Below are positions 1-64,000 of a stretch of 64,000 nt of DNA, one piece after another (positions within the stretch are counted from its first letter, which is position 1; each line of letters starts with the position of its first letter). The notes under the pieces are model-generated. The model saw nothing but the letters and a program-made list of their open reading frames with translations. It was not told the DNA's origin and searched no databases. The DNA comes from a virus. The position numbers and the translations under genes are program-made. The stretch spans positions 6,442 to 70,441 of IMG/VR virus record IMGVR_UViG_3300037512_001384; one strand, written 5' to 3'.

Positions 1-567
1 CAGGTCGCTCAGTTCCAGATTATGACCCGTGGCTTGATTCAGCTCGCCATACGTAGCGGTCAGTACCTCAGAATAACCAACGCCGTTGTACATGAGGGAG
101 AGCTTGTGAAGTATAACCCCTTCACTGATGACTACGAGTTTGACCCGACCAAACGCACAAGCGACAAGGTTATCGGTTATATGGCATACTTCCGTATGGT
201 TGACGGATATGAGAAGTATTTCTATATGACTGAGGCTGAAGTCCTGGCTCATGGCAAGAAATACTCCAAGTCTTTCAACTCCGGTCCTTGGAAGGACAAC
301 ACAGAGGCTATGTGTCTCAAGACCGTGATGAAGTTGCTCCTCTCCAAGTTCGGTATCCTGTCTATCGAGATGCAGCGTGCCATCAAGTATGACCAGGGTA
401 TCGCTAAGGGTGACTTCACTCAGATGGGTAGCGTCGAGGAGATTGACAATGCTGAAGTGGAATATGTCGATAACCCGGAAGAGAACAACAAGCCCGTTGA
501 AGAGAGCGCAGACAACAAGAAGGAAAGGATGCGCAAGGAAAAGAAGGAGAAACCGGAAATGCCGTAA
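1..567 (+). CDS. recT: RecT-family single-strand annealing protein (N-terminus upstream of window)
   Basis: Frame 1 is open from base 1. The core GYMAYFRMVDGYEKYFYMTEAEV..GPW..MCLKTVMKLLLSKFGILS resembles conserved RecT blocks. Charged K/E tail. Confidence 0.8.
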   Translation, partial: QVAQFQIMTRGLIQLAIRSGQYLRITNAVVHEGELVKYNPFTDDYEFDPTKRTSDKVIGYMAYFRMVDGYEKYFYMTEAEVLAHGKKYSKSFNSGPWKDNTEAMCLKTVMKLLLSKFGILSIEMQRAIKYDQGIAKGDFTQMGSVEEIDNAEVEYVDNPEENNKPVEESADNKKERMRKEKKEKPEMP

Positions 568-570
568 CGC

Positions 571-2658
571 ATGAACAAATACAGCAGCTACACTCCCGAT
601 GAGATGGATAACCTCCTGTCAGGTTATCTCATCGATTCATGGTCATACAGTAAGGTCAACACCTTCGCCCGTAACGAGAAGCAGTTTGAGAAGAACTTCG
701 TCTATCTCGAACCGGACAAACGCAGTATAAGCTCCATTGCCGGTAACGCCTATCACGAGGCGTTGAGGGTTTTCTTCATGGGCTACAATGAAGGTGCGAA
801 GAAGCCGGATCTTGTGGAGTTGTCAACGGTGGCATATAACTACATAGATGATGTTGACGCTAACACATGGAAGCTCAGTGATACTTATCCTTCCGTTGAC
901 CAGGCAAGAGAGCAATGTATCAAGATTGTCACTCTTCTGATTCAGAACTTCTGCGGCGAGTATGGTATCTATACCGACCATATAGCTGAGGTTCTGTCCG
1001 TCGAGGTCAAGGAAGAGTCTCTGGTGGTCTGCAACGGTGTCGATATCCCATTACCTCTGCATTATATTGCAGACCTTGTGATACGCACAAAGGACGGAAA
1101 GGTTGTCATCATAGACCATAAGAGCAAAAGCGCCTATACCGGTGACGATGAGGTCTCTCTTGTGCATGGTCAGCAGGCTATCGCTTACGTACTCGGATAT
1201 GAGCAGCATGACGAGAAGGATGACCGCCATGTAGATGAGGTCTGGTTCATCGAGAATAAGTATTCCAAGAACAAGAACGGCAGCGAGCAGCTTCGTCTGC
1301 ACCGTTTCGTGATGGATGAGGACTCACGCAAATTGCATGAGTATTATCTCTATCAGCCTCTTCGTCGTATGATAGAAGCTGTGGCTGATCCTGACTACAT
1401 CTACACAATCAACGCATCTGACAACCTTGCTGACAAGGCAGAGCTTTACGAGTTCTCGGCACGCACTCTGATTGCAGAGGTTGATGACTTCCCCAATATC
1501 CCGGAAAGGAAGAAGCCTCTGATAGAGAAACGTCAGCGTAAAATCAAGGACTCCAGCATCGCGATGATTTCACCGCGAGTCATACGTTCATTCAGAAAGA
1601 ATGCAGCATCGTTTATTACTTTCGACTATTCGCATAGCAATATGACAAACAAAGAAAAAATCGAACATAAGTTCCGTACCTTCGGCAAACAGGTTCAGGT
1701 AAGCCATGAGATAGAAGGATTCTCATGTAACACCTATCTGTGTGAGGTGGCGGCAGGCATACCCATCGCTTCTCTTAAGACATACGCGAAGGATATCGCT
1801 TACGCTCTTGATGTTCCGTCAGTACGTGTCGCTCAGGACCTGGTGGTACATGAAGGACGTTCTTATCTTTCCATAGAAGTGAGTAAGAAGAGTTCCGAGA
1901 TACTGGCATGGGATGCCAAATATCTTGAGGGTCATCGCATACCTCTCGGACTTGACAACTTCAAAGAGCCGGTAATATGGGATTTGGAGAACCATTCCAC
2001 TCCGCACATGCTTGTCTGTGGTGCTACCGGTTCCGGAAAATCCGTTCTTATCCGCTCTACTATCGCCTATGCCCTTCTCGCCAAGATGCGCGTTATCATC
2101 ATGGATCCCAAATACGAGTTCTCTGCATTCTCAGACAGATGTGAGGTTCATTCGGATATCGCAGACATAGAGAAACGCATGAAGGAACTTGTTGAGGAGA
2201 TGCAAGCCCGCAAGGGTACTTTCGGCGGTCTCACACTGATAGTATTCGATGAGTTCGCTGATGCAGTTTCATCGGCTCGTTCCGGCAAGGAGCTTGACAT
2301 CAGAGAGGAAGTGACAGTCGGTGAGTATAAGGATGGCAGACCGAAGAAGGAGTGGATTGTCACAGGACGTGACAAGAGTCTGGAAGAGAACCTGCAGATG
2401 CTCCTGCAGAAAGGTCGTTCTCTTGGTTATCGCATCCTGTCTGCCACACAGAGAGCTTCAGCCAAGGTTATCACAGGTGACGCCAAGGTCAATTTCCCAT
2501 GTATCTGTTGTTTCAGAGTACCCAAGGCTCTTGACAGTAAGGTTGTGATTGATGAGGATGGCGCACAAGCCCTTGCCGGTAACGGTGACGGACTGTTCAA
2601 GTCGCCTGAGTACATGGATCGTCTCGTGCGATTCCAGGGATTCTTCTATAAAGGATAA
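571..2658 (+). CDS. PD-(D/E)XK (RecB/Cas4-like) nuclease fused to an FtsK/HerA-type P-loop ATPase
   Basis: N-half: IADLV..VVIIDHKSK followed by HGQQAIAYVLGY (D..DxK plus QxxxY). C-half: Walker A CGATGSGKS, Walker B LIVFDEFAD, FtsK signature SATQRASAKVITGDAKVNFP. Starts 4 nt after the recT stop. Confidence 0.7.
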   Translation: MNKYSSYTPDEMDNLLSGYLIDSWSYSKVNTFARNEKQFEKNFVYLEPDKRSISSIAGNAYHEALRVFFMGYNEGAKKPDLVELSTVAYNYIDDVDANTWKLSDTYPSVDQAREQCIKIVTLLIQNFCGEYGIYTDHIAEVLSVEVKEESLVVCNGVDIPLPLHYIADLVIRTKDGKVVIIDHKSKSAYTGDDEVSLVHGQQAIAYVLGYEQHDEKDDRHVDEVWFIENKYSKNKNGSEQLRLHRFVMDEDSRKLHEYYLYQPLRRMIEAVADPDYIYTINASDNLADKAELYEFSARTLIAEVDDFPNIPERKKPLIEKRQRKIKDSSIAMISPRVIRSFRKNAASFITFDYSHSNMTNKEKIEHKFRTFGKQVQVSHEIEGFSCNTYLCEVAAGIPIASLKTYAKDIAYALDVPSVRVAQDLVVHEGRSYLSIEVSKKSSEILAWDAKYLEGHRIPLGLDNFKEPVIWDLENHSTPHMLVCGATGSGKSVLIRSTIAYALLAKMRVIIMDPKYEFSAFSDRCEVHSDIADIEKRMKELVEEMQARKGTFGGLTLIVFDEFADAVSSARSGKELDIREEVTVGEYKDGRPKKEWIVTGRDKSLEENLQMLLQKGRSLGYRILSATQRASAKVITGDAKVNFPCICCFRVPKALDSKVVIDEDGAQALAGNGDGLFKSPEYMDRLVRFQGFFYKG

Positions 2659-2663
2659 TCAAT

Positions 2664-3068
2664 ATGCAAGCAACTGGTAAGATTATAGCAATACTTGAAC
2701 CGCGTTCTGGCATTGCAAAGGCATCGGGCAATCCTTGGTTTATCCAAGGGTTCGTGCTTCAGACCGAAGAGCAATATCCGAAAAAGATACCATTTGAGGT
2801 ATCCGGTGAGGATAGAGTCAAGAACTTCAATATCCAAAAGGGTGAGACGCTGACCATCAGCTTCGATATTGACGCGAAAGAATGGAATGGAAAATGGATT
2901 CCTTCTATTCGATGCTTCAATATATCTCGTGGTGACGGTCAGCAGCAAGCAGCTCCGGCTCAAACGCAGAATCAGCAACCCGCACAACATGCTGCACCTG
3001 CACCGCAGGCACCGCCACCTGATCCGTTAGAGACCCAGGGAGGTGCAGATGATGATGTCCCCTTCTGA
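2664..3068 (+). CDS. DUF3127-type single-stranded DNA-binding protein with Q/P-rich linker and acidic DDDVPF tip
   Basis: MQATGKIIAILEPRSG..GNPW..QYPKKIPFEV..FDIDAKEWNGKW matches the Bacteroidota DUF3127 OB-fold pattern. The C-terminus ends DDDVPF, like the bacterial SSB tip. Confidence 0.75.
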   Translation: MQATGKIIAILEPRSGIAKASGNPWFIQGFVLQTEEQYPKKIPFEVSGEDRVKNFNIQKGETLTISFDIDAKEWNGKWIPSIRCFNISRGDGQQQAAPAQTQNQQPAQHAAPAPQAPPPDPLETQGGADDDVPF

Positions 3069-3133
3069 TTAGGATATGTCATTCATAGCCCGGTTAGGCT
3101 TGGTTGTCTCTCCGGGCACTAAAAGTGTTTTAC

Positions 3134-3418
3134 ATGAACGCAATAGATTTCACTCAGAAATACTCCTATGAGTTCATCCTTAAGCCTCCTCAAACCCTCG
3201 ATTATGAGGAATACAATGTTGATTGGTTCCTCACCCCTCGCGGTGACATGATGTGCAGGCGCGGCGGTTATGAAATATCGTCAGACATTCTGAACCGCCA
3301 ACACTGGCTGTGGTTTCTTGCAGAAAAACGTTGGTTTGACGCCAACACATTTCTTCCCGCCTATTTTGAGGCTTGTCGCAGAGCTGGGATAGAGAAAATT
3401 GAGATGAGGATAAGGTAA
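3134..3418 (+). CDS. hypothetical protein
   Basis: ORF-track ORF trimmed to the first ATG (MNAIDF). Preceded by hairpin GCCCGG..CCGGGC. Confidence 0.4.
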   Translation: MNAIDFTQKYSYEFILKPPQTLDYEEYNVDWFLTPRGDMMCRRGGYEISSDILNRQHWLWFLAEKRWFDANTFLPAYFEACRRAGIEKIEMRIR

Positions 3419-3424
3419 TTAACA

Positions 3425-4258
3425 ATGAAAGATTCATTTGTTTTTCATAAAGACTGGTACTTAGCCTTAAAAGGGTTAGACGTTCAAGACAAAGTTGAGG
3501 TCTATGAAGCTATAATGAGCAAAATATTTGATGGTGTAGATAAGAAACTTTCGCCTGTTGCACAGATGGCAATGAATTTTATTTCGCCACAAATTGAAAG
3601 GGATGTTGAACGTTATAATTCCATTTGTGAGCAACGCAAACTATTTGGTAGTAAGGGCGGTATAGCAAAAGCTACCAAAAGCTACCAAAAGGTAGCAAAA
3701 GGTAGCAAAAGCAAGCAAAAGGTGGCAAGTGTAGCTGATAATGATAATAATATATCATCTTCTACTAACGTAGAATCTGATAATGATATTATAGATATAG
3801 AAGTAAAAGATAAATCTTTTCCTTCTAAGAAAAAAAATAAATTATTTATACCGCCTACATTAAACGAAGTAGAGGCGTATGTAAAAGAAAAAGGCTATCA
3901 TTTCAGCGCCAAGGCATTCTTTGACTATTACGAAGCGGATGACTGGCATTACGGCAAAGGCAGTAATAGAACAAAGATATCGAACTGGAAGCGCTGTTGT
4001 GCCACATGGGAGGAGCGGCGTACTACAAGTAATAATATACCTCGTGAACCCGCATCGTTGTTTGATAACCATACTCCCGAACCGGAAGACGAACAGACTT
4101 TATTACAGAAAGCATACGAAGAACTGAACGACACCCAGGAGGCTGAGATATACGGAATGGTCCCCTATGAGTTTCACATGCTGAATGAGAACGGCAAGAA
4201 ATATTGGCGCGAAGTTTACAAGGAAAAGATGCTTGATTGGATCAAGAGCAACAGATGA
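3425..4258 (+). CDS. putative replication initiator / replisome organizer
   Basis: The N-terminal domain (FHKDWY..RKLFGSKGG) and the W-rich C-terminal block (FFDYYEADDWHYGKG..ISNWKRCCATWEERR) resemble phage replisome-organizer proteins. The central linker is encoded by iteron-like repeats plus an AT-rich tract. Confidence 0.45.
   Translation: MKDSFVFHKDWYLALKGLDVQDKVEVYEAIMSKIFDGVDKKLSPVAQMAMNFISPQIERDVERYNSICEQRKLFGSKGGIAKATKSYQKVAKGSKSKQKVASVADNDNNISSSTNVESDNDIIDIEVKDKSFPSKKKNKLFIPPTLNEVEAYVKEKGYHFSAKAFFDYYEADDWHYGKGSNRTKISNWKRCCATWEERRTTSNNIPREPASLFDNHTPEPEDEQTLLQKAYEELNDTQEAEIYGMVPYEFHMLNENGKKYWREVYKEKMLDWIKSNR
3661..3730. repeat. seven phased 10-bp units each ending AAAA (iteron-like array inside the organizer gene)
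   Basis: tatagcaaaa gctaccaaaa gctaccaaaa ggtagcaaaa ggtagcaaaa gcaagcaaaa ggtggcaagt. GCTACC and GGTAGC are inverted relative to each other. Confidence 0.85.
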
Positions 4259-6150
4259 GCGACAATATTCTTTATGTAGAGGATTTCAGACACGTCTTAG
4301 GCAGCAGGTCATCAGGTAACATAAAAACCTTCTGTCCTTTCTGCCATGAGAATCGTGGAAACAAGAGGGATAAATCCCTTTCGATAAACTGCGCGACCCT
4401 GGCATATAACTGCCATTATTGCGGTGCGAGCGGTTATCTGAAATCCCGGCATGAGGAAATGATGCGGAGAATAGACAGGGAAACAAGACAGATGTCCAAG
4501 ACTTATCGCAAACCCTCGGTCAAGCCCAACCTTCAACCTAAGCTCAATGCGGACATGGTTGAGTATTTCAAAGGGCGCGGCATCAGCGAGAAGACACTTC
4601 TTGAGGCGAAGGTCACAAAGGAGAATTTCTTTTTCCCGCAAGACAATTGCAAGCGCGGATGTATCGCTTTCAACTACTATGTTGATGACGAGCATATCAA
4701 CACCAAATATCGCACAAGGGACAAGCATTTCGCATTCATTGCCGGTGCCAAGGTAGTCCCCTATAACATAGACAGCATAAGAGAGAGCGCATTCAAGAAG
4801 GGTGAAAAGAAAATCTGCATCATCACTGAAGGTGAAGCGGATACTCTCACTTATATCGAATGCGGCTATAAGCATGTCATATCCATGCCGTCCGGTGCTA
4901 ACACCAATCTGGAATGGATGGATGACTTCACCGAATCCCACTTTGATAAACTTGAACTGATTTATGTATCGACAGACAGTGACAAGAAGGGTGTTGAAGC
5001 CAAGAATGAGATAGTACGAAGGTTTGGAGCTGAAGTATGTAAGATAGTTGAGTATCCGGAAGACTGCAAGGATATAAACGAGGTTCTTGTCAAATATGGA
5101 CCGGAGAAGGTAAAGGAATGCTTCGAGGGTGCTGCGGATATTAGAATCCAAGGTGTCGAGGAACTTGTTGACATAGAGTCAGACCTTGACAACCTGTTTA
5201 CTTCGGGACTTCAAAAGGGAGTAACCCTGGGATTGGAGGATATGGATAAACTTCTGTCCTTCAATACCGGAATGGTGACGGTCGTTACAGGAATCCCTTC
5301 GCACGGCAAAACCCAATGGTTGAATTTCGCTCTGATCAGACTCAATATCCTTCACTCATGGAAGGTGGCGTTCTTCTCTCCTGAGTTCTATCCTGTAGCG
5401 CTGCATATATCCCAAATCATAGAGACGCTTGGAGGTAAAAGGTTCTCATCCCAGAACTATACGCCTCAGACTTACGGCATCCTGAAGGAGTATGTCAACA
5501 AGAATTTCTTTTGGGTGGATCCTGATGACACGGATATAAGCTCAGTCTTGGACAGAGCCAAGTTCCTCATCCGCAAGAGAGGTATCAAGGCGTTTGTGAT
5601 TGACCCTTTCAATTCGCTGACAGACGAGAAGCGAACGATATACAAGCAGGATGAATATATTTCGGACTTCCTGCAGAAGATACGATGGTTCGCCAGGAAG
5701 TATGACGTTGCAATGTTCATCGTCATGCATCCCACCAAACAATACAAGCAGGATAACGGCTTATATCCGGTCTGTGACCTGTACTCATGTAAGGGTGCAT
5801 CTGAGATATACGACAAGGCTGATATCGGCATCACCGTATGGAGAAACGAGCAGGGTAATTACGGTGAGGTGCATGTGACCAAGATGAAGTTCCGTCACAT
5901 GGGACAGAAAGGACATGACACTTTCGTCTATAACTTCAATAACGCCCGGTTCGTTGAGATTCCCACTATGGACGCGAAGCGTGTGGCTCCCGACATGGAT
6001 AAAGTGAAGTGGGATAACAGCAATTATGTAATTGAGAATATCAAGACGCAGCAGAATCAGCAGGAATTGGATTTTGGAGCGGAGCAGCCGGAAACACCAC
6101 ATAATGAAAAACCCTTTGATGCGCCGATAGACGAAGATATCCCGTTCTGA
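4255..6150 (+). CDS. bifunctional primase-helicase (zinc finger + TOPRIM + DnaB/RecA-like helicase, T7 gp4-like)
   Basis: CPFC..CHYC zinc motif, TOPRIM ICIITEGEADTL and DSDKKG, Walker A GIPSHGKT. Start taken at the ATGA overlap with the preceding stop. Ends DEDIPF. Confidence 0.85.
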   Translation: MSDNILYVEDFRHVLGSRSSGNIKTFCPFCHENRGNKRDKSLSINCATLAYNCHYCGASGYLKSRHEEMMRRIDRETRQMSKTYRKPSVKPNLQPKLNADMVEYFKGRGISEKTLLEAKVTKENFFFPQDNCKRGCIAFNYYVDDEHINTKYRTRDKHFAFIAGAKVVPYNIDSIRESAFKKGEKKICIITEGEADTLTYIECGYKHVISMPSGANTNLEWMDDFTESHFDKLELIYVSTDSDKKGVEAKNEIVRRFGAEVCKIVEYPEDCKDINEVLVKYGPEKVKECFEGAADIRIQGVEELVDIESDLDNLFTSGLQKGVTLGLEDMDKLLSFNTGMVTVVTGIPSHGKTQWLNFALIRLNILHSWKVAFFSPEFYPVALHISQIIETLGGKRFSSQNYTPQTYGILKEYVNKNFFWVDPDDTDISSVLDRAKFLIRKRGIKAFVIDPFNSLTDEKRTIYKQDEYISDFLQKIRWFARKYDVAMFIVMHPTKQYKQDNGLYPVCDLYSCKGASEIYDKADIGITVWRNEQGNYGEVHVTKMKFRHMGQKGHDTFVYNFNNARFVEIPTMDAKRVAPDMDKVKWDNSNYVIENIKTQQNQQELDFGAEQPETPHNEKPFDAPIDEDIPF

Positions 6151-6688
6151 TCAAGACATACTTTATAGGCATATTATATTTCTTAGAGCCATGCATTATG
6201 GTATCCTTGCGACCGTCATAACCGGTTGCTATCTCCTGTATGGCTTCATGGTCAAAGAAATACTTCTCCTGTTTTGACATCAGGAATATATATTCATGTG
6301 CCTTCGTACAGCGGTCTTTGATGCTTTCGGGCTGCGGATTCAGCTTATGCCAGATGATGTCATTTCTCAGACGGAATCCGATACGGTCTCTTAGTGCGAA
6401 AGCCGCCATCCAGGGAATACCGATAAGACTTTTTGCATTGTCATAGCTATCTCCGAGGTTCAGCCAGAGCGTTCCTTCCGGTTTAAGAACGCGAAACACT
6501 TCCGTGAATACTTCGGTGAGTCTGTCGATATACTCTTCTGGTGACTTCTCCAGACCTATCTGACCGTCAATACCGTAGTCTCGCAGATTGAAATATGGCG
6601 GTGAGGTGACACAGCAATCAACGCAGTTGTCAGGAAGGCTTTTCATTCCGGTGAGGCAGTCTTCATTGAAAACTTTGTTGATTTCCAT
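6041..6688 (-). CDS. N-terminal half of a beta-class N4/N6 DNA methyltransferase (SPPY motif IV), separated from its 3' half by inversion
   Basis: MEINKVFNEDCL..DCCVTSPPYFNLRDY..LWLNLGDSY..NDIIWHK..HEYIFLMSK. Methyltransferase similarity stops at the repeat (6163-6175). The rest of the ORF is read-through antisense to the primase-helicase gene. Confidence 0.75.
   Translation of the reverse strand: MEINKVFNEDCLTGMKSLPDNCVDCCVTSPPYFNLRDYGIDGQIGLEKSPEEYIDRLTEVFTEVFRVLKPEGTLWLNLGDSYDNAKSLIGIPWMAAFALRDRIGFRLRNDIIWHKLNPQPESIKDRCTKAHEYIFLMSKQEKYFFDHEAIQEIATGYDGRKDTIMHGSKKYNMPIKYVLIRTGYLRLSAHQRVFHYVVFPAAPLQNPIPADSAAS
6163..6175. repeat. left inverted repeat of invertible segment 1 (TTATAGGCATATT)
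   Basis: Perfect reverse complement of 6692-6704. An imperfect extension brings it to about 20 bp. Confidence 0.9.
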
Positions 6689-6691
6689 TAC

Positions 6692-6704
6692 AATATGCCT
6701 ATAA
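6692..6704. repeat. right inverted repeat of invertible segment 1 (AATATGCCTATAA)
   Basis: Reverse complement of 6163-6175. Contains the ATG (6695) of the downstream ORF, in the same codon phase as the N-half. Confidence 0.9.
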
Positions 6705-7108
6705 TGCCTTCGGGTAACAGGCAGACGATGGCTACGCACGGGCATCAGCGATGGAGGTTCAAGAACCTTCAGGATGATGGACAGCAACCCAATTCGATGC
6801 ATATCAGACGTGCTGCCGGATTGCCGGACCAGCAATATCCGGTCAGAAACAAAAGGGATGTATGGAGTGTAGCCACCAAACCTGAGAAGGCGGCTCATTT
6901 CGCTGTCTATCCCGAAGAGCTCATCAGACCTTGCATCCTTGCCGGATGTCCGAAAGGTGGCCTGGTGCTTGACCCGTTTATGGGAAGTGGCACGACAGCC
7001 AGGGTCGCCCGTAAGTACAATCGCAACTTCATAGGGTATGAACTGAACCCTGAATATATCAAGATTATCAATCAGAAGACGGTGGTGACACCGGACTTGT
7101 TCTCATAG
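6695..7108 (+). CDS. C-terminal half of the same beta-class DNA methyltransferase (AdoMet-binding motif I)
   Basis: RNKRDVWSVATKP..AHFAVYPEELIRPCI..VLDPFMGSGTTARVA..GYELNPEY. No motif IV on this strand. Confidence 0.75.
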   Translation: MPIMPSGNRQTMATHGHQRWRFKNLQDDGQQPNSMHIRRAAGLPDQQYPVRNKRDVWSVATKPEKAAHFAVYPEELIRPCILAGCPKGGLVLDPFMGSGTTARVARKYNRNFIGYELNPEYIKIINQKTVVTPDLFS

Positions 7109-7114
7109 AAACCT

Positions 7115-7141
7115 ATTGTTTAACTAAATATCTATAGTATG
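7115..7141 (+). promoter_or_regulatory. plus-strand copy of the conserved leader motif (ATTGTTTAACTAAATATCTATAGTATG)
   Basis: Same motif and ATG spacing as the roughly 30 minus-strand cassettes at 27-45 kb. Confidence 0.5.
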
Positions 7142-7648
7142 GCAGGTTTAAGAAGTAGAAGTGGTTTTTGGATGGAAGCAACCATCGAGATCACAGAGAC
7201 AACCCCCAAAGGGTTGCCAAAGACAGTGAGAGAACGCTACACAGTTGAGGCAGCGTCATTCATTGACGGTGAGGAGAGAATCCGCAAGGAGCTCAACTAC
7301 TCCAACCGTCCTATCAAGACCGTGAGCGGTATGTTGCGCCCCAAGTACGGTGAGATTTGTTTCTCTGATGACGCAGCAGCTGAGAACTGGTACAAGGTTA
7401 AGGTTGATATGAAGGAGGAGGTAGAGGTAAGAACCCGTAAGGGTGGCACCCGCACCAAGACCAAGACCGTATCGCACTATTATCTTGTCCAGTCTGACTC
7501 CAACGAGAACGCTCGCAAGGCAATCGGTGACGAGATTTACAAGGGTTCAAACGCCGACTATGAGATAGCCGATGTCGTGAAGACCCGTATCCTGGATGTG
7601 CTGGAGAAGGATAAGCATCTGAAGAGTGCTGAGAAAAAGGAAAATTAA
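7139..7648 (+). CDS. DUF4494-like protein
   Basis: FWMEATIEI..YTVEAASFIDGEERI..WYKVKVDM..YYLVQSDS fits the Bacteroidota DUF4494 pattern. The start is supported by the leader motif. Confidence 0.55.
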   Translation: MAGLRSRSGFWMEATIEITETTPKGLPKTVRERYTVEAASFIDGEERIRKELNYSNRPIKTVSGMLRPKYGEICFSDDAAAENWYKVKVDMKEEVEVRTRKGGTRTKTKTVSHYYLVQSDSNENARKAIGDEIYKGSNADYEIADVVKTRILDVLEKDKHLKSAEKKEN

Positions 7649-7669
7649 CCGTACACCATTTTGTTGTTG

Positions 7670-7712
7670 GAAAGCCCTATGCCGTGCCATTGCGGTGTAG
7701 GGCTTTCTTTTT
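7670..7712 (+). terminator. rho-independent terminator
   Basis: GAAAGCCCTA..TAGGGCTTTC stem followed by TTTTT. Confidence 0.8.
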
Positions 7713-7722
7713 GAGAGAAGGG

Positions 7723-8202
7723 ATGAATACGTATGTAATTACTTTATCACAGACTTTCCCTGTGACACATAAACGCGCCGGTGAGCCCACCGACTTCGAG
7801 CATAAGTTCACCGCCGCGACCCACAAGTGGCTTGACCATTGGTGGAAGCGTCATACCATTCGTGCCAATTACGAATTATGGCGTAAGCGCTTTGAAAAGA
7901 TAGATGCCGGTCAAGCCCAGCTGTCTATACGTCAGTGGTCAGGTAAGCCTTACGCTTCCAAACAGGTTCAACTGGCTGTGCTCACCAAAGCTGACGGCAT
8001 CGGAATACAGAAACTGCAGTTCGATGTTGACAGGGATGGTATGCATTCCTTGAACCTGATAGAGATTGACGGCAAATCCGTAAGCAAGGAGCTTCTGGCA
8101 TATAACGATGGGTTGAAAATTGAGGATTGGATGGAATGGTTCCGTCGGTATGACCTCTCCAAACCTCTGGCTGTAATTCATTTCACAAGCATCAGGTATT
8201 AA
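7723..8202 (+). CDS. hypothetical protein
   Basis: ORF trimmed to MNTYVITL, downstream of the terminator. Confidence 0.5.
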   Translation: MNTYVITLSQTFPVTHKRAGEPTDFEHKFTAATHKWLDHWWKRHTIRANYELWRKRFEKIDAGQAQLSIRQWSGKPYASKQVQLAVLTKADGIGIQKLQFDVDRDGMHSLNLIEIDGKSVSKELLAYNDGLKIEDWMEWFRRYDLSKPLAVIHFTSIRY

Positions 8203-8222
8203 CGATTATATCTGTCTGGGTT

Positions 8223-8681
8223 ATGCACAAACACAACTATTTCGTATCGGTTTTTGTTCACGGTAGGCATGTCAACTCGTATTTCAGCGAGGATCTTGAT
8301 GACCTCGTAACCATAAAGGTTATGAATGGTCCGGACTGTGAGCTGTCGATATTCGACATTAGCCGGTTTGTGCTTCTTACAGCCGAGCAGGTGGAGATAG
8401 AGATAGTCAAATCCAGGAACAGATGGAAGAAATCCCTGGAGAAACATATCGAAGAACCTCCTGAAGAGCCGATTGAGGAGGAGGTGGAGGAGAAACCGAA
8501 GAAGAGCTATGTATGGAAACGACCTGTGTTGTGCGTTGAGACCGGACAGGTATTCAAGTCCATACGTGAATGCTCGGATAAGGTTGGTATCCCATATATG
8601 ACAATAACCAATTGTATCAAGAACAAGAACGCCACGAGAGGCGTTCATTTTATTCAACTTGAAGAAGACGAGACGGAGTGA
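8223..8681 (+). CDS. hypothetical protein with C-terminal helix-turn-helix-like module
   Basis: VLCVETGQVFKSIRECSDKVGIPYMTITNCIKNK resembles small DNA-binding modules. The fully overlapping minus-strand ORF looks non-coding. Confidence 0.5.
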   Translation: MHKHNYFVSVFVHGRHVNSYFSEDLDDLVTIKVMNGPDCELSIFDISRFVLLTAEQVEIEIVKSRNRWKKSLEKHIEEPPEEPIEEEVEEKPKKSYVWKRPVLCVETGQVFKSIRECSDKVGIPYMTITNCIKNKNATRGVHFIQLEEDETE

Positions 8682-9118
8682 TGAGACAGAAAACGATAGT
8701 CTTTGCCGTCATAGCAATGACGTGTGCCGCATTCATAGTGCTGCTTGGCGAGGCATGGCCGTTGATCCCCTTCATCTTGGCCGTATGGTGCGCAGTCAGA
8801 TGCTTCAATATAGAGAACGACCATGAGCCCTTTGACCGGGTGATTGCCGCCATGAGTGAGGCGAGCGGATTGGATACAGACTCGCTTCTTAAGAACACCA
8901 ACAAAAGGGACATCGTGTCATGCCGTTATCTGCTGTTCCTCTTCCTGTATGACAAATGGGAGTGGACAACGGGGCAGATAGGTCGTGCGTTCGGACGCGA
9001 CCATTCGACCGTGACTTACGGCATCAAGAGAGCCCGCGACTTCCTGTCGTTGGCATCCTACAAGAAAGAACAAGACATCTATGCCAAATTCCTGGCACAG
9101 ATACACAATATGGAGTAA
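8678..9118 (+). CDS. membrane-anchored protein with DnaA domain-IV-like HTH
   Basis: N-terminal hydrophobic helices. C-terminal WTTGQIGRAFGRDHSTVTYGIKRARD resembles the DnaA C-terminal DNA-binding domain. Confidence 0.5.
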   Translation: MMRQKTIVFAVIAMTCAAFIVLLGEAWPLIPFILAVWCAVRCFNIENDHEPFDRVIAAMSEASGLDTDSLLKNTNKRDIVSCRYLLFLFLYDKWEWTTGQIGRAFGRDHSTVTYGIKRARDFLSLASYKKEQDIYAKFLAQIHNME

Positions 9119-9292
9119 GCTAACTGGCATTTCTTTTTTATTTGGTTTATCCGGTCCCGTATGCAGTGATGTATGCGCGGCGGGTCTGCAGACGATGTGG
9201 TGCGGAGGTTTCTGGATTCGTTAGTTACTTGGAAGTAAAGTCATCTGCAGCAAGCGGGGCGGTTTGACAGCCTCCCCGCTGACTATATGGTC

Positions 9293-9363
9293 GGTCGTAT
9301 GGCGTAATGGTAGCGCAACAGACTTTGGTTCTGTGTGTCCCGGTTCGATTCCAGGTACGACTA
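9293..9363 (+). tRNA. tRNA-Gln (anticodon UUG)
   Basis: Manual cloverleaf: acceptor GGTCGTA/TACGACT (G1-U72), anticodon stem ACAGA/TCTGT, loop CTTTGGT, T arm CCCGG-TTCGATT-CCAGG (one C-A mismatch). No encoded CCA. Confidence 0.8.
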
Positions 9364-9374
9364 CAAATTATTTC

Positions 9375-9464
9375 AGGGGAAATAAAACCTGAATCGGGGA
9401 AATTTTATCGCCCCAAAATGTGAGAGAAAGGCAATATTGGGAAATCAAAGGAAAATTTCCCCTG
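9375..9464. repeat. 10-bp inverted repeat CAGGGGAAAT / ATTTCCCCTG with internal GGGGAAAT-like copies, followed by a T-run
   Basis: Arms at 9375-9384 and 9455-9464. Related copies at 9395-9404 and 9438-9446. TTTTT at 9465-9469. Confidence 0.7.
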
Positions 9465-9498
9465 TTTTTCAGGTCAAACGGAACAACAAGAAAACAAC

Positions 9499-9909
9499 AT
9501 GATAGATAACCCTTATGACAGCAGAGACCCGCGTTTCGAGCCTGATCCCATACCGGTAGGTTTTATGAAGACGGTCATAGTCACCTTAAGCAAGGAGGTT
9601 AAACTTGAAACCACCGCCTATGAGGACCACATTGATTGTGACGGTAAAGGTTACTGCACTGAGATTGTCGGCGAGACCGATTGGGAACAGGTGTTCAAGG
9701 ATGAGCACAGGACCATACCGCAGCTTCTTGAACTGCTTGAGAAAGAGTGTGAGCGTAAGAAACAGGCGTTGGAGAGATACTTCGGTGTCCTGGAGTGCCA
9801 GGGTGAGAAACCCACAAAGGAGCTGCTGGATAAGAAGAGATACTGGGAGAGTGTCATTGAGGACTGCCGTAACTGGAAGGTTGACGAGATAGACATTGAT
9901 GATATTTGA
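9499..9909 (+). CDS. hypothetical protein
   Basis: ORF-track ORF in the rightward gene train. No motif recognised. Confidence 0.5.
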   Translation: MIDNPYDSRDPRFEPDPIPVGFMKTVIVTLSKEVKLETTAYEDHIDCDGKGYCTEIVGETDWEQVFKDEHRTIPQLLELLEKECERKKQALERYFGVLECQGEKPTKELLDKKRYWESVIEDCRNWKVDEIDIDDI

Positions 9910-9915
9910 TGACCT

Positions 9916-10176
9916 ATGGACGAGATTCAAAGAGAACAATTAAGAGCTGTTGAAATAGCCTTATGTTCCATTAACGGGTATGTAGCACGAGACAAAGACG
10001 GTTCACTCTGGTTTCATTACAAAGAACCCCATAAGGAGAATGACATTGAGGAAACATGGTGGGGAAGTAACGATAAAGCATTTGAGATATTTGACAGCGA
10101 CTTTCCTCAGTTCAAGGATTTGCGTTGGCCGCAAGAGCCGGTTAAGGTTCAATTAGCGATACAGTTGAGTCAATAG
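9916..10176 (+). CDS. hypothetical protein
   Basis: ORF-track ORF in the rightward gene train. Confidence 0.5.
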   Translation: MDEIQREQLRAVEIALCSINGYVARDKDGSLWFHYKEPHKENDIEETWWGSNDKAFEIFDSDFPQFKDLRWPQEPVKVQLAIQLSQ

Positions 10177-10178
10177 AT

Positions 10179-10403
10179 ATGGAACCAAAATACATAGATT
10201 TCGGGGTTGCACCTTATGCCCTGCCTGATGTCTGTGAGGCATTATACAACAACGGGATAACCAATGGATTCCTCACTGTCGAAGACGGCGATATTCATGT
10301 TAGATGGCAATATGACATCAACCGCAAATCCAAACATCACGCAAAAACAAACGTCGATGGCTGCAATGAACAATCAGAAAACAAAGGCAAGCAGGATTCC
10401 TGA
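10179..10403 (+). CDS. hypothetical protein
   Basis: ORF-track ORF starting 3 nt after the previous stop. Confidence 0.4.
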   Translation: MEPKYIDFGVAPYALPDVCEALYNNGITNGFLTVEDGDIHVRWQYDINRKSKHHAKTNVDGCNEQSENKGKQDS

Positions 10404-10806
10404 GCTGAACGTAACCAATGAAGTTCCCCCCAAGACCGTCATCAAACACATGGCGCGTGAGAGGGGTAAACTTCTCGCCTATATCGATGAGCTTGAGGAA
10501 AAGCTCAAACGTAAGGACGAAGCCATTGCCGAGTTCAAGAAATGGCAAGCCAAGGTCGCAGATTACAAATGGCACTATTGGCTGAGCGAAGGCATCAAGC
10601 TCATGGAGGAACCGCCAGACAAGACCATGCTTAACGCGCTGAAGCATCTGTTGGGTTGTCACCGGATCTTCGACGAGTGGCAGAAAAAGGTGGTCAACGC
10701 ATGGGAGCAATACAAGAAAGCCAAGGAGAAGTTTAAGAACGCTCTGGAGGCTCAGAATAAAACTGAAAAGAAAGAAACATCACAAGATGGAAAAGATACC
10801 GTTTAA
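10357..10806 (+). CDS. hypothetical coiled-coil protein (start uncertain)
   Basis: ORF 10264-10806 trimmed to an internal ATG. Alternative starts at 10312 or 10450. Confidence 0.4.
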   Translation: MAAMNNQKTKASRIPELNVTNEVPPKTVIKHMARERGKLLAYIDELEEKLKRKDEAIAEFKKWQAKVADYKWHYWLSEGIKLMEEPPDKTMLNALKHLLGCHRIFDEWQKKVVNAWEQYKKAKEKFKNALEAQNKTEKKETSQDGKDTV

Positions 10807-11374
10807 CCCCAAATTCAGACCGCAGATTGAGTCCGGCGAATACCGTGTCGAGACCCGTTGCGGCTATCCGGTGCAGATTGTCTGTTGGAATCTCCGAGAC
10901 ACCAAGCATGAGGATGATACTCATAAACGCACCATACTTGGTCTTATAGACTGTGGCGACGGAACATTCGGACATGAGGTATTCAACTCAGAAGGATTAT
11001 ACATGCCGATTGCACAATCCAATATGGATTTGTTTGTCGTGACGGAAAATGTGCAACTGACGAAGTTCGAGAGCCGCTTATGTGAGATTCTTGATTACGC
11101 AATGCGTCACCCTGAAGATTCTCCAAATGCGATAATCTCTGTTGTCAAGCAGAAACTTTCTCCTGAGCTGATGGATTTAGCCCGAAAGGAGATAAAGACA
11201 GACGGTCCGAAATGGAGGATGGCTAAAGCCGGTACACGATTCGATAGCGATGCTGTTATTGTCGGCATAGGTGACGATAAGGACCCAAGGCTTGTAAGAT
11301 GTGCCGTGAATGACTGTTGGTATATCTTGGTGAAGGACCTGGTAGAGAAACTTACAAGTGAATTATCATTATGA
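10787..11374 (+). CDS. hypothetical protein
   Basis: ORF-track ORF. Confidence 0.5.
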   Translation: MEKIPFNPKFRPQIESGEYRVETRCGYPVQIVCWNLRDTKHEDDTHKRTILGLIDCGDGTFGHEVFNSEGLYMPIAQSNMDLFVVTENVQLTKFESRLCEILDYAMRHPEDSPNAIISVVKQKLSPELMDLARKEIKTDGPKWRMAKAGTRFDSDAVIVGIGDDKDPRLVRCAVNDCWYILVKDLVEKLTSELSL

Positions 11375-11952
11375 AACCTAAAGTTAAATTCTTGGAAGTA
11401 GGACGATATGTCCGTTGGATGTCACCCGAAGGTTACATGATGGCGGGTAAGATACTGGATGCGCCGGGAACGAACCGACAGAACCAATCAGTCTATCCCA
11501 TAGAACTTCTCAACGGCACCAAAACTGCCGTCAACGCCGATAAGCTGGAGGTGATCCCCAACTCACGAAAGAATATGTCTGCATCCGGCAAGCTGGCGCT
11601 TAAGAAAGAAATAGAAAACATAAACAATATGAAGAAAGGAAACAACCCCAATCAGAACGGAGGTATAGACCAGACCGCGTTACTCAAGGCTCGTGAAGCA
11701 GAGATAAGCGACCTGAAAGATAATCTCTCTCGTGGCAAACAGGAGTATGCAGAACTGCAGGCGAAGTTCGACGAGCTATCCAAGATGCGTGAGGAAACGC
11801 CTGTTAAGATTGATGTCATCCGCTCAGTCACCGAAGAGTTAAAGCAGTTGGTAAACGACCTTCTGTCCGACGAACAAGGTGAGACTGTGGAAACGAAAGC
11901 TGTGGCTCGTGGTCTGCTTCCGACTATCTATAAACTTGTAACACTGTGCTGA
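11371..11952 (+). CDS. hypothetical coiled-coil protein
   Basis: ATGA overlap with the previous gene. Confidence 0.5.
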   Translation: MKPKVKFLEVGRYVRWMSPEGYMMAGKILDAPGTNRQNQSVYPIELLNGTKTAVNADKLEVIPNSRKNMSASGKLALKKEIENINNMKKGNNPNQNGGIDQTALLKAREAEISDLKDNLSRGKQEYAELQAKFDELSKMREETPVKIDVIRSVTEELKQLVNDLLSDEQGETVETKAVARGLLPTIYKLVTLC

Positions 11953-11964
11953 CATTAAACAGCA

Positions 11965-12438
11965 TTGACTGCCATGTTTGACTTGGAGAAACTGAAAGAT
12001 AATAACTGCATCTTTTGGGTGTTCATGTGGCCGGAGATACGCAGGGTTGCTTATGAACACGGCTGGGCTGTTGCCTTGCACGGCTCAATAGTACATGACC
12101 TTGACCTTATGGCGATGCCCTGGGTTGAGGAGCATTCTTCTGCCGACGTCCTTGCAGAGAAACTGTCTGAGGTTATCGGTACGAAATATGATGCGCCGAA
12201 GCGTGTCGCCAAGGATGATGGCGGAAAACCCAATAACAGGGTTGTCTATACCATCATATCCGGTCAGACATGGATTGACCTCAATGTCATCAAGGAGGTT
12301 GAGCCGCATGAAATGACATGGCAGGACATCGAGAAGATAGTCAGCATTGCTGATGCACTTGTCCATGACAAGAAGTTTACCAACACCAAAGAAGGTTATT
12401 ATACTGAGATACTTGAACGATTCAAAAAAGAGAAATAA
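11965..12438 (+). CDS. hypothetical protein
   Basis: ORF-track ORF. Confidence 0.5.
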   Translation: MTAMFDLEKLKDNNCIFWVFMWPEIRRVAYEHGWAVALHGSIVHDLDLMAMPWVEEHSSADVLAEKLSEVIGTKYDAPKRVAKDDGGKPNNRVVYTIISGQTWIDLNVIKEVEPHEMTWQDIEKIVSIADALVHDKKFTNTKEGYYTEILERFKKEK

Positions 12439-12439
12439 C

Positions 12440-12895
12440 ATGTGTGATAATGTTATGTGCGGTGATAACCGCTTTCAGATCATAGCTGCCGCGAAGAAGG
12501 ATATGCTGGAGAAAACCAACATTGAAACCTCAGAGGACGAGATGAAGGTGTTGGACAACTTCCTATTCCGTTGTTGGCAGATGGGATGGCTTGAGAAGTA
12601 TAACAGCACCTCTCACGCTATCACGGAAGAAGTTCGTGATGCGGCGATAGACTTCTTCAAATATCAGCCTGAACCCAACCGTTCGCGGCTTATCGAACAG
12701 GCTATCCTTGGTGCCGAATGGAGGTACTTGAACAAAGATAAGCCCTATGAGGCTATGTACCGAGAGAAAGATATCAGATATCCGATACCCGAAGGTGGTC
12801 GCACCTACGCTGCGGCAATGGATTGCAGTGCCTTTGAGTATGGCGCAGGGCTTGCTTATGAGTTCATAAGACGTAAACACAAGGAGAAAGTATGA
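12440..12895 (+). CDS. hypothetical protein
   Basis: ORF 12347-12895 trimmed to MCDNVMCG, directly after the previous stop. Confidence 0.5.
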   Translation: MCDNVMCGDNRFQIIAAAKKDMLEKTNIETSEDEMKVLDNFLFRCWQMGWLEKYNSTSHAITEEVRDAAIDFFKYQPEPNRSRLIEQAILGAEWRYLNKDKPYEAMYREKDIRYPIPEGGRTYAAAMDCSAFEYGAGLAYEFIRRKHKEKV

Positions 12896-13029
12896 AAGTG
12901 TTGTTTATTATAATCATTGCCGTGGTGTTCCTCTTGCTTCTCAACAACATGGATGACCGGTTGCTGTACATAGAGAACTACCTGCGTCAGATCAAGGATT
13001 TGCTTCACGAAATCAAGAGCAAGTTATGA
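12892..13029 (+). CDS. small membrane protein (45 aa, not in ORF track)
   Basis: MKVLFIIIIAVVFLLLLNN.. hydrophobic helix. ATGA overlaps at both ends. Confidence 0.45.
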   Translation: MKVLFIIIIAVVFLLLLNNMDDRLLYIENYLRQIKDLLHEIKSKL

Positions 13030-13205
13030 GAATCATTCAATCTACTATAATCATCGACGAGAAACTGCCGGACATCATGGTGCAGTTCAAAGCCGACAAT
13101 AATGTGACGGTCTGGGATGATTTGTCACGCGAGGAACAGATAGCCGCGCTTAACGCTATGGCTGGTACTTGTTCTCTGTTTTCAAAAAACATAAAGAAAC
13201 CATAA
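13026..13205 (+). CDS. hypothetical protein (59 aa, not in ORF track)
   Basis: MRIIQSTIIIDEKLPD..; overlapping start and stop codons with both neighbours. Confidence 0.4.
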   Translation: MRIIQSTIIIDEKLPDIMVQFKADNNVTVWDDLSREEQIAALNAMAGTCSLFSKNIKKP

Positions 13206-13543
13206 TGAAAATCAACTATAAGGAGATACCCCCAACCGTCCGAATCGGGGGGGCGAACATCGAGATTCGTCAGGTCGAGAGATGTTCGAGTAATAACCTC
13301 GGAGAATGCTGCATCGCAGGCAGCTACATCGAGATTGCCGAGAAATTCGACAAGTGTGACCAGCAGAGCCAAGATAGCAAGCGCAACACTTTCTATCACG
13401 AATTGACTCATGCTATTCTCGATACTATGGGTGAGACTACGCTGAGCAGGAACGAGAAGTTCGTATGCGGATTCTCCAGCTTCCTGTGCGAAGCTATGAC
13501 CCACGCACGCTTTCAGGTTATGGAAGAAGACAACCAAGAGTAA
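13205..13543 (+). CDS. putative zinc metallopeptidase (HExxH)
   Basis: FYHELTHAIL motif. ORF trimmed to MKINYKEI. Confidence 0.5.
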   Translation: MKINYKEIPPTVRIGGANIEIRQVERCSSNNLGECCIAGSYIEIAEKFDKCDQQSQDSKRNTFYHELTHAILDTMGETTLSRNEKFVCGFSSFLCEAMTHARFQVMEEDNQE

Positions 13544-13554
13544 TCATCTGAACA

Positions 13555-14334
13555 ATGGGTACAAAAATAGAGTGGACCAACAAGGTATGGAATCCCGTAT
13601 CGGGCTGCACTAAGGTCAGTGAGGCTTGCCAGAACTGTTATGCTGAAGTGATGGCAAGACGTCTGAGCGGAATGCCTGGCAGCAAGGAGAAATACAAGGA
13701 TGGATTCAAGGTGACGATTCACCCGGAAAGCCTCTATGAGCCTTACAAGTGGAAGAAACCATGCATGGTCTTCGTTTGCTCTATGGGCGACCTGTTCCAT
13801 GATGATGTTCCTATCCAGTTCATTGACGAGGTGATGAACGTGATCAGCGAGAATCCGCAGCACACGTTCCAAATTCTCACCAAGCGGGCTGGAGCGATGT
13901 ATTCATATTTTCAACATGAGGATGTTCCGAAGAACGCATGGCTCGGTGTCACCTGCGAGAGTGCCAAACATTATGACAGGGTGAGTCTTCTCCGTGATAT
14001 TAACCGTGTGAGTCTTCTCACCGATTTCCATAGCAAGACTGTCAAGTTCCTGTCATGCGAGCCTCTGTTGGGTGACATGGCGGATATAAACCTTGACGGT
14101 ATTGATTGGGTGATTACAGGAGGCGAAAGCGGTTCGCGAGCCCGAAGGACACCGATTGAATGGTTTCGGAATCTTCGTGACAGGTGTGTCGAGACCGGCA
14201 CGCCTTTCTTTTTCAAGCAATGGGGTGCGTTCGGCCCGGATGGTATCAAACGCAGCAAATATCTGAACGGTTCTGTACTGGACGGTCAGCAGTGGAAACA
14301 GATGCCACTTATAAAGCAAGACGATAATGATTGA
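13555..14334 (+). CDS. phage Gp37/Gp68 family protein (DUF5131)
   Basis: IEWTNKVWNPVSGCTKVSEACQNCYAEVMARRL N-terminal signature and GGESG block. Contains an in-frame 27-bp duplication (RVSLLRDIN/RVSLLTDFH). Confidence 0.7.
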   Translation: MGTKIEWTNKVWNPVSGCTKVSEACQNCYAEVMARRLSGMPGSKEKYKDGFKVTIHPESLYEPYKWKKPCMVFVCSMGDLFHDDVPIQFIDEVMNVISENPQHTFQILTKRAGAMYSYFQHEDVPKNAWLGVTCESAKHYDRVSLLRDINRVSLLTDFHSKTVKFLSCEPLLGDMADINLDGIDWVITGGESGSRARRTPIEWFRNLRDRCVETGTPFFFKQWGAFGPDGIKRSKYLNGSVLDGQQWKQMPLIKQDDND

Positions 14335-16063
14335 CGAATTAGACAAGCAACTGCAGTATATCAAGACTTGCCCTCACTATACGGTCTTTGCCATAGACCT
14401 TTTCTGTGGCGCGGGCGGTGAAACGACAGGTATTGAACTGGCTATGGTGGATGGTAAGAAATGCGCCAAGGTCATAGCCTGCGTCAACCATGATCCGAAC
14501 GCTATTGCATCTCATGCTGCGAATCACCAATCCGTTCTGCATTATATCGAAGATATACGTACCCTCAACTTAGGCGGATTGGAGCAGTTGACGGAAGCTG
14601 TCCGGACTTTTCATCCAGGTTCATATATCCTGTTGCACGCTTCACTTGAATGTACAAACTTCTCCAAGGCCAAGGGTGGTCAACCACGTGACGCAGACTC
14701 CCGAACTCTGGCTGAGCATCTATTCCGATACATTGAGGCTATCAGACCGGATTATATCCAGATAGAGAATGTGGAAGAGTTTATGTGCTGGGGAGAGCTC
14801 GACAAGAACGGCAAGCCTTTGAGTAAAGACCGGGGTAGCAGTTATGTTCGTTGGGTGAACAACGTCAAACATTATGGGTATGATTTTGACTACAGGTTGC
14901 TTAACGCAGCTGATTTTGGCGCATACACAAGCCGTAAGCGCTTTTTCGGTCTTTTCGCCCGTCATGGATTACCGCTTGTCTTCCCGCATCAGACCTATGC
15001 GAAGAACGGTGACGAAGGTGGGCTTTTCCATCAGTACCGGAAATGGAAACCTGTACGTGAGGTGTTAGACCTGCAGGATGAAGGGGAAAGCATCTTTGGT
15101 AGAAAGAAACCGTTATGTGAAGCTACATTGGAGCGCATCTATGCAGGATTGGTGAAGTTTGTGGCAGGAGGTAAGCAGAAATGTGACGCCTGGATCCTAA
15201 AGTACAACTCCATGAATAAAGATAGAAGCCATAATGCACCCTCTATCGACGAGCCCTGTCCTACTGTTGCTGTGCAAAACAGATTAGGTTTATGCAAGTG
15301 TAATTTCCTGAGTCTGTATTATGGTGGCGCAGAGCATAACCAATCTATTGAAGAGCCAGCGGGTACTGTGACAACCAAAGACCATCATGCTTTCCTTTCG
15401 GTTCATTATGGACACGGTTGTAATAGAGATATTGACAAGCCTTCACCTACTGTGACATGCCAGGACAGAATTGAGCTTATTTCAAGCCAGTTCTTTGCCA
15501 ATGAGTATAGTGGCGGAGGACAGCTTTCTGATATAGAGAAACCTTCACCCGCTATACTTACCAAACCGAAACAGCATTTAGTCACGGCTAAACGCTGGCT
15601 GGCGAATACCAACTTCAAGAATGTGGGTAGCAGCATAGATTCTCCAGCACCGGTAGTGACAGCCAACTATAAGTACCACTATCTGATGAATCCGCAGTTT
15701 GCATCTGCAGGAGGTTCCATAGACAAGCCCTGTTTCACATTGATAGCCCGGATGGACAAGATGCCTCCGTATCTGATAAGCACAGAGAGCGGAGAAGTCG
15801 GAATCGCTGTATATGATTCGGATTCATCAATGACGTGCAAGGTCAAAGAGTTCATGGCTGCATACGGTATAGTGGATATCAAGATGCGTATGCTGAATGT
15901 GGGTGAACTTAAACGTATCATGGGCTTCCCTGATGATTATGTGCTTATCGGCACTCAGGCAGAGCAGAAGAAATATATAGGCAATGCCGTGGAGGTAAAT
16001 ATGTCCCGTATGTTATGTGAAGCACTTGCTACTAAATTAAACCTCACAAGACAAGCAATATGA
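14327..16063 (+). CDS. DNA (cytosine-5) methyltransferase with an expanded, repetitive target-recognition region
   Basis: Motif I DLFCGAGG, catalytic-region variant ECTNFS, IENVEEF, RKRFFG, GNAVEV. Six I(D/E)xPxPT-like repeats between motifs VIII and IX. Confidence 0.85.
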   Translation: MIDELDKQLQYIKTCPHYTVFAIDLFCGAGGETTGIELAMVDGKKCAKVIACVNHDPNAIASHAANHQSVLHYIEDIRTLNLGGLEQLTEAVRTFHPGSYILLHASLECTNFSKAKGGQPRDADSRTLAEHLFRYIEAIRPDYIQIENVEEFMCWGELDKNGKPLSKDRGSSYVRWVNNVKHYGYDFDYRLLNAADFGAYTSRKRFFGLFARHGLPLVFPHQTYAKNGDEGGLFHQYRKWKPVREVLDLQDEGESIFGRKKPLCEATLERIYAGLVKFVAGGKQKCDAWILKYNSMNKDRSHNAPSIDEPCPTVAVQNRLGLCKCNFLSLYYGGAEHNQSIEEPAGTVTTKDHHAFLSVHYGHGCNRDIDKPSPTVTCQDRIELISSQFFANEYSGGGQLSDIEKPSPAILTKPKQHLVTAKRWLANTNFKNVGSSIDSPAPVVTANYKYHYLMNPQFASAGGSIDKPCFTLIARMDKMPPYLISTESGEVGIAVYDSDSSMTCKVKEFMAAYGIVDIKMRMLNVGELKRIMGFPDDYVLIGTQAEQKKYIGNAVEVNMSRMLCEALATKLNLTRQAI

Positions 16064-16392
16064 ATATTATTTGTATGACAGAGGAGTTCTGGGCGAACTC
16101 ACAATTCAGCGTAGCAAGATATTATGGACGTATAGGAATTGACGGGCATGATTTCTTGATTGTAAACAAGGAAGGTAAGGATGTGTTCCAGTGTTCCGCC
16201 GAAGCAGAAAAGGATGGTCGTGAACATGCCATTGAGCCGGGTGAACCTGCAGACCTTTGCCGTTCTGATTTCGTCAAGTATTACAAGGAACTCAAACGTG
16301 ACAGATTCCTTGAAGTGTTGCGCGAGAATCCCAATGCCAGCGATAAGGAGCTATTAGAAATATTCAAACAACTGACAGCAAAGAAGAAATGA
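16060..16392 (+). CDS. hypothetical protein
   Basis: ATGA overlap with the methyltransferase stop. Confidence 0.5.
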   Translation: MNIICMTEEFWANSQFSVARYYGRIGIDGHDFLIVNKEGKDVFQCSAEAEKDGREHAIEPGEPADLCRSDFVKYYKELKRDRFLEVLRENPNASDKELLEIFKQLTAKKK

Positions 16393-16526
16393 AGTGCTAT
16401 TTCAACAACCGGACAGTGAATGATAGTGTTTGTTCTTCCTGTACGCTAAAGAATGAATGTGTTGCTTATAACACACGGCAGACAGAGCATGTCAGTTCCG
16501 GAACCCCAGTAAACGTTTATATATGA
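16389..16526 (+). CDS. small Cys-rich protein (45 aa, not in ORF track)
   Basis: MKCYFNNRTVNDSVCSSCTLKNECVAYN..; ATGA overlaps at both ends. Confidence 0.35.
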   Translation: MKCYFNNRTVNDSVCSSCTLKNECVAYNTRQTEHVSSGTPVNVYI

Positions 16527-17125
16527 AACTTGCATCACATAATACCTTCAGCTATCTGCCGGTACGCAAATGGTGGATGAAGCCTTTCGCATGGATGGCA
16601 CGCTGCCAGAGAATAACCACATATCAGCAGTTTAGATGTGGCGCTCGCTTCTTTGACTTAAGGGTCAGATTTGACAAGAAGAGAGAGCGAATAATATGTC
16701 ATGGGCTTATTGAGTATATGGACAATGAAGATACTTTGTCCGTTGCTCTTTCGATTCTTGATCATAAGGGTAGCTGCGGGATGAGGGTGGTCCTCGAAAC
16801 GAACAAGAGTGATGAGTTTCAGGAAGGTTGTTTCCGCCAATACTGCAGACACCTTCAAAATGAGTTTCCTAACATCATCTTCTGTGGCGGTAACAATCGC
16901 ACTGATTGGGGTTGCAAGCATCCCATATACGATTTCGGCAATCCACTTCCGGATATTGAGCATAAGTATTCAAGTACAACGAGCCTCTTTCCGAACGGTC
17001 CCAAGTGGCTGAGGCGTATCGATGACCTCTGTCCTTGGTATTATGCCAAACATCACAACAAGGAGAATCTTGAGAAGGGGACGAGCCATGAGTTTCTGAT
17101 GATTGACTTTGTTGATATACAGTGA
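16523..17125 (+). CDS. hypothetical protein (possible PLC-like phosphodiesterase fold)
   Basis: SHNTFSY..GARFFDLRV resembles the PI-PLC X-domain start. Weak. Confidence 0.35.
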   Translation: MKLASHNTFSYLPVRKWWMKPFAWMARCQRITTYQQFRCGARFFDLRVRFDKKRERIICHGLIEYMDNEDTLSVALSILDHKGSCGMRVVLETNKSDEFQEGCFRQYCRHLQNEFPNIIFCGGNNRTDWGCKHPIYDFGNPLPDIEHKYSSTTSLFPNGPKWLRRIDDLCPWYYAKHHNKENLEKGTSHEFLMIDFVDIQ

Positions 17126-17439
17126 TGAAGAAATTAGACGAGTTATGTATTGCCAACGCTGTGGTCGCTCATGGTACTATGGCGGGTCTTCCTGTATATG
17201 AGCCTCCATATTATTGGTGGATAACCGATATAGAAAGGCGCATGTGGGTGCGAGAAGAAATGCGCAGGTATGGCAATAAATTACTGCATTTGCAACTCAG
17301 TAAGTACAATAAGCGTTACACAAAAATAGCTAATGAGTTGTTTGTACACAGCAATATGGGTTTTGCCGATATTGGTAGAACCCTTGGCTATCAGGGTTCA
17401 CTCTGGATGGCAAACGAATTTAACAAACACACAATATGA
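17122..17439 (+). CDS. hypothetical protein
   Basis: Overlapping start and stop. Confidence 0.5.
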   Translation: MMKKLDELCIANAVVAHGTMAGLPVYEPPYYWWITDIERRMWVREEMRRYGNKLLHLQLSKYNKRYTKIANELFVHSNMGFADIGRTLGYQGSLWMANEFNKHTI

Positions 17440-17675
17440 AACCAGTAGAGTTTGAGGGCGTAAATACGACATACGCAAAGAATCAACCAGAGTATCTTCC
17501 ATTACCGGCACAGAGGATTAACGACAATACAATCATCACATGCTGGGAGTTGACCGATGAAGAAATCAAAGTGCTTAAAAAGACCAAGAAGCTGTGGCTT
17601 GGTGTGATGACATTCAACAAACCCTTGCAGCCGCTTCTTCCATCAGTATCAAAACAAGACATTTTAGAAGCATGA
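17436..17675 (+). CDS. hypothetical protein
   Basis: Overlapping start and stop. Confidence 0.5.
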   Translation: MKPVEFEGVNTTYAKNQPEYLPLPAQRINDNTIITCWELTDEEIKVLKKTKKLWLGVMTFNKPLQPLLPSVSKQDILEA

Positions 17676-18304
17676 ATAAGTTACAAAAATTCTTCAACTT
17701 TTTCAACCAGAAGGTACTTATATGTGACCTTGACGGCACACTGATAGAAACAAAGAGCGGTAAGACTTTTCCTGAGAATGAGGACGATTGGAAATTCAAG
17801 AAGAACATCAGGGAGGCCATCCAAGAGTATAATCCCAAGTACGTTTTCATCGTAACCAATCAAGGTGGTATCGAAAAGGGTTTCGTCGATGAAGGTAAAT
17901 TCGCAACTAAACTGAGGGTTATTAAGGATGAAATCCGGTCGTGGGGTGATTATATTGTCTATGCCACTTACTGCACCTCCAACGATAAGAACTGTAAGTA
18001 TCGCAAGCCCAACACCGGAATGATAGATTGGTTGCGTCACGATTATGTTGGCGGCAATGACTTCAACCCTCGTAATGCGCTCATGATCGGCGATGCAAGC
18101 GGTCTTATAGGTCAGTTCTCAGATACAGACTTACAGTGTGCTCGTAATGCCGGTATCAAATACATTGATGTTGCAGATTTCATTAGGGCTATGGTGCCTT
18201 GCAGCATGTGCGATTCATGCAGTCTGGGTAGGGACATACCCGTATCGCGTCCATGTGACTTTAGTAAGAGATTCAGGCTGAAGGCTAACCTTTTAAACAA
18301 GTGA
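17672..18304 (+). CDS. HAD-superfamily phosphatase (polynucleotide 3'-phosphatase / heptose-bisphosphate phosphatase-like)
   Basis: DLDGTLI, TNQGG, RKPNTGM and GDA motifs. ORF trimmed to MNKLQKF at an ATGA overlap. Confidence 0.65.
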   Translation: MNKLQKFFNFFNQKVLICDLDGTLIETKSGKTFPENEDDWKFKKNIREAIQEYNPKYVFIVTNQGGIEKGFVDEGKFATKLRVIKDEIRSWGDYIVYATYCTSNDKNCKYRKPNTGMIDWLRHDYVGGNDFNPRNALMIGDASGLIGQFSDTDLQCARNAGIKYIDVADFIRAMVPCSMCDSCSLGRDIPVSRPCDFSKRFRLKANLLNK

Positions 18305-18308
18305 AATA

Positions 18309-18620
18309 ATGAAAGCAAGAAACACTGTTACAGGCGAAGTATTTAGGGATTTTGGAATCTCTAAGGAATTTGGGACAGCATCAGGAATTGATGAGAATAA
18401 CAAATTGAGATTCTTTACGCCTGCAGATGGCGCTTTTGAGATAATTGATGAACCAGAGGGGAAAGATTGGGATGAGTTCAGATGTGATGCTGCGAGTCGA
18501 TTTATGGCGGCTGCTTATGGTAAATACGGAACGCTCTTGGAACCGCGTATAACTGCCAAACAAAGCATTCATTACGCCGACATTCTTATTGAAGAACTTA
18601 AAAAACAAAGTGATATATGA
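18309..18620 (+). CDS. hypothetical protein
   Basis: ORF-track ORF. Confidence 0.5.
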   Translation: MKARNTVTGEVFRDFGISKEFGTASGIDENNKLRFFTPADGAFEIIDEPEGKDWDEFRCDAASRFMAAAYGKYGTLLEPRITAKQSIHYADILIEELKKQSDI

Positions 18621-18799
18621 GAGACAACAACAAAAGTAGAGGCTTGGGTCTTTGCGGAGTGCTGACGGTAGTATTCGTCGTTCTTAAACTGACCCATAAC
18701 ATTGATTGGTCATGGTGGTGGGTGCTTGCTCCATTATGGGGTGGCATAGCTCTTATCATTGCCTTGTTACTAATCTTGTTAATCATTAAACTGTTATGA
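18617..18799 (+). CDS. small membrane protein
   Basis: Two hydrophobic helices, W-rich loop. Confidence 0.5.
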   Translation: MRDNNKSRGLGLCGVLTVVFVVLKLTHNIDWSWWWVLAPLWGGIALIIALLLILLIIKLL

Positions 18800-18996
18800 C
18801 TGTAAATTTCACAAACGAAAAGGAAGAGCATATTAAGAGCTGGCCCAATTGGACCGGAGTCGTTCCTCAAATCGGAGATACTGTAATCCTCAACTTTGGC
18901 GATTACAATGAAATCCCGGAGAAGCATACGGTTACAGGTCGAGTCATCGATGGAAAGAAGCCGGACAAGGTTACTCTTGTCATAAATTGGGATTGA
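18796..18996 (+). CDS. hypothetical protein
   Basis: Overlapping start and stop. Confidence 0.45.
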   Translation: MTVNFTNEKEEHIKSWPNWTGVVPQIGDTVILNFGDYNEIPEKHTVTGRVIDGKKPDKVTLVINWD

Positions 18997-18997
18997 T

Positions 18998-19465
18998 ATG
19001 GATGCGGGTATTCATTTGGGTATGGATAAAGCCCATAAGGAGTTGGAGGATGAAGCCAAGCGCATGATAGCAAGTTCGATTCTTGACGATTCACCTAAAC
19101 CGGTCTTTGTCGCTGCAGACTTTGGACAAGGAAAAGATTTGAGTTCGCTCATGCTTATAGATAAAGGCACCGGTAAAGTTGTCAGTTATGACAAAACAGC
19201 TGTCATTTCCATAAATGAGAACATGAAGATGGAAGTGCGCAAGAACGATTTTTCATATACGCCTCCTTCCGCAGAATGGAATGCCAAACTCAATTTCACC
19301 CATAAGCAGGCACGCCAGTTCCGAAAACTCAGAAGGGAAGTTGGTTTACACAAGTCACGTATTCCACGCAAAAGAAAGAAGAAGTTTAAGGCTTTTATGC
19401 GTATGACGATGCTATGCTGGCCAGATAGCGTATTCAGCCAAGTTTGCGATTATTCTAATTATTAA
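18998..19465 (+). CDS. hypothetical protein
   Basis: ORF-track ORF, followed by a terminator. Confidence 0.5.
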   Translation: MDAGIHLGMDKAHKELEDEAKRMIASSILDDSPKPVFVAADFGQGKDLSSLMLIDKGTGKVVSYDKTAVISINENMKMEVRKNDFSYTPPSAEWNAKLNFTHKQARQFRKLRREVGLHKSRIPRKRKKKFKAFMRMTMLCWPDSVFSQVCDYSNY

Positions 19466-19470
19466 CCGAC

Positions 19471-19497
19471 AGGCATTCCGACAAGGATGCCTTTTTT
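19471..19497 (+). terminator. rho-independent terminator
   Basis: AGGCAT..ATGCCT stem followed by TTTTT. Confidence 0.75.
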
Positions 19498-19509
19498 ATT
19501 TCCATAACA

Positions 19510-19806
19510 ATGAAGACTATTTTCGTTTCAATCCCCTGCACCGATCACATGGCAGAGCTGCCAGCAAGGTGCAAAGCCGCGCATGAGAAGTATGATGCGC
19601 CCGGTGTTAAGGTATTCACGCCTAAAGATGTGGTTCCGGATTCAAGCACACCCTATGCCACATGTCTGGGTAAGACCATTGAGAAGGTTCTGGAAGTTGA
19701 TGAAGTTGTCTTCGCCAACGGCTGGGCTGATTCCAAAGGTTGTACTATGGAAATGCACGCCGCACAGACCTATAACAAGAAATGGATTGTAGATGTCAAG
19801 ATTTGA
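19510..19806 (+). CDS. DUF4406 / nucleoside 2-deoxyribosyltransferase-like protein
   Basis: DEVVFANGWADSKGCTMEMHAAQ resembles the DUF4406 C-terminal block. Confidence 0.45.
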   Translation: MKTIFVSIPCTDHMAELPARCKAAHEKYDAPGVKVFTPKDVVPDSSTPYATCLGKTIEKVLEVDEVVFANGWADSKGCTMEMHAAQTYNKKWIVDVKI

Positions 19807-19827
19807 TAACGATTAAAACCAGGAGAT

Positions 19828-20028
19828 ATGACTGACGCATTATGCTTTATTGCGCTCGTGATAGCCGCTTTCGCTGTCATAATTGCTGGCGCTGTATTCA
19901 TCGCAGTAAGATGCCTCGCCGATGATATTAGGGAGCAGATTGAAGGTTTTGAAAAGCGTCTGGACAACTTCGCTGAGGCTCGGATGTTTGAAAGGAAAGA
20001 ACAACGATATCACCATGACGAAAAGTGA
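19828..20028 (+). CDS. small membrane protein
   Basis: N-terminal hydrophobic helix. Confidence 0.4.
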   Translation: MTDALCFIALVIAAFAVIIAGAVFIAVRCLADDIREQIEGFEKRLDNFAEARMFERKEQRYHHDEK

Positions 20029-20191
20029 ATTTCTCTCAGAGTACACAGCCTTACTGACAAGGTATTGTGTGAACAACAAGGATTATGAGAACATTCAGCA
20101 TAGGGATATTCTCAAAACAGACATTCCCATAAAAGCAAGGAGCAGCGTAAGAGTGCAGCTGTCCACTTACCTGACAGCAACAGATGAATAG
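20015..20191 (+). CDS. hypothetical protein
   Basis: ORF 19922-20191 trimmed to MTKSEFL. Confidence 0.35.
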   Translation: MTKSEFLSEYTALLTRYCVNNKDYENIQHRDILKTDIPIKARSSVRVQLSTYLTATDE

Positions 20192-20211
20192 ATAACCTAA
20201 AAGAAATACTT

Positions 20212-20736
20212 ATGAAACGTGATGTGTGGAAAGACGTAAAAGGCTATAAGGGTCTTTATAAGATAAACCGTGAAGGTGTTGTCATCAACAAACGAGGCAA
20301 GGTGGTAGGGACAGAGTTGTCGCAACGAGGTTACGTGCGCGTCAGACTGTATAAGAACAACGTCAAGAAGAATCATAAGGTTCACCGCTTGGTAGCCCAG
20401 GCTTTCATCCCCAACCCCAGACGTCTGTCACAGATAGACCATATCAATGGTGATAAGACGGACAACAGAGTCCAGAACCTTCGATGGATGGACAACAGAG
20501 AGAACAACAACGCATTCAAGAGTGAACATCTGAACAAGCAGCCGGTGGTAATCATCGGCTGTTTTGGTGAAATACTGAGATACTTCTCTTCATTACGCGA
20601 AGCAGCATCTGCCATAGGTGTCAGCAGGCATGGTATTTCAGCCGCCTGCCGTGGATTACAGAAGACATCAGGCGGTTATTCATGGCGTTTCGTGACTGAA
20701 GCTGAATTTGCTTTGTTCAACAGGAAGGCTGTATGA
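20212..20736 (+). CDS. HNH homing endonuclease (NUMOD4 + HNH)
   Basis: WKDVKGYKGLYKINREG, then HRLVAQAF..IDHINGDKTDNRVQNLRW..NN. Confidence 0.85.
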   Translation: MKRDVWKDVKGYKGLYKINREGVVINKRGKVVGTELSQRGYVRVRLYKNNVKKNHKVHRLVAQAFIPNPRRLSQIDHINGDKTDNRVQNLRWMDNRENNNAFKSEHLNKQPVVIIGCFGEILRYFSSLREAASAIGVSRHGISAACRGLQKTSGGYSWRFVTEAEFALFNRKAV

Positions 20737-20770
20737 CATATACGGCCCGGAGAAAAACAATATCATTCTA

Positions 20771-21745
20771 ATGTATCGAAAAAAGAAACCGGCAGGTTTT
20801 GATGAACGTCTTCAGTGGTCTATCAATTTGTTGAAGAAAGCAGAAAAACTCGCTTTGCAATATGATCCTGATGACGGATTCTATTTAGCCTTCTCAGCAG
20901 GCAAGGATTCCCAAGCATTATATCACATCGCCAAACTTGCAGGTGTCAAGTTTCAGGCTCACATGAACTTTACGAGTATTGACCCTCCAGAGGTTATTCG
21001 CTTCTGTCGCGAACATTATCCTGATGTCATAACTCATGCACCCGAGGACAGCATCTACAATATTGCCGTAAACGGGAAATATCTGCTGCCTTCACGTATC
21101 ATTAGATGGTGCTGTGCCATTCTTAAAGAGACTGGAGGTGCCGGTACGGTCTGTCTTACAGGTGTACGCAGACAGGAAAGCATCAGACGCTCCAAACGTA
21201 ACAGCGTTGAAGTTAGCAACAGCTCCTTCTCCGGGGACCTCGATGCCTTCGAGACGTGGAGAAAAGAGAAGATTGCCAAGAAGATTCAGCATCTCAACCA
21301 GGACCAATTCAGTGAACAAGACGAGGAACAAATCAGATGTATCGGCGGCAAGGATAAAATCATTGTCAATCCGATAATAGACTGGTCTGAGTCTGATGTC
21401 TGGTATTTTCTCAACGAAGTTGTGAAAGTGCCTCACTGCTCGCTATATGACAGAGGATATAAACGTATCGGATGTATCTGCTGTCCTATGGCAAATTATA
21501 AGCAGAAACTCATCGAATTGGCGGATTACCCCCATGTCAAGCGCAACTGGATAAATGCCATCAAGCGGATACGCGAGCAGGGTATCGCAAAGAATATCCT
21601 GACAGAGAACTATTTCGGCAATGGTACGGAAGACGAGATATGTGAGAACATCTTCCAATGGTGGATCAGCGGGAAATCCTATGACGAATGGTATGCTGAG
21701 ACATTCCTTCAGCAAAGGATTGATTTTGGAGAGGAACAACAATAG
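20771..21745 (+). CDS. PAPS-reductase-family (PP-loop ATPase) protein
   Basis: PP-loop FSAGKDS, C-terminal IGCICCP cysteine cluster. ORF trimmed to MYRKKKP. Confidence 0.8.
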   Translation: MYRKKKPAGFDERLQWSINLLKKAEKLALQYDPDDGFYLAFSAGKDSQALYHIAKLAGVKFQAHMNFTSIDPPEVIRFCREHYPDVITHAPEDSIYNIAVNGKYLLPSRIIRWCCAILKETGGAGTVCLTGVRRQESIRRSKRNSVEVSNSSFSGDLDAFETWRKEKIAKKIQHLNQDQFSEQDEEQIRCIGGKDKIIVNPIIDWSESDVWYFLNEVVKVPHCSLYDRGYKRIGCICCPMANYKQKLIELADYPHVKRNWINAIKRIREQGIAKNILTENYFGNGTEDEICENIFQWWISGKSYDEWYAETFLQQRIDFGEEQQ

Positions 21746-21772
21746 AATGATATTGTAACCGGCAGTAGCAAA

Positions 21773-21789
21773 CAATATGTGGGTATTGT
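21773..21789. repeat. left inverted repeat of invertible segment 2 (CAATATGTGGGTATTGT)
   Basis: 16 of 17 bp reverse-complementary to 22468-22484. The 13-bp perfect core is ATGTGGGTATTGT. Confidence 0.85.
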
Positions 21790-21798
21790 ATTTCCATT

Positions 21799-22455
21799 TC
21801 AGAATAATTCGAGTTGTGTGATTGTGGTGCCGTCTTGCAATTTGGTCTCTCCGAGGCATTCCTCCCTGAACCGCTCTTCCTGGAGGTCATAGTATTCTTT
21901 GCTTATCTCACAAGCGTAGAAGTCAAACCCCATCTTATAGGCAGCGATGCGGCTTGAACCACTTCCAAGATGGCTGTCGAATATCTTGTCACCCGGCTTT
22001 GCGAAGGTCTTTAGCAGATAGGCGTATAGTTCTATTGGTTTACAGGTGGGATGCCATACAACCTTGTCGATGTGACCGCCTCGGTTGGATATTGTGATCA
22101 GTTTGGCTGGTTTATCAAATGACGTCCAGGCAAACTCACATTGACTGAAGTTCTCCCATACCTGCTGCTTATCCCAGATGACAAAGCAACGGCAAGGAGG
22201 TAAGGGAAAGTAGTTACCTCCCCAGATAATCTGGTTCTTGCTGACGCGGAATAACTCCTTCCAATATTCTGTGGGGGGTGCAACATCCCAACTCATATCA
22301 TGGCGGTTGAGGGTGCGATTCTTAAGTTTCCCGCTCCCTTGAACAGAGGATTTCTTGAGCTGATACGGCGGGTCCACTATCGCAAGGTCAAAGAATGCGT
22401 CTGGAAGCGTCTTCATATAGGCTAAGCAGTCTGTATTGAACACTTCGCTAACCAT
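21799..22455 (-). CDS. N6-adenine-type DNA methyltransferase (DPPY), complete gene in leftward orientation
   Basis: DLAIVDPPYQL, WGGNYF, FDSHLGSGSSRIAA. It is the only complete leftward gene in the first 26.6 kb. Confidence 0.85.
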   Translation of the reverse strand: MVSEVFNTDCLAYMKTLPDAFFDLAIVDPPYQLKKSSVQGSGKLKNRTLNRHDMSWDVAPPTEYWKELFRVSKNQIIWGGNYFPLPPCRCFVIWDKQQVWENFSQCEFAWTSFDKPAKLITISNRGGHIDKVVWHPTCKPIELYAYLLKTFAKPGDKIFDSHLGSGSSRIAAYKMGFDFYACEISKEYYDLQEERFREECLGETKLQDGTTITQLELF

Positions 22456-22467
22456 TGTCTTTGGGTA

Positions 22468-22484
22468 ACAATACCCACATAATG
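22468..22484. repeat. right inverted repeat of invertible segment 2 (ACAATACCCACATAATG)
   Basis: Pairs with 21773-21789. Ends 2 nt before the ATG of the next methyltransferase gene. Confidence 0.85.
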
Positions 22485-22486
22485 TA

Positions 22487-23245
22487 ATGCTTCATGGGGA
22501 TTGCCTTGAACTTATGCGGGATATTCCGGATAAGAGTATCGACATGATTCTGAGTGATCCGCCTTATGGAACGCTAAACAAGAGCAACCCGGATGCGCAA
22601 TGGGATAAGGAAGTTGACCTTAAGGCATTATGGAGGCAATACAAGCGCATCATCAAGCCCAACGGTGTCATTCTTCTGTTCGGTCAAGGTGTCTTTGGAG
22701 CCAAGCTGATTATGAGTAACCCGAAATGGTTCAGATATGACTTCGTTTGGGATAAGGTCAGGAAATCCAATTTCCTTAACTGTAAGAAGATGCCGATGCG
22801 TCAGCATGAGCAGATATTCGTGTTCTACGGCAAGCCGCCTCTGTATAACCCTCAGATGGTCCGGTGCAAGGAGTCTCAGAAGAACCACAGCAGAGGCACG
22901 ACAGGACGAGAGCAGAAGACCTCCTGTTACGGCAAATACAACGTGACGGAAACCATAGATACCGATTACAAGTATCCCGGAACTATCGTTCGGTTTCCCA
23001 AAGGGCACAGTAAGGAAGACTGGAAGCACGGGACAACCAAACCGGTCAATCTCTTGCGTTATCTCATCAGGACATATTCCAAAGAGGGTGATGTCATCCT
23101 TGACAATTTTGCAGGATCCGGCAATACACTGATTGCCGCCATCAAAGAGAAGAGAGACTGGATAGGTATGGAGATATCGGATAAGTTCTATGCTTTGGCT
23201 CAGCAACGTATAAATGACGAACTAAGAGAACCAACTTTATTCTGA
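22487..23245 (+). CDS. N6-adenine-type DNA methyltransferase (DPPY)
   Basis: DMILSDPPYGT, YDFVWDK, LDNFAGSGNTLIAA. Confidence 0.85.
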   Translation: MLHGDCLELMRDIPDKSIDMILSDPPYGTLNKSNPDAQWDKEVDLKALWRQYKRIIKPNGVILLFGQGVFGAKLIMSNPKWFRYDFVWDKVRKSNFLNCKKMPMRQHEQIFVFYGKPPLYNPQMVRCKESQKNHSRGTTGREQKTSCYGKYNVTETIDTDYKYPGTIVRFPKGHSKEDWKHGTTKPVNLLRYLIRTYSKEGDVILDNFAGSGNTLIAAIKEKRDWIGMEISDKFYALAQQRINDELREPTLF

Positions 23246-23246
23246 A

Positions 23247-23459
23247 ATGAGCAAACAACAACGAGGTGGCGTAATCCATTTTCGCGACCGTGACAGGGAT
23301 GCATGGCCGCAATCTGATTTCAGGGATGTATATGTCAAGCCTAATATCAAGCTGCCTGAAGCACCCAAGAATCACATGATTTTAACTTGTAACCCTTCCG
23401 GGCTAAATATTTTCCATAAGAATTTCATCAACGACAACAATGAAAGAGATTCCCGATGA
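23247..23459 (+). CDS. hypothetical protein
   Basis: ORF-track ORF. Confidence 0.4.
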   Translation: MSKQQRGGVIHFRDRDRDAWPQSDFRDVYVKPNIKLPEAPKNHMILTCNPSGLNIFHKNFINDNNERDSR

Positions 23460-23715
23460 GCTGTACAACCAATTAGACTACTTGGGGTTGATTCCCAACG
23501 AAGTCCGTTCAACCAATGTAGGCAAGAGTGATTACTCCAAGCATTTCATCCAGCCCTGGACAATATGGTTGGATGCCAATCTCAACCCGTGGGATGCGGA
23601 TATAGTCAAGCGCATATTGAGGACAAAAGAAGGTGATTCCCGTATGATGGACTATGAGAAAATCATCCATATATGCGAGGAGCGTATCAGACAGCTTAAG
23701 TTCACTGCGAAATGA
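23440..23715 (+). CDS. DUF3310-like protein
   Basis: GKSDYSKHFIQPW..LNPWDADIVKRILR pattern. Confidence 0.55.
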   Translation: MKEIPDELYNQLDYLGLIPNEVRSTNVGKSDYSKHFIQPWTIWLDANLNPWDADIVKRILRTKEGDSRMMDYEKIIHICEERIRQLKFTAK

Positions 23716-24377
23716 AAAAGGTTGTAATCAAAACCGTGATGGAATATGAAGGTATGGAGTGGACATCACGGGTTGTGGACTTTGGTATTAGCCTTATGGT
23801 GGCGGCGGCTATCAACGAAGTGATTTGCGCCTTTATCATGGTGAAGGAATCCGACCTGTTCCGTCGTTCCGTCAAGCATAATGCGACAAGGGCTGTCAAG
23901 GAGGCTGAAGCCAAGCAACGTGAGTTGAAGGAATCGGCCGGGGATGGAGAGCTGTTCGCGTCTTACTCCGATGCAGTCATAGACAAGGCGCGTAACGACA
24001 TAACATTGCTGCAGCTTGCCATCAAGCAGGCGCTTGACACGCATAAAGTCAAACATTCAGATATCCTTGCTCGCGCTGAATGTGCGAGGGTATTATTGGA
24101 TATGTCAGCGAAGCAGTTCGCCAATACCATCAGGACTGCCGAATGCAGGTATCTGAAAAACTTCTATGAGCACTTCAAGGAGTTTGACATGAAGCATCTG
24201 CATGATGCATGGAAGATGGTTTGTACGGAACTGTTCGTGGGTTATAACGTTGACCTCAACACACCGACGGTGAAGGGGCTGTTCGAGTCTATGCTTAACA
24301 AGTTCTCCAACGGAGAGTACATATATGGTTGTCTGGACCAGGCGTATGAGGAATATCCCGAGAAACGACCTAATTAA
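23712..24377 (+). CDS. hypothetical protein
   Basis: Overlapping start and stop. Confidence 0.5.
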   Translation: MKKVVIKTVMEYEGMEWTSRVVDFGISLMVAAAINEVICAFIMVKESDLFRRSVKHNATRAVKEAEAKQRELKESAGDGELFASYSDAVIDKARNDITLLQLAIKQALDTHKVKHSDILARAECARVLLDMSAKQFANTIRTAECRYLKNFYEHFKEFDMKHLHDAWKMVCTELFVGYNVDLNTPTVKGLFESMLNKFSNGEYIYGCLDQAYEEYPEKRPN

Positions 24378-24391
24378 ACATCAAAATAACT

Positions 24392-25162
24392 ATGGGAAAA
24401 TTTATCATTTATTTCAAGGAGAACAGAAACGGGCATTGCGCTTATCGTTTCGTCAAGAGTTATCGTAAGGGTGGTTTCTTAAGGAAAGAGCGTATTGAAT
24501 ATACGCTGGACTTGGTTCAGGCTATGGACTTTCCGGATATGGAAGTCGTAGTCAAAGCCCACAAGCGTTTGTCTGCAGATTATCCCGATGCGGCTGTGAA
24601 CTATATGGATGTCGAGGAGTTCAGGGACAGATTCGCACTGCATCGGTTCTGGCTGATATGCAGGCATGACAATAACGGTCAACCAATCGAGTATTACAGC
24701 GGCACCGGTAAGGGACATTTCTCCTGGACGAACGACATCACTAATGCCCTGTTGGGTCTGGATGCGAAGACGCAGGAAGAAACTTTCAGGCGTATCCGTC
24801 TGACCGGTGACAGGATTACCCTCATCCCTGTCTATCTCGACCTGATCAACGACCTTCTGAACCCCAACTTCATCATCACCTGTACCAGCAAGACCGGTGA
24901 ACAGAAGACCAAGTTCTTCGCCCGCAGGGAGGGTAACAGACTGAGGTTGGTTGAGACATCCGATGCCGCCAAGAAATTCAACTACCGCGAAGGACTGGAG
25001 GCGTTCGAGACTCTGAAGATAAACAACAAGAACTTCTTATATGCCATGCTTCCTGCATTCAAGGAGAATGTGTCATATAAGAATCTGGAAGCCTATTGCA
25101 AGGCAAACAACCCGTCTCGCGCCCTGCAGATGGAGATTAAGCTGGACGCTCTGAATAAATGA
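24392..25162 (+). CDS. hypothetical protein
   Basis: ORF-track ORF. Confidence 0.5.
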   Translation: MGKFIIYFKENRNGHCAYRFVKSYRKGGFLRKERIEYTLDLVQAMDFPDMEVVVKAHKRLSADYPDAAVNYMDVEEFRDRFALHRFWLICRHDNNGQPIEYYSGTGKGHFSWTNDITNALLGLDAKTQEETFRRIRLTGDRITLIPVYLDLINDLLNPNFIITCTSKTGEQKTKFFARREGNRLRLVETSDAAKKFNYREGLEAFETLKINNKNFLYAMLPAFKENVSYKNLEAYCKANNPSRALQMEIKLDALNK

Positions 25163-25165
25163 CGT

Positions 25166-25426
25166 ATGGACCAGACAAAAGCGCAGAAACTCGTTGATGA
25201 CCTTATGGAACTCATCAACAAGGAGAAGCTGGAAGGTTCTGAACGTCTCGCGGTCGTTTCGATGTTCTTCTCCACGGAGATAGCATGTGCGTTCTTGTCC
25301 GGCGTGATAGATGACACGCTGCCTACAGACCAGGTTCTGGACGGTGCGTTTGAAATCATACGTAAGGAGGTGAAGGATGCCATCTCACATGGCGGAGTGG
25401 CAGTGGATATTAAGGGAGATTGTTGA
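25166..25426 (+). CDS. hypothetical protein
   Basis: ORF-track ORF. Confidence 0.45.
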   Translation: MDQTKAQKLVDDLMELINKEKLEGSERLAVVSMFFSTEIACAFLSGVIDDTLPTDQVLDGAFEIIRKEVKDAISHGGVAVDIKGDC

Positions 25427-25442
25427 CGTGAAACATAAGACT

Positions 25443-25667
25443 ATGACTGAGCAGGAGGGACAGGAGATCCTGGACCGTATATCCGAGTTGTTCAACGAAC
25501 ATGAACTCACACTCGGTGACGCCTTTCGGGTACTGTCCTCCATGTTCATCAGTCTCACGAATGACGTTCAGAAGAGATATCCGAAAGAGAATGTCATTGG
25601 CGAAGCGGTCAAGTATCTGAATATCATCCGATATAACGTACTACCTCCTAAAGACAGACCGAACTGA
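25443..25667 (+). CDS. hypothetical protein (start uncertain)
   Basis: ORF 25377-25667 trimmed to the first ATG after the upstream stop. Confidence 0.4.
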   Translation: MTEQEGQEILDRISELFNEHELTLGDAFRVLSSMFISLTNDVQKRYPKENVIGEAVKYLNIIRYNVLPPKDRPN

Positions 25668-25668
25668 T

Positions 25669-26619
25669 ATGGCACGATTGAAGAAAGCAGAGAGGGAACG
25701 TAGGGAGAAAGAGAGGATACACCGCGAGACTGACTGTATCAGACGTAAGGTCGTGGGTGATTTCTTTATCAGCTTCTCACGTCATATACGTCCTTGGCTC
25801 CTTGGTATGGCGGAACGGTATATCGAGAGAGGTATATACCCGATGCTGGCGCAGTCTATCCTGCCTTCCTATTACGAGGACAAGAATGACAAGGAGATAG
25901 CTGCTTTCGCGTCCCTGTTGCTGGACCCCGAATCAGAGTTTGACAGGATCCAGGCGTTCCGCGAGATGATGGGGGAGCATCCGTTTCTTTGGTTTGGTAA
26001 AAGGGATTATGTCATACTCTCTACCGGTGCCAATCAGAACAAACTGATAGGCGGCGTCCCGGGATGGAAGATAGCCAGGCTGATGGAGAAGCTATGGCAG
26101 CGAGGACGTATGGACGCTCAGGAAGGTGACGGTACATACTATGTCCTTACACCTATCATGGTGACACTGAATGTGAAGTACCTCAACTGGCTTCCGGAGG
26201 ATGCCGTACTTGATATGATAGGTGACTGCATTCCCAAGAAAGAGAGTCTTTATCGAATAAGGCTCGCATTGCTCGTTCTTTTGACGCCTGACGGCATCGG
26301 TCAGGATGTGTGGTCAGTTGAACCGGAACGTCTGAGATGTCCACTCTCAACCAAAATAACACCGTTCCTTGAAACGTGGTTTCCCGACTATACGAGATAC
26401 GGTACAAGGGAAGAGGCTATTGAGCTGTTCGACATGCCTCATCATTATGATTTCTTCTATGCTTATCTGGCTTACATGGAGATAGGCAAAAGAAAACCCC
26501 GCGAGTGCAGCAGGCTCGCCACTACATACCGACGATGGTATGACCGTGGCGATGATAAATACAGACCTGCTGTCTGGCGGGAAATAATGGACAGGGTGGA
26601 ACAACAAGACCTTGCTTAG
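25669..26619 (+). CDS. hypothetical protein
   Basis: 316-aa ORF, last gene of the rightward block. Confidence 0.5.
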   Translation: MARLKKAERERREKERIHRETDCIRRKVVGDFFISFSRHIRPWLLGMAERYIERGIYPMLAQSILPSYYEDKNDKEIAAFASLLLDPESEFDRIQAFREMMGEHPFLWFGKRDYVILSTGANQNKLIGGVPGWKIARLMEKLWQRGRMDAQEGDGTYYVLTPIMVTLNVKYLNWLPEDAVLDMIGDCIPKKESLYRIRLALLVLLTPDGIGQDVWSVEPERLRCPLSTKITPFLETWFPDYTRYGTREEAIELFDMPHHYDFFYAYLAYMEIGKRKPRECSRLATTYRRWYDRGDDKYRPAVWREIMDRVEQQDLA

Positions 26620-26627
26620 TCTTATCG

Positions 26628-26666
26628 TGTGGGGAGTAGCTGTCATGCTGCTCCCCACTTTTTTTT
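26628..26666 (+). terminator. rho-independent terminator between convergent blocks
   Basis: GTGGGGAG..CTCCCCAC stem followed by eight T. Confidence 0.8.
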
Positions 26667-26667
26667 G

Positions 26668-27510
26668 TTATGTGCCGGTGAAGAACCCCATACCGCTCAA
26701 GTCGAGATTATCGGCATCCACGCAGATGTAACGTGATGTCATGTTCTCGTTCTTGTTGTGGTTCATCAGGGCGCAGATGACGGCACGCGGCACACCGCGC
26801 AGAGTCAGGTTGGTGGCGAAGGATCTCCGGGCCGTATGACTCCCGACATACTCGTACTTGGGTCGCGTCTGCGTCTTACCGTGATAGAATATCTTGGTTT
26901 CCTGACTGATACCGCATCGGCGACAGATACGTTTGATGACATCGTTATAAACGGCTCTGTTATGTTCGCCGGTGGGCTTGTACTGCAGGTAACGCATGAG
27001 GTTGCGATGTATCGGTATGGAGCTCTCCACCTTCGTCTTCTGACTCACATAACACAGTCTGCCGTCAATGATGTTATGCTCGGTGAATGACTTGACATCG
27101 GACGTCCTGGCACCGCAGTAGCACTCGATGAGGAAAGCCGCCTTGATGTCCCGTTCCGTGTCATTATGGGGAACATATCGTTCGATACGCTCTATCTCCT
27201 CTTCCGTGAGATAGACGTTCTGTGACGGCACTCTCTTAGCCTTCAATTCCTTCCCGGGATTCTTACAGGGGAATAAATTCTCATCCAGATAAGCGGAAAG
27301 GAAAGCCTTCAATACGGCGAGATAGGTACATGCCGTATTACCGGCTACGTTGTCACAGATATTATCCCTCATCTCGGACAGGTTAAGCGTCGTGAGGTCG
27401 CTCCACTGCACCTCCTGAACGCCTATCGCATCACGCATATACCGAAGGATATGCGCATAGCTGGGTTGTCTTCTGACAAACTCCTGCTCAAAACTTAAAA
27501 TTCCGTTCAT
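26668..27510 (-). CDS. tyrosine recombinase (phage integrase family)
   Basis: CGARTSDV (Arg I), HTARRSFATNL (HxxR), MNHN.. and the terminal ..MTSRYICVD (catalytic Tyr). Confidence 0.85.
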   Translation of the reverse strand: MNGILSFEQEFVRRQPSYAHILRYMRDAIGVQEVQWSDLTTLNLSEMRDNICDNVAGNTACTYLAVLKAFLSAYLDENLFPCKNPGKELKAKRVPSQNVYLTEEEIERIERYVPHNDTERDIKAAFLIECYCGARTSDVKSFTEHNIIDGRLCYVSQKTKVESSIPIHRNLMRYLQYKPTGEHNRAVYNDVIKRICRRCGISQETKIFYHGKTQTRPKYEYVGSHTARRSFATNLTLRGVPRAVICALMNHNKNENMTSRYICVDADNLDLSGMGFFTGT

Positions 27511-27696
27511 ATCATTTGGTTTTTATTGATTACGACGAGTGAAGCCGGACAATATCCCATCGTCCGGCTCCTGATTAACCTAAATACTTATGTGGTAAAA
27601 ACGTACACACGAAAGTATGTGTAAACATGTTGACCACACTGCTACGACTATGGTAATCTTGCTGCCGGAGGACGTTTTACCGTCATCCGGCATTGT

Positions 27697-29073
27697 TTAC
27701 AGGCGCAGTGTACCCGCTCTTGCCGCCTCACAGCGTCTCAGCACCTCCTTACGGTCACGTATGAGTATCCTGGCTCTCATATCCATACCTTCGCCCGTGG
27801 GCTTATCCAGGACACCTATCGCAACCATCGTGAGGAAGTCCTCGATTGCCATACGGCGTGTAAGAAGGAAGGGGAACATACCGAAGTTACGTGGCGTCAA
27901 CTCTGTCCTGCCTTGTGACTCCTGCAGGAAGAGGCATTCGGGTTGTCCCTTGATAGTAACGGTGACACATGGCGCATCCTCCTGTCCCGGGATGTCAAGC
28001 ACGGAACCGGTAAATGTACCTCTGCAGACAAGGTTGAGCAGTATAGCATCCTCGATGTACTCCGTATCTGCATATCCGCATTGTACGCGCACGTCATCAA
28101 TGCCGTCTGAGTAGAGCATATCACCCTTACCCATCAGGTCCTCGGCACCGGTATGGTCGAGGATGACACGCGAATCAATACCCGATGCGACGCGGAACGC
28201 GATACGTACCGGGAAGTTCGCCTTGATGTTTCCTGTCACGATGGTCGCCGACGGACGTTGCGTGGCTATGATCATGTGGATACCGACGGCACGGGCTTTC
28301 TGTGCGATACGGCATATCATACGCTCCATATCCTTCCCGGCTGTCATAATAAGGTCGGCATACTCGTCTATGACCACGATGCAGTAACGCATGTAGTCTT
28401 CACCGTTGAGCTTGTCATTATACTCTTTGATGTTACGTACTCCTTTCTGCGAGAGAAGGGTGTAACGGTACTCCATGAGGTTAATGACACGCTGCAGGAT
28501 AGCGACAGCATCCTCTGTGGTCGTGGCTATGTCATCGGCGAGATACTTGTGCCAGAGAGGAGCGTAGATGTTGAGCTCAACCTGTTTGGGGTCGATGAGC
28601 ACCAACTGCATCTCTTCCGGTGTGCGCTTGCTCATCAGTGAGAGCAGCAGCATGTTCAGGCATACCGACTTACCTTGACCGGTCGCACCGGCAATAAGCA
28701 GGTGCGGCATCTGTGTGAGGTCACGGATGAAGAGTTCTCCCTGTACCGTCTTGCCTATGGCGCATGGAAGTGCCATCCTGCAGGACTCGTAATCGACATG
28801 ATGCAGAACGCTGTCCATGTGTACTATCTGACGTTGGAAGTTGGGAACCTCAATGCCAATCGTACCGCCTGCGAGCGGTCCCATGATGCGTACCGACTCC
28901 GTACCGACCGCCAAGGCAAACTCATCAGCGAGTCTGCGTACACGTGTCATATTCACACCCATATCCGGTCTGAACTCATACAGGGTGACGCTGGGTCCTT
29001 TCGTGACTCTCCAGCTCAGCGGTTCAATCTTATGAACCCTGAGCACCTGTTCTAACTTGTAAGTGTAATCCAT
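27697..29073 (-). CDS. FtsK/SpoIIIE-family DNA translocase-like ATPase
   Basis: Walker A AGATGQGKS, Walker B VVIDEYADL, ATQRPSATIVTGNIKANFP..GAEDLMGKGDML. Start set at MDYTYK by the cassette. Confidence 0.85.
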   Translation of the reverse strand: MDYTYKLEQVLRVHKIEPLSWRVTKGPSVTLYEFRPDMGVNMTRVRRLADEFALAVGTESVRIMGPLAGGTIGIEVPNFQRQIVHMDSVLHHVDYESCRMALPCAIGKTVQGELFIRDLTQMPHLLIAGATGQGKSVCLNMLLLSLMSKRTPEEMQLVLIDPKQVELNIYAPLWHKYLADDIATTTEDAVAILQRVINLMEYRYTLLSQKGVRNIKEYNDKLNGEDYMRYCIVVIDEYADLIMTAGKDMERMICRIAQKARAVGIHMIIATQRPSATIVTGNIKANFPVRIAFRVASGIDSRVILDHTGAEDLMGKGDMLYSDGIDDVRVQCGYADTEYIEDAILLNLVCRGTFTGSVLDIPGQEDAPCVTVTIKGQPECLFLQESQGRTELTPRNFGMFPFLLTRRMAIEDFLTMVAIGVLDKPTGEGMDMRARILIRDRKEVLRRCEAARAGTLRL

Positions 29074-29157
29074 AATGATTGTTTGAGTTATTATTGGCGG
29101 AGCAGCTGATGTCACTCAATCAGCTCCAGGACGTGGGATTTGTCCTTTGGAAAAGTG

Positions 29158-29245
29158 ATGCGCACCCATGTCAATGAGTACGCATCTGTTTAACTCTTTA
29201 AATACTACAACTATGCGCCTCACGGCGTTCGTATGTAATAATTAG
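29158..29245 (+). promoter_or_regulatory. solo cassette in the opposite (plus) orientation, followed by a 10-codon mini-ORF
   Basis: Hairpin ATGCGCAC..GTACGCAT, then CTGTTTAACTCTTTAAATACTACAACTATG (near-perfect consensus), then MRLTAFVCNN and a stop. Confidence 0.55.
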
Positions 29246-29320
29246 CACAAAGATAAGGATTCGCCCTTATCCTTGTATGGCGATGTTAATCCTTAACATA
29301 GTTAATGTACGGATTTAACA

Positions 29321-29593
29321 TTAGTAGTGTTGCTGAACGAGGTTGTCGATAGAATCAAGCACCTCATCCACGTCACGTATCACTCCCATCTTACCGAGAT
29401 CTTCCACGATACATTTAAGTCTGACGTAGTTCTTAACCCCCACACGTGTGGCTCCTACGCCGTTTTTTACGAATGACGGGCGTATGGAATGGAAGTGCTT
29501 ACGGAAGAACTGTTCAAGCGACATGAAGCCCACTGTCTTGCTCTTCTGTTCCCTGTTGCTGAAATACTCAGCGGCTAATTTCCTCAGTCTCAT
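29321..29593 (-). CDS. hypothetical protein
   Basis: ORF-track ORF with a weak cassette upstream. Confidence 0.5.
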   Translation of the reverse strand: MRLRKLAAEYFSNREQKSKTVGFMSLEQFFRKHFHSIRPSFVKNGVGATRVGVKNYVRLKCIVEDLGKMGVIRDVDEVLDSIDNLVQQHY

Positions 29594-29626
29594 AGTTACT
29601 TCTCAATTAGTTAAGTTACTACCCTG

Positions 29627-29779
29627 TTAATTACTGACCGCCTGCACCGTATGAGCCTTGAAGTGGAATAATGCATCTGCAGGTGTCATAGGAATCGGGG
29701 TTGAAAGTATTTCCTCCTTACCCCGGCGGTACACCCTCCATTGGGTGTACTTCTTCTGGGTTGTTTTCTCTTCTTTCAT
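29627..29779 (-). CDS. hypothetical protein (50 aa, not in ORF track)
   Basis: MKEEKTTQKKYTQWRVY..; start preceded by the cassette (hairpin TATAGCTG..CAGCTATA). Confidence 0.45.
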   Translation of the reverse strand: MKEEKTTQKKYTQWRVYRRGKEEILSTPIPMTPADALFHFKAHTVQAVSN

Positions 29780-29844
29780 TGCGAATCATTTTAGTTAGAC
29801 ATAATGGCGATTATAGCTGCGTTTCCACAGCTATAACCTTCTTG

Positions 29845-30435
29845 TTACTCGGCGATGTAATCATTCCAGAGAGCTTGTGCCATGATCTCCGCTGCAATCT
29901 CGTCCTCGGGAAGTTGGTTGAACATATCCAATGTGTTGCCATGAAGATCCTCGTCCCCGGCTTCCAAAACATCTCTAATCTCAGAGATGACATCGAGCAT
30001 ATCATCTTTGAGCTGTTGAAAATCCTCAATAGGATTACCGTCGCTGTCATAACAATGGTCGTTCGGATCATTAAGGTTAAGTAGGATGTCGCCCGTTAAG
30101 TTGATAAAGTGATATTCATGATACCCGGGTACGAACGAATACTCTGTCTTGGCGTACTGTTCGCGCAGTGATTTGAGAATGAATATCAGCTCTTCTACCG
30201 GATGCTGAATAACGTATTCGCCTTCTTCTTGGTAGTCTTCAAAGAGCAGGATGATACCGTTATCGATTGGATTTAGGTCCACACCCTGCAGCAATACCTC
30301 GCCGTCATGGTCGTCAATCATGATAGGTGTCTCGAACGTCCACGCAAATCCCATTTTCTTCATCTCCTTGCGGATGTCAGCGATTACCTGCTCTTTGAGC
30401 TCCTTTACTTTTTCGTTGTAGTTTTTTGTTTCCAT
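29845..30435 (-). CDS. hypothetical, strongly acidic protein
   Basis: Cassette-defined start. D/E-rich throughout. Confidence 0.55.
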   Translation of the reverse strand: METKNYNEKVKELKEQVIADIRKEMKKMGFAWTFETPIMIDDHDGEVLLQGVDLNPIDNGIILLFEDYQEEGEYVIQHPVEELIFILKSLREQYAKTEYSFVPGYHEYHFINLTGDILLNLNDPNDHCYDSDGNPIEDFQQLKDDMLDVISEIRDVLEAGDEDLHGNTLDMFNQLPEDEIAAEIMAQALWNDYIAE

Positions 30436-30497
30436 AATTGATGTTTTTTAGGTTAAACGTGGTTCCCTGCAAGCATTTCCGTACTTGCAGGAATAAA

Positions 30498-30977
30498 TCA
30501 CCAATGATTCGCAGTACGTATGTGTTTCATTGTGAATGTAGCGGTCTCTAATGAGCCCTTGAACTTGATGCGGGTAAAGAATGTCACACCCAATTCTCCT
30601 GTGTTGGACAGTTCAGTCTCGACCTTTGTGATTTTGGATGTGTGATTCTTTCCGTCATCAGGGCAATACCATTTGACGGTATCGTTGATGCTGTAGGGAA
30701 TGACAATCAATCCGTTCGGTTTCTCACCCAGATCCACGAAGAAATCAGTCCATCGGTCGTGGCAATTTGCGTTCTTTTCAGGAAGGTATGGCCAGGCGTG
30801 ACTTGCATTCATCTTGTCATTGGTTATAAACCCACAGTCATATTTGCCGGGAGTATAGTTCTCCTTCTGTGAGTAGGCGGGCTCAAAATCACATAGGTAA
30901 ATCCGTCCTTTGCGATAGTAACCCTTGATGTCCTGTTTGCACAAAAACATGTGCCCTTTAATAATCCTCGGTTCCAT
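30498..30977 (-). CDS. hypothetical protein
   Basis: Cassette-defined start. Confidence 0.55.
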   Translation of the reverse strand: MEPRIIKGHMFLCKQDIKGYYRKGRIYLCDFEPAYSQKENYTPGKYDCGFITNDKMNASHAWPYLPEKNANCHDRWTDFFVDLGEKPNGLIVIPYSINDTVKWYCPDDGKNHTSKITKVETELSNTGELGVTFFTRIKFKGSLETATFTMKHIRTANHW

Positions 30978-31202
30978 TGTAGTATGATTTAAGAGTTAAA
31001 CAATTGTTGCCGTCACAAAAACTTTCATATCTTTGTGACGTGGAAACTAAAACGGATGTTCAGTCCGTATGTCGGGACTTACCTAAACCCAAGACTTATA
31101 GTCAGGGTGAAGTGCCACACTCTCAGGGAAATTGTAATGCGCATAATTACAATATTTAAAGAGTTAGTTTCCGTCCTCAGCTTAGGGCGCATGAGGGGCC
31201 TA

Positions 31203-31235
31203 AATGGATGTCTCGCTGGCATCCATTCTTTTTTT
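31203..31235 (+). terminator. plus-strand rho-independent terminator inside the leftward block
   Basis: AATGGATG..CATCCATT stem followed by C and seven T on the plus strand only. Confidence 0.55.
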
Positions 31236-31665
31236 ATGACCTGATTACACGGGCGTAGGAGTGAGTCGGATAGAATATTTCCTCTGCATTCCATGCGCTC
31301 GCCAAATCGTGCAAGTCCTCGAAGCAATCCACGTAATCCGAACCGGCATCGTACATCTCCAATATCTCCTTGTCGGATATTTCATTAAACTCTTTCTCGT
31401 CAAGGATGTCAGCATTGCTATCCAAGATATAGATGCGCTCACGAGATAATGGTTCCTTCATCAGACAACAGAGTAATGCGTCATTGAGCAGATTGGGGAG
31501 TTCTTCCTCGAAATAACCATCCGCGTAATTATCGATTACCTTTCCCTTGAGATTGCAGATGTCAAGGCGGTACGTGTTGTCTTCAGCTTTGACGCTTAGC
31601 TTATAACCGCGTTCTTTTAATTGTTCGTTGGCGAACTTCAGCAGTTTCTTGTTTTCTTTTTCCAT
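31234..31665 (-). CDS. hypothetical acidic protein
   Basis: Cassette-defined start. Confidence 0.55.
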   Translation of the reverse strand: MEKENKKLLKFANEQLKERGYKLSVKAEDNTYRLDICNLKGKVIDNYADGYFEEELPNLLNDALLCCLMKEPLSRERIYILDSNADILDEKEFNEISDKEILEMYDAGSDYVDCFEDLHDLASAWNAEEIFYPTHSYARVIRS

Positions 31666-31730
31666 AATAGTGTAGTGTTAGAGTTAAACAATAGCTGATG
31701 CTGTCAGTGTCATCCGGCAGCATCGTAGAT

Positions 31731-32030
31731 TCATATCCAGCTCACGAAGTCAATCTCCGTCTCTTCAGTGATGTTGATAGGCTCTTCGGTGACAATCGTA
31801 CCGCAGAAGTTGACCATGATACCGGCACCTTCCTTCTGAACTGTTACGGGTGTACTCCAGTCCCCGTCATCATTGTGTCTGGTGTGATACATGTGTTTGC
31901 CTTCGGGGATTGAGTTCGGATCAAGGCGCATTCCGTCAAAGAACTGCACTTCCCGGTTCTTATCTTCTCCTACTACATGAATCTCCAGCTTGTCGCAGTA
32001 ATCGAGATGTTCGTTGTAATTGTAAAGCAT
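31731..32030 (-). CDS. hypothetical protein
   Basis: Cassette-defined start. Confidence 0.55.
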   Translation of the reverse strand: MLYNYNEHLDYCDKLEIHVVGEDKNREVQFFDGMRLDPNSIPEGKHMYHTRHNDDGDWSTPVTVQKEGAGIMVNFCGTIVTEEPINITEETEIDFVSWI

Positions 32031-32094
32031 AATAATATAATTTTGAGTTAAACATATTTGCTTTGGTGTCGAATATCACTCCGACACCAAACAA

Positions 32095-32706
32095 TCAGAA
32101 CGGAAGAGGAATGTCCTCGATGATTTCATTCATAACCTCTTTCTCGAACTTCTCCAACTCCTCGATGTAGTCATAGTTGCCTTCGTCTTCATCCTTGCCG
32201 CCCAACCTCTTCTCAAATTCAACAGCTTTCTTGATGAAGTAAGCGGCTTTATCTCTGGAATCCAACCAAGGGTAACTTCCGCTTTTCTCAATCTTGGCGA
32301 TGTCTTCAGCGAGGTCTGCTACCAGATGTACGGCATTCTCCATCTCCTTGTAGGTGTATGTACGCACTTCGTCTTCTCCCTTGACCTCTATCTCAGGCAG
32401 ATAATCCATGATAAAATCAATGTGCGAATAGTGTACATCACCGAGTCCAATCTCAATGTCTGACACAGAACCGTCATGCAGATTGACTGACATACGGATG
32501 TTACCTTTGGACTCCACCCATATTTTCATCACATCTACGTCGCCTACATACTCGCAATCGTCAATGCTGGCTGTTATGATGGGGTATTCTATACCGGAAT
32601 CCTTCCATGTAAAACTGCCTCCCAGCTTTTCCAGGCACTTGCGCAATTCCCTTTGTTCCTTTACGGCTATTTCAGCATACGCTTTGTAAAATGATTCATG
32701 TTTCAT
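32095..32706 (-). CDS. hypothetical acidic protein
   Basis: Cassette-defined start. Confidence 0.55.
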   Translation of the reverse strand: MKHESFYKAYAEIAVKEQRELRKCLEKLGGSFTWKDSGIEYPIITASIDDCEYVGDVDVMKIWVESKGNIRMSVNLHDGSVSDIEIGLGDVHYSHIDFIMDYLPEIEVKGEDEVRTYTYKEMENAVHLVADLAEDIAKIEKSGSYPWLDSRDKAAYFIKKAVEFEKRLGGKDEDEGNYDYIEELEKFEKEVMNEIIEDIPLPF

Positions 32707-32749
32707 AATTGTAGTTTTAAGAGTTAGTTACATGGTGGAGAGATGCATT

Positions 32750-33250
32750 TTACTGCATCATCTCCTTCGGTATCAGACAGGTTGGGTTATCATTGATGTA
32801 TCTTATGATTCGCTCTATTGTAACCCAGCCGAGGCTTGCCACTCGGTCATGCCAATCATCTGCATCATCCGGATTATCCGTGTATATTATGCCCGGATTG
32901 ACGTAGTGGTAGCACATAAGATGCTCAGAGCCGTCATTTTCTTTCCGTATGTAGATACAACGGATAGAACGGTGGGTAAATTCATCTTCGAGAAGGTCAT
33001 AAACGTTATCGTCAATGTCACTCATGGAGATTTCAGGATTGACGAGACTCTTCATCTTGATAACTTCACATCCGGCTCTCTCATTGAAGGACAATACGTG
33101 AGTTGCCTCTGCTCCGTCCAAATCCAATCCGAACTCCTTGATGTCACCGGGCGTGGGCTTATGTCCTTTCTCGCGAACATACTCCATGAGTTGTTTAACC
33201 ACCTCATCCGCAGCTCTGTTCATTGATGTCATTAAGTCACTTGCTTTCAT
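32750..33250 (-). CDS. hypothetical protein
   Basis: ORF 32750-33337 trimmed to MKASDLM by the cassette. Confidence 0.5.
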   Translation of the reverse strand: MKASDLMTSMNRAADEVVKQLMEYVREKGHKPTPGDIKEFGLDLDGAEATHVLSFNERAGCEVIKMKSLVNPEISMSDIDDNVYDLLEDEFTHRSIRCIYIRKENDGSEHLMCYHYVNPGIIYTDNPDDADDWHDRVASLGWVTIERIIRYINDNPTCLIPKEMMQ

Positions 33251-33308
33251 AATCGTATTTATTTGAGTTAAGTTGTATCCTTGCGCCCGGTTAAGAGCGC
33301 ATGGATAG

Positions 33309-33854
33309 TCAGATCTCGTAGAAGGGAATCTGGTCATCGGCTGTCATCCTTCCTGTAAGCAGTTGGAAGAAGACCGTCTCATAACGTCTATGCTCAGGAC
33401 CTTCGGAATTTCTCATACAATCGAAGTATTTCTCCATTGCGGCTCGTCTGGTCATTACCTCTGTGTCGTTGTAGCAGATGACAGTTACCTGCTCTTCGAG
33501 TTTACTTTCAGCTAAACCGCTGAGAGCAGATGCTTTTGGTTCACTGAGTTCCTTGTCAAGCGTAGCCCATACGTCTATGAGAGATTCACCGAGATAGTTT
33601 AGAAGGCTGTCGCCAATCACCCATTCGGTCTCCTTGCCGGATACTTCCGTAGATACCTCGAATCGTAGTTCTCCGTCAGAATCAGCCATAACGGAATGAC
33701 ACAATTCCTTGGCGCATACCTCACCTTCAAGGAAGAAGATTTGTACGGGCTTCTTGAACTTATGGCAAACTCCCATACCCAGGCGGTTGAGCATATCACT
33801 AATCATCTGGCGTTTGGCGGCCTCAATCATCGTTTCATAAACTTGTCTTTGCAT
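33309..33854 (-). CDS. hypothetical protein
   Basis: Cassette-defined start. Confidence 0.55.
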   Translation of the reverse strand: MQRQVYETMIEAAKRQMISDMLNRLGMGVCHKFKKPVQIFFLEGEVCAKELCHSVMADSDGELRFEVSTEVSGKETEWVIGDSLLNYLGESLIDVWATLDKELSEPKASALSGLAESKLEEQVTVICYNDTEVMTRRAAMEKYFDCMRNSEGPEHRRYETVFFQLLTGRMTADDQIPFYEI

Positions 33855-33919
33855 AATTGTAGAGTATTTGAGTTAAACAATTGGTATGTGGCAAGGAAGC
33901 TGCTCGTTGCCACACTGAC

Positions 33920-34126
33920 TTACTTGACCTCATAGTAATCGTCGGGATAACGGCTCATATAGTTGCGAATATCCTCCTCTGTCCAATCATCGGTCATACA
34001 TCCTTTACCCTGAACGTTGGTCCTATATTTGGCTATTACCTTGCCTTTCTCATATACCCTGATGGTGTAAGTCCTGTCATGGTGGTTAGCCTTGATTCTG
34101 TAATTTCTGTCTTTTCTGTTGTACAT
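33920..34126 (-). CDS. hypothetical protein
   Basis: Trimmed to MYNRKDRN by the cassette. Confidence 0.5.
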   Translation of the reverse strand: MYNRKDRNYRIKANHHDRTYTIRVYEKGKVIAKYRTNVQGKGCMTDDWTEEDIRNYMSRYPDDYYEVK

Positions 34127-34187
34127 AGTTTCGGTTTTAGTTGAACATAGTGACCATTCTATTGTTTCCAATAAAATGGTCCGGGTG

Positions 34188-34544
34188 CTAACTTACATAG
34201 TTACCGCAAGGGGTATCTGTTGTAACGTTGGCAAAACTAAGACGATAATCGGCTGGCTTGCCGTCAAAATACGTGTTGATAGTCTCAAGGATTTCTTCCT
34301 CAGAATGGTCATCCTGATATTGGCTGAAATCGCAGTAGCTGTCATCTACATAGTCTTTGTTCTCTGACATGTGGCGTACAAAATCCTCCAATTTCTCGAT
34401 GAAGAAATCGCACTCCATATTGGCCCAGTAATCCTCATTGTGGTAGATGTAACCGAAGATATGGATAAACTTTACTCCATGCTCTTCATAAATCTGGAAG
34501 AAGTCCAATTCTTCCGGTTTGGTTAATTTCTCGAATTTCTGCAT
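34188..34544 (-). CDS. hypothetical acidic protein
   Basis: Trimmed to MQKFEKL by the cassette. Confidence 0.5.
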   Translation of the reverse strand: MQKFEKLTKPEELDFFQIYEEHGVKFIHIFGYIYHNEDYWANMECDFFIEKLEDFVRHMSENKDYVDDSYCDFSQYQDDHSEEEILETINTYFDGKPADYRLSFANVTTDTPCGNYVS

Positions 34545-34603
34545 AGCTGTACGTTTTGAGTTAATGGCATCTCCTGTCGGTGTCGCCCGGCAGAAGATGA
34601 TAG

Positions 34604-34834
34604 TCACTTGATCCAATAGAAGGATGCACGTTTGCCTACGATAGCCACCGCGTCAGTTACAAGCCCTCTCGCGTTGCTGATGTCATAGACTTGTCCGAGA
34701 CGCGATTCATACCTCTCGCTCTTGTTGGCTATGAATGTCTCCCAGTACATCTTGTCGATGACCAGCAATCCAAGGTCCATCAGATCTTTTGCGCTACCCG
34801 CAAGATGCAGGTCTTTCTTTGTCAGTTTCTCCAT
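34604..34834 (-). CDS. hypothetical protein
   Basis: Cassette-defined start. Confidence 0.5.
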   Translation of the reverse strand: MEKLTKKDLHLAGSAKDLMDLGLLVIDKMYWETFIANKSERYESRLGQVYDISNARGLVTDAVAIVGKRASFYWIK

Positions 34835-34885
34835 AATCTTTTGTTTTGAGTTGGTGGACAGGCGAATGTTATTCCGCCTTATCCT

Positions 34886-35083
34886 TCAGGCGACAATCTC
34901 CAGCTCGTGAGGGAACGCCTCTAAGTCTGAATACTCGTCGGAGCACTGCACAAAATCGCCCTTGAGATTGTCAATGGTGAAGATGCGCGACAAGTCACGG
35001 TTCTCAATGTCAGGATCGTAGAATCTTACCTTAGCGCCAACAGACAATTCCTTTCCGTTGATGTCATACATTTTCTCTTCCAT
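34886..35083 (-). CDS. hypothetical protein
   Basis: Cassette-defined start. Confidence 0.5.
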   Translation of the reverse strand: MEEKMYDINGKELSVGAKVRFYDPDIENRDLSRIFTIDNLKGDFVQCSDEYSDLEAFPHELEIVA

Positions 35084-35143
35084 AATTTAGAGTTTAAGAG
35101 TTAGTAGCTCCGTAACCGTCCGTCAAGACCGCTACGGAAATAG

Positions 35144-35269
35144 TTACGGGCGATAGAAGAAGCGGTGGTCCATTGATACCATGATAACTGAACCGTTGCT
35201 CTGCTCGTGCTCAAAAAAATCCTGATGCAGATATTCTTTGTTAATCTGCTTGCCTCGGAGTTCCGTCAT
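35144..35269 (-). CDS. hypothetical protein (41 aa)
   Basis: ATGA overlap with the stop of the upstream gene. No cassette of its own. Confidence 0.35.
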   Translation of the reverse strand: MTELRGKQINKEYLHQDFFEHEQSNGSVIMVSMDHRFFYRP

Positions 35270-36039
35270 GCCGCAATTTTTGAGAAGTGAATCTCTTCCA
35301 GCCTGTACGGTGTGCCGAAGTTGCCCCATGAGCTTGTCTTTACCTCGTACATGATGTGATACATGCCGTTCTTGCTCCGTTCATACTTGTAGCCTATTAT
35401 CGTTCCCTCTGTACGTTCATCAGCGTGACGGTAAAGTTTGACGTAGCATTTCTTGCCAATCTCAAAGCCGGATGCAGGGCGCAAATCTTCAGCGACCAGG
35501 CTCCCGTCCCAAGCTCCAAGATCAACCTTTTCCCATCCCTCACGGAACGCTTTCGGCATACGCTCGATGGTGTCGAACTTGATGTCTTCGGTGGAGGTGA
35601 TGAGCTTGTCCTTGCGGAGCTGCACGAGAAGATTGTTATATACATACTGCTGAATCTCTGTCGGAGCTTTGCAAGCCTCCTTATAGACGGCATAATACTG
35701 AGATGCTATCTGTCTGTTCTCGGAGAGATACTTCAGGTTCTGTCCGAAAGTCAGACCACCCAGATAATCATCGTTGACACGTGACGGATGCGAGTAGTTG
35801 CAGCCCCAATTCTGATAGTGGGATTCCCTGCGGTTCTCCGCATCCCATCTCTTCTTGAGTTCAGGGCGAAAGTCATGCCTCTCGCCATACTTGTCCACGT
35901 CATACTTGGGATAGGTGTATTCAAAATCGCCTACTTTCACTCTGACGCATTCGGTCTCGTGATTCCAATCGTCCTTGACGGTGATGTCCTCGCTCGTTCC
36001 TTTGTCGAGATAATCGAGGATGTTTTCTTTCTTTGCCAT
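35266..36039 (-). CDS. hypothetical protein
   Basis: ORF 35266-36231 trimmed to MAKKENIL by the cassette. Confidence 0.55.
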   Translation of the reverse strand: MAKKENILDYLDKGTSEDITVKDDWNHETECVRVKVGDFEYTYPKYDVDKYGERHDFRPELKKRWDAENRRESHYQNWGCNYSHPSRVNDDYLGGLTFGQNLKYLSENRQIASQYYAVYKEACKAPTEIQQYVYNNLLVQLRKDKLITSTEDIKFDTIERMPKAFREGWEKVDLGAWDGSLVAEDLRPASGFEIGKKCYVKLYRHADERTEGTIIGYKYERSKNGMYHIMYEVKTSSWGNFGTPYRLEEIHFSKIAA

Positions 36040-36103
36040 AGTTGTAGTCTTAAGTTGGTTAAACAATATGGCTCCAAGGGAAGATTCTACTCTTCCCTCA
36101 GAT

Positions 36104-36349
36104 TCAGAGCGCCCAGAAGATTTCCTCTTCGTCATCAAAATCCTCCGGGGCCCAATCGGAATCGTATCCCTTTTCGTCTGCAAAATCCGATATAAGTTCG
36201 ATAATAGCATCAATGATTTTACTTCCGTCATGGGTCATACGTAGAGGGCAGCGTTTGTGATCAACATCCACTAAAGCACGCCCTTCTTCCTCTTCTGTCC
36301 ACGTCTTATTGTCGCGGATGTACTGCAACAATTCATCTTTCAGCTCCAT
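36104..36349 (-). CDS. hypothetical acidic protein
   Basis: 12 nt downstream of the preceding gene, no cassette (co-transcribed). Confidence 0.5.
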   Translation of the reverse strand: MELKDELLQYIRDNKTWTEEEEGRALVDVDHKRCPLRMTHDGSKIIDAIIELISDFADEKGYDSDWAPEDFDDEEEIFWAL

Positions 36350-36361
36350 ATCCGTAAAAGT

Positions 36362-36538
36362 TTAGATGATTCCATTCTCGCGAAATTCGCGTGTCAGTCC
36401 GAATCGTCTGGCCAGCTTTGCGAAGAAGTTGCCGAAATAAGCCAACTCCGAATAGGAGTAGTTGTGGTTTGCAAAATCATACTGCCAGTCGATAGCTTTC
36501 TCTCTGGCGGCAGCTTTTCTTTTCTGATAATCTGTCAT
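36362..36538 (-). CDS. hypothetical protein (58 aa)
   Basis: ORF 36362-36718 trimmed to MTDYQKRK by the cassette. Confidence 0.45.
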   Translation of the reverse strand: MTDYQKRKAAAREKAIDWQYDFANHNYSYSELAYFGNFFAKLARRFGLTREFRENGII

Positions 36539-36597
36539 AGTCGTGTAGTTTTGGTTAATGGCGCACCATACCGATGTCATCCGATATGATGCATGAC

Positions 36598-36729
36598 TCA
36601 CCGCGTGGGCTGCTTGTGACGTTTCATATCTTCCGCGTGCCAGCATATCTGACATACACCGCCATAGCGGATATACTGCAAATCGGATATCTCCTTTCCG
36701 CAGTTCAGGCATTTGCAAGGTTTACTCAT
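36598..36729 (-). CDS. zinc-ribbon protein (43 aa, not in ORF track)
   Basis: MSKPCKCLNCGKEISDLQYIRYGGVCQICWHAEDMKRHKQPTR with two CxxC pairs. ATGA overlap with the upstream stop. Confidence 0.5.
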   Translation of the reverse strand: MSKPCKCLNCGKEISDLQYIRYGGVCQICWHAEDMKRHKQPTR

Positions 36730-37097
36730 GGCTGTGGCTTGCAGTAGATACACTTCACTTCATAATGCTGGCGTGTGAAGAGTTTGAGCAGTGCGTCCGA
36801 ACCCTTGTATGCCATATTCAGCTTAATCTCGTTGATTGTATCTTTCCCGAAGAAATCACTCCCCGAACGCAGGATATTGTTCACGTGATCCTTGTCGGCA
36901 AGGAAGGAATAGAGAGTGCATCGCCACGAACCATCCTCGTTCTGTACTCTATGTACAAAAGCGGCCAGCGCGTTACACTCGTAGATTCCGATAGTGAAAT
37001 CCACATACTTGTCACCCTGTTTCTGCGTGAGCTTGACCTCACCCATCTGATGATTGTACTTTACTTCTAACATAGTCGTAATATTTTGGTTAAACAA
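36726..37097 (-). CDS. hypothetical protein
   Basis: Cassette-defined start. Confidence 0.55.
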   Translation of the reverse strand: MFNQNITTMLEVKYNHQMGEVKLTQKQGDKYVDFTIGIYECNALAAFVHRVQNEDGSWRCTLYSFLADKDHVNNILRSGSDFFGKDTINEIKLNMAYKGSDALLKLFTRQHYEVKCIYCKPQP

Positions 37098-37139
37098 TTT
37101 GCGCCCAGAGCGGATGTCATTCCGCTCCAGACTGAAAGG

Positions 37140-37925
37140 TTAATCGCGCTTTACGGCAATAACATCTTCGCAACCCATATCACTCACGCGGAGTCTGATT
37201 CTGAGCAATTTGTATGCTCTGCTGGGAAGGAGGTCATACTCCTCTTCGTTTACGTCCTCCTGATAGGCTACAAGATTATATCTACCGTTTGCGTTGGCGT
37301 TGAAAGCCAGCATGTCGCAGTTATCGGCATCATAGGCGAAACCGATACCCTTCTCTTGTGCGTTCTTCCAAGCATCCTCTACCGCTTTCAGCGCCTCCTT
37401 CTGCTCGTCTGTCAGCATGACCTTACGGACAACTCCTTCATGGACTTTCTCGTTGCCCTCTTCATCGACATACTTGAATGAAGACATTCCGGCACAAATT
37501 TCCTTGTCGATGTAGTAGTCATCGGGGAGGGAATCAGCCTTGAAGTCCCATACATCAGAGGCATTGATATGTCCTTCTATCGTCTGGAAGTCAAACTCAT
37601 GCTCAACTGGCTGGCCGTTCTCTGATGTGAAGTAACGCCATTCGTTATTGAGATTGAGCTGATAAGGCGACAGGGTGTCGGGAGATGCAGGTATATTCTC
37701 GGTGTACGCTTTCATGTTGGGATAGAGCTGGGTATAGTGAATCTTCATGTTTTCACTATCCTTGTCTGTCCTGACGATGAGATGAATGTCATTGTGGATA
37801 GGGTTGCCGTTCTCGTCCTCTTTCTTTGTGAGAATCTGACCGACAACTTGCACCTTACGCAGAGCGCCACCTGTGAATACGAATCCTTCTTTCAGATACA
37901 CACAATAAATGTTTGAATGTGTCAT
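37140..37925 (-). CDS. hypothetical protein
   Basis: Cassette-defined start. Confidence 0.55.
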   Translation of the reverse strand: MTHSNIYCVYLKEGFVFTGGALRKVQVVGQILTKKEDENGNPIHNDIHLIVRTDKDSENMKIHYTQLYPNMKAYTENIPASPDTLSPYQLNLNNEWRYFTSENGQPVEHEFDFQTIEGHINASDVWDFKADSLPDDYYIDKEICAGMSSFKYVDEEGNEKVHEGVVRKVMLTDEQKEALKAVEDAWKNAQEKGIGFAYDADNCDMLAFNANANGRYNLVAYQEDVNEEEYDLLPSRAYKLLRIRLRVSDMGCEDVIAVKRD

Positions 37926-37989
37926 AGTTGTAATTTTTTAGAGTTAAACATAATGGTTGCTCCCGCCTGAGTTTTCATACCCAGGCAGG
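37926..37989 (-). promoter_or_regulatory. representative cassette (hairpin + leader box)
   Basis: Minus strand: CCTGCCTGGGtatgaaaaCTCAGGCGGG, then gagcaaccattATGTTTAACTCTAAAAAATTACAACTATG. Confidence 0.6.
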
Positions 37990-38012
37990 ATGATTTGAGT
38001 TTGAACGAATGT

Positions 38013-38246
38013 TCAATAATCCACCTTAATCCCGCATCTCCTGACAACATCCTCTTGCGAACGATGAACCCAGCAGGGATATTTATCACCCTCAGTCCAC
38101 ATTATCAATTCGCCATCGTGCATAGTTCGTTTGTAATCAATATAATGAGCCCTTATAGCTTCTATATGTAACCCATTTTTTTGCAATACCTCAAGAACCT
38201 CATGCACAGAGTTCCTTCGCGTCTCGATGTAATATAGATTATTCAT
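38013..38246 (-). CDS. hypothetical protein
   Basis: Cassette-defined start. Confidence 0.5.
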   Translation of the reverse strand: MNNLYYIETRRNSVHEVLEVLQKNGLHIEAIRAHYIDYKRTMHDGELIMWTEGDKYPCWVHRSQEDVVRRCGIKVDY

Positions 38247-38297
38247 AATTATAAGTTTTGGTTTGCGGATTCGGGGATGTCGTTCCCCGGAATCCTG

Positions 38298-38759
38298 TCA
38301 TGCCGCCATCTTCTCCCATTCCTCAATCTGCTCGTATGTCAGCCATTCGGGTTTGAGGTCTTCGGGTATCTTGTTCCAATACTCCTTGACGGCGGCAATA
38401 GTGTCGCGGATGCTACCGCCTATAAAATGCTCATTATGATAGCGGCAGTCCCATTTGTCGTTATCCTCGTTGCCTGACTTGCCGAAATATGCGGCTGCGT
38501 CATCGCTGAGGCGGCTCAGCATCATGTACTCGAACTGAAATCCTTTCATCCTCCGTTCTTTGTCCGTCAGAGGATTGGTGATTTCAAAGTTCTCGATACA
38601 AACATCCGGCTCTCCGTCTTGTTCCGTAGGAGGACACAGGCGGTAAAGTGCATTTGGATTGTCGTTGTTGCAGTCCACGTAATACCTGCCATATTCGTCC
38701 TTATACAGAGTTCCTTCCATTCGGTGCTCTCCGATTCTCGTCACTTTGATTTTTTCCAT
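38298..38759 (-). CDS. hypothetical protein
   Basis: Overlaps the upstream gene by 19 nt (co-transcribed). Confidence 0.55.
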   Translation of the reverse strand: MEKIKVTRIGEHRMEGTLYKDEYGRYYVDCNNDNPNALYRLCPPTEQDGEPDVCIENFEITNPLTDKERRMKGFQFEYMMLSRLSDDAAAYFGKSGNEDNDKWDCRYHNEHFIGGSIRDTIAAVKEYWNKIPEDLKPEWLTYEQIEEWEKMAA

Positions 38760-38944
38760 ATCAGATACAGTTTTCTTAATAATCCATAGACTTGCATTCT
38801 CATTAGATTTTCAAGGCGGTAACGCTCCATGTAGTTAAAGGCGTATGACTTAGCCGTCATGTAGCCGCATCGTCTGTAACGTCTGCCTATACATCTGAGG
38901 AATGCTTTGAACATCACGGGTGAACACGTTGTTTTTTCTTCCAT
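38741..38944 (-). CDS. hypothetical protein
   Basis: Cassette-defined start. Confidence 0.5.
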   Translation of the reverse strand: MEEKTTCSPVMFKAFLRCIGRRYRRCGYMTAKSYAFNYMERYRLENLMRMQVYGLLRKLYLIWKKSK

Positions 38945-39004
38945 AGTCTGTAATTTATAGTTAAACAGTTCCGCATGGAGATTTTGCTCTCCACGCAGAT
39001 AATG

Positions 39005-39997
39005 TCACGCATCGGCCCAGTAAGTCCAAGTGTGGATCTTGCTCACCCCGTAGCGGTTGAGGTAGGCGTCGAGACGTTTGCGGAACTTCTCCAGCCCGAA
39101 CTTCAGACCGTCAAGGATGAGGGCGCGTTCCTCCTTGCTCGCCTCATGGCCTTCGTTGTTGTACCACGACCTGCCGATAAGGAAATCGAGCTTGTTCTTG
39201 TAACCTGTCTCAGCGATACGCAGTGTCTCACCCTTCTCGATGCTCTCAATGGAGCGAGTGAAGGCGCTTTCGTTCTGCTGGATGAAATACTGACGGAGTT
39301 TACTCTCGTCTTTCATCAGCTCGCAATAGAACTTATAGTCCGGTCCTTCGTCATGGAAGCAGAAGCGGTTGTCTATTGACGGCTTGGTTATCAAGTAGAA
39401 ATGTCCGTCAATCTTCACCGCTCCGACACATCCCTTGCTGTAGTAGTCGCGGTCTGACTTGTCATCTTTGCACTCGGTGTCAAGAAACTCGCTGAGCCAC
39501 GTGATGAACTTCTCGTCCTTCTTGGCAGTCTTCTCGACCTTGGCGGTAATATGTGATGCTCCGCCTCCGATGAACGCCTCCACAGCCTCGCGCTTGTCGT
39601 TATTGAACAGCCAGCCCGCTCCGCAGGAGAGGAACTTGTTGAACTTCCAAGCCCCGAGTTTCTTCAGCTGCTCGCGGTAAGTGAACGTGTCACCCACAAC
39701 CGCGAAGCATTTCTCTGAATATTCTACGATTCTCAGGTCAGGCCCGTCGGTTTTCAGAGCCGCCTTGATGTCGTTGAAATCCTCCTCACCCAGCCAATCC
39801 GAACAGGAGAGGCCGTCAGGGAAATCCTCGGTGTCCTGAATCATAAACTCCGGATCGCTCTCGTTCTTGTGCAGTTCTTTGCACTTCGAGATAAACGCAT
39901 TGTAGTTCTCACAATCCGCGAGAGAAACCCATCCGCCCGCGATGCTGCCGTTGTTGTACTTACCCCAAGTACCGACATAAACTTTTGGATTACACAT
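39005..39997 (-). CDS. ArdA-like antirestriction N-terminal domain fused to a C-terminal domain of unknown function
   Basis: KVYVGTWGKYNNGSIAGGWVSL..PEFMIQDTEDFP parallels the ArdA N-terminus (VYIANLGKYNEGELVGAW..). Cassette-defined start. Confidence 0.6.
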   Translation of the reverse strand: MCNPKVYVGTWGKYNNGSIAGGWVSLADCENYNAFISKCKELHKNESDPEFMIQDTEDFPDGLSCSDWLGEEDFNDIKAALKTDGPDLRIVEYSEKCFAVVGDTFTYREQLKKLGAWKFNKFLSCGAGWLFNNDKREAVEAFIGGGASHITAKVEKTAKKDEKFITWLSEFLDTECKDDKSDRDYYSKGCVGAVKIDGHFYLITKPSIDNRFCFHDEGPDYKFYCELMKDESKLRQYFIQQNESAFTRSIESIEKGETLRIAETGYKNKLDFLIGRSWYNNEGHEASKEERALILDGLKFGLEKFRKRLDAYLNRYGVSKIHTWTYWADA

Positions 39998-40058
39998 AGT
40001 TGTAGAATTTAAGGTTAAACATAGTGGCGGTTACGGGAGATTCCGCTCTCCCATAACC
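39998..40058 (-). promoter_or_regulatory. representative cassette
   Basis: Minus strand: GGTTATGGGAGAgcggaaTCTCCCGTAACC, then gccactATGTTTAACCTTAAATTCTACAACTATG. Confidence 0.6.
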
Positions 40059-40319
40059 TTAACATTCGCCAAGCGGCTTAAGTCCGACATACTGATATTC
40101 TGCGTCGCCTGTTCCGTTTTTCTTGAAAGTCTGATAGAGTGCGCAATTGCGATTCCAATCGTGAGAATACGCCTCGCCCGGCTGGAAGATTCCTCTTTCC
40201 CAAGTTGCAGGCGGTAACGCACCGCACAGTTCCCAGAACACTTCGTTTGATATGAACTGACCGACTTTGACGTTCAGAGTCTTATCTTTCTCCCATTGCT
40301 CCATTGTGTAGATATCCAT
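40059..40319 (-). CDS. hypothetical protein
   Basis: Trimmed to MDIYTMEQ by the cassette. Confidence 0.5.
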   Translation of the reverse strand: MDIYTMEQWEKDKTLNVKVGQFISNEVFWELCGALPPATWERGIFQPGEAYSHDWNRNCALYQTFKKNGTGDAEYQYVGLKPLGEC

Positions 40320-40469
40320 AATCGTAGAATTAAGAGTTAAACAATAGCACCCCAGAGAATATTTCCTATTCCCTGAGATTTGACGTGTAAGGAAATTTCT
40401 CATACCCTCGTGAGAAAATCTACCGCTGAGAGGGAGAAAATCGTTTGTAGGGCAAAAATTGCGGGAAAT

Positions 40470-40910
40470 TCACGCTGATTCCTCCATATCCAACTCTCCG
40501 AGACAATAGAGGGCGAAGTTCTCAGCCGTATCCTTCGCCTCATCCCATCCGATAGCCTCACCGAATCCGTCCGCGTATTGGCTGACCTCCTTCGCCTCCA
40601 CTCCGAGAGTGTTCTTGTAGTCACTGACGTAGCACGAGCCGAGGCAAATCTGACCGCGCAGTTTCTTCAGTTCATTGTAGCACAGGTCATCCACGTGTCG
40701 CCACGGCTGCAAATCGGTCGGATCACAGAGGAATGTCTGTCCGTCCGAATCCACGACATAGACGTTCACTAATTTCGGGGTTTGGTCAATCTCCTTCTTG
40801 GTGGGCTGGTTCTCATTGCACAGGTCAAGAATCTCGTCAATAGTGACAACCTCCTTGAACCAAGTATGGAAAACCTTCTTCCCTGACTTTACGAATCTTG
40901 AGTATTTCAT
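40470..40910 (-). CDS. hypothetical protein
   Basis: ORF 40470-41084 trimmed to MKYSRFV by the cassette. Confidence 0.5.
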   Translation of the reverse strand: MKYSRFVKSGKKVFHTWFKEVVTIDEILDLCNENQPTKKEIDQTPKLVNVYVVDSDGQTFLCDPTDLQPWRHVDDLCYNELKKLRGQICLGSCYVSDYKNTLGVEAKEVSQYADGFGEAIGWDEAKDTAENFALYCLGELDMEESA

Positions 40911-40971
40911 AATCATAGAATTTGAGTTAAACTTGGTTTCCGGAACCGCTCTCGCACGATTCCGGAATGAT

Positions 40972-41361
40972 TCATACATACTGCTCGATGCTCTCAGCGA
41001 TAGAGCCCAGCGTCTCATAGCACAGGTAATCTCCGTCACCGAAGGCGAACCAATCGGGATCCCACGTGGAATCGTTGGCGTCAAACACCTCGCCCGGCTC
41101 GTTGAGGTTTATCTTGTCGGTGTTAGGGAGAATCTGCAGGGTGTCGTTCTTGACGCGCACCGCGATGACCTCATAGGGGAACATAATGTCCAAGCTGCCG
41201 TCAGAGCAGAACCTGTACGTCCAGATGTTGTCCGTTGCTCCGTCTTCCTTCACGTGGGTGTCTATGTATCCTTTCTCGCCCTGATGCAGACGGATGAAAT
41301 TCTTCACAACTTCCTCCAGCGCCTTGGTGCCGTGGAACATCAAATCCTTAAGTATTTCCAT
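40972..41361 (-). CDS. hypothetical acidic protein
   Basis: Cassette-defined start. Confidence 0.55.
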   Translation of the reverse strand: MEILKDLMFHGTKALEEVVKNFIRLHQGEKGYIDTHVKEDGATDNIWTYRFCSDGSLDIMFPYEVIAVRVKNDTLQILPNTDKINLNEPGEVFDANDSTWDPDWFAFGDGDYLCYETLGSIAESIEQYV

Positions 41362-41464
41362 ATCGTTTCAATTTTAGGTTAAACATAGTAGGCGCAGCCG
41401 GATTCCATCCCGCTGCACCCGAAAAACACTTAAATACACAACTAAGATTGTTGTTATCCTTTCG

Positions 41465-41785
41465 TCACGCAGGGACGGCCGGTTCGTACTCCAGCTCGCA
41501 GCTGCCGATTCCCTCGTCATAGAGTTTCAGCTCGGGAGCGCAGCACGAGATGACATCCGTTCCCTCATAGAAGAAACACGTCTTCTTGGACATCCCCACG
41601 ATGATTTTCTCACGCGCCCACTCAAGGTTGCGCTTGTTGAGGAAATCACGTTTGTATCGCTGGCAGATATAGAGAGTAAGCGCATAATAGGCGGAATATT
41701 TGCCCTCATACGTGGCCAGCTCCTCTATCTCGCCATTCTCGTGAATGACATTGATGACATTCAGGTTCTTGTTGGTCCTTCTCAT
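41465..41785 (-). CDS. hypothetical protein
   Basis: Cassette-defined start. Confidence 0.55.
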   Translation of the reverse strand: MRRTNKNLNVINVIHENGEIEELATYEGKYSAYYALTLYICQRYKRDFLNKRNLEWAREKIIVGMSKKTCFFYEGTDVISCCAPELKLYDEGIGSCELEYEPAVPA

Positions 41786-41849
41786 AATCGTAGCATTAAA
41801 GAGTTATTCGCTCCGACAGGAGTTATCTCTCCTCCTGCCGGAAATAGTG

Positions 41850-42149
41850 TCAGTTGCCGATGACGAATCCGTAGCGTTTCCACATCTCCATACCGGTTTC
41901 CTTGTATTCGGCGTCCTTGTCCCAATTCTCGGGAATCCACACGTCAATGCCGAAGTCGCTGTCCTCTATGTATTCCCTCGGAATACCCAGGTCCTGACAT
42001 AGCATCTGCACGTCAGATAATGTCGGTACGTTACAGCCTCCGTAGATGCATACTTCTCCTTCTGTTTCCCAATCCTCGGTTGAATAGCCGAAATCGTGGT
42101 TCTGGGCTATATGCTCGATACCCCAGCATAATACTTCAATTTTCTTCAT
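41850..42149 (-). CDS. hypothetical acidic protein
   Basis: Cassette-defined start. Confidence 0.55.
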   Translation of the reverse strand: MKKIEVLCWGIEHIAQNHDFGYSTEDWETEGEVCIYGGCNVPTLSDVQMLCQDLGIPREYIEDSDFGIDVWIPENWDKDAEYKETGMEMWKRYGFVIGN

Positions 42150-42204
42150 AGTTGTATAGTTTAAGAGTTGGTTGGCGCGTCAGGGAATTTCCGTATTCCC
42201 TGAC
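42150..42204 (-). promoter_or_regulatory. representative cassette
   Basis: Minus strand: GTCAGGGAAtacggaaaTTCCCTGAC, then gcgccaaccAACTCTTAAACTATACAACTATG. Confidence 0.6.
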
Positions 42205-42211
42205 ACAAAAG

Positions 42212-42874
42212 TCACGCTGCGTCCGGCTCGCATATACCACGGAACAGCGTTCCGTCCTCGCAGTAGATCTCGTCCTCGTCAATCAGCAGCTCCTCGCGGA
42301 CGTACTCGTCACTTCCTCCGGATTCCATATCATCCCGCCTTTCCTTGAAGAAACTGTCCAGGCAGTCATCCACCAAATCATACAGGGATTTGTTGTAGTC
42401 GGGTTTCCTGAACCATTCATAGACAGGATGCAGGATGAAGTTGTCACCGCAGAATCCGGTGAGCGGACAGTCGTAGTCCACGAGCAGGATCTTGGAGTTC
42501 TTGCTCTTGCCGTACACCCACTTGCCGTCCTCTCCGAGATGTCCTTTCGCGGAGATATATTTCCCTTTGAATACGTACTTGTGGATGTCACGCATAAAAC
42601 GCGCCAGATATTTTCCTGTCACGTCCTCCGCGTCTCTCTCATAGACGTCATTCTTGAAACGGAACCGGTAATCGTAGGAACAGGAATCCACCTCCCAGTG
42701 TCTCACGTCAATACCGAACAGCTCGCAGAACTCTTTCAGCGAGTCGCGGTATTCCGATTCCCAGGCGTCTATGTGTAACCGCTGTATGTCGTCACGCTCG
42801 CGGTCAATGACTTTCTTCTGAGCCTCTTCGCTCAGCTCCTCAAACTTGTAGAGCTTACATTTCACTTCTCTCAT
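42212..42874 (-). CDS. hypothetical protein
   Basis: Cassette-defined start. Confidence 0.55.
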   Translation of the reverse strand: MREVKCKLYKFEELSEEAQKKVIDRERDDIQRLHIDAWESEYRDSLKEFCELFGIDVRHWEVDSCSYDYRFRFKNDVYERDAEDVTGKYLARFMRDIHKYVFKGKYISAKGHLGEDGKWVYGKSKNSKILLVDYDCPLTGFCGDNFILHPVYEWFRKPDYNKSLYDLVDDCLDSFFKERRDDMESGGSDEYVREELLIDEDEIYCEDGTLFRGICEPDAA

Positions 42875-42896
42875 TGTCGTAGTATTTAAGTATGGT

Positions 42897-43227
42897 TTAT
42901 CGTACTCCGGTAGTCCGTCAGGACAGCCGGAATCATTTTCACGCAGCGGAGTATGATTTATCGTACTTTCCGAACTGTCCGTACATCGTCAGGTTCTTTC
43001 CCGTACTCTTGGCGGTCAGCTCATAACTCCTGTTGCGGATTCTCCTGTAGATTCTCGTCTTCATAATCGTAGTATTTTAGAGTTGGTGATAATCGTACTG
43101 CGTAGGGTTTCCGTACTCTCCGTCAGTTTTCGTACTGCGGATAATTATCGTACTATCCGCAGTTATGGCCGCGAATCGCTTTGTCTGTCATCCGCGTGAC
43201 GTATCCTCAGCCGTTGGTTTACGTACT
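42897..43227 (+). repeat. array of eight CGTACT hexamers (plus one CGTACA), all on the same strand
   Basis: Copies at 42901, 42962, 43002, 43094, 43112, 43131, 43149 and 43222. Sub-families TTATCGTACT (3 copies), TCCGTACTCT (2) and CGTACTGCG (2). Confidence 0.85.
42939..43064 (-). CDS. hypothetical basic protein (41 aa, not in ORF track)
   Basis: MKTRIYRRIRNRSYELTAK..; cassette-defined start. Confidence 0.4.
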   Translation of the reverse strand: MKTRIYRRIRNRSYELTAKSTGKNLTMYGQFGKYDKSYSAA

Positions 43228-43239
43228 GATTCCGCGTTC

Positions 43240-43380
43240 TCAGGACAGACCTTCAAGCAATCCGCAAAGGAGTATGAACAGGACACAGCCGGACATCGTG
43301 ACGATGATCCCGCCTATCGTGTAGTCCTCATCGAGCCAGTGCACTTTCTTGCACAGCAAATCCAAAATCTTCTCTTTCAT
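43240..43380 (-). CDS. small membrane protein (46 aa)
   Basis: Trimmed to MKEKILDLL by the cassette. C-terminal hydrophobic helix. Confidence 0.4.
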   Translation of the reverse strand: MKEKILDLLCKKVHWLDEDYTIGGIIVTMSGCVLFILLCGLLEGLS

Positions 43381-43411
43381 AATCGTAGTATCTATAGAGT
43401 TGTAGTTTCCG

Positions 43412-43768
43412 TCACGCATTTCCCATACGTGACAGAATGACCACGCGGTCCTGTTCCGGCAGTGTCGGGAGGATCGCGAAGAACAGCTTCTTGGCGGATG
43501 TGAAATCCACTCCGTTCTCCGCCAGAAATTCCTTTGACCATCGGTACTGCGCCATATCTTTCTTAAGGGCGCAGAAGTCAAACATAAAATCAAAGACTTT
43601 CATCGATACCTTGCGGGCCTCCGGTGTCTGCATCCATTCGGCCGATTTCAGGTATTCGGGAAAGTCACGTCCGTAAACCTTGAGGTTGCGGACGTCACGA
43701 GGGAGCTGCATCATATAATCCCAGGCACGCTGGCGCTCATACTCCCGTCTTTCCTTGTCTGCGTTCAT
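43412..43768 (-). CDS. hypothetical protein
   Basis: ATGA overlap with the upstream micro-ORF. Confidence 0.5.
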   Translation of the reverse strand: MNADKERREYERQRAWDYMMQLPRDVRNLKVYGRDFPEYLKSAEWMQTPEARKVSMKVFDFMFDFCALKKDMAQYRWSKEFLAENGVDFTSAKKLFFAILPTLPEQDRVVILSRMGNA

Positions 43769-43863
43769 AGTTCAAGAGAATCTTCTGCGCACAGACATTC
43801 GATCATCTCCTCCGCTCCCAGTCTTTCAAGCAGCTTGGAGGATAACCTGATAAATTCTTTCAT
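43765..43863 (-). CDS. hypothetical protein (32 aa, not in ORF track)
   Basis: MKEFIRLSSKLLERLGAEEMIECLCAEDSLEL. Cassette-defined start and ATGA overlap downstream. Confidence 0.35.
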   Translation of the reverse strand: MKEFIRLSSKLLERLGAEEMIECLCAEDSLEL

Positions 43864-44463
43864 AGTTGCGCGTATTTAAGGTTAAACAATATTCGTAAGC
43901 GGACCGGCAATCTTTCAGCCGTTCCGCCCTGTCCTGTGTCTTTCATCTCTCAGGCGTTTTCCAATAGATTCTAAGTTTAACCATAACTCTGAATCCCACA
44001 GCTCCGGCCTACCGGAGATTCCAGCGGAATTATTCTCAGGCGGAAAAGGGAAATAAATTCCGGTCCGCGAGGAAAGCCCAGGGATTCGCGTAACGATACG
44101 CAAATCCGCATAATCCGCTGATTAGGGATGATGTTCAACGCTGCCGTATAATCCGCGCTCCGATTACTCACTGTTTCGGCTTTCATCTTTCACTACTTGC
44201 CTATATCACTTTCAAACGGAGTGCGCCCTGATCCTGCACGCAGCGCAAAAGCACCGGTACAGGACCGCACGGGAACAGCGCCCGCTATCCGCCAGCTCTT
44301 TGCAGAACAGCCGGAAATATTCGCGTCCAATATGTCAATGTACGTTTTATTAACTTGCACCCTTCACGGAATCCAACCGCGCCCAGATAAGCAGCTCACC
44401 TGGGTTGCAAAAAGGGTATGATCCAAGCGCCCACCTGATAGGCAAATCCTTTCAGATAGGCAC

Positions 44464-44500
44464 AAAAAAGATAGGCGGCGGAAAGTATCCGCCACCTATC
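44464..44500 (-). terminator. rho-independent terminator (minus strand)
   Basis: Minus strand: GATAGGTGGCGG..CCGCCGCCTATC followed by TTTTTT. Confidence 0.75.
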
Positions 44501-44515
44501 AAACAGGGTTAAAAT

Positions 44516-45100
44516 TTAATCAACTTTGCAAACTCTTGTAAAACCAAATTTTGCCAACAGTTCAGGAGTTAAAAGACTTGCGTCTATTCCAAGACTTGCG
44601 GCCAGACTTGCGGACGCTCTTTGCAATTGCTTTTCATTTGCCTGCTTGCGTGCAGTCCGTGCAACTTCATCCCTGAATATATCGTAACTATTAAAACAAG
44701 TACGGAGGCCAGCGGCCGAAATTGTAGTTTTACGGTATGGAGTTAAACCGCTTTCCGTATTTCCTATTGTGTTTGTATCCGCTTCACTTTGAAAAGTGAT
44801 TGTAAAGTTGTTTGTTGCTTTCCTCACTTTTGCAAACACCCTCAAAAACAGATATTTTTCTGTTGCCATAAAAGGAGCGGAACGGAAAGAATCCGCAAAA
44901 CAAGCGGATAATTTATTAAGGTTTTCGGCCTCAATACTTGCGTTTTCGTTGTCAATACTTGCAAGTAGTTTGCTAATTGTGGTTTTACTTGCGTTTGCTT
45001 TTCTCAATTCCTTAACTGAAATACTTGTTACCAGTGTTTCAAGTTCAACGGTTGAAATACCTGAATAAAGGTAATCAACAAGATTTTTGTTTACTTGCAT
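44516..45100 (-). CDS. hypothetical protein (first gene of the leftward block)
   Basis: Cassette-defined start. Has its own terminator. Confidence 0.55.
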   Translation of the reverse strand: MQVNKNLVDYLYSGISTVELETLVTSISVKELRKANASKTTISKLLASIDNENASIEAENLNKLSACFADSFRSAPFMATEKYLFLRVFAKVRKATNNFTITFQSEADTNTIGNTESGLTPYRKTTISAAGLRTCFNSYDIFRDEVARTARKQANEKQLQRASASLAASLGIDASLLTPELLAKFGFTRVCKVD

Positions 45101-45763
45101 AGTTGTAATATTTAAGAGTTAATAAAATAGTGTCAAAGTGCGCATATCGGAAACACCTTTCCGACACTATAAAATTACAAAAATAATCCGATATAATGCC
45201 AATATTTGTATATTTAACTTATGTTTAATTGATTGATATATAGTAAGTTATAAAGAAAGATTATACAATATTGTAGTATATATACAGGTTATTATTGTAT
45301 ATATACATAGATAGTTAATTATATAATAACTTAAATATATAGATATTTAACGGAAAAATACTTACAAATTGATCCCAGAGTTTCGGCAATAGGTGCAAAC
45401 CGATGAACACACAACCAACACGGCAATAAAGCGGAAAAGTTGCAAGGAGCGACAAACCCCACAACGGACCGACAACGCGACCGCGAGCGGATACAATACA
45501 ATTATAATGTATTTGTTTTGCAGGAAAAACCGCGCGAATACCCCACCCAGAGAAGGCTACCCCCGACCCCCTAAATACGTTTGTATTGCGTGGGGGTCAG
45601 CCCCCGCCGAGATTTTCAATTTTTCATTTTTCGTTTTTACTTTTCGTATGCGGAACATGTTTCTGTGTATCTCAATCGGTGTTTCTGGTCTATATATATC
45701 AGTCCTGATGCCGTGTATCCTTGTCTGCGCGTTGATTATGGTCTGATACATGGGTATCTATGG

Positions 45764-45845
45764 AAAAAGGGTCAAAAAAGCCTGAAAAAGCCCCAAAATA
45801 CCCTGAAAATAGGGGTCAAAAAGAGGTGCTTTTCCTCAAAAAAGG
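45764..45845. repeat. helically phased A-tracts (predicted intrinsic bend)
   Basis: A-runs start at 45764, 45774, 45785, 45795, 45806, 45818 and 45838, spaced 10-12 bp. GGGTCAAAAAG occurs twice. Confidence 0.75.
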
Positions 45846-45865
45846 CTGTTTTTGGCGTATGAATG

Positions 45866-45982
45866 TACCAAAAATGGAATTTGATGTACCAAAATAGAGA
45901 TTACCAAAAAAAAACGTAAGTTATTGAAATATAGGGTAGATATTTGTCATGCAATGAACCAAATGAACCAAATGTACCAAAT
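45866..45982 (+). repeat. six (G/T)(T/A)ACCAAA(A/T) repeats upstream of the D5-like helicase gene
   Basis: gtaccaaaaa 45866, gtaccaaaat 45887, ttaccaaaaa 45901, gaaccaaat 45956, gaaccaaat 45965, gtaccaaat 45974. Confidence 0.8.
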
Positions 45983-46025
45983 TTCGATACCCAGGTATTG
46001 GTTTGTTTAGTTATTGTTTTTATAT

Positions 46026-47483
46026 ATGGGTAAAGGTACACAAAACAACAATTTCACGCTTATTGAAGACCTTAGTAAGCTGATTTACAACTCGCTGAAC
46101 AAAGCTCCGTTGAAGGAGTCCTATAAGCTGTATTCATCGGGTGACAGGGTATATGTCTATCAGGAGGTCATCCTTGATGCCTGCAGCAAGTGTTTCCGGT
46201 CTTACATGGGTGATGTATATTACTTCGACGGCAGGATATGGTGTCCTCTGGCTGATATTGTGCTTGAGACTGCGTTGAGCAAGGCGTTGGTGCAGGGAGG
46301 AGCGCGTAAGTCGGATATCGTGAATGCCAGGAGCAAGATTCTGTATTCGGCACGTGGCGGTGCGTCGATGTCACCGTTGGAGTTGCGTGCGTCGGTCATC
46401 GGATTCCGTAACGGCGTATGGGATTTCACTGACATAGACAACCCGGTCTATCACTCTTTTGCCGAGCGTATGCCTGTGGTGCGGATACTCCCTTACGACT
46501 ATGACCCTGATGCGGGCTGTCCGAAGTGGCAGGCGTTCCTGCAGTCCATCTTGCCGAAGGGTGAGATAATGAAGCTCCAGAAGTACCTCGGTCTCGGCTG
46601 TGCTGACCGTAAGAGCATGACGCATAAGATTGAAGAGACGCTGTGGCTCATCGGGTCGGGTGCCAACGGCAAGTCCACCATCTTCGACGTGGTACGCGGG
46701 GTGTACGGTGCGGATAACATCAGCTATGTGGGTCTCGATACGCTGCTTAGCGGCTCGTCGGACGTGCGTGCGCGGTTCATCGGGAGCATCGTGGGTAAGA
46801 TCTTCAACTACTGCTCGGAGATACAGGCGGATGACATATCACGTTACGCCGATACCTTCAAGTCCCTCTGTTCGGGTGAGCCGCAGACCGTGAGAAGGTT
46901 GGGTCAGAACCCCGAGACCACCTTCGACATACCGTTCCTTGTGTTCAACATGAACCAGAAGCCCACGAACCGGCGTATGGACCAGGCTCTCGTGCGCCGT
47001 CTGCTCTTCATACCTTTCAAGACCACCGTCTCTGCCGCCGACATGAACCGTGAGCTCTCGTCGGAGCTGCTGAAGGAGCTGCCGGGTATCCGCAACTGGA
47101 TGATAGAGGGCTATAAGATGCTCATACGTGACGGCTATCAGTTCAACACCACCAAAGCCGCCGATGATGAGATGACCGACTACATGCTGGAGAACGGTCA
47201 GACGGTGCAGGTGTTCCTACAGAAGAAGGGCTACTCATGTAACAGGCGCACGGGACACTGGGAGGACCGTATCCAGTGGGTTCCTGCGTCCGCTCTCTAT
47301 GAGGACTATGTGTCGTTCTGCGAGAAGTGGCTGCAGGATCCTGTCAAGCAGCGTGCTTTCGGCAGTGAGATGGCACGTCTCGGATGGCATGAGACGGGAG
47401 GGAACCGCAAACGTACCGGCACGGGTTACGCCTACGGCATCTTCTGCGAGAAGGATATCGATTACGCAAAAAATAACATCTGA
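46026..47483 (+). CDS. P4-alpha / poxvirus D5-type primase C-terminal domain with SF3 helicase
   Basis: YDPDAGCPKWQAFLQSIL..LQKYLG..WLIGSGANGKSTIFDV (Walker A). ORF trimmed to MGKGTQ. Confidence 0.8.
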   Translation: MGKGTQNNNFTLIEDLSKLIYNSLNKAPLKESYKLYSSGDRVYVYQEVILDACSKCFRSYMGDVYYFDGRIWCPLADIVLETALSKALVQGGARKSDIVNARSKILYSARGGASMSPLELRASVIGFRNGVWDFTDIDNPVYHSFAERMPVVRILPYDYDPDAGCPKWQAFLQSILPKGEIMKLQKYLGLGCADRKSMTHKIEETLWLIGSGANGKSTIFDVVRGVYGADNISYVGLDTLLSGSSDVRARFIGSIVGKIFNYCSEIQADDISRYADTFKSLCSGEPQTVRRLGQNPETTFDIPFLVFNMNQKPTNRRMDQALVRRLLFIPFKTTVSAADMNRELSSELLKELPGIRNWMIEGYKMLIRDGYQFNTTKAADDEMTDYMLENGQTVQVFLQKKGYSCNRRTGHWEDRIQWVPASALYEDYVSFCEKWLQDPVKQRAFGSEMARLGWHETGGNRKRTGTGYAYGIFCEKDIDYAKNNI

Positions 47484-47486
47484 GCT

Positions 47487-47768
47487 ATGGTGACGGGAAG
47501 AGACAGACAGCCGCTCTCGGAGGAGCAGGAGCGTGAGATAAGGAAGGAGCTGGAGATGATGGACGCCGACGAGCGTGCCATGCTCGCGGGTTACGGACTC
47601 CCGCAGATAAGACGTATCCGTGACATCTGCCATTCGGACATGCAGCCGGATGCGATGAGCGCGATACTGCGTATGGAGGGTTTCGTCAACATAGCCGATG
47701 ACATAGACCGCCGCCTGGAGGAATACAGGCAATACAGGGAGAAGCATAAAAACGACACTATTGTTTAA
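47487..47768 (+). CDS. hypothetical protein
   Basis: ORF-track ORF. Its stop lies inside the next leader motif. Confidence 0.45.
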   Translation: MVTGRDRQPLSEEQEREIRKELEMMDADERAMLAGYGLPQIRRIRDICHSDMQPDAMSAILRMEGFVNIADDIDRRLEEYRQYREKHKNDTIV

Positions 47769-47786
47769 CCAATACTATTATCTATG
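47757..47786 (+). promoter_or_regulatory. plus-strand copy of the leader motif (ATTGTTTAACCAATACTATTATCTATG)
   Basis: Same box and ATG spacing as the cassette family. Confidence 0.45.
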
Positions 47787-48608
47787 AAGAAGTTTCTTTT
47801 GTTTCTGGCAGTAGCTTTATTGACAAGCATTGCGATGACCTCCTGTCACGGTGTCCGTCCGGATGCCGACGAGGAGGCGGTGCTCATTCACAAGCCGTGG
47901 TTCTTCGGTCATGGCGGCGTGGCAGATAACCCTGTCGAGACCGGACTGCGCTGGTGCTGGTGGAGCACGTCGAGTGAGACGTTCAAGATCGTGCCGCAGA
48001 AGCAGCAGGTGGATATGGAGGACTTGGTATCCAACGACAACACACCGCTGGACTTCCATACGGTCATCATCACGCAGATCGTCAAGGGCAAGTCACCCGT
48101 CCTGCTGGTCAACTACGGCACGGACTGGTTCAACACCAACCTCTACAACTACTACTGTAACCGTGTGCGTGACTACATATCACAACACAGCCCCTTCGAC
48201 CTGATGTCCAATCGTGAGGTGTTAAATGAGATTGACACCAAGGTGCTCAGGGAGATGCGCGAGTACGTAGCCGAGCTGTCAGCCGAGAAGGAGTTCCCCG
48301 TGGAGATAAAACAGGTGGTCATCGGACGTGCCATTCCCAACGCGGAGCAGCTGGAGGAGATGAACCGCACCGCCAAGGCTGTTCAGGCGAAGCAGACACA
48401 GGAACGTGAGGTGGAGGTGCAGCTGGCACGTGAGAAAGCCGAGCGTCAGCGTGCCATCGCGGATAAAGCCTATCAGAATGAGATGGGACTGTCGGCACAG
48501 CAGTTCATACAGCTCAAGGCATGGGATATCATCGCGCAGAAGCAGGGTGCCAACATAGACGTCCTCTTCGATGCGGACGGAGCAAGCAAGATGTGGAACA
48601 TTAAATAA
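47784..48608 (+). CDS. SPFH/band-7 domain lipoprotein
   Basis: Signal peptide with lipobox (LTSIAMTSC). SPFH-like core and a Q/E/A/R coiled-coil tail. Confidence 0.6.
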   Translation: MKKFLLFLAVALLTSIAMTSCHGVRPDADEEAVLIHKPWFFGHGGVADNPVETGLRWCWWSTSSETFKIVPQKQQVDMEDLVSNDNTPLDFHTVIITQIVKGKSPVLLVNYGTDWFNTNLYNYYCNRVRDYISQHSPFDLMSNREVLNEIDTKVLREMREYVAELSAEKEFPVEIKQVVIGRAIPNAEQLEEMNRTAKAVQAKQTQEREVEVQLAREKAERQRAIADKAYQNEMGLSAQQFIQLKAWDIIAQKQGANIDVLFDADGASKMWNIK

Positions 48609-48616
48609 CTATCACT

Positions 48617-49348
48617 ATGGGTACAATCAGAGTAGGACAGAAAGACCCCAAGAAATTCGCAAACGAGGGTATCACACTGGTACGTCCCACCAAGGTGGAG
48701 GCAGGGACCTCCATGACAGAGGACGAGAAGAAGCGTTTCATCGACGCCGTGATGCAGATGCCGAAGGAGAAGCGTGTCGGTATGCTGCGTGAGAAGGGTC
48801 TCACGAAAGAGGCTGACGAGTATGAGCAGTTTCTCGCGGAGGATCACCTGCGTGAGATGCGCGAAGCCAACCGCAAGAAACGTCTTGAGGATATACGTAC
48901 ATTACCGGAGGATGAGCAGCTGCCGCTCCTGATAGCCGAGGGTTATGAGGATGAGGCGGAGGAGCTGTCCGCCAAACTCGCCGAGGAGAAAGCCGCCGAG
49001 AAAGCCGCGAAAGCGGCAGCAGAGGCTAAGGGCTCAGGCGAGGGTAAGGAAGATACTGATGCCGGCACCGGTGAAGGTGAGCAAGCCCCCGAACAGAACG
49101 GTGAGGGTGAGCAGGCATCAGGTGAAGCCAAGGAGGGTGAGGAAACCCAGGAGGAGGCACCTGCTGACGCTGCACCTGCTGAGAGCGAGGCTGCACCAGA
49201 GCCAGAGCCGGAACCCGAGCCCGAACCTGCACCTGCACCGGCGGAGGAGAAAGCCGCTGTGAATGAGAGTAAGAGCAAGAAGAACGTCGCCAAGGCACCA
49301 TCCAAGGCCAAGGCTCCGTCAAAAGCAAATAACCCTTCAAAGAAGTGA
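48617..49348 (+). CDS. low-complexity acidic protein with (EP)n repeat and a basic tail
   Basis: ORF-track ORF. Contains EPEPEPEPEPAPAP and a KAPSKAKAPSKA tail. Confidence 0.45.
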   Translation: MGTIRVGQKDPKKFANEGITLVRPTKVEAGTSMTEDEKKRFIDAVMQMPKEKRVGMLREKGLTKEADEYEQFLAEDHLREMREANRKKRLEDIRTLPEDEQLPLLIAEGYEDEAEELSAKLAEEKAAEKAAKAAAEAKGSGEGKEDTDAGTGEGEQAPEQNGEGEQASGEAKEGEETQEEAPADAAPAESEAAPEPEPEPEPEPAPAPAEEKAAVNESKSKKNVAKAPSKAKAPSKANNPSKK

Positions 49349-49351
49349 GTT

Positions 49352-49825
49352 ATGGATGAAGAGAAAAGACAAAAGATAGAGTCGTTCGTCAGTGGTCTGA
49401 CGGAGGCTGAGGCACGGGAGCAGCTGAAACTGGCTTACGAGCAGATGGAGTTATGCAATGAACTCCTGCACGGTCATAAGGCAGAACCTGTAGAGATGAA
49501 GGACAACGGTCTGTCATCTGACCTGGAGTTGTTCTACAGCTGTAAGAAGATACGTATCGAGCTCAACGGCTATACCGGCGAGAAATTCGGCGAGGGACAG
49601 AACTATCCCGTCTTCGAGGTCGGCGAGGAGGTCTTCTACATGCGTGACAACAGGATTCGCATGTCTGCGGTCAAGGAGGTGGACGCCAGTGACATAGAGA
49701 ACGTCATGTACACCCTGGAAACAGGTGAGGTCATGGCGGAGGATGACCTCTATGACGGCATCGACGAGCTGACGGAAAGCCTCGTGTTTAATCTCTATGA
49801 GGATCTGAGACAGGAGGGTGACTGA
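49352..49825 (+). CDS. hypothetical protein
   Basis: ORF-track ORF. Confidence 0.45.
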   Translation: MDEEKRQKIESFVSGLTEAEAREQLKLAYEQMELCNELLHGHKAEPVEMKDNGLSSDLELFYSCKKIRIELNGYTGEKFGEGQNYPVFEVGEEVFYMRDNRIRMSAVKEVDASDIENVMYTLETGEVMAEDDLYDGIDELTESLVFNLYEDLRQEGD

Positions 49826-49826
49826 T

Positions 49827-51404
49827 ATGCATGTAGGCAAGAGAAGAGGTTACAGGGCACCGCTGCGGGTTTCGACCGGCGGCGGTATCGCCCTTTGTGT
49901 CATCGGACGTATGGAGAACCGCTATGCTGTGGAGTTCGTGGAGCATTACCTCTCTCTGGGATTCGACAAGATATACGTCTGTGACAACAACAGGGACGGC
50001 GAGGAGCGGTTCGAGGATGTGTTGCAGCCTTATATCGACGAGCACCGTGTGACGATAGTGGATTACCGTAACCGCAGTGCGGCGCAGTGTCCCGCCTATG
50101 CAGAGGTCTATGAGCAGCACCGTAACGAATACCGGTGGATGGCGTTCTTCGACTTCGACGAGTTCCTGGAGCTGGAGGTCTGTGATGACATACATGAGCT
50201 CATGGATAACTACTCGGGGTTCGACTGTGTGTTTTTCAACTGGAAGAACTACGGTGACAACGGTCAGGTGCGTGATGACGGTCGTGACCTGCAGGAGCGT
50301 TTCACCGAGCCCTTACCCGATAACCTGTGCGTGCAGTATGATGACATACCCGAGAACTGGCATGTCAAGAGCATCGTCCGTGGCGGCATCAGGGATCTGG
50401 CGTTCCATTCCAACCCTCATATACCGTCCAAGTTCATGCGTTGCTGTAACACGTCGGCTCAGGAATGTGAGCAGAAACCCTTCCAAAAACCCGACTTCTC
50501 GGTGGCTTACCTAAAGCATTACATCACCAAGACCGTTGAGGAATGGGCTTCCGTCAAATGCAGGCGTGGCGGTGGCACGCACCGTAACCTTGAGCAGTTC
50601 CGCTCCCTTTATACCGGGCGATTCTTCAAGTATAACGAGTGGACACAGGAGAAGGAGGACATCTTCCGCCGTATAAGCGGTATGCCGCCGTTCAAGGCAG
50701 CTAAGAACCGTAACGTCGTTATCGTCAACTACAACACGCAGAAGCTCACGGATGCGACGATAATGTCTCTCAACAGGCATACTCCGGGATGTAAGGTGTA
50801 TGTGTTCGACAACAGCAACAAAGAGCCGTTCGTCAACACCTTCGGTAACGTCGAGGTGATTGACAACACCAAGTGTCAGCATATAGACTTCGAGAAGATG
50901 CTGCAGGAGTATCCGGACCGTGTGGTTGAGACGTGGGTCGGCAGTAACTACGGTTCTGCGAAGCACTGCAGGACGGTGGACATTTGTCTTGACCTCTTCC
51001 CCGAGGGATTTCTTCTCATGGACAGTGACGTCCTGGTGAAGAAGGACATAACGCCGTTCTTCGACGCCTCATGTGTCTGGACGGGTCTGGTGGGTAATCA
51101 TACGAGCCGCTGGGGTATCACCGTGCCGCGTGTGCTGCCTTACATCTGCTACCTCAACGTGCCGATGATACGTAAGAACGGCATACGTTACTTCAACGGT
51201 GACAAGATGTACGCCCTCACCGACCGTGAACCGAATAAAGCCTATGATACCGGTGCCTGGTTCTATGAGGACTGCAACAACCACGGTCTGCCGGTCCACG
51301 ACCTGCAGATCAACGACTATATCCTGCACTTCGACCACGGGAGCTGGCTTGACAAGAGCCCCGACGAGTGGCTGGATGAACATTCTGATTTATGGAAAGA
51401 CTAA
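49827..51404 (+). CDS. two-domain glycosyltransferase (GT92/DUF23-like N-domain + GT2-like C-domain)
   Basis: N-domain: ENRYAVEFVEHYLSLGFDKIYVCDNN..MAFFDFDEFL. C-domain: VVIVNYNT..VYVFDNS..LLMDSDVLV. First ATG used (the track start is GTG). Confidence 0.6.
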   Translation: MHVGKRRGYRAPLRVSTGGGIALCVIGRMENRYAVEFVEHYLSLGFDKIYVCDNNRDGEERFEDVLQPYIDEHRVTIVDYRNRSAAQCPAYAEVYEQHRNEYRWMAFFDFDEFLELEVCDDIHELMDNYSGFDCVFFNWKNYGDNGQVRDDGRDLQERFTEPLPDNLCVQYDDIPENWHVKSIVRGGIRDLAFHSNPHIPSKFMRCCNTSAQECEQKPFQKPDFSVAYLKHYITKTVEEWASVKCRRGGGTHRNLEQFRSLYTGRFFKYNEWTQEKEDIFRRISGMPPFKAAKNRNVVIVNYNTQKLTDATIMSLNRHTPGCKVYVFDNSNKEPFVNTFGNVEVIDNTKCQHIDFEKMLQEYPDRVVETWVGSNYGSAKHCRTVDICLDLFPEGFLLMDSDVLVKKDITPFFDASCVWTGLVGNHTSRWGITVPRVLPYICYLNVPMIRKNGIRYFNGDKMYALTDREPNKAYDTGAWFYEDCNNHGLPVHDLQINDYILHFDHGSWLDKSPDEWLDEHSDLWKD

Positions 51405-51416
51405 TAACAATGTGAT

Positions 51417-52034
51417 ATGGAGAAAGAAGAGTTGACAATTAAGATACCGTTCGGCAAGGCCGCACGTATCGGTAACTTCAAGATATGGCGTTCACGTGTG
51501 GAGCAGCAGTTCATGCCTCAGCTCTCCGACGAGCAGAAGGAGATGATAAAGGAAGGCAAGGCGCGACCCAAGAAGCTGAAAGGGGACATCGAGGCTATCA
51601 ATATCAGTAACCTTGACGGCACATGGATGGTACGCATACCGCAGACCTATGAGATGTTCGGCATGATCACCTGCTGCTATCAGTGGAGTCAGAGCCACAA
51701 CCCCGAGGACCGTGAGCGTGGTGTGAGTTTTCTCTCCACCGCTTTGTCGAACATGATATTCTGCTCGACGATTTGCAACGGATTCTACCACCAGGCTCTT
51801 AAGATGATAGCCACCGCCTACGCCCATCCGTCACTGCTGTCCGACAAGAAGCAGCGTAAGGATTTCGATAAGGAAGCCAAAGACCTCATCAAACGGTTCC
51901 TTGACTGGCGTGTGGAGTATGAGCGTCATCTCAAGGAGAAGGAGCTCAGCGATAAGGAACTGGAGCGTGACGCCAAGGCCGATGCCATGCGTGAGGAGCT
52001 GGCAAAAGCCGAGGAGGGTGAGAAAAGCGAGTGA
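51417..52034 (+). CDS. hypothetical protein
   Basis: ORF-track ORF. Confidence 0.45.
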   Translation: MEKEELTIKIPFGKAARIGNFKIWRSRVEQQFMPQLSDEQKEMIKEGKARPKKLKGDIEAINISNLDGTWMVRIPQTYEMFGMITCCYQWSQSHNPEDRERGVSFLSTALSNMIFCSTICNGFYHQALKMIATAYAHPSLLSDKKQRKDFDKEAKDLIKRFLDWRVEYERHLKEKELSDKELERDAKADAMREELAKAEEGEKSE

Positions 52035-52624
52035 TAGCTATGGAACTCTCGAAGACCAAGCAGAACGAAGCGAATAAATTGGGTGTGCCATTGCAGTATC
52101 TCATCATGGCGGATCTGATGGCTCTGGGTTATACCGAGGATGACGCGCATACCCTCGCCTATCCGGAGAACGCCTTGCTGTCCGAACAGAAGAAGAAGAC
52201 GGTCATCACCGGTATCATCGAGACCGCCAAGTTCCGCAAGCTGCTTGACACCCGCCGCGCACGTATCAAGGACGGTACGGCCGCTCCCATACTGCTTGAC
52301 GAGGTGGAGCTGGCAGACACAGAGGAGGTGCTGAAGGAGGTGCTGCGCTCAGCCAAGCAGCAGCCGGTCGGCTCCAAGGAACGCGCAGACCTGTTCGCAC
52401 GCTATCACGAGATAAAGACCAAGAACGAGCAGGGGTCGGAGGACGAGACCGATTACATCAACTTCGTCCTTCCCCTCAAATGCAACCAGTGTCCGCTCCT
52501 GTCGGCTTATAACGACTTCTTGAAACAGGAGGGTAAGAAAGAGCTCAGACCGGATGAGATGATGCATGTGATGCGTAACGCACATGTCGTTGTCGATGCG
52601 GCACGTAAGGCACATACGCTGTAA
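52031..52624 (+). CDS. hypothetical protein (possible small terminase-like HTH; weak)
   Basis: ALGYTEDDAHTLAYPE.. is reminiscent of TerS N-termini. Position is not adjacent to TerL. Confidence 0.3.
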   Translation: MIAMELSKTKQNEANKLGVPLQYLIMADLMALGYTEDDAHTLAYPENALLSEQKKKTVITGIIETAKFRKLLDTRRARIKDGTAAPILLDEVELADTEEVLKEVLRSAKQQPVGSKERADLFARYHEIKTKNEQGSEDETDYINFVLPLKCNQCPLLSAYNDFLKQEGKKELRPDEMMHVMRNAHVVVDAARKAHTL

Positions 52625-52644
52625 CCGACGGCTCATAAGAAGGC

Positions 52645-52685
52645 GAAAGGCGATCTCTTCACAGAGACCGCCTTTCTGATTTTTA
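52645..52685 (+). terminator. rho-independent terminator between convergent genes
   Basis: GAAAGGCGaTCTCT tcac AGAGAcCGCCTTTC followed by tgaTTTTT. Confidence 0.75.
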
Positions 52686-52702
52686 ATTTCATTACTATGA
52701 TG

Positions 52703-53587
52703 CTATTGCGGATTATCTATTGTATTCTCATCGAGAAGGAAGATTGGGATTGCGTAACAGCAGCAGTTGGCATGATACATGGGGAATCCCTCCTTGTCCT
52801 TGATGTCATGGAAGCCCACCATCGAGTCACATTTCGCACACGGATAGGTCGAGCCGCGCAGCACGTAATAGCCCACTGCACCGTCTTTCTCGTAATCCAT
52901 GCCGAGAGACTTCATCCATGCCATCTGCAGCGTTGTCTTCGCCATGTTGGTGACGTTGGTCGAGCCGTTGTTGGATATGCCGACCGCGCCGTGCTGCACG
53001 CCGAGGCTCTGTATATACTGAGCGGCGAAGTCACGGTTATGCTTGAACGCCGCCAGCACCTCCGGCATGACATATATGGCATGTTTGTACATCTTGAGTC
53101 TGATGACCGCCTGTGCCATCGTGACCTTCACGGCCCGGAGCGCGGCGATAGCGGCTTCAAAGTCCTTCATCGTCTTATACAGGTAGCCGTCGAGGGTGTC
53201 ACGCAGGTTCTTGTTACCACGTCCGAGTACAGCCATCCATGCGAGCAGCCGTGCTATACGGTCCTTGTCATCGGTCACACGTGTCGAATACTCGTTGATG
53301 AGATTCAGTATCCTCTCTTCGACATCATCCATGACCTCCGATATCTCACTCATCATGTCCTCGTTGTACTGGTAGCTGATGGTGAAGGTCTCGGGGTCCA
53401 CGTCATAACGGTAACAGATGGTGACGATACGTTCAGCCATGTCATCGAGGATATCGTCAACACGTGACGCGAGGGCACGCGCCATCTCGTTACGACGGAG
53501 TATGAAATCCTTGGCAGAACGGATGTCATCCTCCTTCGGTAAACGGTAGCGTGTGCCGTCAATCTTTATCCTGATGGTGCTGGCCAT
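52703..53587 (-). CDS. minor head protein (Mu gpF / SPP1 gp7-like)
   Basis: C-terminal YPCAKCDS..HANCCCYAIP resembles the family HPNCRC motif. Lies directly downstream of the portal gene. Confidence 0.6.
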   Translation of the reverse strand: MASTIRIKIDGTRYRLPKEDDIRSAKDFILRRNEMARALASRVDDILDDMAERIVTICYRYDVDPETFTISYQYNEDMMSEISEVMDDVEERILNLINEYSTRVTDDKDRIARLLAWMAVLGRGNKNLRDTLDGYLYKTMKDFEAAIAALRAVKVTMAQAVIRLKMYKHAIYVMPEVLAAFKHNRDFAAQYIQSLGVQHGAVGISNNGSTNVTNMAKTTLQMAWMKSLGMDYEKDGAVGYYVLRGSTYPCAKCDSMVGFHDIKDKEGFPMYHANCCCYAIPIFLLDENTIDNPQ

Positions 53588-53590
53588 GAA

Positions 53591-55348
53591 TTAGTGTGTT
53601 GCGTTCCACCGGTTCCAGTTGTTCTCGTTCGGACGATTACCCCACTTGTCGGTATTCAGACGGTTGGGTCTTCCCTGTCCGCGACCTGTGGCTACCGAGC
53701 CTTTGGTCTTCTTTGAGACCTTACCTTTCTCCTCCTGTCCCTGCTCAATCCTGTTCTCAGCTTTGGCGACCTCAATTTGCTGGTTGGTCTCAATCTCACT
53801 GAGCTCACGCTGCATGTCTATGTTAGCGTCGTTCTGAATCTCCAGACGTTGCTCTTCAAGGAGCAGCTGGTTCATCATAGCCTCATGCTCCTCGTTGCAG
53901 ATACGCTCCCATTCGTTCGGTGTAGCATACGGGCTCTTCTCGGATGCCGTCTGTCGTGACAGGAACTTACCTACCACGGATGTGTTGAGGTTATTGGTCA
54001 GCTCGGTGTTGTTGACATGGATGTAAGGCTCAAGGTAATGACGTATGTTGGTTTTCATAAACGACAGCCTCATCTCAGCCTCGATGCCGTAACCCCATGT
54101 GAATATCTGAACCATGTCATCCACCACGCCGTCATACTCCTGTGCGTCATTCATAGCCTTCTCATAGGCGTCGGAGTACATGATCTTCAATGCCACACCC
54201 GGAGTGTCACCGGACTTGAGCTCAGGAGTCTTGACGGCGAAGGACTGCTTGTATATGGCATCCTCCACCTTATCCAGCTCGGCTTTGTAGGCGTTGGAGG
54301 CATCCTGGCGGTTGAGGAATCCAATCTCACCGTCTTCAGGAAGCAGCATTATCTTCGATGCGTATGACATATCCTTGGTGGTGATCTCCTCCGAACCCTC
54401 GCCCTTGACATACATGATAGGCAGACCGAAGTCATGGTTGCTGTGGGCGAGGTTGGAGAAGGCTACCTCATAGTTCTCGATGGACTCCTCTGAGAATGTC
54501 CAGCACGGACCGTTGTCATCACGCTTGTAAGCGACCGGGATACCGTTGAAACCATGCGGTTCTATGTACTCCAGCTTATAGCCGTCGGTGGAGAATATCT
54601 TCAGTATGAGTTGCTTCGCCTTATCGAAGATATTGGAAGGGTCGCCGTCAGCCACGAACCGGTAGTAGTAGGTGTTGTCCCATACGTCGATGTAACGCTT
54701 GGTGACGCTGCCGTCTTCCGAGTAGTTGCAGTAGGTACGTGCCAGGGTGTTGATTTTGCCGGTACGCATGTCATAATGCGGAAACAGACGGTCGCCGTTG
54801 AGGAAGCTCAGCACCTTCCATCCGAACTTACCGTTATCCATGAAGCCCACGAACGCGCCGTCACCGGTCGCCTTGACGGACTTGGCCAGCTGATACCATG
54901 CCACCTCCATGTTCTTGTTCGCCCATCCGTTACGGAAGGCGTTGAAGACGTTACGGCTCTCTTCGGTCACGGTGGTATCCGACAGCTCGAACTGCACGTC
55001 ATTACCGCACAGGTGTGTGAGGTGCTTGACGAGTATGATCTGCTGGTATGCGAAGGCGTAACGTGGTATCTCCTGGATATACCAGCGTCCGTCCTCCTCG
55101 TTCTGCTGCCATACGTCAGGGTAGAGCTCCCTGTCGTTGATGATGTGTCCTGCAGGATCCAGCTCACGCAAGAAATCCTCCTGTGTGATAATCTTACGTC
55201 TGAGGATGTCATGTGTCAGCGGAATCTCCGACGCTTCGTTCCAAACATACCCGTGGTCATAATGACCGTCGGGAAGGATACGAGTGAAAGGCTTCTTTGT
55301 CAGAAGGTCTCTCAGTTGTTTCTTGGTCTCGATGATGTTGTCTGCCAT
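53591..55348 (-). CDS. portal protein
   Basis: 585 aa, between TerL and the MuF-like gene. Basic disordered C-tail. Called by size and position. Confidence 0.6.
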   Translation of the reverse strand: MADNIIETKKQLRDLLTKKPFTRILPDGHYDHGYVWNEASEIPLTHDILRRKIITQEDFLRELDPAGHIINDRELYPDVWQQNEEDGRWYIQEIPRYAFAYQQIILVKHLTHLCGNDVQFELSDTTVTEESRNVFNAFRNGWANKNMEVAWYQLAKSVKATGDGAFVGFMDNGKFGWKVLSFLNGDRLFPHYDMRTGKINTLARTYCNYSEDGSVTKRYIDVWDNTYYYRFVADGDPSNIFDKAKQLILKIFSTDGYKLEYIEPHGFNGIPVAYKRDDNGPCWTFSEESIENYEVAFSNLAHSNHDFGLPIMYVKGEGSEEITTKDMSYASKIMLLPEDGEIGFLNRQDASNAYKAELDKVEDAIYKQSFAVKTPELKSGDTPGVALKIMYSDAYEKAMNDAQEYDGVVDDMVQIFTWGYGIEAEMRLSFMKTNIRHYLEPYIHVNNTELTNNLNTSVVGKFLSRQTASEKSPYATPNEWERICNEEHEAMMNQLLLEEQRLEIQNDANIDMQRELSEIETNQQIEVAKAENRIEQGQEEKGKVSKKTKGSVATGRGQGRPNRLNTDKWGNRPNENNWNRWNATH

Positions 55349-55359
55349 ATCTGTTGATG

Positions 55360-58107
55360 TTAATTATAGTGTGGTGACAGCTTACGCACTGTCCTTACCC
55401 GGTTTCCTTTCTGGAGCCAGTTGGGTACGGTAGCCTGCGTATGCTTGATGTCGAAAATCTCACGCATAAACAGAGCCTCGAAGAAGTCCGGTGAGTGACC
55501 TACGACGGCTTTGTTCTTCATCTGTTCCTTGTGAATAAGACACCATCCCTTATCGGCTTTTGACATATCCTGCTTGACGCATTTACGTTCAAGCTGCAGG
55601 ATGGCATATAATGTCTTGATCTCCTTTCCTATCTTGTATTTGCGCTGCAGCAGTGTCGGCTCGATGCTCCATCCGGACTGCTGTGTGCGCTCCGCGAACT
55701 TGTAAGCGCACTGTGACTTCTTGTTGTCATAGAGATGCTTGTCCTTGACGGACACAGCCTCCTGGTTGTTGAACGGTACGGCACGCGGGAACGCACCTTT
55801 GAGCACCTGTCCCATTCCGTTGAGGTCATAGGCGAAGTTCTCCTCCAGCACACCCCACTCACGCAGTTTCTCTTTCAGCATGGATGCGGTGGTGAAGGGG
55901 TCACGACGGCATACGAAGACATCGGCGACATGCCATCCTATCCACAGCCATGTGACGCAGTTGTCACCGCCGTCACCTGCTACGTCACAGGTGGCGCGAC
56001 GTATCTTGTCACCTACCATCTGTGAGTTCTTGAAGCAGGAATCGAGATGGAACGGCTGTATCATGTCATCACCCATCTTGATGATGTCCCAGTTACCGTC
56101 GAACTCACGGGCCCTGATTTCAGGAGGTTGGTTGAGCAGTGATGCTATATAACCCGGGTCGTTCTTGAGCAGCGCCTTGTTGTCCTTGAGGTTAGCCTTG
56201 ACGAAAGTGACCGATTTGACGAAGAAGGAGGTCTTGGTGTAGCCGTACTGCTCCCACTCGGGGTCCCATGCGTCATCAATCATCTCCTTACACTGCTCAT
56301 ATACCTCTTCGGGTGTGTCACCCCAGATGATGTTATCCACGCTATCATCCGGCATGTAGCAGTAACGCAGCACGCCGTCACGCTCCGGTATGGCGAACCC
56401 TTTGCGTTCCGGGTGTTTCTTACCGTCGAGATAGACGGTATCCTCCTTGCCTATCCACCAGTCCACGAACTTACGCAGCCATGACAGAGGGTCGGGGTTG
56501 CAGGTGCCGAGGATACGAGAATGGACACCGACGGTGTTACGGTTACAGGTCATCAGGAACTTGAACATCTCGAACGGCATCTGCGGCAGCTCGTCGATAC
56601 CGATATACGCGAACTGCTGTCCACGGAACTTTCTGTCGAAGTCCGCCATCGGCATGTCGTAAATGGTCAGTCCCAGCTTGGCTCCGGAACGGAAGTTCCA
56701 GGTCATATCATCCTTGGACTTGTTGTATCGTCCGAGTCCGGAGAACCAACGCTGGCTTTCGTTGATGATATTATCGAAGTCATCCTTGTTCCTTCTGAAG
56801 ATGTAACCATTAAAGTGCTTGTTCTTGATGTCATACATCGGTTCCATGAGCATTGTCACGGTATTGTGGTTGATGGTGTATGCATCGGTCAGATACAGGT
56901 GGTCACGTCCGGTGACGGTGATGCAACGGCACTGCTGCTTGGTATGATCCTTCGTTATGTACTGGATTTTCTTGGACAGCATGTTGGTGCATTGCGGGTT
57001 GGTCGGACATTCGGCGTTGACCCTGACAGTCCGGTCCGCTCCGCTGCCTTTCCTGAACAGTTCCTTGTCGTTCGGCGCCTTCATGGTGACGCGCCACCAT
57101 CCGAGGTAATTGGGTTCATCCTCTACCTGATGCACACGCGCCCATATACCCAGCGAGCGTGCGAGTTCAGCTATATCATCTATGAAATCCTTGTTCGGGA
57201 GTGTGATTATCGGACAGTTATGTCTTGTACGTCCGGAGCGTGCCATGATGCCAAGCAGGTATGACCATCTCACGGACACCGCTGCAGTCTTATACTCATG
57301 CGGTATGCGACAGGGCTCTTCCTGTCTGCAGCATGTTATCCTGCGTCTGTTTTCGTCGCTGATGCCGCGAATATAGAAGAAGCCGTCTTCTGCGTTGAGG
57401 TTGACCTTATAACCCCAAGCGCGGTATCTGACACGCATGAACTTGTCATCATCGAGGCGGATTCCCTTCTTGCCGAACTCCCATGTCCCCTTGCTGCTAA
57501 GAACGCCGAGCAGATACGGATGTATAGGCATATCGATGGCGGTCTTCTGCTCGTTCATCTCCACCTTGCCACAGAGCGGTATCTCCACATACTGTGTCTT
57601 ACCCCTACGCAGTGACATAGGGAACGGACGGTCTATGACGTAGTTGTCGAATATCTCACGTGCGGTCATCTCATGGTATATGTCACCTGCACCCACGCGA
57701 GCCCAGAACCGGTGGTTGTTCATGCATTTGAGTGTCGTGCCGTCATCGAAGTGTAGCGTGTATATCGTCTGCTCACCCTGCTCGAATATCTCACTGACCT
57801 TCTGAACGCCGTTGTAGGGCGTACATATAAGGTCGCCCACCTCCAGGTCGCCCATCCTGCGGAATCCCGAGGGTGTGGCTACCATAGTGCTGTAGGGGTT
57901 GGCTTTGCCGCCGCCCCTGTTGCCGCCGAACACCGTGATGTCCGCGACATTACCGAGTCCGAACTCCTGAGCGCCATCCTGGACGATGAAATATTTGTTT
58001 TTCTTGTCCGTTTCGGCTATCGTCCGAATATGCGGTAAAAAATCGTGACTAAAGATGTTCTTTCCATCCTTAGTACGTAACGCTGTCAAGCATGTTGAAT
58101 CCTGCAT
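55360..58107 (-). CDS. terL: terminase large subunit interrupted by an intein in the Walker A motif
   Basis: FGGNRGGGK | intein | TVTM.. restores GxxxxGKT. Downstream are IGIDE (Walker B) and LGTCNPD. ATG at 58107 is preferred over GTG at 58152. Confidence 0.85.
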   Translation of the reverse strand: MQDSTCLTALRTKDGKNIFSHDFLPHIRTIAETDKKNKYFIVQDGAQEFGLGNVADITVFGGNRGGGKANPYSTMVATPSGFRRMGDLEVGDLICTPYNGVQKVSEIFEQGEQTIYTLHFDDGTTLKCMNNHRFWARVGAGDIYHEMTAREIFDNYVIDRPFPMSLRRGKTQYVEIPLCGKVEMNEQKTAIDMPIHPYLLGVLSSKGTWEFGKKGIRLDDDKFMRVRYRAWGYKVNLNAEDGFFYIRGISDENRRRITCCRQEEPCRIPHEYKTAAVSVRWSYLLGIMARSGRTRHNCPIITLPNKDFIDDIAELARSLGIWARVHQVEDEPNYLGWWRVTMKAPNDKELFRKGSGADRTVRVNAECPTNPQCTNMLSKKIQYITKDHTKQQCRCITVTGRDHLYLTDAYTINHNTVTMLMEPMYDIKNKHFNGYIFRRNKDDFDNIINESQRWFSGLGRYNKSKDDMTWNFRSGAKLGLTIYDMPMADFDRKFRGQQFAYIGIDELPQMPFEMFKFLMTCNRNTVGVHSRILGTCNPDPLSWLRKFVDWWIGKEDTVYLDGKKHPERKGFAIPERDGVLRYCYMPDDSVDNIIWGDTPEEVYEQCKEMIDDAWDPEWEQYGYTKTSFFVKSVTFVKANLKDNKALLKNDPGYIASLLNQPPEIRAREFDGNWDIIKMGDDMIQPFHLDSCFKNSQMVGDKIRRATCDVAGDGGDNCVTWLWIGWHVADVFVCRRDPFTTASMLKEKLREWGVLEENFAYDLNGMGQVLKGAFPRAVPFNNQEAVSVKDKHLYDNKKSQCAYKFAERTQQSGWSIEPTLLQRKYKIGKEIKTLYAILQLERKCVKQDMSKADKGWCLIHKEQMKNKAVVGHSPDFFEALFMREIFDIKHTQATVPNWLQKGNRVRTVRKLSPHYN
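56863..57903 (-). mobile_element. 347-aa intein with a degenerate LAGLIDADG domain, Ala at position 1, ends HN, +1 Thr
   Basis: Block A ANPYSTMVATPSGFRRMGDL, block B LKCMNNHRFW, LAGLIDADG-like YLLGVLSSKG and YLLGIMARSG, block F/G CRCITVTGRDHLYLTDAYTINHN|T. Confidence 0.75.
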
Positions 58108-58261
58108 ATTTCTTATACATTTTTGACAAAGATATTTCAGAACAAGTGTCACATACGGTGTATTTCATTGGTAAAATGAAAGATTACCAAAATAAAAGCG
58201 CTTAGGAAAACACCAATCACTATAATTTGGCGAAAAATCTTTACAAATTATAGCAATTGGT

Positions 58262-59125
58262 ATGGAAAAAACAGCACTAATTCAGGAATTTAGGACCAGG
58301 CTTGGAGAAGACAACGCCAAGGTCATCAGTGACAAAACTTTCGACGGTATCGCCGATACAGTATTACCTCTCTTCGCGGATGACTCGAAAATCACCGAAG
58401 AGACGTGGAAGCTCCCTATCGCCATGCTGACTCAGTATGCAGGGCAGAAGCGTCACGATGAAGCCGAGTTCGCCAAGAAGTATCAAACCGAGTACGCCAC
58501 ACAGCATGAGCAAGATGTTGCCAAGCGTATCAAGGACGCAGCTGGCAAGGCTGTCGAGGAGTACAAGAAAGCTCACCCGGATAAGCCCGGTGGAGAAGGT
58601 GGCGACGGCGGTAACGGCGGCGAAGGTGGAAAGGACGATCTCAAAACAATGGTAAGTAACGCCGTAGCCGAGGCTATGAAGGGACTGACCGGTGACGAGA
58701 GCGAACTTTCAAAGGCACTGAAATCAATAAACGCATTTACGGCTTCACAGGCTGCACGGGAAAAAACCGACAACAAGAACCGCGTGAAGACCGAGCTCAT
58801 CAGCTACCTCACCGGTCTGGAGAAGGAAGCCCGCAAGGGTGGAGATATCCCGGCCGAGATTCAAGCTCTCATCGAAGATGCCGCTACTTACCTCGATTAC
58901 GGAGAAGACCCGAAGACTGACGCTCTCAAGCCCAGCATCAAGGCTTTCTACGAGAAGGAGTACAAGCGTCGCTACCCCAACGGAGGACAACCCTTCGGCG
59001 GTTCAAGCACCGGCGGTGGCGGCGGAGAGACGAACACCTTCGTCAAGGAGAAGATCGAGCAGCTGAAGAAGGAGGCCAAGGAAAGCGCGGACTACGCCAC
59101 CGAACAGGAGAAGACCTTCTGCTAA
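58262..59125 (+). CDS. hypothetical head-assembly protein (possible scaffold)
   Basis: Helical, charged, with a G-rich linker. First gene of the rightward head module. Confidence 0.3.
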   Translation: MEKTALIQEFRTRLGEDNAKVISDKTFDGIADTVLPLFADDSKITEETWKLPIAMLTQYAGQKRHDEAEFAKKYQTEYATQHEQDVAKRIKDAAGKAVEEYKKAHPDKPGGEGGDGGNGGEGGKDDLKTMVSNAVAEAMKGLTGDESELSKALKSINAFTASQAAREKTDNKNRVKTELISYLTGLEKEARKGGDIPAEIQALIEDAATYLDYGEDPKTDALKPSIKAFYEKEYKRRYPNGGQPFGGSSTGGGGGETNTFVKEKIEQLKKEAKESADYATEQEKTFC

Positions 59126-59171
59126 TCCAGGGGGCAAACAAAAGGTTTGTTAAACAAAAACTCACAGAAAA

Positions 59172-59834
59172 ATGAGAACAGGAACTATCAACAACTATGT
59201 GAAGTTCAGCAAGAGCTTCGGTGGTGTCCGCAAGTGCTACGAGGGCAAGCCCGAGATCGTAGTAGGCGGTTTCTCCTGCGACAAGTCATTGATGCCGCTT
59301 GACGGCGCTGCAATGGCTGCTGGAACCCCCGTGCTCTATGACGAGCAGCTCCGCACCCTCGTTCCTCTCTACACCTTCCGTGTCCTGGATGTTGACACCG
59401 AAGAGAACACCATCAAGGTGGAGAAGTTCGAGACCGGTAGTATCGCCAAGGTCGGCATGAACCTCATCGTCGTGGGTGATGACCTGACCGCCGCCGCTGC
59501 AGCCGTCCTGACCATCACCGATATCGACAAGTCAGCATCAGACTATGACATCCTGACCGTTACCGGTCTCACCGGTGGCAGCTCAGCCAATGTCCAGGTC
59601 GGTGACATCCTCGCAGAAGCCATGTCTGCAGTGGTGAAGAAAGTTAAGGTCATACCTAACGGTCTCACCTATTGCGACAACGTGCTTGACAACGATGCCT
59701 ACGCCATTGACGTAGATCCCATCTATTTCAGCGTGCGCCCCGTCCTTGAGCGTCGTATGCCTCCTCTGACCGCCAGTCTGAAGAAGGCCCTCATCGAGAA
59801 CGGTTGCTACTTCAATTTCTCAAACCGCAAGTAA
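59172..59834 (+). CDS. hypothetical head protein (possible decoration or accessory protein)
   Basis: Position immediately upstream of the putative capsid gene. Confidence 0.3.
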   Translation: MRTGTINNYVKFSKSFGGVRKCYEGKPEIVVGGFSCDKSLMPLDGAAMAAGTPVLYDEQLRTLVPLYTFRVLDVDTEENTIKVEKFETGSIAKVGMNLIVVGDDLTAAAAAVLTITDIDKSASDYDILTVTGLTGGSSANVQVGDILAEAMSAVVKKVKVIPNGLTYCDNVLDNDAYAIDVDPIYFSVRPVLERRMPPLTASLKKALIENGCYFNFSNRK

Positions 59835-59851
59835 ACAAAGGAGATTAGATT

Positions 59852-61015
59852 ATGAGAGACCAAAATCTTTATGGAATCAACGGTCTGCATCAGTATGTGG
59901 ACGCTGAGAGCTTCGGTCTGATCCTCGATAACGTCAACGCAAAGTACAACAATGCGATTTGGCGTCAGTTTGCTTCGTGGGGACAGCCGTCAAACGAGAG
60001 AGAGTGGAAGCAGGGTCTGAAGAAGACTCCTATCCTGGTACGTGCCAGCGTGCTCGGTACTCATTCCGAGAAGCCGCAGCGCTCAACCCAGGGTTGGGAA
60101 CTCTACGGAGGCACACTGCCCAAGGTAGGTCACGGATTCAGCATCGACCAGGATGACCTGATTGAGCTCCGTCGTTACAGCAAGGTCAATGACATCACCT
60201 TCGGTGAGGCCATTACCGACAGCTTCATACAGAACTCCAGCAACATGCTCGGAGGTGTACACAACGAACTCTCCTACATGACCCTCCAGGCCATGTCAAC
60301 AGGTGAGATTCACGATGTCGCCGTTGACGGCTACAAGTACGACTTCAAGTTCCAGATCCCCGAGGAGAACTTCGTAGCTCCCGACTCTGGCAAGGAGTGG
60401 TATGTATGGGATACCACCAGTGGCACTCCCAAGCTCGTCGCCAACGAGAACGCCGATGTCATCGAGGACATCTTGACCTTCCAGGATTACTACACCAACG
60501 TCCGCAACCTTGGTGTTGACCACTGGAAGCTGTCGAAGAACCTGCTCGACAAGATCGTGCTCCATCCGAGTGTCGTGAAGGCTTACATCGCCAGCAAGAA
60601 CTACTTCTCACCGACCAACGTGAAGGTGGTTCGCACCGATGTGCTGGCATGGATGCACAATGACATGAAGATATGGCCGTTCCAGGTCATCGACTTCAAG
60701 TCACGTCACGAGGAGGACGGCAAGCCCGTTGCCGATGCTCCCGCCTTCGATGAGCACAACATGGTAGCTGCCTCACGCGCTTACCGTCTCTTTGAGATGA
60801 AGTGCATGAACAGCGTCTATGTTGACCGCGTGAAGCTGGGTGGTCTGAGCGCTTCGGACCGCTATTCATTCGTTGAGGGACGTATCGCCGTGCTCAATAC
60901 ATGGCAGGAGCGTCCTATCAAGAACATCGTGGACTGCGAGCTCTTCGCCGGTCCTGTGTTCAACAACGTGAATGACTACGGCATCGCTACCGTATGGTAC
61001 GACTACGCCGGGTAA
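59852..61015 (+). CDS. putative major capsid protein
   Basis: 387 aa. Called by position in the head module and size only. Confidence 0.5.
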   Translation: MRDQNLYGINGLHQYVDAESFGLILDNVNAKYNNAIWRQFASWGQPSNEREWKQGLKKTPILVRASVLGTHSEKPQRSTQGWELYGGTLPKVGHGFSIDQDDLIELRRYSKVNDITFGEAITDSFIQNSSNMLGGVHNELSYMTLQAMSTGEIHDVAVDGYKYDFKFQIPEENFVAPDSGKEWYVWDTTSGTPKLVANENADVIEDILTFQDYYTNVRNLGVDHWKLSKNLLDKIVLHPSVVKAYIASKNYFSPTNVKVVRTDVLAWMHNDMKIWPFQVIDFKSRHEEDGKPVADAPAFDEHNMVAASRAYRLFEMKCMNSVYVDRVKLGGLSASDRYSFVEGRIAVLNTWQERPIKNIVDCELFAGPVFNNVNDYGIATVWYDYAG

Positions 61016-61037
61016 TACTTTGACAATGTGATTTGAC

Positions 61038-61451
61038 ATGTCCGAACCCGAGGTACATATCTACACAGCTGAGGAGTATATCCAGAGCCTGTCACCCAAT
61101 GCCAACGTCAGTGAGAGCACCATGTCCGGTGTTCTCGCTGATGCGGGCATTAAGGCTGACACCGCCTTCGAGACCCTTACTGAGAAACAGAAGGACCTGG
61201 CTCAAGCCTATCTTTTCATTCGTTTCGCAAGCAATCCCATTCAGTCACAGAGAGTGTCTGACAAGGATGGTGACTGGGAACATTCGGAAGGTAGCGAGCA
61301 GTGGTCACGTTCGCAGATGCAGCAGTTCCTGTTGCTGGCACGTGACCTTTTGAAGAAGTGGGGTATCACTGATCAGCGTGTCGAGTCTCTTGCTCCCAAG
61401 TGGGGCATGAAAGGTAACGGTTTCCACAAGATACGCAGACCTATACGGTAA
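61038..61451 (+). CDS. hypothetical head-tail joining protein
   Basis: Position only. Confidence 0.35.
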   Translation: MSEPEVHIYTAEEYIQSLSPNANVSESTMSGVLADAGIKADTAFETLTEKQKDLAQAYLFIRFASNPIQSQRVSDKDGDWEHSEGSEQWSRSQMQQFLLLARDLLKKWGITDQRVESLAPKWGMKGNGFHKIRRPIR

Positions 61452-61455
61452 AGCT

Positions 61456-61926
61456 ATGAGAGTCAACAATCCGCGATTTCCCCATACCTGCCGCATCACG
61501 CGCAACACTGACGAAGGTCCCATGTCAGACGAGTCGGTAGTCAGCAATCCCATGCTTGACGAAGACCCTATGGCAGACAGCGAACCGACGTCCGGCACTG
61601 GCGGTGACGAGACGCAGGATCCCGCGCAGGAAGAACCCACGCAGGAGGGCGAAGAGGTCAAGGAGGGAGATTCGGTCATCTATGAGGGCAAATGCCGCGC
61701 CTACGACAAGCATACGACGTCAGACAAGGGAGAGGTTATCACGTCATACCGTGCTCTCGCCTTGCCTCTCACACGGGACGACTGGCAGAAGCTGGGTGTG
61801 GTGCCGAGAGCAGGTGACATCATCGTTGTTGACCGTGGCGGTTATACCGAATATGGTTTTGTGCTGGATGCCAACCCAGCGAATTTCGGAGGGACACATC
61901 TGATTTGGAAATATGGCAGGAACTAA
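61456..61926 (+). CDS. hypothetical structural protein
   Basis: Position only. Confidence 0.35.
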   Translation: MRVNNPRFPHTCRITRNTDEGPMSDESVVSNPMLDEDPMADSEPTSGTGGDETQDPAQEEPTQEGEEVKEGDSVIYEGKCRAYDKHTTSDKGEVITSYRALALPLTRDDWQKLGVVPRAGDIIVVDRGGYTEYGFVLDANPANFGGTHLIWKYGRN

Positions 61927-62458
61927 CGACAGTATCATAGACAAGGCTTGTAAGGATTACAAGAAGGCGATTTTCAACGAGGTTGAGAAGCGCTGTAAGT
62001 CTTTCTGCGATGACCTCTGTCTCAGGGCTATCGAGTTCCGTAAGTCCGCACCGGGTAAGCATGACTTCACCGGTAACTTGCTGACATCTATCGTGGTCTG
62101 TCTGTATCGCAACGGCAGACCGGTATATGCTTGTTACGCGGGTGACAGTCTCTCTTATCCCATCCAGGTCAAGATGACCGCTCCCAAGAAATATCACTTC
62201 AAGGTTGACTATGAGGGTGCTGAGAGTCATTACACACCTTCAGTGAAGACCGATGAGGGTTGGGGACCGGATGATGCGGTCAAGTTCTTCCAGTCGTACA
62301 GACCGGAGGGCAAGAACCTGTTCGACATCGTTGTGGCATACCCTGTTGAGTATGCTTCATGGGTGGAGAAGCAACGCAGCACCACCGGTATCCTGCAGAC
62401 CTATGCCTACGCCGAGCGCGTGGGTACTACCTTCCTCGGATTACCACGAGCCGCTTAA
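61913..62458 (+). CDS. hypothetical structural protein
   Basis: Position only. Confidence 0.35.
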   Translation: MAGTNDSIIDKACKDYKKAIFNEVEKRCKSFCDDLCLRAIEFRKSAPGKHDFTGNLLTSIVVCLYRNGRPVYACYAGDSLSYPIQVKMTAPKKYHFKVDYEGAESHYTPSVKTDEGWGPDDAVKFFQSYRPEGKNLFDIVVAYPVEYASWVEKQRSTTGILQTYAYAERVGTTFLGLPRAA

Positions 62459-62470
62459 CACATTACGACT

Positions 62471-62887
62471 ATGGCAAGCAAACCGCTGATATACCGCATC
62501 TATGAGGATATGAGTGCAGCCCTTCTGACCGTCACGTCGAAGGTGTACTTAGGACGTCCCAAGACCACCGACTCCAATCTCTCGGAGTTCCTGGTCTTTG
62601 AGATTCCGACGGAGCTGCTGGGTATGATTGCCGGAAACGCCGATGTGCGGTCGGACTGTTACCCTCTCATCTCTGTCTATGTGAATGCCAAGAGCAACGG
62701 CACTCTCAACATAGGGGCACAGAGTAACCTCATTCAGAAGGTTCTCGACCTGTTTCCCATCAACGGGAAGCATATCGTAGCCAAGAAGCCGAGGATACTC
62801 ATGCGCGGCAATGATGACACGGGTTATCAGGTCACACAGATAACGTTCAAGCTGAGAACCAAGTTCAATGCGAGAACTATAGAGTAA
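62471..62887 (+). CDS. hypothetical structural protein
   Basis: Position only. Confidence 0.35.
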   Translation: MASKPLIYRIYEDMSAALLTVTSKVYLGRPKTTDSNLSEFLVFEIPTELLGMIAGNADVRSDCYPLISVYVNAKSNGTLNIGAQSNLIQKVLDLFPINGKHIVAKKPRILMRGNDDTGYQVTQITFKLRTKFNARTIE

Positions 62888-62909
62888 TCAATCCAAAAAC
62901 TATACGACA

Positions 62910-63527
62910 ATGAAAAAGAAGATTCAACTGCAAGACGAGGTATTTGAGGGCATATCCTCAGTATTCGCCGTGAAGGGTGGTTTCGATTTCACCATCCCCA
63001 CTTCTGGTTCAGGTGCAGGTAAGGCTTCCGCAAGCATCAACAGCAACGACAGCAACCTGTTCGAGTTCCCCGTCTCTGACGAGTCAGGTTTCAACTTCGA
63101 CACCGGTGCTCCTACTGTTGACAACTTCAAGATCAAGGGTCTTGGAGCAGCTTGGGTGAGCACATTCACTCCTGGTGATGGCTCCATCACACTGGAGATC
63201 CCCTGCAATGAGACCAACATCATGGAGGCTTGCTTCGGCAGCGCTCCTGTTGAAGCCACCATCGAGCTCAAGAGCGGTATCCTGGGTAACAGCGCTGTCA
63301 GCTTCAAGGGCGCAGCCTTTGCAGCTCCTCAGAAGGCTGTTTACTTCGGTATGCTCATCTTGAACGACGCCGAGGACAAGCTGCTCTTCATCAAGAAGGC
63401 GAAGTTCATGGCTCAGGCCATCTTCGACGGCAGCAACAAGCCTCTGTGCGTGGTGCTGACCGGCAATCTCAGCGCAGCTGCCGATCCCACCTCATTCGGT
63501 GTGCTGACCAAGGTGGTTGCAGCCTAA
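62910..63527 (+). CDS. hypothetical structural protein (possible tail tube)
   Basis: Position, followed by a terminator-like hairpin. Confidence 0.3.
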   Translation: MKKKIQLQDEVFEGISSVFAVKGGFDFTIPTSGSGAGKASASINSNDSNLFEFPVSDESGFNFDTGAPTVDNFKIKGLGAAWVSTFTPGDGSITLEIPCNETNIMEACFGSAPVEATIELKSGILGNSAVSFKGAAFAAPQKAVYFGMLILNDAEDKLLFIKKAKFMAQAIFDGSNKPLCVVLTGNLSAAADPTSFGVLTKVVAA

Positions 63528-63549
63528 GTGCTGTCGGGACCGATTCCTT

Positions 63550-63597
63550 AAAGGGTAGTGGCGGCGTACAACCACCGCTGCCCTTTAAAATTTCAAA
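63550..63597 (+). terminator. terminator-like hairpin
   Basis: AAAGGGTAGTGGCGG..CCACCGCTGCCCTTT imperfect stem, then AAAATTT. Confidence 0.45.
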
Positions 63598-63606
63598 CGA
63601 GACGAT

Positions 63607-64000
63607 ATGCAACAGATAGATTACGTAGTACCGATGGTGTTCACTGATGACCCTGTATGGCAGGCGCAGTGTGCAGAAGCTATGGGACGTCCGGTGGAGT
63701 CACTGAATGAGTCACCGCGTTGGCGTAGCTGGGGTACGGAGGAGCTGCTGGTGAAGGCAATCCTCAAGTTCATGCCGTGGATACGTCGTATCCATATCCT
63801 GCTGTCCGGTGAGAGCCAGGTGCAGCCGTGGATGAAGGATTACGAGAAGGTCAACGTGGTGTTCCATAAGGATGTTATTCCCGAGGAGTACCGTCCGTGC
63901 TTCGTGTCACGCACAGTGGAGATGTTCCTTGGTTCCATCCCGGGACTGGCTGCGCAGTTTATATACGGCAATGATGACATGTATCCGTTGTCACCCTTGG
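63607..64000 (+). CDS. Stealth-family (CR1/CR2) hexose-1-phosphoryltransferase-like protein, 3' end outside window
   Basis: Not in the ORF track because it is open to the window end. IDYVVPMVFTDDPVW (CR1-like) and WRSWGTEELL..PWIRRIHILLSG..PCFVSRTVEM..IYGNDDMYP (CR2-like). Confidence 0.6.
   Translation, partial: MQQIDYVVPMVFTDDPVWQAQCAEAMGRPVESLNESPRWRSWGTEELLVKAILKFMPWIRRIHILLSGESQVQPWMKDYEKVNVVFHKDVIPEEYRPCFVSRTVEMFLGSIPGLAAQFIYGNDDMYPLSPL

Follow-up and report, generated by a model that had tools for sequence, protein, structure and literature searches.

The phage studied here, of roughly 100 kb and belonging to those of gut Bacteroidales, carries three invertible segments in the window (the whole stretch of 64,000 nucleotides that was analysed): L1 (6160-6707), P (20757-21756) and M2 (21772-22485). 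Each contains all or part of one DNA-modification gene, and by flipping them the phage population probably comes to hold differently modified DNA. Our main reading, to which we give a probability of about three in four, is that the segments form an array of independent binary switches flipped by the phage's own 280-aa recombinase. Such flipping of DNA-modification genes has been described for bacteria; it was not found for a phage in the literature searched. The first-pass annotation had pointed to two switchable methyltransferase loci: its observation that they are bracketed by inverted repeats is confirmed, both loci are real and known in both orientations, and its interpretation is largely supported. 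It had overlooked P, and as the switches are three, the four epigenetic virion subpopulations that it foresaw at most become up to eight states.

Table 1. Sites and genes of the window, in order of position
Feature	Position	Strand	Description
L1 left site	6160..6177		ACTTTA-TAGGCA-TATTAT; within the 37-bp gap that follows the stop codon of the primase-helicase
Methyltransferase 1, invertible 5' part	6179..6688	-	codons 1-170; SPPY catalytic motif
Methyltransferase 1, fixed 3' part	6689..7108	+	codons 171-309; FMGSGTT AdoMet-binding motif; Pfam positions 113-220
L1 right site	6690..6707		ACAATA-TGCCTA-TAATGC; within coding sequence
C5-cytosine methyltransferase, fixed	14327..16063	+	578 aa
P left site	20757..20774		ACAATA-TCATTC-TAATGT; inner arm holds the gene's ATG at 20771
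PAPS-reductase/BrxP-like PP-loop enzyme, invertible whole gene	20771..21745	+	324 aa; with the operon in the window
P right site	21739..21756		ACAATA-GAATGA-TATTGT; overlaps the stop codon
M2 left site	21772..21789		ACAATA-TGTGGG-TATTGT; 15 bp away from the right site of P
Methyltransferase 2, invertible whole gene	21799..22455	-	218 aa; DPPY and FDSHLGSGSS motifs
M2 right site	22468..22485		ACAATA-CCCACA-TAATGT; 1 bp before the methyltransferase 3 start
Methyltransferase 3	22487..23245	+	252 aa; without flanking sites
Tyrosine recombinase, candidate invertase	26668..27510	-	280 aa; two domains
FtsK/SpoIIIE-like translocase	27697..29115	-	adjoins the recombinase
ArdA	39005..39997
Lone perfect site	45493..45510		ACAATA-CAATTA-TAATGT; 521 bp ahead of the D5-like primase gene

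The segments are bounded by sites of one family, 18 bp long (ACAWTA-N6-TAWTGT), in which palindromic hexamer arms enclose an asymmetric 6-bp spacer; a G at position -3 often precedes the ACAWTA arm. The spacer is specific to the segment (TAGGCA/TGCCTA for L1, TCATTC/GAATGA for P, TGTGGG/CCCACA for M2) and partner spacers are exact reverse complements. The resemblance at 11 of 15 positions first noted between the arms of the two methyltransferase loci is real, but it is better put as this common site, the four mismatches lying in or beside the spacer; that both loci share one site family argues for a single recombinase. Imperfect repeats of 16-18 nt are by themselves unremarkable within 2 kb, where many are listed. 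Those discussed here go beyond chance because, of the only six sites in the window that match the motif with at most one mismatch, five bound a segment, because the partner spacers are reverse complements, and because near-identical public contigs exist in the inverted state with their junctions inside the repeats.

As first annotated, and in agreement with the gene calls, the only two leftward genes within 1-26.6 kb are both methyltransferase sequences, and inverted repeats bracket both of them: 6163-6178/6689-6704 (15/16 identical) and 21772-21789/22468-22485 (17/18). Both segments are indeed leftward; the first, however, is not a separate gene but one side of an intragenic split. The ORF 6041..6898 on the minus strand has its real start at the ATG at 6688, and methyltransferase 1, with its 5' part on that strand, reads as OFF in the window. 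Inverting 6179-6688 in silico yields an in-frame methyltransferase of 309 aa, which is identical (100% over 100% of its length) to the public-contig protein P0001 and collinear with thousands of full-length homologues; the L1 right site codes for YNMPI in either orientation. L1 is a switch by ORF splitting; P and M2 are whole-gene flips. Methyltransferase 2, antisense to the operon, is presumed OFF in the window: for such antisense whole-gene cassettes this state is suggested by the gene packing and by the lack of a Bacteroidetes -7 motif (TAnnTTTG), none of which was found upstream of methyltransferase 2 on the minus strand. The P gene matches Pfam PF01507, BrxP (1.7e-14) and phrog_424; it could possibly be a sulfur-metabolism auxiliary gene and not a DNA-modification enzyme. 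In one relative (L170) a C5-methyltransferase is split by a pair of sites of the same type, and methyltransferase 3 is kept beside the cassette array in relatives.

Contigs of another sample, at least 99.98% identical to the window outside the segments, carry all three segments inverted. L024 is 99.99-100% identical but for 6163-6704, which is inverted (the L1 segment is also flipped in L025), and L027 is 99.98% identical but with both 20757-21756 and 21772-22485 inverted; the alternative orientations of both methyltransferase loci are thus seen in essentially the same phage. The junction in L024 maps within 6163-6175, a junction at the P site is also seen in L027, and each arm mismatch either remains in the flank or moves with the segment, as exchange in the spacer predicts, so that the breakpoints are consistent with exchange in the spacers. 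The orientations were compared between different samples at the assembly level: the window state is present in four samples and the opposite one in one, with a single orientation per assembly. This distribution might be read as fixed strain differences, left by inversions that happened rarely in the past between short repeats, with no active switch. We find such a reading very improbable: just 1-3 point changes per 7-17 kb separate these genomes, yet three separate inversions do; repeats of 16-18 bp are too short for efficient homologous recombination; the exchange maps to the spacer, and arms and spacers are both maintained; partner spacers co-vary across phages whose recombinases are 42-60% identical; and orthologous cassettes are scattered over both orientations. 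Mis-joining at inverted repeats, by which assemblers can be confused, deserves hardly any credence, even if the start of L024 lies exactly 141 nt, one k-mer length, ahead of the point where the shared core ends. Repeats of 18 bp are far below both k=141 and the read length, independent ENA and Logan assemblies are concordant in each state, a perfect reading frame reappears in the flipped state, and the architecture recurs in IMG/VR contigs and in MAGs of other studies.

Regarding the enzyme, the only Phage_integrase-family gene in the window is indeed that at 26668-27510, and a serine recombinase domain is absent among the called genes. Residues R134, K157, H224, R227, H250 and Y260 are intact, the catalytic residues are invariant, and the two-domain fold has no arm-binding domain. 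The best NCBIfam matches are XerA, XerD and XerC, far below the cut-off (37.9 bits against 220). The protein appears to be of the Xer/Cre type, with the FtsK-like ATPase as its partner, a pairing kept in all relatives examined. A second tyrosine recombinase, a canonical 378-aa integrase, is encoded about 4-5 kb to the left of where the window begins and probably performs integration, so that the 280-aa enzyme need not serve as both integrase and invertase. The cultured relative BI-TP1 also has a separate integrase, with its small recombinase beside a ParA-like ATPase.

The combination of inverted repeats, methyltransferase and recombinase was sought in related phages and found: 11 loci with a 42-60% identical recombinase homologue contain 33 inverted pairs, 60 of the 66 sites being paired. 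No such pair occurs in 154 control loci (about 2.6 Mb); site pairs are confined to loci encoding a homologue at least 42% identical, with none in the 79 loci that have M2-type methyltransferases but lack such a homologue, and LoVEphage-like phages, with homologues 38% identical, have none. Each cassette of the relatives comprises either a single gene of DNA-modification type or the 5' fragment of a gene, radical-SAM and BrxP-like enzymes being among them, and orthologous cassettes appear in both orientations. In relatives at 65-80% protein identity, methyltransferase 1 is split at the same codon in L007, L008 and L010 and intact in L001; the spacers co-vary at both sites in L001, L007 and L010, and a matching site pair is absent in L008. 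From co-occurrence only, the 280-aa recombinase would most likely be the catalyst of the inversions, although this co-occurrence could partly reflect phage lineage. Site pairs are also absent within 10 kb in at least seven relatives having the recombinase and the FtsK-like gene (L037/L056, L055, L060, L065, L129, L262), which indicates that the enzyme is not dedicated to inversion. It is probably a resolvase with a housekeeping role that has been recruited for inversion, and the lone perfect site, in an AT-rich, iteron-bearing intergenic region, is a candidate for its native (resolution) site. A lone site of this family lies upstream of the gene for the primase in nine genomes out of 13 (the window, and the equivalent place in 8 of 12 relatives), including contigs that have the recombinase but no cassette within 10 kb of it.

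One may alternatively attribute the programmed inversions to another enzyme, either the 378-aa integrase or a host Bacteroidales invertase, the 280-aa enzyme then only resolving multimers or partitioning the genome with its FtsK-like partner. The existence of the second tyrosine recombinase, the several relatives whose small recombinase has no nearby cassettes and the pairless LoVEphage-like homologues go in this direction. We nevertheless hold it unlikely. Simple palindromic-arm sites, here of 18-24 bp, fit two-domain Cre/Xer-type enzymes rather than arm-binding integrases; a lone site of the same family stands close to the putative origin, a long way from the integrase gene, and is kept in small-recombinase genomes, some of them without nearby cassettes; and the pairs are found only beside the closer homologues of the 280-aa enzyme.

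If the 280-aa recombinase is the invertase, it would exchange strands inside the spacer and so flip the segment. Strand exchange would require matching spacers, and as each segment has its own, neighbouring sites as close as those of P and M2 should not cross-react and each segment could flip independently. A flip of L1 would join or separate the halves of methyltransferase 1, giving either the intact enzyme or a split, inactive gene; a flip of P or M2 would set a tightly packed gene with or against the long rightward operon, hence expressed or silent. With flips reversible within a clone, up to eight different sets of active DNA-modification enzymes would coexist in a lysogen or phage population, and virion DNA would be modified accordingly. 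Ancestrally, the recombinase probably resolved genome multimers together with the FtsK-like translocase encoded beside it, acting at the single site close to the putative origin.

The benefit would lie in a hedge against both the restriction of unmodified DNA and modification-dependent restriction, which is made more plausible by the switching through slippage of a DNA-modification gene of T2, shown in a 2025 preprint (10.1101/2025.10.21.683753). A real switch might instead serve mainly to limit the cost or toxicity of a prophage methylating its host, or to generate host gene-expression variants among lysogens, as a prophage-borne phasevarion; this is compatible with our main reading and not exclusive of it. 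The phage is temperate: it encodes the integrase and an Xis-like HTH protein, and relatives of it are found on MAG contigs. Moreover, bacterial phase-variable methyltransferases changing host gene expression are well known (PMC7672463, PMC11741434). Against this, ArdA and the two fixed methyltransferases constitute a counter-defence repertoire, and the radical-SAM and BrxP-like enzymes of the relatives' cassettes are not known as regulators, so that a host effect as the main benefit seems to us possible but rather doubtful.

In bacteria, tyrosine recombinases flip segments of phase-variable Type I R-M hsdS loci in S. pneumoniae and Bacteroides fragilis (PMC7672463, PMC7641763), and inverton-like switches occur in gut bacterial methyltransferases (PMC11741434). 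These epigenetic invertons resemble the phage system as proposed here: inverted repeats and a tyrosine recombinase generate methylome heterogeneity in a clonal population, and several different repeat pairs can act in one locus. They reside, however, on the chromosomes of bacteria, where they exchange the specificity domains of hsdS or Type IIG enzymes, whereas the phage would switch whole orphan enzymes on and off, using one simple site family with cassette-specific spacers and no hsdS, hsdM or hsdR genes. L1 recalls what Chanin et al. (10.1101/2023.03.11.532203) described as intragenic invertons and Milman et al. (PMC9881135) as gene-altering programmed inversions: there too a repeat lies inside the coding sequence and inversion alters the protein. 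In the latter paper methylases belong to the enriched target families of such inversions, and a term search of both papers gave no phage-borne methyltransferase case. Their inversions belong to bacterial genomes and exchange alternative modules; L1, in a phage genome, assembles or breaks one gene.

Like Mu with Gin/G, P1 with Cin/C and p15B with Min, the phage would flip its own segment by its own recombinase, giving mixed progeny and bet-hedging. Gin, Cin and Min are serine invertases, working with an enhancer and Fis and switching tail-fibre genes; here there is no serine recombinase and the targets are DNA-modification genes. R64-type shufflons (Rci/sfx), as proposed for the phage, place many inverted sites within a few kb under one tyrosine recombinase. 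Shufflon sites have a common spacer and cross-recombine, which scrambles the segments and swaps PilV C-termini, while in the phage spacers are cassette-unique and each cassette is a self-contained gene.

Cre/loxP of P1 and the engineered heterospecific lox/FRT 'FLEx' switches resemble the phage array by their two-domain tyrosine recombinase and by sites whose palindromic arms flank an asymmetric spacer and which lead to inversion when inverted; sites with unlike spacers do not cross-react in the FLEx designs, an orthogonality that we infer for the phage, and as for loxP one lone site may serve genome resolution. The phage arms (about 6-9 bp) and spacer (6 bp) differ from those of loxP (13 and 8), the 280-aa recombinase has no detectable sequence relationship with Cre beyond the fold, and the phage array is natural where FLEx is engineered. 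The XerC/D-dif system with FtsK and the single-Xer systems (XerH, XerS, XerA) share with the phage a small two-domain recombinase, which in the phage neighbours an FtsK-like translocase, a central region of 6 bp, and one conserved site near the replication region; dif arms, at 11 bp, exceed those of the phage sites in length, the 280-aa enzyme is phage-encoded, and extra inverted site copies would drive inversions. Finally, the agt contingency locus of the lytic coliphage T2 varies by polymerase slippage at simple repeats (Gomez et al., 10.1101/2025.10.21.683753): as proposed for our phage, a DNA-modification gene is reversibly switched and the mixed progeny hedges against host defence, but through slippage there and through site-specific inversion here.

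Both leftward methyltransferase sequences pointed out by the first-pass annotation, and the inverted repeats that bracket them, are present as claimed. The first (L1) belongs to a single gene in two pieces. On the minus strand, an ATG at 6688 opens 170 codons that encode the part of a beta-class N6/N4 methyltransferase with the SPPY motif and end at the left repeat; the remainder of this methyltransferase 1, with the FMGSGTT motif, lies on the plus strand from 6689. In silico inversion of 6179-6688 brings the two pieces into one reading frame, for a 309-aa protein that is 100% identical over its full length to the public protein P0001, 99% identical to P0002 and collinear with thousands of full-length homologues. 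The right site lies inside the coding sequence, where codons 171-175 read YNMPI, and inversion changes the product—intact 309-aa enzyme or 215-aa truncated fusion—which makes of L1 an intragenic inverton. The OFF state of the window consists of the N-terminal fragment followed by 45 unrelated residues, on the wrong strand, and of a C-terminal fragment without the catalytic motif. The second sequence, M2, is a complete 218-aa methyltransferase gene (DPPY; FDSHLGSGSS), antisense in the window, with a rightward PAPS-reductase-like gene on one side and the rightward methyltransferase 3 gene on the other. Between the M2 gene and its sites there are only 9 bp at the 3' end and 12 bp at the 5' end. 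The PAPS-reductase-like gene itself occupies a third invertible segment, P, with its start codon within the inner arm of the left site and its stop codon overlapping the right site.

All three segments are found reversed in near-identical contigs. L024 (ERZ27257203) is 99.99-100% identical to 6035-13793 of the window, but 6163-6704 is reversed; L1 is likewise reversed in L025, from a strain 95-96% identical. The sample of L024 also contains L027, which matches 13653-31006 at 99.98% identity except that the adjacent P and M2 are reversed over their whole extent. Three inversions thereby separate genomes with only 1-3 substitutions per 7-17 kb, and intact and split alleles of methyltransferase 1 both occur in near-identical genomes. 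The alternative orientations expected at the two methyltransferase loci do exist; the initial reading had nevertheless overlooked P, because its gene runs rightward in the window, and the "up to four" virion subpopulations counted from two switches become eight possible states with three. The combinations seen are two: the window state in four samples, and all three segments flipped in ERZ27257203. The window orientation also occurs in other assemblies (L026, L028, L225-L227). Opposite orientations stem from different samples; that L024 starts at a k-mer boundary is only suggestive of switching within a clonal population. Two exact-pattern scans of JGI metagenomes for orientation-independent junction sequences gave no match, and both states were not found in one JGI sample.

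Positions of the features discussed (window coordinates, or coordinates of the compared contig where its L-number is given)
Feature	Position	Strand	Content
Early/replication block	1-26.6 kb	+	RecT, PD-(D/E)XK-FtsK fusion, primase-helicase, several DNA methyltransferases
Site "pair", rejected	296/1065
FtsK/SpoIIIE-like ATPase	571-2658	+	fused to PD-(D/E)XK nuclease domain, adjoining RecT
L1	6160-6707		invertible 5' part of methyltransferase 1
DUF5131 gene	13555-14334	+	overlaps start of C5-methyltransferase gene
P	20757-21756		invertible PAPS-reductase/BrxP-like gene
M2	21772-22485		invertible methyltransferase 2 gene
Methyltransferase 3	22487-23245	+	no flanking sites
316-aa ORF	25669-26619	+
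280-aa tyrosine recombinase	26668-27510	-
Leftward block	26.7-45.1 kb	-	first genes tyrosine recombinase and FtsK-like; ArdA included
FtsK/SpoIIIE-like ATPase	27697-29115	-	neighbour of the recombinase
ArdA-type gene	39005-39997	-
Palindromic stretch	45200-45350		very AT-rich
Lone site	45493-45510		ACAATA-CAATTA-TAATGT
AATGWACCAAA repeats	45862-45981		five copies
Large terminase ORF	55360-58152	-	930 aa
378-aa integrase	L035 4414-5550		~3.9-5.0 kb left of window start
2422-aa ORF	L032 12467-19735		~2.4-9.6 kb right of window end
Methyltransferase 1 site	L008 2669-2690
Triplicated M2 left site	L040 16038-16109
M2-type cassettes in nested pairs	L058 6913-7680; L059 10973-11737

The six boundaries are copies of ACAWTA-N6-TAWTGT, in which the hexamers are mutually reverse-complementary and the 6-bp spacer is asymmetric. 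Partner spacers are exact reverse complements (TAGGCA/TGCCTA, TCATTC/GAATGA, TGTGGG/CCCACA), and they differ among the L1, P and M2 pairs, though the right site of P and the left site of M2 are only 15 bp apart. Six sites of the window have at most one mismatch to the motif, five of them being cassette boundaries; the remaining boundary has two mismatches. Where partner arms differ by a single base, the difference stays with the flank if it is in the outer arm and moves with the segment if it is in the inner arm, which is just what an exchange inside the spacer predicts. In pooled half-sites, a G is often found three bases outside the hexamer, and inner arms are under stricter conservation than outer arms. 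The simple sites of tyrosine recombinases—lox, FRT and dif—have palindromic arms and an asymmetric spacer, and strand exchange needs spacer identity; for this reason, different spacers should insulate neighbouring cassettes from each other. A three-mismatch "pair" near the left end of the window was dropped as chance, its arms being poor and no inversion being seen there.

The conservation of this arrangement was surveyed in 178 further loci, over about 10 kb either side of the query gene on each contig. A search for related phages with the combination of repeat, methyltransferase and recombinase, proposed at the outset, was successful in 11 loci with a recombinase 42-60% identical, and the 154 control loci contained no inverted pair. 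Loci with a 35-64% identical recombinase but without the ACAWTA motif were also searched, generically, for site pairs with other palindromic arms, and none was found.

Sites and inverted pairs in the surveyed loci (sites with at most one mismatch to the motif)
Set	Loci	Length	Sites	Inverted pairs
Recombinase homologue 42-60% identical, pairs present	11	203 kb	66 (0.33 per kb; 60 paired)	33, complementary spacers
Recombinase at least 41% identical, no pairs	15	265 kb	7 (0.026 per kb)	0
Recombinase 35-40% identical (LoVEphage-like)	60	894 kb	12 (0.013 per kb)	0
M2-type methyltransferase homologue, no recombinase	79	1.45 Mb	28 (0.019 per kb)	0

Each surveyed cassette contains exactly one gene, for an M2-like methyltransferase, a PAPS-reductase/BrxP-like protein, a radical-SAM protein (phrog_9298) or a 197-aa NPPY methyltransferase. 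L170, the sole M2-homologue locus that has the recombinase, has five pairs, and one cassette there holds only a 5' fragment (242 bp) of a C5-methyltransferase gene, which is split in the manner of L1. Orthologous cassettes are found in either orientation. Within each genome, spacers are unique per cassette; from genome to genome, a change in one spacer of a pair is matched in its partner. In the PAPS cassette, for instance, the spacer reads TTTTCC, TCTTTC, TTTTTC, TCTCAC, TTATTC or TCATTC, and the partner always has the exact complement. Three IMG/VR contigs, L007, L008 and L010, have an orthologue of methyltransferase 1 that is broken at the same codon as in the window, and L001 has an intact one (65-80% identity). 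The sites of L001, L007 and L010 are ACATTA-N6-TAATGT, with spacers unlike those of the window but partner-matched (CAGGAA/TTCCTG; TAGGAA/TTCCTA). The split gene of L008 has no matching site pair; one site there shows an apparent 7-bp spacer (CAGGAAT) against the 6-bp spacer of its partner, and the gene may be a locked-OFF allele.

Some cassettes have more elaborate borders. In L040 the left site of the M2 cassette (spacer TCAGTG) is present in three tandem copies, spaced by 27 bp, opposite a single right site. In L058 and L059 the M2-type cassette lies between two nested site pairs with different spacers, TGAAGG for the outer and TTCGTG or TTTGTG for the inner; at this place L039 has an orphan CCTTCA site. 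Among 11 genomes (the window state, L027, L039, L040, L057-L059, L061, L063, L064 and L170), 8 have one of the adjacent M2-type and PAPS-type cassettes running with the operon and the other running against it, a sample too small to exclude chance.

The 280-aa recombinase matches PF00589 and has a full set of catalytic residues, R134, K157, H224, R227, H250 and Y260, which are invariant in 28 homologues. Its AlphaFold model (pLDDT 87.5) has two domains, core-binding and catalytic, and no arm-binding domain; the nearest structures found by Foldseek are lambda Int (residues 75-356), XerA, XerH, the Tn1549 integrase, IntI and Cre. The best family matches are Xer, all far under the cut-offs (XerA 37.9 bits against 220, XerD 26.9 against 329.6, XerC 23.6 against 335). 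A gene for an FtsK-like translocase adjoins the recombinase gene in all relatives examined. The convergent 316-aa ORF, without family match, keeps the same position in the relatives examined (27-42% identity) and could encode an accessory factor of the recombinase.

From co-occurrence and the logic of the sites, we consider it likely that the 280-aa recombinase is the invertase. As first noted, no serine invertase is apparent: the called genes of the window and of about 9-10 kb either side have no resolvase-family match. Possibly the inversions are catalysed by a host enzyme or by a second, canonical integrase of 378 aa, encoded outside the window. The latter lies between the endolysin/lysis block and an HTH_17 (Xis-like) gene, on the early-gene side, and is probably the phage's true integrase. 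The cultured relative BI-TP1 similarly has a small recombinase beside an ATPase and a 379-aa integrase beside the repressor; LoVEphage was reported with two integrases (PMC8525569). In IMG/VR, the 378-aa integrase was retrieved in one long contig of the recombinase set (3300021255_000140), by a single-protein search that reaches close relatives only.

Several relatives keep the small recombinase with the FtsK-like gene but without nearby cassettes, which suggests that it probably has a core function; some of these relatives have the same modification genes in fixed form. The candidate place for this function is the lone perfect site, which precedes the primase gene by 521 bp in an AT-rich, iteron-bearing region. 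In 8 of 12 relatives, too, the primase gene has a single site of this family 400-715 bp upstream, without conservation of the flanking sequence; two of the eight are contigs that encode the recombinase but show no cassette within 10 kb of it. No partner of the lone site was found within about 9-10 kb either side of the window, and scanning IMG/VR for the site with its spacer gave 33 single, apparently unrelated matches. The AATGWACCAAA repeats stand just upstream of the D5-like primase gene, near the palindromic stretch, the lone site lying between the two; together, repeats and stretch probably form a replication origin.

The window is phage DNA over its whole 64 kb. Beyond the AT-rich intergenic region that follows the leftward block come D5-like primase, portal, terminase and capsid genes, and their presence rules out a prophage-host junction at the GC shift at ~46 kb. 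A 107-kb ENA contig (ERZ27256849, k141_4620388) is 100% identical to the window over 20.7 kb, and related contigs are contained in Bacteroidales MAGs. Megablast of 5000-24000 against cultured and deposited phages gave no DNA-level match; the nearest sequenced isolates are LoVEphage/BI-TP1, with a recombinase identity of only 38%. Several other genes deserve mention. The phage has two FtsK/SpoIIIE-like ATPases and, as a further counter-restriction item, the ArdA-type anti-restriction gene. The DUF5131 gene, similar to "radical SAM mobile pair protein A", matches the PADLOC candidate-defence models PDC-M30B and PDC-M41B (1e-94 to 1e-97). In the large terminase ORF a Hom_end (homing-endonuclease) domain at residues 283-345 precedes Terminase_6N, so that this ORF probably contains an intein. 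After the head genes comes a 2422-aa ORF without Pfam match; in the near-identical L033, from another sample, gene calling divides this stretch into two genes, of 1419 and 984 aa.

The most economical reading would be that a phage resolvase and a translocase act at one site near the origin, and that inverted copies of this site, with private spacers, were recruited around modification genes. In these roughly 100-kb temperate Bacteroidales phages, a housekeeping Cre/Xer-like resolvase would now drive a natural "FLEx" array. The array would be made of single-gene cassettes for N6/N4 and C5 methyltransferases, BrxP-like PP-loop and radical-SAM enzymes, each enclosed by a minimal inverted site pair whose 6-bp spacer is private and orthogonal, and hence toggled independently. 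One phage genotype would then give 2^n epigenetically distinct virion types, a hedge for a phage that may meet restriction of unmodified DNA in some hosts and of modified DNA in others. To this FLEx reading as a whole we give a probability of about one half.

In the antisense state, P and M2 are tightly packed genes set against a long co-directional operon, and the minus strand of M2 contains no candidate promoter in a scan for the Bacteroidetes-type -7 motif, TAnnTTTG. Scans for sigma-70-type promoters and terminators around the cassettes remained at background level, with a tool that does not cover Bacteroidetes promoters. We infer that antisense P and M2 are silent. Since the phage encodes ArdA and two fixed methyltransferases as well, a role in counter-restriction is plausible; an equally possible outcome is that the methylome of the lysogen itself is affected. 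A precedent for a hedge against modification-dependent restriction is the slippage-driven switching of the T2 glucosyltransferase gene (10.1101/2025.10.21.683753).

Should this be confirmed, phages too, beyond bacteria, would vary their own epigenome by programmed DNA inversion, and the conflict between phage and host restriction would gain a heritable yet reversible variable on the phage side. This could account for the erratic behaviour of gut phages in host range and plating efficiency, and for the many phage methyltransferase genes that look "broken" or antisense in metagenome assemblies. For annotation, split methyltransferase ORFs or lone antisense genes between ACAWTA-N6-TAWTGT sites should be interpreted as states of a switch instead of pseudogenes or errors of annotation. 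The 280-aa recombinase, its 18-24-bp sites and the apparently orthogonal natural spacers would besides make an attractive compact toolkit for multiplexed switches in Bacteroidales.

Compared with known systems, the cassettes resemble invertons in their three pairs of 18-bp inverted sites with reverse-complementary spacers, the junctions inside the repeats and the recombinase on the same element. The serine recombinase of the Gin/Cin/Hin/Mpi systems has no counterpart among the called genes of the window and its 9-10 kb flanks. The shufflon (Rci/sfx) has a common spacer, cross-recombination and alternative C-termini of one gene; here, by contrast, every genome has a separate spacer per cassette, and a cassette comprises either an entire gene or a 5' fragment. 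The likeness to Xer/dif-FtsK lies in a single site with inverted arms and 6-bp central region and in the FtsK-type partner, although the curated Xer score is not reached; resolution of genome multimers at the lone site is, by this analogy, a candidate function of the small recombinase. The predicted two-domain fold without arm-binding domain recalls Cre, whose 34-bp loxP has 13-bp arms and an 8-bp spacer whereas the present sites have 6-bp arms (with the frequent G at -3) and a 6-bp spacer. Epigenetic invertons of Type I restriction-modification shuffle the target-recognition domains of hsdS beside hsdM and hsdR; none of these genes is found here, and the switched genes are stand-alone beta-class N6/N4 methyltransferases and a PAPS-reductase-like gene. 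In bacteria, inversion-controlled methyltransferases and intragenic invertons are known (PMC7672463, PMC7641763, PMC9881135, PMC11741434, 10.1101/2023.03.11.532203). In the literature searched, inversion in phages is cited for host range only (phage Mu), long-read phage studies (PMC12823448, PMC11323893) do not report the present arrangement, and phage-borne invertible modification cassettes are not described. The class of mechanism is thus already known; what is new are the phage setting, the array of single-gene cassettes, the insulation by private spacers and the link to a resolvase-like module.

Follow-up and report, generated by a model that had tools for sequence, protein, structure and literature searches.

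The methyltransferase gene and its surroundings

The window, that is the whole stretch of viral DNA analysed here (64,000 nucleotides), contains an open reading frame of 578 aa whose predicted product is a SAM-dependent C5-cytosine DNA methyltransferase, orphan and phage-borne. The gene and its features outside the repeats are as follows.

14327–16063, plus strand: predicted C5-cytosine DNA methyltransferase gene, 578 aa, orphan (stand-alone), in a phage-like region (ORF list, Pfam, PDB, AF2/Foldseek)
14402–14419, plus strand: motif I, FCGAGG, aa 26–31, SAM binding; invariant or nearly so in alignments A1, A2 and A4
14648–14665, plus strand: motif IV, ECTNFS, aa 108–113, with the catalytic Cys109 and a Glu replacing the usual Pro
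14765–14773, plus strand: motif VI, ENV, aa 147–149; E147, N148 and V149 invariant in 141 sequences
14933–14950, plus strand: motif VIII, RKRFFG, aa 203–208; R203 and R205 invariant
14981–15217, plus strand: framework of the small (target-recognition) domain, aa 219–297, preceding the repeats (AF2, conservation)
15785–15868, plus strand: strand-helix connector, aa 487–514, joining the units to motif IX (AF2)
15869–16036, plus strand: motifs IX–X, aa 515–570, ELKRIMGFPDDY ... IGNAVEV, Asn553 retained (M.HhaI/M.HaeIII alignment)

Motifs I, IV, VI, VIII, IX and X are thus all present in the canonical order of C5-methyltransferases. A Pfam search matched PF00145 over aa 23–218 (E = 3.7e-29, score 102.6 for a cutoff of 22), and the TIGR00675 score was 80.7, under the cutoff of 100.65. 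Sequence searches of the PDB retrieved M.HhaI, M.HaeIII and CmoX, the best match being SpCmoX (8YF3, E = 1.7e-8); PDB C5-methyltransferases matched aa 515–573 (motifs IX–X), and this part aligns with residues 266–324 of M.HhaI and 272–326 of M.HaeIII. Across 141 aligned sequences C109 is invariant, as are G552, N553 and V555 of motif X (GNAVEV, aa 552–557). An AF2 model built on this diverse alignment (mean pLDDT 78.8) resembles M.HhaI and M.HaeIII, with a Foldseek E of ~1e-14 and a target-normalised TM of 0.66–0.69 (3UBT, 2UYC and others). The preliminary description had pointed out that the catalytic loop reads ECTNFS in place of PCQxFS with the Cys kept, which is correct; it is no oddity of this enzyme, since LECTNFS is the commonest form of motif IV in the family (56 of 150 representatives), with others reading xDCxHF(S/T).

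The surroundings of the gene are phage-like and encode another methylase (N6/N4) as well as a homolog of ArdA, a context that fits an anti-restriction role for the predicted enzyme. Other modification-related genes lie nearby, encoding a DUF5131 protein, a PAPS-reductase-like protein and a glycosyltransferase. The DUF5131 gene is immediately upstream, with an overlap of 8 nt, and was considered as a functional partner; this was rejected because just 2 of the 57 related loci have a DUF5131 gene at a distance of 4 kb or less. Among the window neighbours tested, none adjoins homologs of the methyltransferase in more than 7 of these 57 loci.

Six repeated units between motifs VIII and IX

The region between motifs VIII and IX spans 306 aa and contains six units of about 30 aa (aa 298–486, nt 15218–15784), all sharing the core S-I-(D/E)-x-P-x-x-T-(V/I/L). 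They are listed with their scores by an HMM whose input units all came from distant relatives (at most ~55% identical).

15218–15319, plus strand: unit 1, type D, aa 298–331, ...APSIDEPCPTVAVQNRLGLCKCNFL; 25.8 bits
15320–15403, plus strand: unit 2, type B, aa 332–359, ...NQSIEEPAGTVTTKDHHAFLSV; 31.6 bits
15404–15505, plus strand: unit 3, type E, aa 360–393, ...NRDIDKPSPTVTCQDRIELISSQFF; 24.4 bits
15506–15607, plus strand: unit 4, type F, aa 394–427, ...LSDIEKPSPAILTKPKQHLVTAKRW; 28.5 bits
15608–15691, plus strand: unit 5, type C, aa 428–455, NFKNVGSSIDSPAPVVTANYKYHYLMN; 22.2 bits
15692–15784, plus strand: unit 6, type A, aa 456–486, FASAGGSIDKPCFTLIARMDKMPPYLIS, near-universal terminal unit; 23.5 bits

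The six units are real repeats. All of them scored 22–32 bits with this HMM, the best of 1,000 shuffles reaching 2.8. The motif I[DE]xP was observed six times for 0.17 expected and the 9-residue unit pattern six times for 0.0007 expected (20,000 shuffles), and the anchored identity between units was 21% (range 10–32%) compared to 5.6% in control segment pairs (99th percentile 16%). The strings, the shuffles and the HMM therefore confirm the earlier claim of six repeats of some 30 aa between motifs VIII and IX. The quoted strings start at aa 306, 340, 368, 402, 436 and 464 (nt 15242–15742), with a spacing of 34/28/34/34/28 aa, and the interval first given for the array, 15245–15766, was right within 3 nt at its 5' end. 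The duplication of the units must be old, since no tandem repeat was found at the DNA level in the unit region.

Selection, conservation and structure prediction

The units are under strong purifying selection. Their dN/dS is 0.014–0.025 (~0.02), with 5–7 nonsynonymous vs ~62 synonymous changes, as measured against the closer relatives P0001 and P0002; dS was saturated against P0003, and the 57 genomic loci were not used because synonymous sites saturate at ~70% amino acid identity. Units 1–5 have a dN/dS of 0.016–0.025 (5–7 nonsynonymous and 50–53 synonymous changes), a constraint equal to that of the rest of the protein, and unit 6 has 0 nonsynonymous vs 10–12 synonymous changes. Among proteins of the same architecture, conservation is 58–88% in the units vs 77% in the catalytic domain and 76% in the framework (aa 219–297); no segment of the protein is better conserved than unit 6, with a mean identity of 88%. 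The hydrophobic positions of the units are conserved throughout the family alignments. P0002 is a mosaic: its array is nearly identical (dN 0.016) and its catalytic domain divergent (dN 0.21).

The preliminary description had proposed structure prediction as a check on whether each repeat folds as a target-recognition domain (TRD), and the confidence of the model differs along the array. The framework is predicted with high confidence (aa 221–280, pLDDT 83–96; helices 265–279 and 283–287), as is the connector (strand 482–488, helix 501–512, pLDDT 82–88). Unit 6 is placed confidently (pLDDT 84–92) and modelled as packed on the catalytic core, and units 4–5 reach a pLDDT of 53–74, with strands at 399–402 and 416–420. 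Units 1–3 stay below 50 even with 141 sequences, so that the model does not support a TRD fold for each unit. A shallow family alignment had left all the repeats without a confident model; since the deeper alignment raised confidence for units 4–6 only, units 1–3 gain nothing from the fold search.

A widespread family with turnover of whole units

The repeat region is matched by 1,899 protein clusters (50% identity), and 387 phage records carry relatives of the whole protein (tblastn). No near-identical annotated phage was retrieved by megablast, and no Bacillus phage appears in the top-10 organism names or in the 40 matches listed of the 387 tblastn matches. In the literature searched we found neither a paper on this family nor methylation data for any of its members. 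Five distant relatives checked, from Porphyromonas phage028a, Tenacibaculum Gundel_1, E. coli Eeyore, Pseudomonas F116 and Roseburia Jekyll, have 3–5 units each.

Across the family, proteins carry 2–10 units of over 25 types, and 211 full-length proteins display 107 architectures. The types depend on a clustering threshold of 0.62, which is arbitrary, and the 150 representatives were those with the highest scores, which biases the sample to many-unit proteins. Sequence comparison indicates that enzymes which are otherwise almost identical gain and lose entire units, as in SPR, phi3T and rho11s. The architecture differs in 18% of pairs with 95–100% identical catalytic domains, and examples reach 98–99.5% identity, such as P0004 (KBBEFCA) and P0040 (KBELFA), whose catalytic domains are 99.5% identical. 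A single cassette separates three further pairs with nearly the same core: P0020 (DBEFCA) and P0021 (DBELFCA), P0024 (DBEFCA) and P0086 (DBEFA), and P0015 (DBBEFCA) and P0046 (DBEFCA). Alignment A1 displays clean cassette indels: the type B unit is doubled or missing in close relatives, and type C (unit 5) is cleanly missing as a cassette in many close homologs. In P0101, a winged-helix FtsK-gamma domain is inserted within the array.

The array is nonetheless ordered, its types having preferred positions: of 60 pairs of types that occur together, no more than 9 were seen in both orders. Among diverse relatives, an A/H-type unit is terminal in 87% and a type C unit penultimate in 56%. Within a type, the turn residues are conserved even between proteins that share just ~50% identity in their catalytic domains. 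Every full-length gene examined has at least three units, except L057 (447 aa, two units), so that some units may be an obligatory scaffold. A constant scaffold of three units (PK-type, C and A) was considered and rejected, as the crude regular expression behind it had misclassified unit 5 of the query and, with the cluster types, only A/H is near-universal.

Likeness of the units to characterised target-recognition domains

That the repeats are TRD-like, as the preliminary description had it, is partly supported. The unit profile aligned by hhalign with the TL segments of M.SPRI, M.Rho11sI, M.HaeIII and M.HhaI, which were picked by eye, at 90.4% probability (E = 1.4e-6, 17 columns in register). 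The unit HMM matched DEPAFTVNTIDRHGV, which lies in the TRD region, in SPR, rho11s, H2 and phi3T with 8–10.9 bits, a score equalled by none of 500 shuffles (maximum 4.6), although the same HMM gave 7.4 bits on one unrelated ORF of the window. Its sole match in M.HaeIII, NEPAFTVQASGRQ (aa 232–244), lies within the TRD and was reached by 1 of 1,000 shuffles. Unit 3 is nearest in sequence to this HaeIII/SPR element, (D/N)EPAFTV..(D/G)R. These matches to TRD cores speak for the claim; against it, the similarity is short and weak, and M.HhaI was not matched by the unit HMM. The unit profile had no match among PDB sequences and the single units none in Pfam, since the units are too short for significance at the scale of a database.

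The variable region of M.SPRI, an enzyme reported to have triple sequence specificity, contains exactly three TL-type motifs, at aa 280, 310 and 358. Their spacing of 30 and 48 aa suggests that a TRD can function with modules of ~30 aa. By the same count rho11s has four TL motifs, more than the specificities it is known to have, and the Bacillus enzymes reportedly include inactive "pseudo-TRDs."

How the array may work

We consider it probable that this is a modular, six-unit C5-methyltransferase that methylates several short targets by the mechanism of the Bacillus-phage enzymes. The target-recognition region would be a modular array of six hairpin-like units of ~30 aa, each repeating an element that is present once per TRD in classical enzymes. 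Every unit would consist of a Gly/polar lead-in loop, a TL-motif strand carrying the shared core, a turn and a hydrophobic strand, the turns being polar or basic and apparently specific to the type (QNR at aa 318–320, KDHH at 351–354, QDR at 379–381, KPKQ at 413–416, NYKYH with YKYH at 448–451, and RMDK at 475–478). The last unit, of type A, would be constitutive and pack on the catalytic domain just ahead of motif IX, and the upstream units would be facultative cassettes which, singly or with a neighbour, may provide a common catalytic pocket with different surfaces for reading bases. One protein would thereby methylate several short target sequences, as do M.SPRI, M.Phi3TI, M.Rho11sI and M.H2I, and the DNA of progeny phages would be shielded from more than one of the Type II restriction systems found in their Bacteroidales hosts.

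Multispecificity is well motivated by the TRD-like repeats, the constraint on them and the turnover of units, and methylation of several sequences is probable because relatives gain and lose units like cassettes. We infer that the enzyme has more than one methylation target, and estimate the number at two to five rather than six. One specificity per unit is doubtful, because the array is ordered, its last unit is near-universal and packed on the core, AF2 cannot place units 1–3, and all full-length genes examined but L057 have at least three units.

The ordered array also fits a single composite domain, in which the six stacked hairpins would form one enlarged small domain that reads one target, perhaps long or degenerate, and in which gain or loss of a unit would tune a single specificity or the affinity for DNA without adding targets. 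The position-specific types, the near-universal terminal unit packed on the core, the minimum of three units in all full-length genes examined but one and the large TRDs of the monospecific DNMT1 and MET1, which rank near the top of the fold matches, all favour this possibility, which we regard as serious if somewhat unlikely. However, one or two whole units differ between enzymes with 98–99.5% identical catalytic domains, a difference not easily explained if a single cooperative fold reads a single site; the array moreover tolerates a foreign winged-helix domain, M.SPRI has one TL motif per known specificity at 30-aa spacing, and a long single target would presumably be of little anti-restriction use to a phage. 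The order of the array might alternatively reflect a colinear, solenoid-like reader in place of a set of alternative TRDs, with successive hairpins of ~30 aa each touching one or a few base pairs, or else a site next to them, but this is a long shot, slightly more so than the next reading. According to the latter, the C-terminal units C and A, or A alone, would be the TRD, and units 1–4 would be pseudo-TRDs or a non-specific DNA clamp serving affinity or processivity. The strong conservation of unit 6, the confinement of AF2 confidence to units 4–6, and the pseudo-TRDs reported from Bacillus-phage enzymes, with the four TL motifs of rho11s, point in this direction; we nevertheless judge it unlikely, as units 1–5 are under purifying selection equal to that on the rest of the protein and their type-specific turns are conserved between distant enzymes.

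A different chemistry, either C5-carboxymethylation of the CmoX type or the starting step of a hypermodification with the repeats serving that pathway, could be evoked by the best PDB match, by the motif IV devoid of the canonical Pro and by the DUF5131, PAPS-reductase-like and glycosyltransferase genes nearby. CmoX is defined by "SPPC" and by Arg350 in the place of Asn304 of HhaI (PMC12783734). The present enzyme has LEC109 rather than SPPC and keeps the Asn in GNAVEV, invariant as N553 in the 141 sequences, so that both defining residues are absent and the CmoX-type reading was rejected; DUF5131 is rarely close to related genes, and neither CmoA (the Cx-SAM synthase) nor an amide ligase was found by Pfam or PHROGs among the 31 window ORFs scanned. 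This chemistry is therefore highly improbable. Finally, that the repeats are fortuitous, of low complexity or a flexible linker that is no TRD would agree with the low AF2 confidence for units 1–3 and the absence of a repeat at the DNA level, but is for practical purposes ruled out by the shuffle tests, the dN/dS of ~0.02 and the hydrophobic positions conserved family-wide.

Comparison with known methyltransferases

The modular, multispecific reading relates the enzyme to M.SPRI, M.Phi3TI, M.Rho11sI, M.H2I and M.SPBetaI, likewise phage-borne orphan C5-methyltransferases with an enlarged region between motifs VIII and IX, several tandem TL-motif modules, and a constant catalytic core combined with module sets that differ between close relatives. 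Module spacing overlaps (30–48 aa in the Bacillus-phage enzymes, 28–34 aa here), and the last module before motif IX is DEPAFTVNTIDRHGV in all Bacillus-phage members and the near-universal type A/H here. The two groups differ in motif IV ((E/D)C here vs PC) and motif VIII (SRKR vs QxRxR), their modules share only short and weak similarity (8–11 bits), and modules are more numerous here (six, and up to 10 in relatives, vs 3–4). The hosts are Bacteroidales, with distant relatives in phages of Proteobacteria, Actinobacteria and Firmicutes. By analogy, the six-unit enzyme would work like SPR, phi3T and rho11s while belonging to a different clade of the superfamily, outside their protein family; their multispecificity is established, whereas ours is predicted from sequence. 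We propose that it represents a new and widespread variant of the Bacillus-phage multispecific design.

M.HaeIII (GGCC; PDB 1DCT/3UBT), a monospecific enzyme whose DNA complex is solved, has the same overall fold (Foldseek TM 0.66), but a variable region of ~100 aa vs 306 aa, a single TRD element vs six units, and a canonical PC in motif IV. M.(phi)BssHII, a multispecific C5-methyltransferase encoded by a prophage, can be likened to the present enzyme as one polypeptide with several TRDs; it is said to have five specificities, believed to be the largest number documented. SpCmoX, a phage cytosine C5-carboxymethyltransferase, shares the phage C5-methyltransferase fold, but its small TRD, which recognises GC, is without repeats. 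Non-specific or degenerate orphan methylases of phages or prophages, such as the adenine methylase M.EcoGII, have the same presumed purpose, broad protection from one orphan enzyme (PMC12707154); they reach it with a small recognition region and a relaxed specificity, as opposed to the many conserved, type-specific modules found here.

Implications for phages and their hosts

Multispecific C5-methyltransferases have been a textbook curiosity, essentially of a few Bacillus phages, and to our knowledge none has a known structure. A 2025 review still cites only the Bacillus-phage enzymes (PMC12707154). If the present reading is true, the multispecific design would be a major anti-restriction strategy of phages, given the 1,899 clusters and 387 phages concerned, and the many sequences available would help to solve how several TRDs share one catalytic pocket. 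They would also constitute a natural library of specificity cassettes of ~30 aa for methyltransferase engineering. Should the solenoid-like reader be true instead, the set of cassettes (over 25 types, 2–10 per enzyme) would be a combinatorial code programming where the one catalytic domain methylates, a natural modular DNA-targeting code on a C5-methyltransferase spread across phages of several bacterial phyla.

With the multispecific reading, one gene may explain many m5C motifs, which would change the assignment of motifs to genes in gut and rumen methylomes. Bacteroides exhibit very diverse methylation and restriction-modification repertoires, with ~1,000 methyltransferase genes borne by prophages (PMC10333322), and such enzymes would help to explain the host range of phages in Bacteroidales, whose restriction-modification repertoires are extremely diverse.

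Catalytic core

The methyltransferase gene encodes a protein of 578 aa, in which the following elements were located:
14327-16063, + strand, C5-cytosine DNA methyltransferase
aa 26-31, FCGAGG
aa 108-113, ECTNFS, containing Cys109
aa 147-149, ENV
aa 203-208, RKRFFG
aa 552-557, GNAVEV

Each of these motifs is invariant in 141 relatives. Pfam domain PF00145 covers aa 23-218 (E = 3.7e-29), aa 515-573 align with PDB sequences of the solved C5-methyltransferases M.HhaI, M.HaeIII, DNMT1 and CmoX, and the AlphaFold2 model built from a diverse alignment (mean pLDDT 78.8) matches M.HhaI and M.HaeIII in Foldseek (E ~1e-14, target-normalised TM 0.66-0.69). The enzyme is thereby assigned to the C5-cytosine DNA methyltransferases; 306 aa separate its motifs VIII and IX. 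The ECTNFS loop and its Cys, singled out in the preliminary description as a departure from the usual motif IV, are indeed present but not peculiar to this enzyme, since LECTNFS is the commonest form among 150 family representatives, other members having xDCxHF(S/T). The best PDB sequence match is 8YF3, the carboxymethyltransferase CmoX, whose hallmarks are SPPC and an Arg replacing the Asn of motif X (PMC12783734). CmoX-type chemistry was ruled out, as LEC takes the place of SPPC and Asn553 is invariant, which makes the protein an ordinary SAM methyltransferase.

Tandem units under purifying constraint

The six tandem units reported from the sequence were all recovered, their strings starting at aa 306, 340, 368, 402, 436 and 464 (intervals of 34, 28, 34, 34 and 28 aa). 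Shuffled sequences lead one to expect 0.17 occurrences of I[DE]xP and 0.0007 of a longer unit pattern; each is found six times. All six units score 22-32 bits with an HMM made solely from the units of distant relatives, for which the best of 1,000 shuffles reached 2.8 bits, and anchored identity between units is 21% versus 5.6% in control segment pairs. No DNA-level repeat was found in the array, so the duplication of the units is ancient.

The units differ from those of P0001, a homolog 98% identical, by 5 nonsynonymous and 63 synonymous changes (dN/dS 0.014), and from those of the homolog P0002 by 7 and 62 (dN/dS 0.020), unit 6 showing no nonsynonymous change in either comparison. Among 74 proteins of the same architecture, identity within units is 58-88% versus 77% for the catalytic domain, and no part of the protein is better conserved than unit 6 (88%). 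Conservation at this level marks the units as functional and refutes a mere linker.

Family extent and cassette turnover

Close homologs of the whole protein number more than 8,000, and the repeat region alone retrieved 1,899 relatives of 475-1,213 aa (representatives of 50%-identity clusters). The 57 related loci in species-representative genomes belong nearly all to Bacteroidales MAGs from rumen or gut, and whole-protein relatives occur in 387 sequenced phages, including Bacteroides phage BS-TP2 (59% identity). Distant full-length relatives in Porphyromonas phage028a, Tenacibaculum Gundel_1, E. coli Eeyore, Pseudomonas F116 and Roseburia Jekyll likewise carry 3-5 units. Units number 2-10 per protein, and protein length scales with their number.

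Clustering sorts the units into discrete types, the order here being D-B-E-F-C-A, and 107 architectures were counted in 211 full-length proteins. Alignment of close homologs shows entire cassettes that some proteins have and others cleanly lack, and architecture differs in 18% of pairs with 95-100% identical catalytic domains; for instance, the homologs P0004 (K-B-B-E-F-C-A) and P0040 (K-B-E-L-F-A) have catalytic domains 99.5% identical. P0002 (L063, 1418-3109) is a mosaic, with a catalytic domain at dN 0.21 and an array at dN 0.016 from the window protein (0.011-0.019 over framework and array), indicating that an array can also be transferred whole; the mosaic suggests that recombination took place close to the motif VIII boundary. 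Another homolog, P0101 (625 aa), is a typical member except for an FtsK-gamma winged helix (PF09397) between units 3 and 4, so that a DNA-binding module of foreign origin can be accommodated in the array. This pairing of a constant core with exchangeable modules is what characterises the SPR/phi3T/rho11s group.

Genomic neighbourhood

The window is phage-like, and the following of its genes were considered:
571-2658, + strand, FtsK/SpoIIIE-family ATPase with exonuclease-like N-terminus
4237-6150, primase/helicase
9293-9364, + strand, tRNA-Gln (anticodon TTG), among early genes
13555-14334, + strand, DUF5131 gene (phage Gp37/Gp68-like, Cys-rich N-terminus)
20708-21745, + strand, PAPS-reductase-like gene, ~4.6 kb downstream of the methylase
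22487-23245, + strand, N6_N4_Mtase DNA methylase (PF01555)
27697-29115, - strand, second FtsK/SpoIIIE-family ATPase
39005-39997, - strand, ArdA-like anti-restriction protein
46014-47483, second D5-type primase
49818-51404, + strand, glycosyltransferase (GT2/GT92-like, 528 aa), in the higher-GC part near structural genes
55360-58152, - strand, terminase large subunit (930 aa)

The upstream DUF5131 gene overlaps the methyltransferase start by 8 nt, which suggests translational coupling. A conserved pairing was rejected, since of the 57 related loci only 2 have DUF5131 at a distance of up to 4 kb; no window neighbour tested was present at more than 7 of the 57, and the methyltransferase is a stand-alone gene. 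The N6/N4 methylase and the ArdA homolog fit an anti-restriction gene set, and the phage appears to carry several such devices.

PAPS reductase near the methylase is a recurrent association: it lies immediately upstream of the related gene in E. coli phage Eeyore (L069, 1-314) and ~5 kb downstream in BS-TP2 (L001, 13204-13785). In F116 (L070), a related cytosine methylase of 687 aa sits between two annotated DNA adenine methyltransferase genes, in what looks like a three-methylase cluster. Elsewhere, a Hom_end match (PF05204, aa 283-345), N-terminal to the Terminase_6N match of the terminase, may be an intein or homing-endonuclease insertion. GC content steps from ~0.46 to ~0.53 at ~44000-46000, dipping to 0.405 at 44-46 kb; the second primase gene comes after this step, which may be where two modules or two elements meet, or the sign of a mosaic genome. 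The glycosyltransferase may act on DNA, on a virion protein or on the host surface.

Likeness to target-recognising domains

The units were compared with the Bacillus-phage enzymes of SPR (K02124), rho11s (X05242), H2 (M72412) and phi3T (KY030782), and with M.HaeIII and M.HhaI, whose sequences were checked against PDB. In each of the four multispecific enzymes the unit HMM scores 8-10.9 bits at DEPAFTVNTIDRHGV, the final variable-region element ahead of motif IX (shuffle ceiling 4.6 bits, n = 500; one unrelated window ORF reached 7.4 bits), with lower-scoring matches at SPTLTT and SPTITTN. Its sole match in M.HaeIII is NEPAFTVQASGRQ (aa 232-244), within the target-recognising domain (TRD); M.HhaI gave none, and the unit profile alone had no match in PDB or Pfam. 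The TL motif is the core strand element of characterised TRDs. Nine segments containing it were picked by eye from these reference enzymes, and profile-profile alignment (hhalign) brought the P-x-x-T-[LIV]-T core of 65 units into register with them at a probability of 90.4% (E = 1.4e-6). The units thus resemble TRD cores, through short and weak similarities. M.SPRI is described as an enzyme of "triple sequence specificity"; TL-type motifs number exactly three in its variable region, and two lie only 30 aa from each other, so that a module of ~30 aa is not too small for a TRD.

Recognition model and alternatives

We lean towards the methylation of at least two targets. One catalytic domain, with Cys109 as nucleophile and SAM as donor, would serve a string of hairpin modules, each combining a TL-type strand with a polar/basic turn particular to its type; the last module would be held fixed against the core, and the modules upstream of it would offer different surfaces for reading bases, which would let the enzyme methylate several short sequences. 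Six specificities for six units are not warranted.

A serious rival, although we judge it rather unlikely, is a single composite TRD reading one target. It draws on the ordering of the array: among 91 diverse representatives an A- or H-type unit is terminal in 87% and a C-type unit next-to-last in 56%, each type has a favoured place relative to the others, and of the 60 pairs of types that co-occur only 9 are found in both orders. It also draws on the presence of at least three units in all full-length genes examined except one (L057, 447 aa, two units). AlphaFold confidence also limits the multispecific reading: unit 6 is placed firmly on the core (pLDDT 84-92), units 4-5 moderately (53-74), and units 1-3 stay under 50. 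Given the ordered array, with A/H-type units last, and the firm placement of unit 6, the final unit is probably constitutive, and may serve either as scaffold or as a family-wide TRD comparable to the shared last element of the Bacillus-phage enzymes. That the upstream units, conserved as they are, would be inactive or clamp-like seems improbable.

Our literature search retrieved no description of this family, nor of a multi-TRD C5 enzyme outside Bacillus, and a 2025 review names only Bacillus phages for the strategy (PMC12707154). The enzyme would work like those of the Bacillus phages, yet it lies outside their protein family.

Follow-up and report, generated by a model that had tools for sequence, protein, structure and literature searches.

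The DNA methyltransferase gene MT1, which lies antisense to the rightward gene train around it in the window (the whole 64,000-nucleotide stretch of viral DNA analysed here), sits on a site-specific invertible element, and both orientations of this element are found in nature. It is one of three switches in the window that are built on a single family of short recombination sites with pair-specific centres. We consider it probable that the element is a promoterless inverton with MT1 as its cargo, that the recombinase REC flips it, that the gene is on when co-directional with its neighbours, and that the outcome is bet-hedging in DNA modification.

Results

MT1 fills a segment bounded by short inverted sites

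The sequence-only reading from which this analysis started had described a full DPPY methyltransferase on the minus strand at 21799–22455, and the open reading frame, the catalytic motif IVDPPY and the Pfam and PHROG matches all agree with that description. By its sequence MT1 is a member of the N6/N4 DNA methyltransferase family PF01555 (N6_N4_Mtase, 53.3 bits against a cutoff of 26.7), with the activity predicted accordingly; PHROG 67 ('DNA methyltransferase') aligns to residues 4–205, and the translation also holds a SAM-binding motif of the FxGxG type, DSHLGSGSS. No hsdS, hsdM or hsdR genes were found around MT1, its downstream neighbour MT2 or a third methyltransferase, MT0, and all three are stand-alone PF01555 enzymes.

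The inverted repeat reported around MT1 is real, and its arms are longer than the 17 bp, 16 of them matching around a 13-bp core, that had been given: they span 18 nt, are complementary at 17 of the 18 positions and share a perfect core of 14 nt. With its arms the invertible segment measures 714 bp (21772–22485). The distance of 12 nt between the ATG of MT1 and the right arm was exact (22456–22467), and a further 9 nt (21790–21798) lie between the left arm and the stop codon. As one ORF fills the segment up to these margins, there is, as had been argued, no room for a promoter inside it. MT2 was likewise correctly placed, directly after the right arm, with its start one base beyond it.

Table 1. 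Coordinates of the genes and recombination sites discussed in the text.
Feature	Position	Strand	Description
Left site of locus 1	6160–6177		ACTTTA-TAGGCA-TATTAT; breakpoint in L103 and L102
MT0 5' half (start codon to mid-gene)	6178–6688	minus	inverted relative to the 3' half; OFF, split state
Right site of locus 1	6690–6707		ACAATA-TGCCTA-TAATGC
MT0 3' half	6707–7108	plus	fixed; DPFMGSGTT among its motifs; lacks its own start codon when OFF
Left site of PAPS-reductase cassette	20757–20774		ACAATA-TCATTC-TAATGT; holds the gene's ATG (20771)
PAPS-reductase-family gene	20771–21745	plus	324 aa; cargo of the second, independently invertible cassette
Right site of PAPS-reductase cassette	21739–21756		ACAATA-GAATGA-TATTGT; overlaps the stop codon, 15 nt from the MT1 left site
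Left site of MT1 cassette	21772–21789		ACAATATGTGGGTATTGT, i.e. ACAATA-TGTGGG-TATTGT; two 6-nt half-sites flanking a 6-nt centre
MT1 cassette interior	21790–22467		MT1 ORF only; reversed copies in relatives 98.7–99.9% identical over the segment
MT1	21799–22455	minus	complete 218-aa beta-class N6/N4 DNA methyltransferase (predicted), antisense to the rightward gene train in the window
Right site of MT1 cassette	22468–22485		ACAATACCCACATAATGT, i.e. ACAATA-CCCACA-TAATGT; centre reverse-complements that of the left site
MT2	22487–23245	plus	252-aa N6/N4 methyltransferase downstream; fixed, inverted in none of the contigs seen
REC	26668–27510	minus	280-aa Xer-like tyrosine recombinase; candidate invertase, 4.2 kb downstream of MT1
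FtsK-like gene	27697–29115		adjoins REC
Lone site of the same family	45493–45510		ACAATA-CAATTA-TAATGT; in a 0.9-kb non-coding region, partner not found

Both orientations of MT1 occur among near-identical phages

Searches of GenBank phages with 20700–23300 (megablast and blastn) returned no relative except one weak match of 194 nt, and the comparison was therefore built on metagenome collections, using contigs that share at least 97% identity with the window and come from more than 10 public samples. MT1 runs in the direction of the gene train in L081/L185/L192, L195, L186/L194, L197 and L198, and antisense to it in the window/L182, L082 and L193. The inversion breakpoints fall within the 18-nt arms, where the alignment blocks overlap exactly. 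These contigs bear out the proposal that the segment is invertible, and the condition named against it, a single orientation throughout related genomes, does not hold (L081, L195, L186, L197 and L198 against the window).

The contig L081 is 99.97% identical to 15802–28458 of the window, with 21772–22485 and 20757–21756 each reversed in place; the gene order is unchanged, the breakpoints coincide with the arms, and, seen from the flanks, the other strand encodes the identical MT1 protein. At the level of contigs, both orientations also coexist in one population, as a single-sample assembly (ERZ27257204) holds L082, with MT1 antisense, and L195, with MT1 sense. Six contigs terminate exactly at an MT1 arm, either at the left site (L082, L186, L197) or precisely at 22468 in the right one (L183, L187, L188/L196). 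Misassembly through the repeats should be unable to explain the two orientations, because arms of 18 nt are far below the k-mers of the assemblers (k141 in contig names, and a smaller k for Logan).

Two further switches, one of them within a gene

The gene preceding MT1, a member of the PAPS-reductase family (Pfam PAPS_reduct, 68.5 bits; PHROG 424), forms a second cassette, which is inverted in L081, L193 and L198 with breakpoints at its own sites and flips independently of the MT1 cassette. Contigs at least 97% identical show the PAPS/MT1 orientation combinations +/−, −/+ and −/−, and L101, L093 and L036, which are less closely related, show +/+. Earlier it had been supposed that a flip would align MT1 with the PAPS-reductase gene and MT2; a state co-directional with the gene train does exist, but the PAPS-reductase gene itself inverts and so provides no fixed direction reference for MT1.

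The third pair of sites (6160 and 6690), at what we call locus 1, produces an intragenic inversion that alternates between an intact and a split MT0. Flipping locus 1 in silico yields an in-frame 309-aa methyltransferase, and the same fused MT0 occurs, 100% identical, as protein P0001 on L103, which comes from another assembly. Here the co-directional state is unambiguously the functional, intact one.

A site family with covarying centres

The sites share the form ACAWTA-N6-TAWTGT, with an extended consensus of G..ACAWTA / TAWTGT..C, and their 6-nt centres are reverse-complementary inside a pair and different between pairs (TCATTC, TGTGGG and TAGGCA in the window). Pair-specific centres of this kind are like the heterospecific core sites of a tyrosine recombinase. 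The sequence-only reading had not noted this 6-6-6 build of the individual arms. Each cassette end would thus be a core site, in which two inverted recombinase-binding arms, predicted to be 6–9 nt long, surround an asymmetric 6-nt centre. Arm polymorphisms bound the crossover to 6163–6175, 20757–20770 and 21776–21789, and the interval common to the three switches comprises site positions 5–14, that is, the centre and 2 nt on each side. Because the paired sites are inverted, have the same centre and would exchange strands within it, a tyrosine recombinase could flip the segment reversibly; because the arms are common but the centres differ, the three switches flip independently and without cross-recombination. 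Consistent with this, no contig showed an inversion or deletion that joined sites of different pairs, and the order PAPS reductase, then MT1, is the same in all contigs.

The pairing of centres is conserved well beyond the window. Among 14 non-redundant contigs, 73 of the 84 sites can be paired with another whose centre is the exact reverse complement of their own, and the 37 site pairs use 22 different centres, none of them palindromic. The centres of homologous cassettes differ between contigs yet stay complementary inside each pair, and the family with its covarying centres is kept in phages whose cassette proteins are 25–80% identical. These related contigs, some of them binned with Bacteroidales genomes, have one to four cassettes in varying orientations, with methyltransferases, PAPS reductases and a radical-SAM-like gene as cargo.

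From the window alone, the argument against chance is only moderate. It has 4 inverted repeats that are 16 nt or longer, have no more than one mismatch and lie 100–3000 nt apart, where first-order Markov-chain sequences generated from it lead one to expect 0.87, and ACAATA-N6-TATTGT with up to two mismatches has 6 matches against 2.65 expected, a count that 7 of 100 shuffles reach. The repeats go beyond chance because one architecture is common to three of the four, because each of these exactly brackets a DNA-modification gene or part of one, and because relatives show the inversion. The fourth repeat (29191–29206 / 31151–31166) has a different architecture, is colinear in all relatives and was dismissed as a chance match. 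The window also holds one lone site of the family (Table 1), which may serve in resolution or attachment.

Inversion does not go with the methyltransferase family in general, since 79 of the 80 IMG/VR loci with MT1 homologues (46–72% identical) have neither a flanking inverted repeat nor the site motif, L036 being the sole informative locus. An IMG/VR scan for two adjacent sites gave 18 loci, of which 11 were set aside as unrelated: L084, L086 and L088–L090 are AT-rich 22-bp iteron-like arrays, and these, like L085, L087, L091, L092, L095 and L098, lack reverse-complementary centre pairs.

REC as the candidate invertase

The enzyme that most likely flips the cassettes is REC, encoded by the phage itself. 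It matches Pfam Phage_integrase with 47.6 bits and has an intact R-K-H-R-H-Y catalytic set, whose residues R135, K158, H225, R228, H251 and Y261 are invariant; against the XerA/integron-integrase model it reaches 37.9 bits, with a cutoff of 220. About 45 ORFs of the window, scanned with Pfam, and the precomputed Pfam annotations yielded REC as the sole recombinase match, and none to resolvases or serine recombinases. Its synteny is kept in cassette-bearing relatives, and of the cassette contigs found by motif only, all five that extend as far as the place expected for REC contain it. In a profile search, site pairs occurred at 8 of 15 IMG/VR loci with a REC at least 47% identical and at none of 65 with a more distant one, an association that is confounded by phylogeny. 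No sites were found within 10 kb of REC at L083, L104, L107, L112–L114 and L175, where it is 47–64% identical, and a generic inverted-repeat search of REC loci without the motif gave background-level repeats only and no alternative site family. Given these close relatives without nearby sites, REC may have another primary job.

It is for this reason that we also weighed an invertase of the Bacteroidales host, or an unrecognised phage protein, as the enzyme, which we consider unlikely. Tyrosine invertases are known to be numerous in Bacteroidales genomes (Jiang et al. 2019, cited in PMC10333322), close REC relatives occur without sites nearby (L083, L104 and others), and the position of REC next to an FtsK-like gene would fit an Xer-type resolution role. 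Set against this are the absence of any second recombinase match in the 64 kb, the company that REC keeps with every cassette array whose contig reaches far enough, and the absence of the motif both near distant REC (0 of the 65 loci) and at the 79 other phage loci with MT1 homologues.

Switching or exchange of cassettes

The sites might instead serve mainly for the capture or exchange of cassettes between co-infecting phages, in the manner of RMCE or integrons, with flipping as a tolerated side effect. The relatives offer several observations in this direction: cassette content varies among them, from none to four cassettes each, but the slots and their centres are kept; one slot can be filled by either of two PAPS-reductase families that share only about 25% identity, and the centres there are related (TCATTC for the window and L200, TYTTYC for the others); TGAAGG sites enclose two types of methyltransferase; and site pairs are nested in L094/L106, L100 and L101, with the left site triplicated in L201. 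About 12 near-identical contigs, however, differ in orientation and never in cassette content or order, and no circular or empty-site forms were seen. Locus 1, moreover, is no capture device, because inversion there reversibly breaks and restores a single gene. We therefore think it quite unlikely that exchange is the main function of the sites. Exchange and switching can both hold.

Orientation and expression

We propose that MT1 is expressed when co-directional with the gene train, through read-through from an outside promoter. Margins of 12 and 9 nt and the tight packing of the rightward train make it most likely that the protein is produced only in that state, and the functional co-directional state of locus 1 suggests, by analogy, that the same logic applies. 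MT1 would then be on in L081 and others, and off, antisense, in the window. On the minus strand, neither the stretch upstream of MT1 as it now lies nor the rest of 21201–29247 has a −7 box of the Bacteroidetes type (TAnnTTTG); nor did the scan find one on the plus strand from position 1 to 26.9 kb, so that the promoter of the gene train was not found in this way.

An inversion that is real but has another target would be a further possibility, in that the antisense cassette might damp or terminate read-through into MT2 and the genes downstream, or a leftward promoter inside MT2 might express MT1 as it now lies. Two features could serve such roles, a sigma-70-like match on the minus strand at 22656–22627, which is the only one upstream of MT1 in its present orientation, is weak (9/12) and is no better than chance, and a weak terminator-like hairpin on the plus strand at 22222–22234, inside antisense MT1. 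Over 19400–23800, however, promoter-like sites number 7 against 8.6 expected from shuffled sequence and terminator-like sites 2 against 3.8, so that both classes are at or below the shuffled level; with no −7 box on that strand and the analogy to locus 1 also speaking against it, we regard a different target as very unlikely.

Finally, although about 0.9 inverted repeats of such quality are expected per window, we give a negligible probability to the idea that chance produced the repeat and faulty assembly the differences in orientation. Three pairs of one architecture exactly bracket a gene or gene part, and the same inversions, broken at the arms, recur in independent assemblies that cover more than 10 samples and come from different assembly programs. 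The k-mers used in assembly are longer than the arms, and sites and covarying centres outlast the divergence of the cassette proteins to 25–80% identity.

Discussion

A search of the literature for phage-borne invertible cassettes of DNA-modification genes found no description of one. Among the systems closest in behaviour are the promoter invertons of the fimS type, known from enterobacteria and gut Bacteroidales (survey by Jiang et al. 2019, cited in PMC10333322), which likewise consist of a short segment bounded by inverted repeats, use a tyrosine recombinase (a candidate one here) and give mixed populations with ON/OFF phase variation. Those invertons are bacterial-chromosomal and flip a promoter while the genes stay fixed, whereas the MT1 element is phage-borne and flips a whole promoterless gene against a fixed direction of transcription, alongside other switches with common arms insulated by different centres. 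The MT1 segment is not itself an invertible promoter: one complete ORF fills it, it has no Bacteroidetes −7 box, and sigma-70-like matches are not above chance.

In the epigenetic invertons of Type I restriction-modification systems (PMC7672463, PMC4948785, PMC7641763), inversion alters methylation and creates clonal epigenetic heterogeneity, often by means of tyrosine recombinases. Inversions in hsdS swap target-recognition domains and so change specificity, while the phage cassettes switch whole stand-alone genes, for Type II-like methyltransferases, a PAPS reductase or, in relatives, a radical-SAM-like protein, or else split a gene, as at locus 1. The stand-alone PF01555 enzymes, with no hsdS, hsdM or hsdR found in their neighbourhood, do not fit an inverton of this type. 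Since the carrier is a phage, the presumed role would be counter-defence rather than defence or regulation of host genes.

Gene-altering, intragenic inversions have been described in bacterial genomes, mostly as exchanges of alternative C-terminal segments (PMC9881135; bioRxiv 10.1101/2023.03.11.532203), and methyltransferase genes are among the enriched inversion targets in the former. Locus 1 (6160–6707) resembles them in that it inverts within a coding sequence and alters the product, but where they exchange alternative segments the phage switches alternate between intact and split, or sense and antisense. The passages of these two sources that deal with phages and methyltransferases contain no phage-borne array of whole-gene cassettes.

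Phages are also known to invert parts of their own genomes. The Gin (Mu G) and Cin (P1 C) enzymes belong to the serine recombinases, cross over within 2 bp, use an enhancer and flip alternative tail-fibre genes. As would be the case here with REC, a phage-encoded recombinase flips a phage segment and gives mixed progeny with different infection capabilities (the Mu segment is cited in PMC12823448); the differences lie in a serine enzyme against a candidate tyrosine recombinase, a 2-bp crossover against a 6-nt centre, and tail fibres against DNA-modification genes. A serine-invertase system of the Gin/Cin/Hin kind was rejected, as about 45 ORFs gave no serine-recombinase match and the cargo is a methyltransferase and a PAPS reductase.

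The R64 shufflon (Rci) and integrons (IntI/attC) share with the phage system an array of gene-sized modules with many short sites and one tyrosine recombinase, and integron modules are in addition promoterless and tightly packed. Shufflon sites cross-react and their segments shuffle, whereas the phage centres are pair-specific and gene order is constant; with different centres, a fixed order and no inter-pair inversion or deletion seen, a shufflon of the Rci type does not fit. In integrons, cassettes move by excision and insertion at attC sites that are long, folded and directly oriented, in contrast to the inverted 18–24-bp sites here, at which only inversion was observed. We rejected the integron assignment on the short inverted sites, the score of REC against the integron-integrase model and the restriction of changes among near-identical contigs to inversion. 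In engineered designs with heterospecific lox or FRT sites (FLEx/DIO, Brainbow), whole ORFs are flipped relative to a fixed promoter and different spacers give independent, combinatorial states. Those designs are synthetic and usually irreversible, while the phage system is natural and apparently reversible.

For a lineage of large phages, likely of Bacteroidales, a wider picture may be sketched, which we offer tentatively and consider possible rather than expected: a combinatorial 'epigenome generator', in which up to four or more insulated promoterless flipping cassettes give 2^n progeny states and the sites also serve to swap cassettes between co-infecting phages, as in integron-like capture. 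For practical purposes, the at least 22 natural heterospecific centres are a resource for work with a small recombinase, and a modification gene that a metagenomic assembly shows split or antisense may be in an OFF state rather than a pseudogene or a misassembly. A link between orientation and modification would be directly testable, as one long read shows both which way a cassette lies and how that DNA molecule is methylated.

Phase variation by inversion is classic in bacteria and known in phages for tail fibres (Mu, P1); here it appears to act on a phage's own DNA-modification genes, through three switches (four in a relative) that use one site family and are kept independent by their differing crossover centres. 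Should expression follow orientation, several states of methylation or modification would coexist in each phage population, and the likely outcome is a population mixed in the modifications applied to its DNA. We hypothesize that such a mixture would hedge directly between hosts with restriction that modification blocks and hosts with restriction directed at modified DNA, among them hosts whose own restriction specificity is phase-variable.

Results

The sequence-only reading had described a complete methyltransferase gene lying antisense within an otherwise rightward gene train, and this arrangement is present in the window, where the train is tightly packed and runs to 26619. The gene (MT1) scores 53.3 bits against Pfam PF01555 (cutoff 26.7), and a PHROG 67 match spans residues 4–205 of its product. 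Its ATG is separated from the right arm of the flanking inverted repeat by 12 nt, as had been reported, and its stop codon from the left arm by 9 nt. The repeat itself is also present, but its length had been put one base short: the arms are 18 nt, complementary at 17/18 positions, with a perfect core of 14 nt. The window holds 4 inverted repeats of such quality, compared with 0.87 in first-order Markov-chain random sequences generated from it, and from the window by itself chance could account for the repeat at MT1. In the same scan the neighboring PAPS-reductase-family gene was found to be bracketed as tightly as MT1. As a separate observation, the 3′ ends of MT1 and of the next methyltransferase gene, MT2, are alike in the same sense (21786-21807 and 23237-23258; TTATTCTGAAATG..., 18/22), both finishing L-F-stop, then AATG.

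Near-identical contigs show that the MT1 segment is invertible, as had been proposed, with both orientations found and the breakpoints at the arms. An exact-protein look-up of MT1 retrieved contig L081 (ENA ERZ27257203). It is 99.97% identical to window positions 15802-28458 and keeps their gene order, but two segments, 21772-22485 and 20757-21756, have each been turned round where they lie; the alignment blocks share exactly the 18-nt arms. Look-ups of the candidate recombinase (REC) and MT2 added further near-identical contigs (≥97.4%) from about ten more samples. MT1 is co-directional with the train in L081/L185/L192, L195, L186/L194, L197 and L198, and antisense in the window (100% identical to L182), L082 and L193; L082 and L195, with opposite orientations, come from one assembly, ERZ27257204. 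The PAPS-reductase gene, upstream of MT1, forms a separately invertible cassette, and L081, L193 and L198 carry it in the inverted state. Near-identical genomes thus show three of the four PAPS/MT1 orientation combinations; the fourth, with both genes sense, is seen in L101, L093 and L036, which are more distantly related.

As the arms are shorter than assembly k-mers, we infer that the two orientations cannot be misassemblies induced by the repeat. Six contigs have an end that coincides exactly with an arm (L183, L187 and L188 at 22468; L082, L186 and L197 at 21772-21776), which is how assemblers behave at a real polymorphic junction.

Features of the window that bear on cassette inversion
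Feature	Position	Strand	Sequence or description
Locus 1 left site	6160-6177		ACTTTATAGGCATATTAT
Locus 1 right site	6690-6707		ACAATATGCCTATAATGC
HNH endonuclease	20212-20736		rightward train
PAPS left site	20757-20774		ACAATATCATTCTAATGT; holds the gene's ATG
PAPS-reductase-family gene	20771-21745		rightward train
PAPS right site	21739-21756		ACAATAGAATGATATTGT; overlaps the stop codon
MT1 left arm	21772-21789		ACAATATGTGGGTATTGT
MT1	21799-22455	-	N6/N4 DNA methyltransferase, 218 aa, IVDPPY motif
MT1 right arm	22468-22485		ACAATACCCACATAATGT
MT2, second methyltransferase	22487-23245		rightward train
REC, tyrosine recombinase	26668-27510	-	280 aa, Pfam PF00589
Seventh site, partnerless	45493-45510		ACAATA-CAATTA-TAATGT; 0.9-kb non-coding region between divergent gene blocks

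Each arm of the three pairs in the window is a small palindrome, ACAWTA-N6-TAWTGT, whose 6-nt center is the exact reverse complement of its partner's and differs between pairs (TCATTC/GAATGA, TGTGGG/CCCACA and TAGGCA/TGCCTA, the PAPS cassette having TCATTC). The core sites of tyrosine recombinases, such as loxP, FRT and dif, consist of two inverted binding arms flanking a short asymmetric crossover region, which must be the same in both partner sites, and the arms in the window likewise combine inverted arms with a short asymmetric center. Single-base differences between arms, by moving with the segment or staying behind, place the crossover within 6163-6175, 20757-20770 and 21776-21789, and the part common to all three intervals is the center plus 2 bases on each side. 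The partnerless seventh site belongs to this family as well, and the same recombinase could use it for resolution or attachment. Another inverted repeat (29191-29206 / 31151-31166; 16 nt, 15/16) has a different architecture, and the segment that it encloses is colinear in all relatives; it is probably due to chance.

The third pair of sites lies within a gene and makes an intragenic switch (6160-7108), probably the locus 1 mentioned in the sequence-only reading. In the window a methyltransferase gene is split there: its 5′ half occupies the minus strand between the sites at 6160 and 6690, and its 3′ half comes next, on the plus strand. Turning the segment round in silico yields an in-frame N6/N4 methyltransferase of 309 aa. 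A database search found this very protein, P0001 (on L103, from another assembly; 100% identical over 309 aa), together with P0002, a 99% variant, on contigs of the same phage with 6163-6704 reversed. The functional state of locus 1 is unquestionably the one co-directional with the gene train. Against the window, contig L103 has 100% identity in the inverted segment and left flank and 99.99% in the right flank; for L102 the figure is about 96%. The same split state recurs, with another center (CAGGAA), in L099, whose protein is 69–81% identical.

Among 80 IMG/VR loci with MT1 homologues, 79 showed no flanking repeat. Contig L036 carries four consecutive single-gene cassettes (radical-SAM-like, PAPS reductase, N6/N4 methyltransferase and Dam-like), each bracketed by ACATTA-N6-TAATGT sites with pair-specific centers (8 sites found, 0.89 expected). 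More arrays were obtained by scanning IMG/VR for the motif alone, by a recombinase-profile scan and by scanning GTDB genomes. Of the 84 sites on 14 non-redundant contigs, 73 have a partner whose center is exactly complementary, and the 37 pairs use 22 different centers, none palindromic. Homologous cassettes vary in center while always keeping complementarity within the pair; in the PAPS slot, for example, TTTTTC, TTATTC, TCTTTC, TTTCCC, TTTTCC, TCTTCC and TCATTC occur. The site logo lengthens the arms to about 9 nt (conserved G at -2, C at +21). The polarity of the center relative to the cassette is fixed, with T first on the outer side in 71/73 sites and the last position never T; cassette orientation varies freely among these relatives. 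Additional cassette types in relatives (L036 3989-7836; also L105, L108, L110, L111, L200 and L201) encode a CxxxCxxC radical-SAM-motif protein of 310–333 aa and a Dam-like protein of 197 aa.

The sites may, more speculatively, also mediate cassette replacement, as hinted by nested site pairs, a triplicated site and the occupation of the PAPS slot by two PAPS-reductase families only about 25% identical. Two concentric pairs, with outer center TGAAGG and inner TTYGTG, 11–16 nt apart, surround methyltransferase cassettes in L094/L106 (10973-11738), L100 (6913-7680) and L101 (1411-2178), and may either be left over from a cassette replacement or act as a double switch. The methyltransferase cassette of L201 has its left site in triplicate (16038-16109), as tandem copies spaced 27 nt apart that all have center TCAGTG, facing one right site at 16782.

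REC is the only recombinase detected in the window, by Pfam scans of about 45 ORFs and precomputed Pfam annotations. It resembles the XerA, XerD and XerC models weakly, far under their cutoffs; XerA (4a8e) is its nearest solved structure, and R135, K158, H225, R228, H251 and Y261 are invariant in 28 homologues. With conserved synteny it adjoins an FtsK-like gene, a pairing reminiscent of the Xer/FtsK partnership, and in relatives it lies 4–6 kb from the cassettes. REC and the FtsK/SpoIIIE-like gene (26668-29115) are kept as a pair in L083, L094, L097 and L100; a second FtsK-domain protein, fused to a PD-(D/E)XK nuclease, is encoded at 571-2658. Among cassette-bearing contigs identified solely by the motif, five were long enough, and REC was present in all of them. 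Site pairs occur at 8/15 loci with a REC at least 47% identical and at 0/65 with a more distant one. This association is confounded by phylogeny, and seven close REC relatives have no sites within 10 kb; REC is thus a probable, rather than an established, invertase of the cassettes.

The entire window is phage, with genes for a portal protein, a capsid protein, a D5-type primase, RecT/RusA and a large terminase (55360-58152, 930 aa) whose homing-endonuclease (Hom_end) domain suggests an intein; close relatives were binned with Bacteroidales genomes. A minus-strand block at about 31000-37000 is hypervariable: small genes are inserted, deleted or replaced there in the near-identical contigs L183 and L184, and the alignments break at about 31006. 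After an AT-rich non-coding region (45100-46014), where the primase and structural module begins (46000-64000), G+C increases from about 0.45 to about 0.53.

Discussion

Site-specific inversion by a tyrosine recombinase is already well known as a class of mechanism. What is unusual here is that the flipping unit is a whole promoterless gene and not the promoter itself, that several switches share arm sequences and are insulated from one another by differing centers, and that the cargo is DNA-modification genes and the carrier a phage. Membership tests ruled out a promoter inverton, a shufflon, an integron, a Gin/Cin system and an hsdS inverton. No description of such a system was found in the portions of the literature reached by full-text searches and by term searches within the retrieved papers.

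The cassettes contain an ORF and nothing else. No promoter was found for MT1 in its present orientation, sigma-70-like matches being at chance level, and the minus strand of 21201-29247 has no Bacteroidetes -7 box. The analogy of locus 1 makes it probable that MT1 is ON when co-directional with the train and OFF in the window. The phage encodes ArdA, a C5 methyltransferase, DUF5131 and at least three N6/N4 methyltransferases, which shows that it invests heavily in restriction evasion; the ArdA-like anti-restriction protein, the DUF5131 protein and the 578-aa C5 cytosine methyltransferase lie at 39005-39997 and 13555-16063. The most economical reading is that the phage varies its DNA modifications by combinatorial phase variation. 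It would thereby hedge between restriction systems blocked by a modification and those directed against modified DNA.
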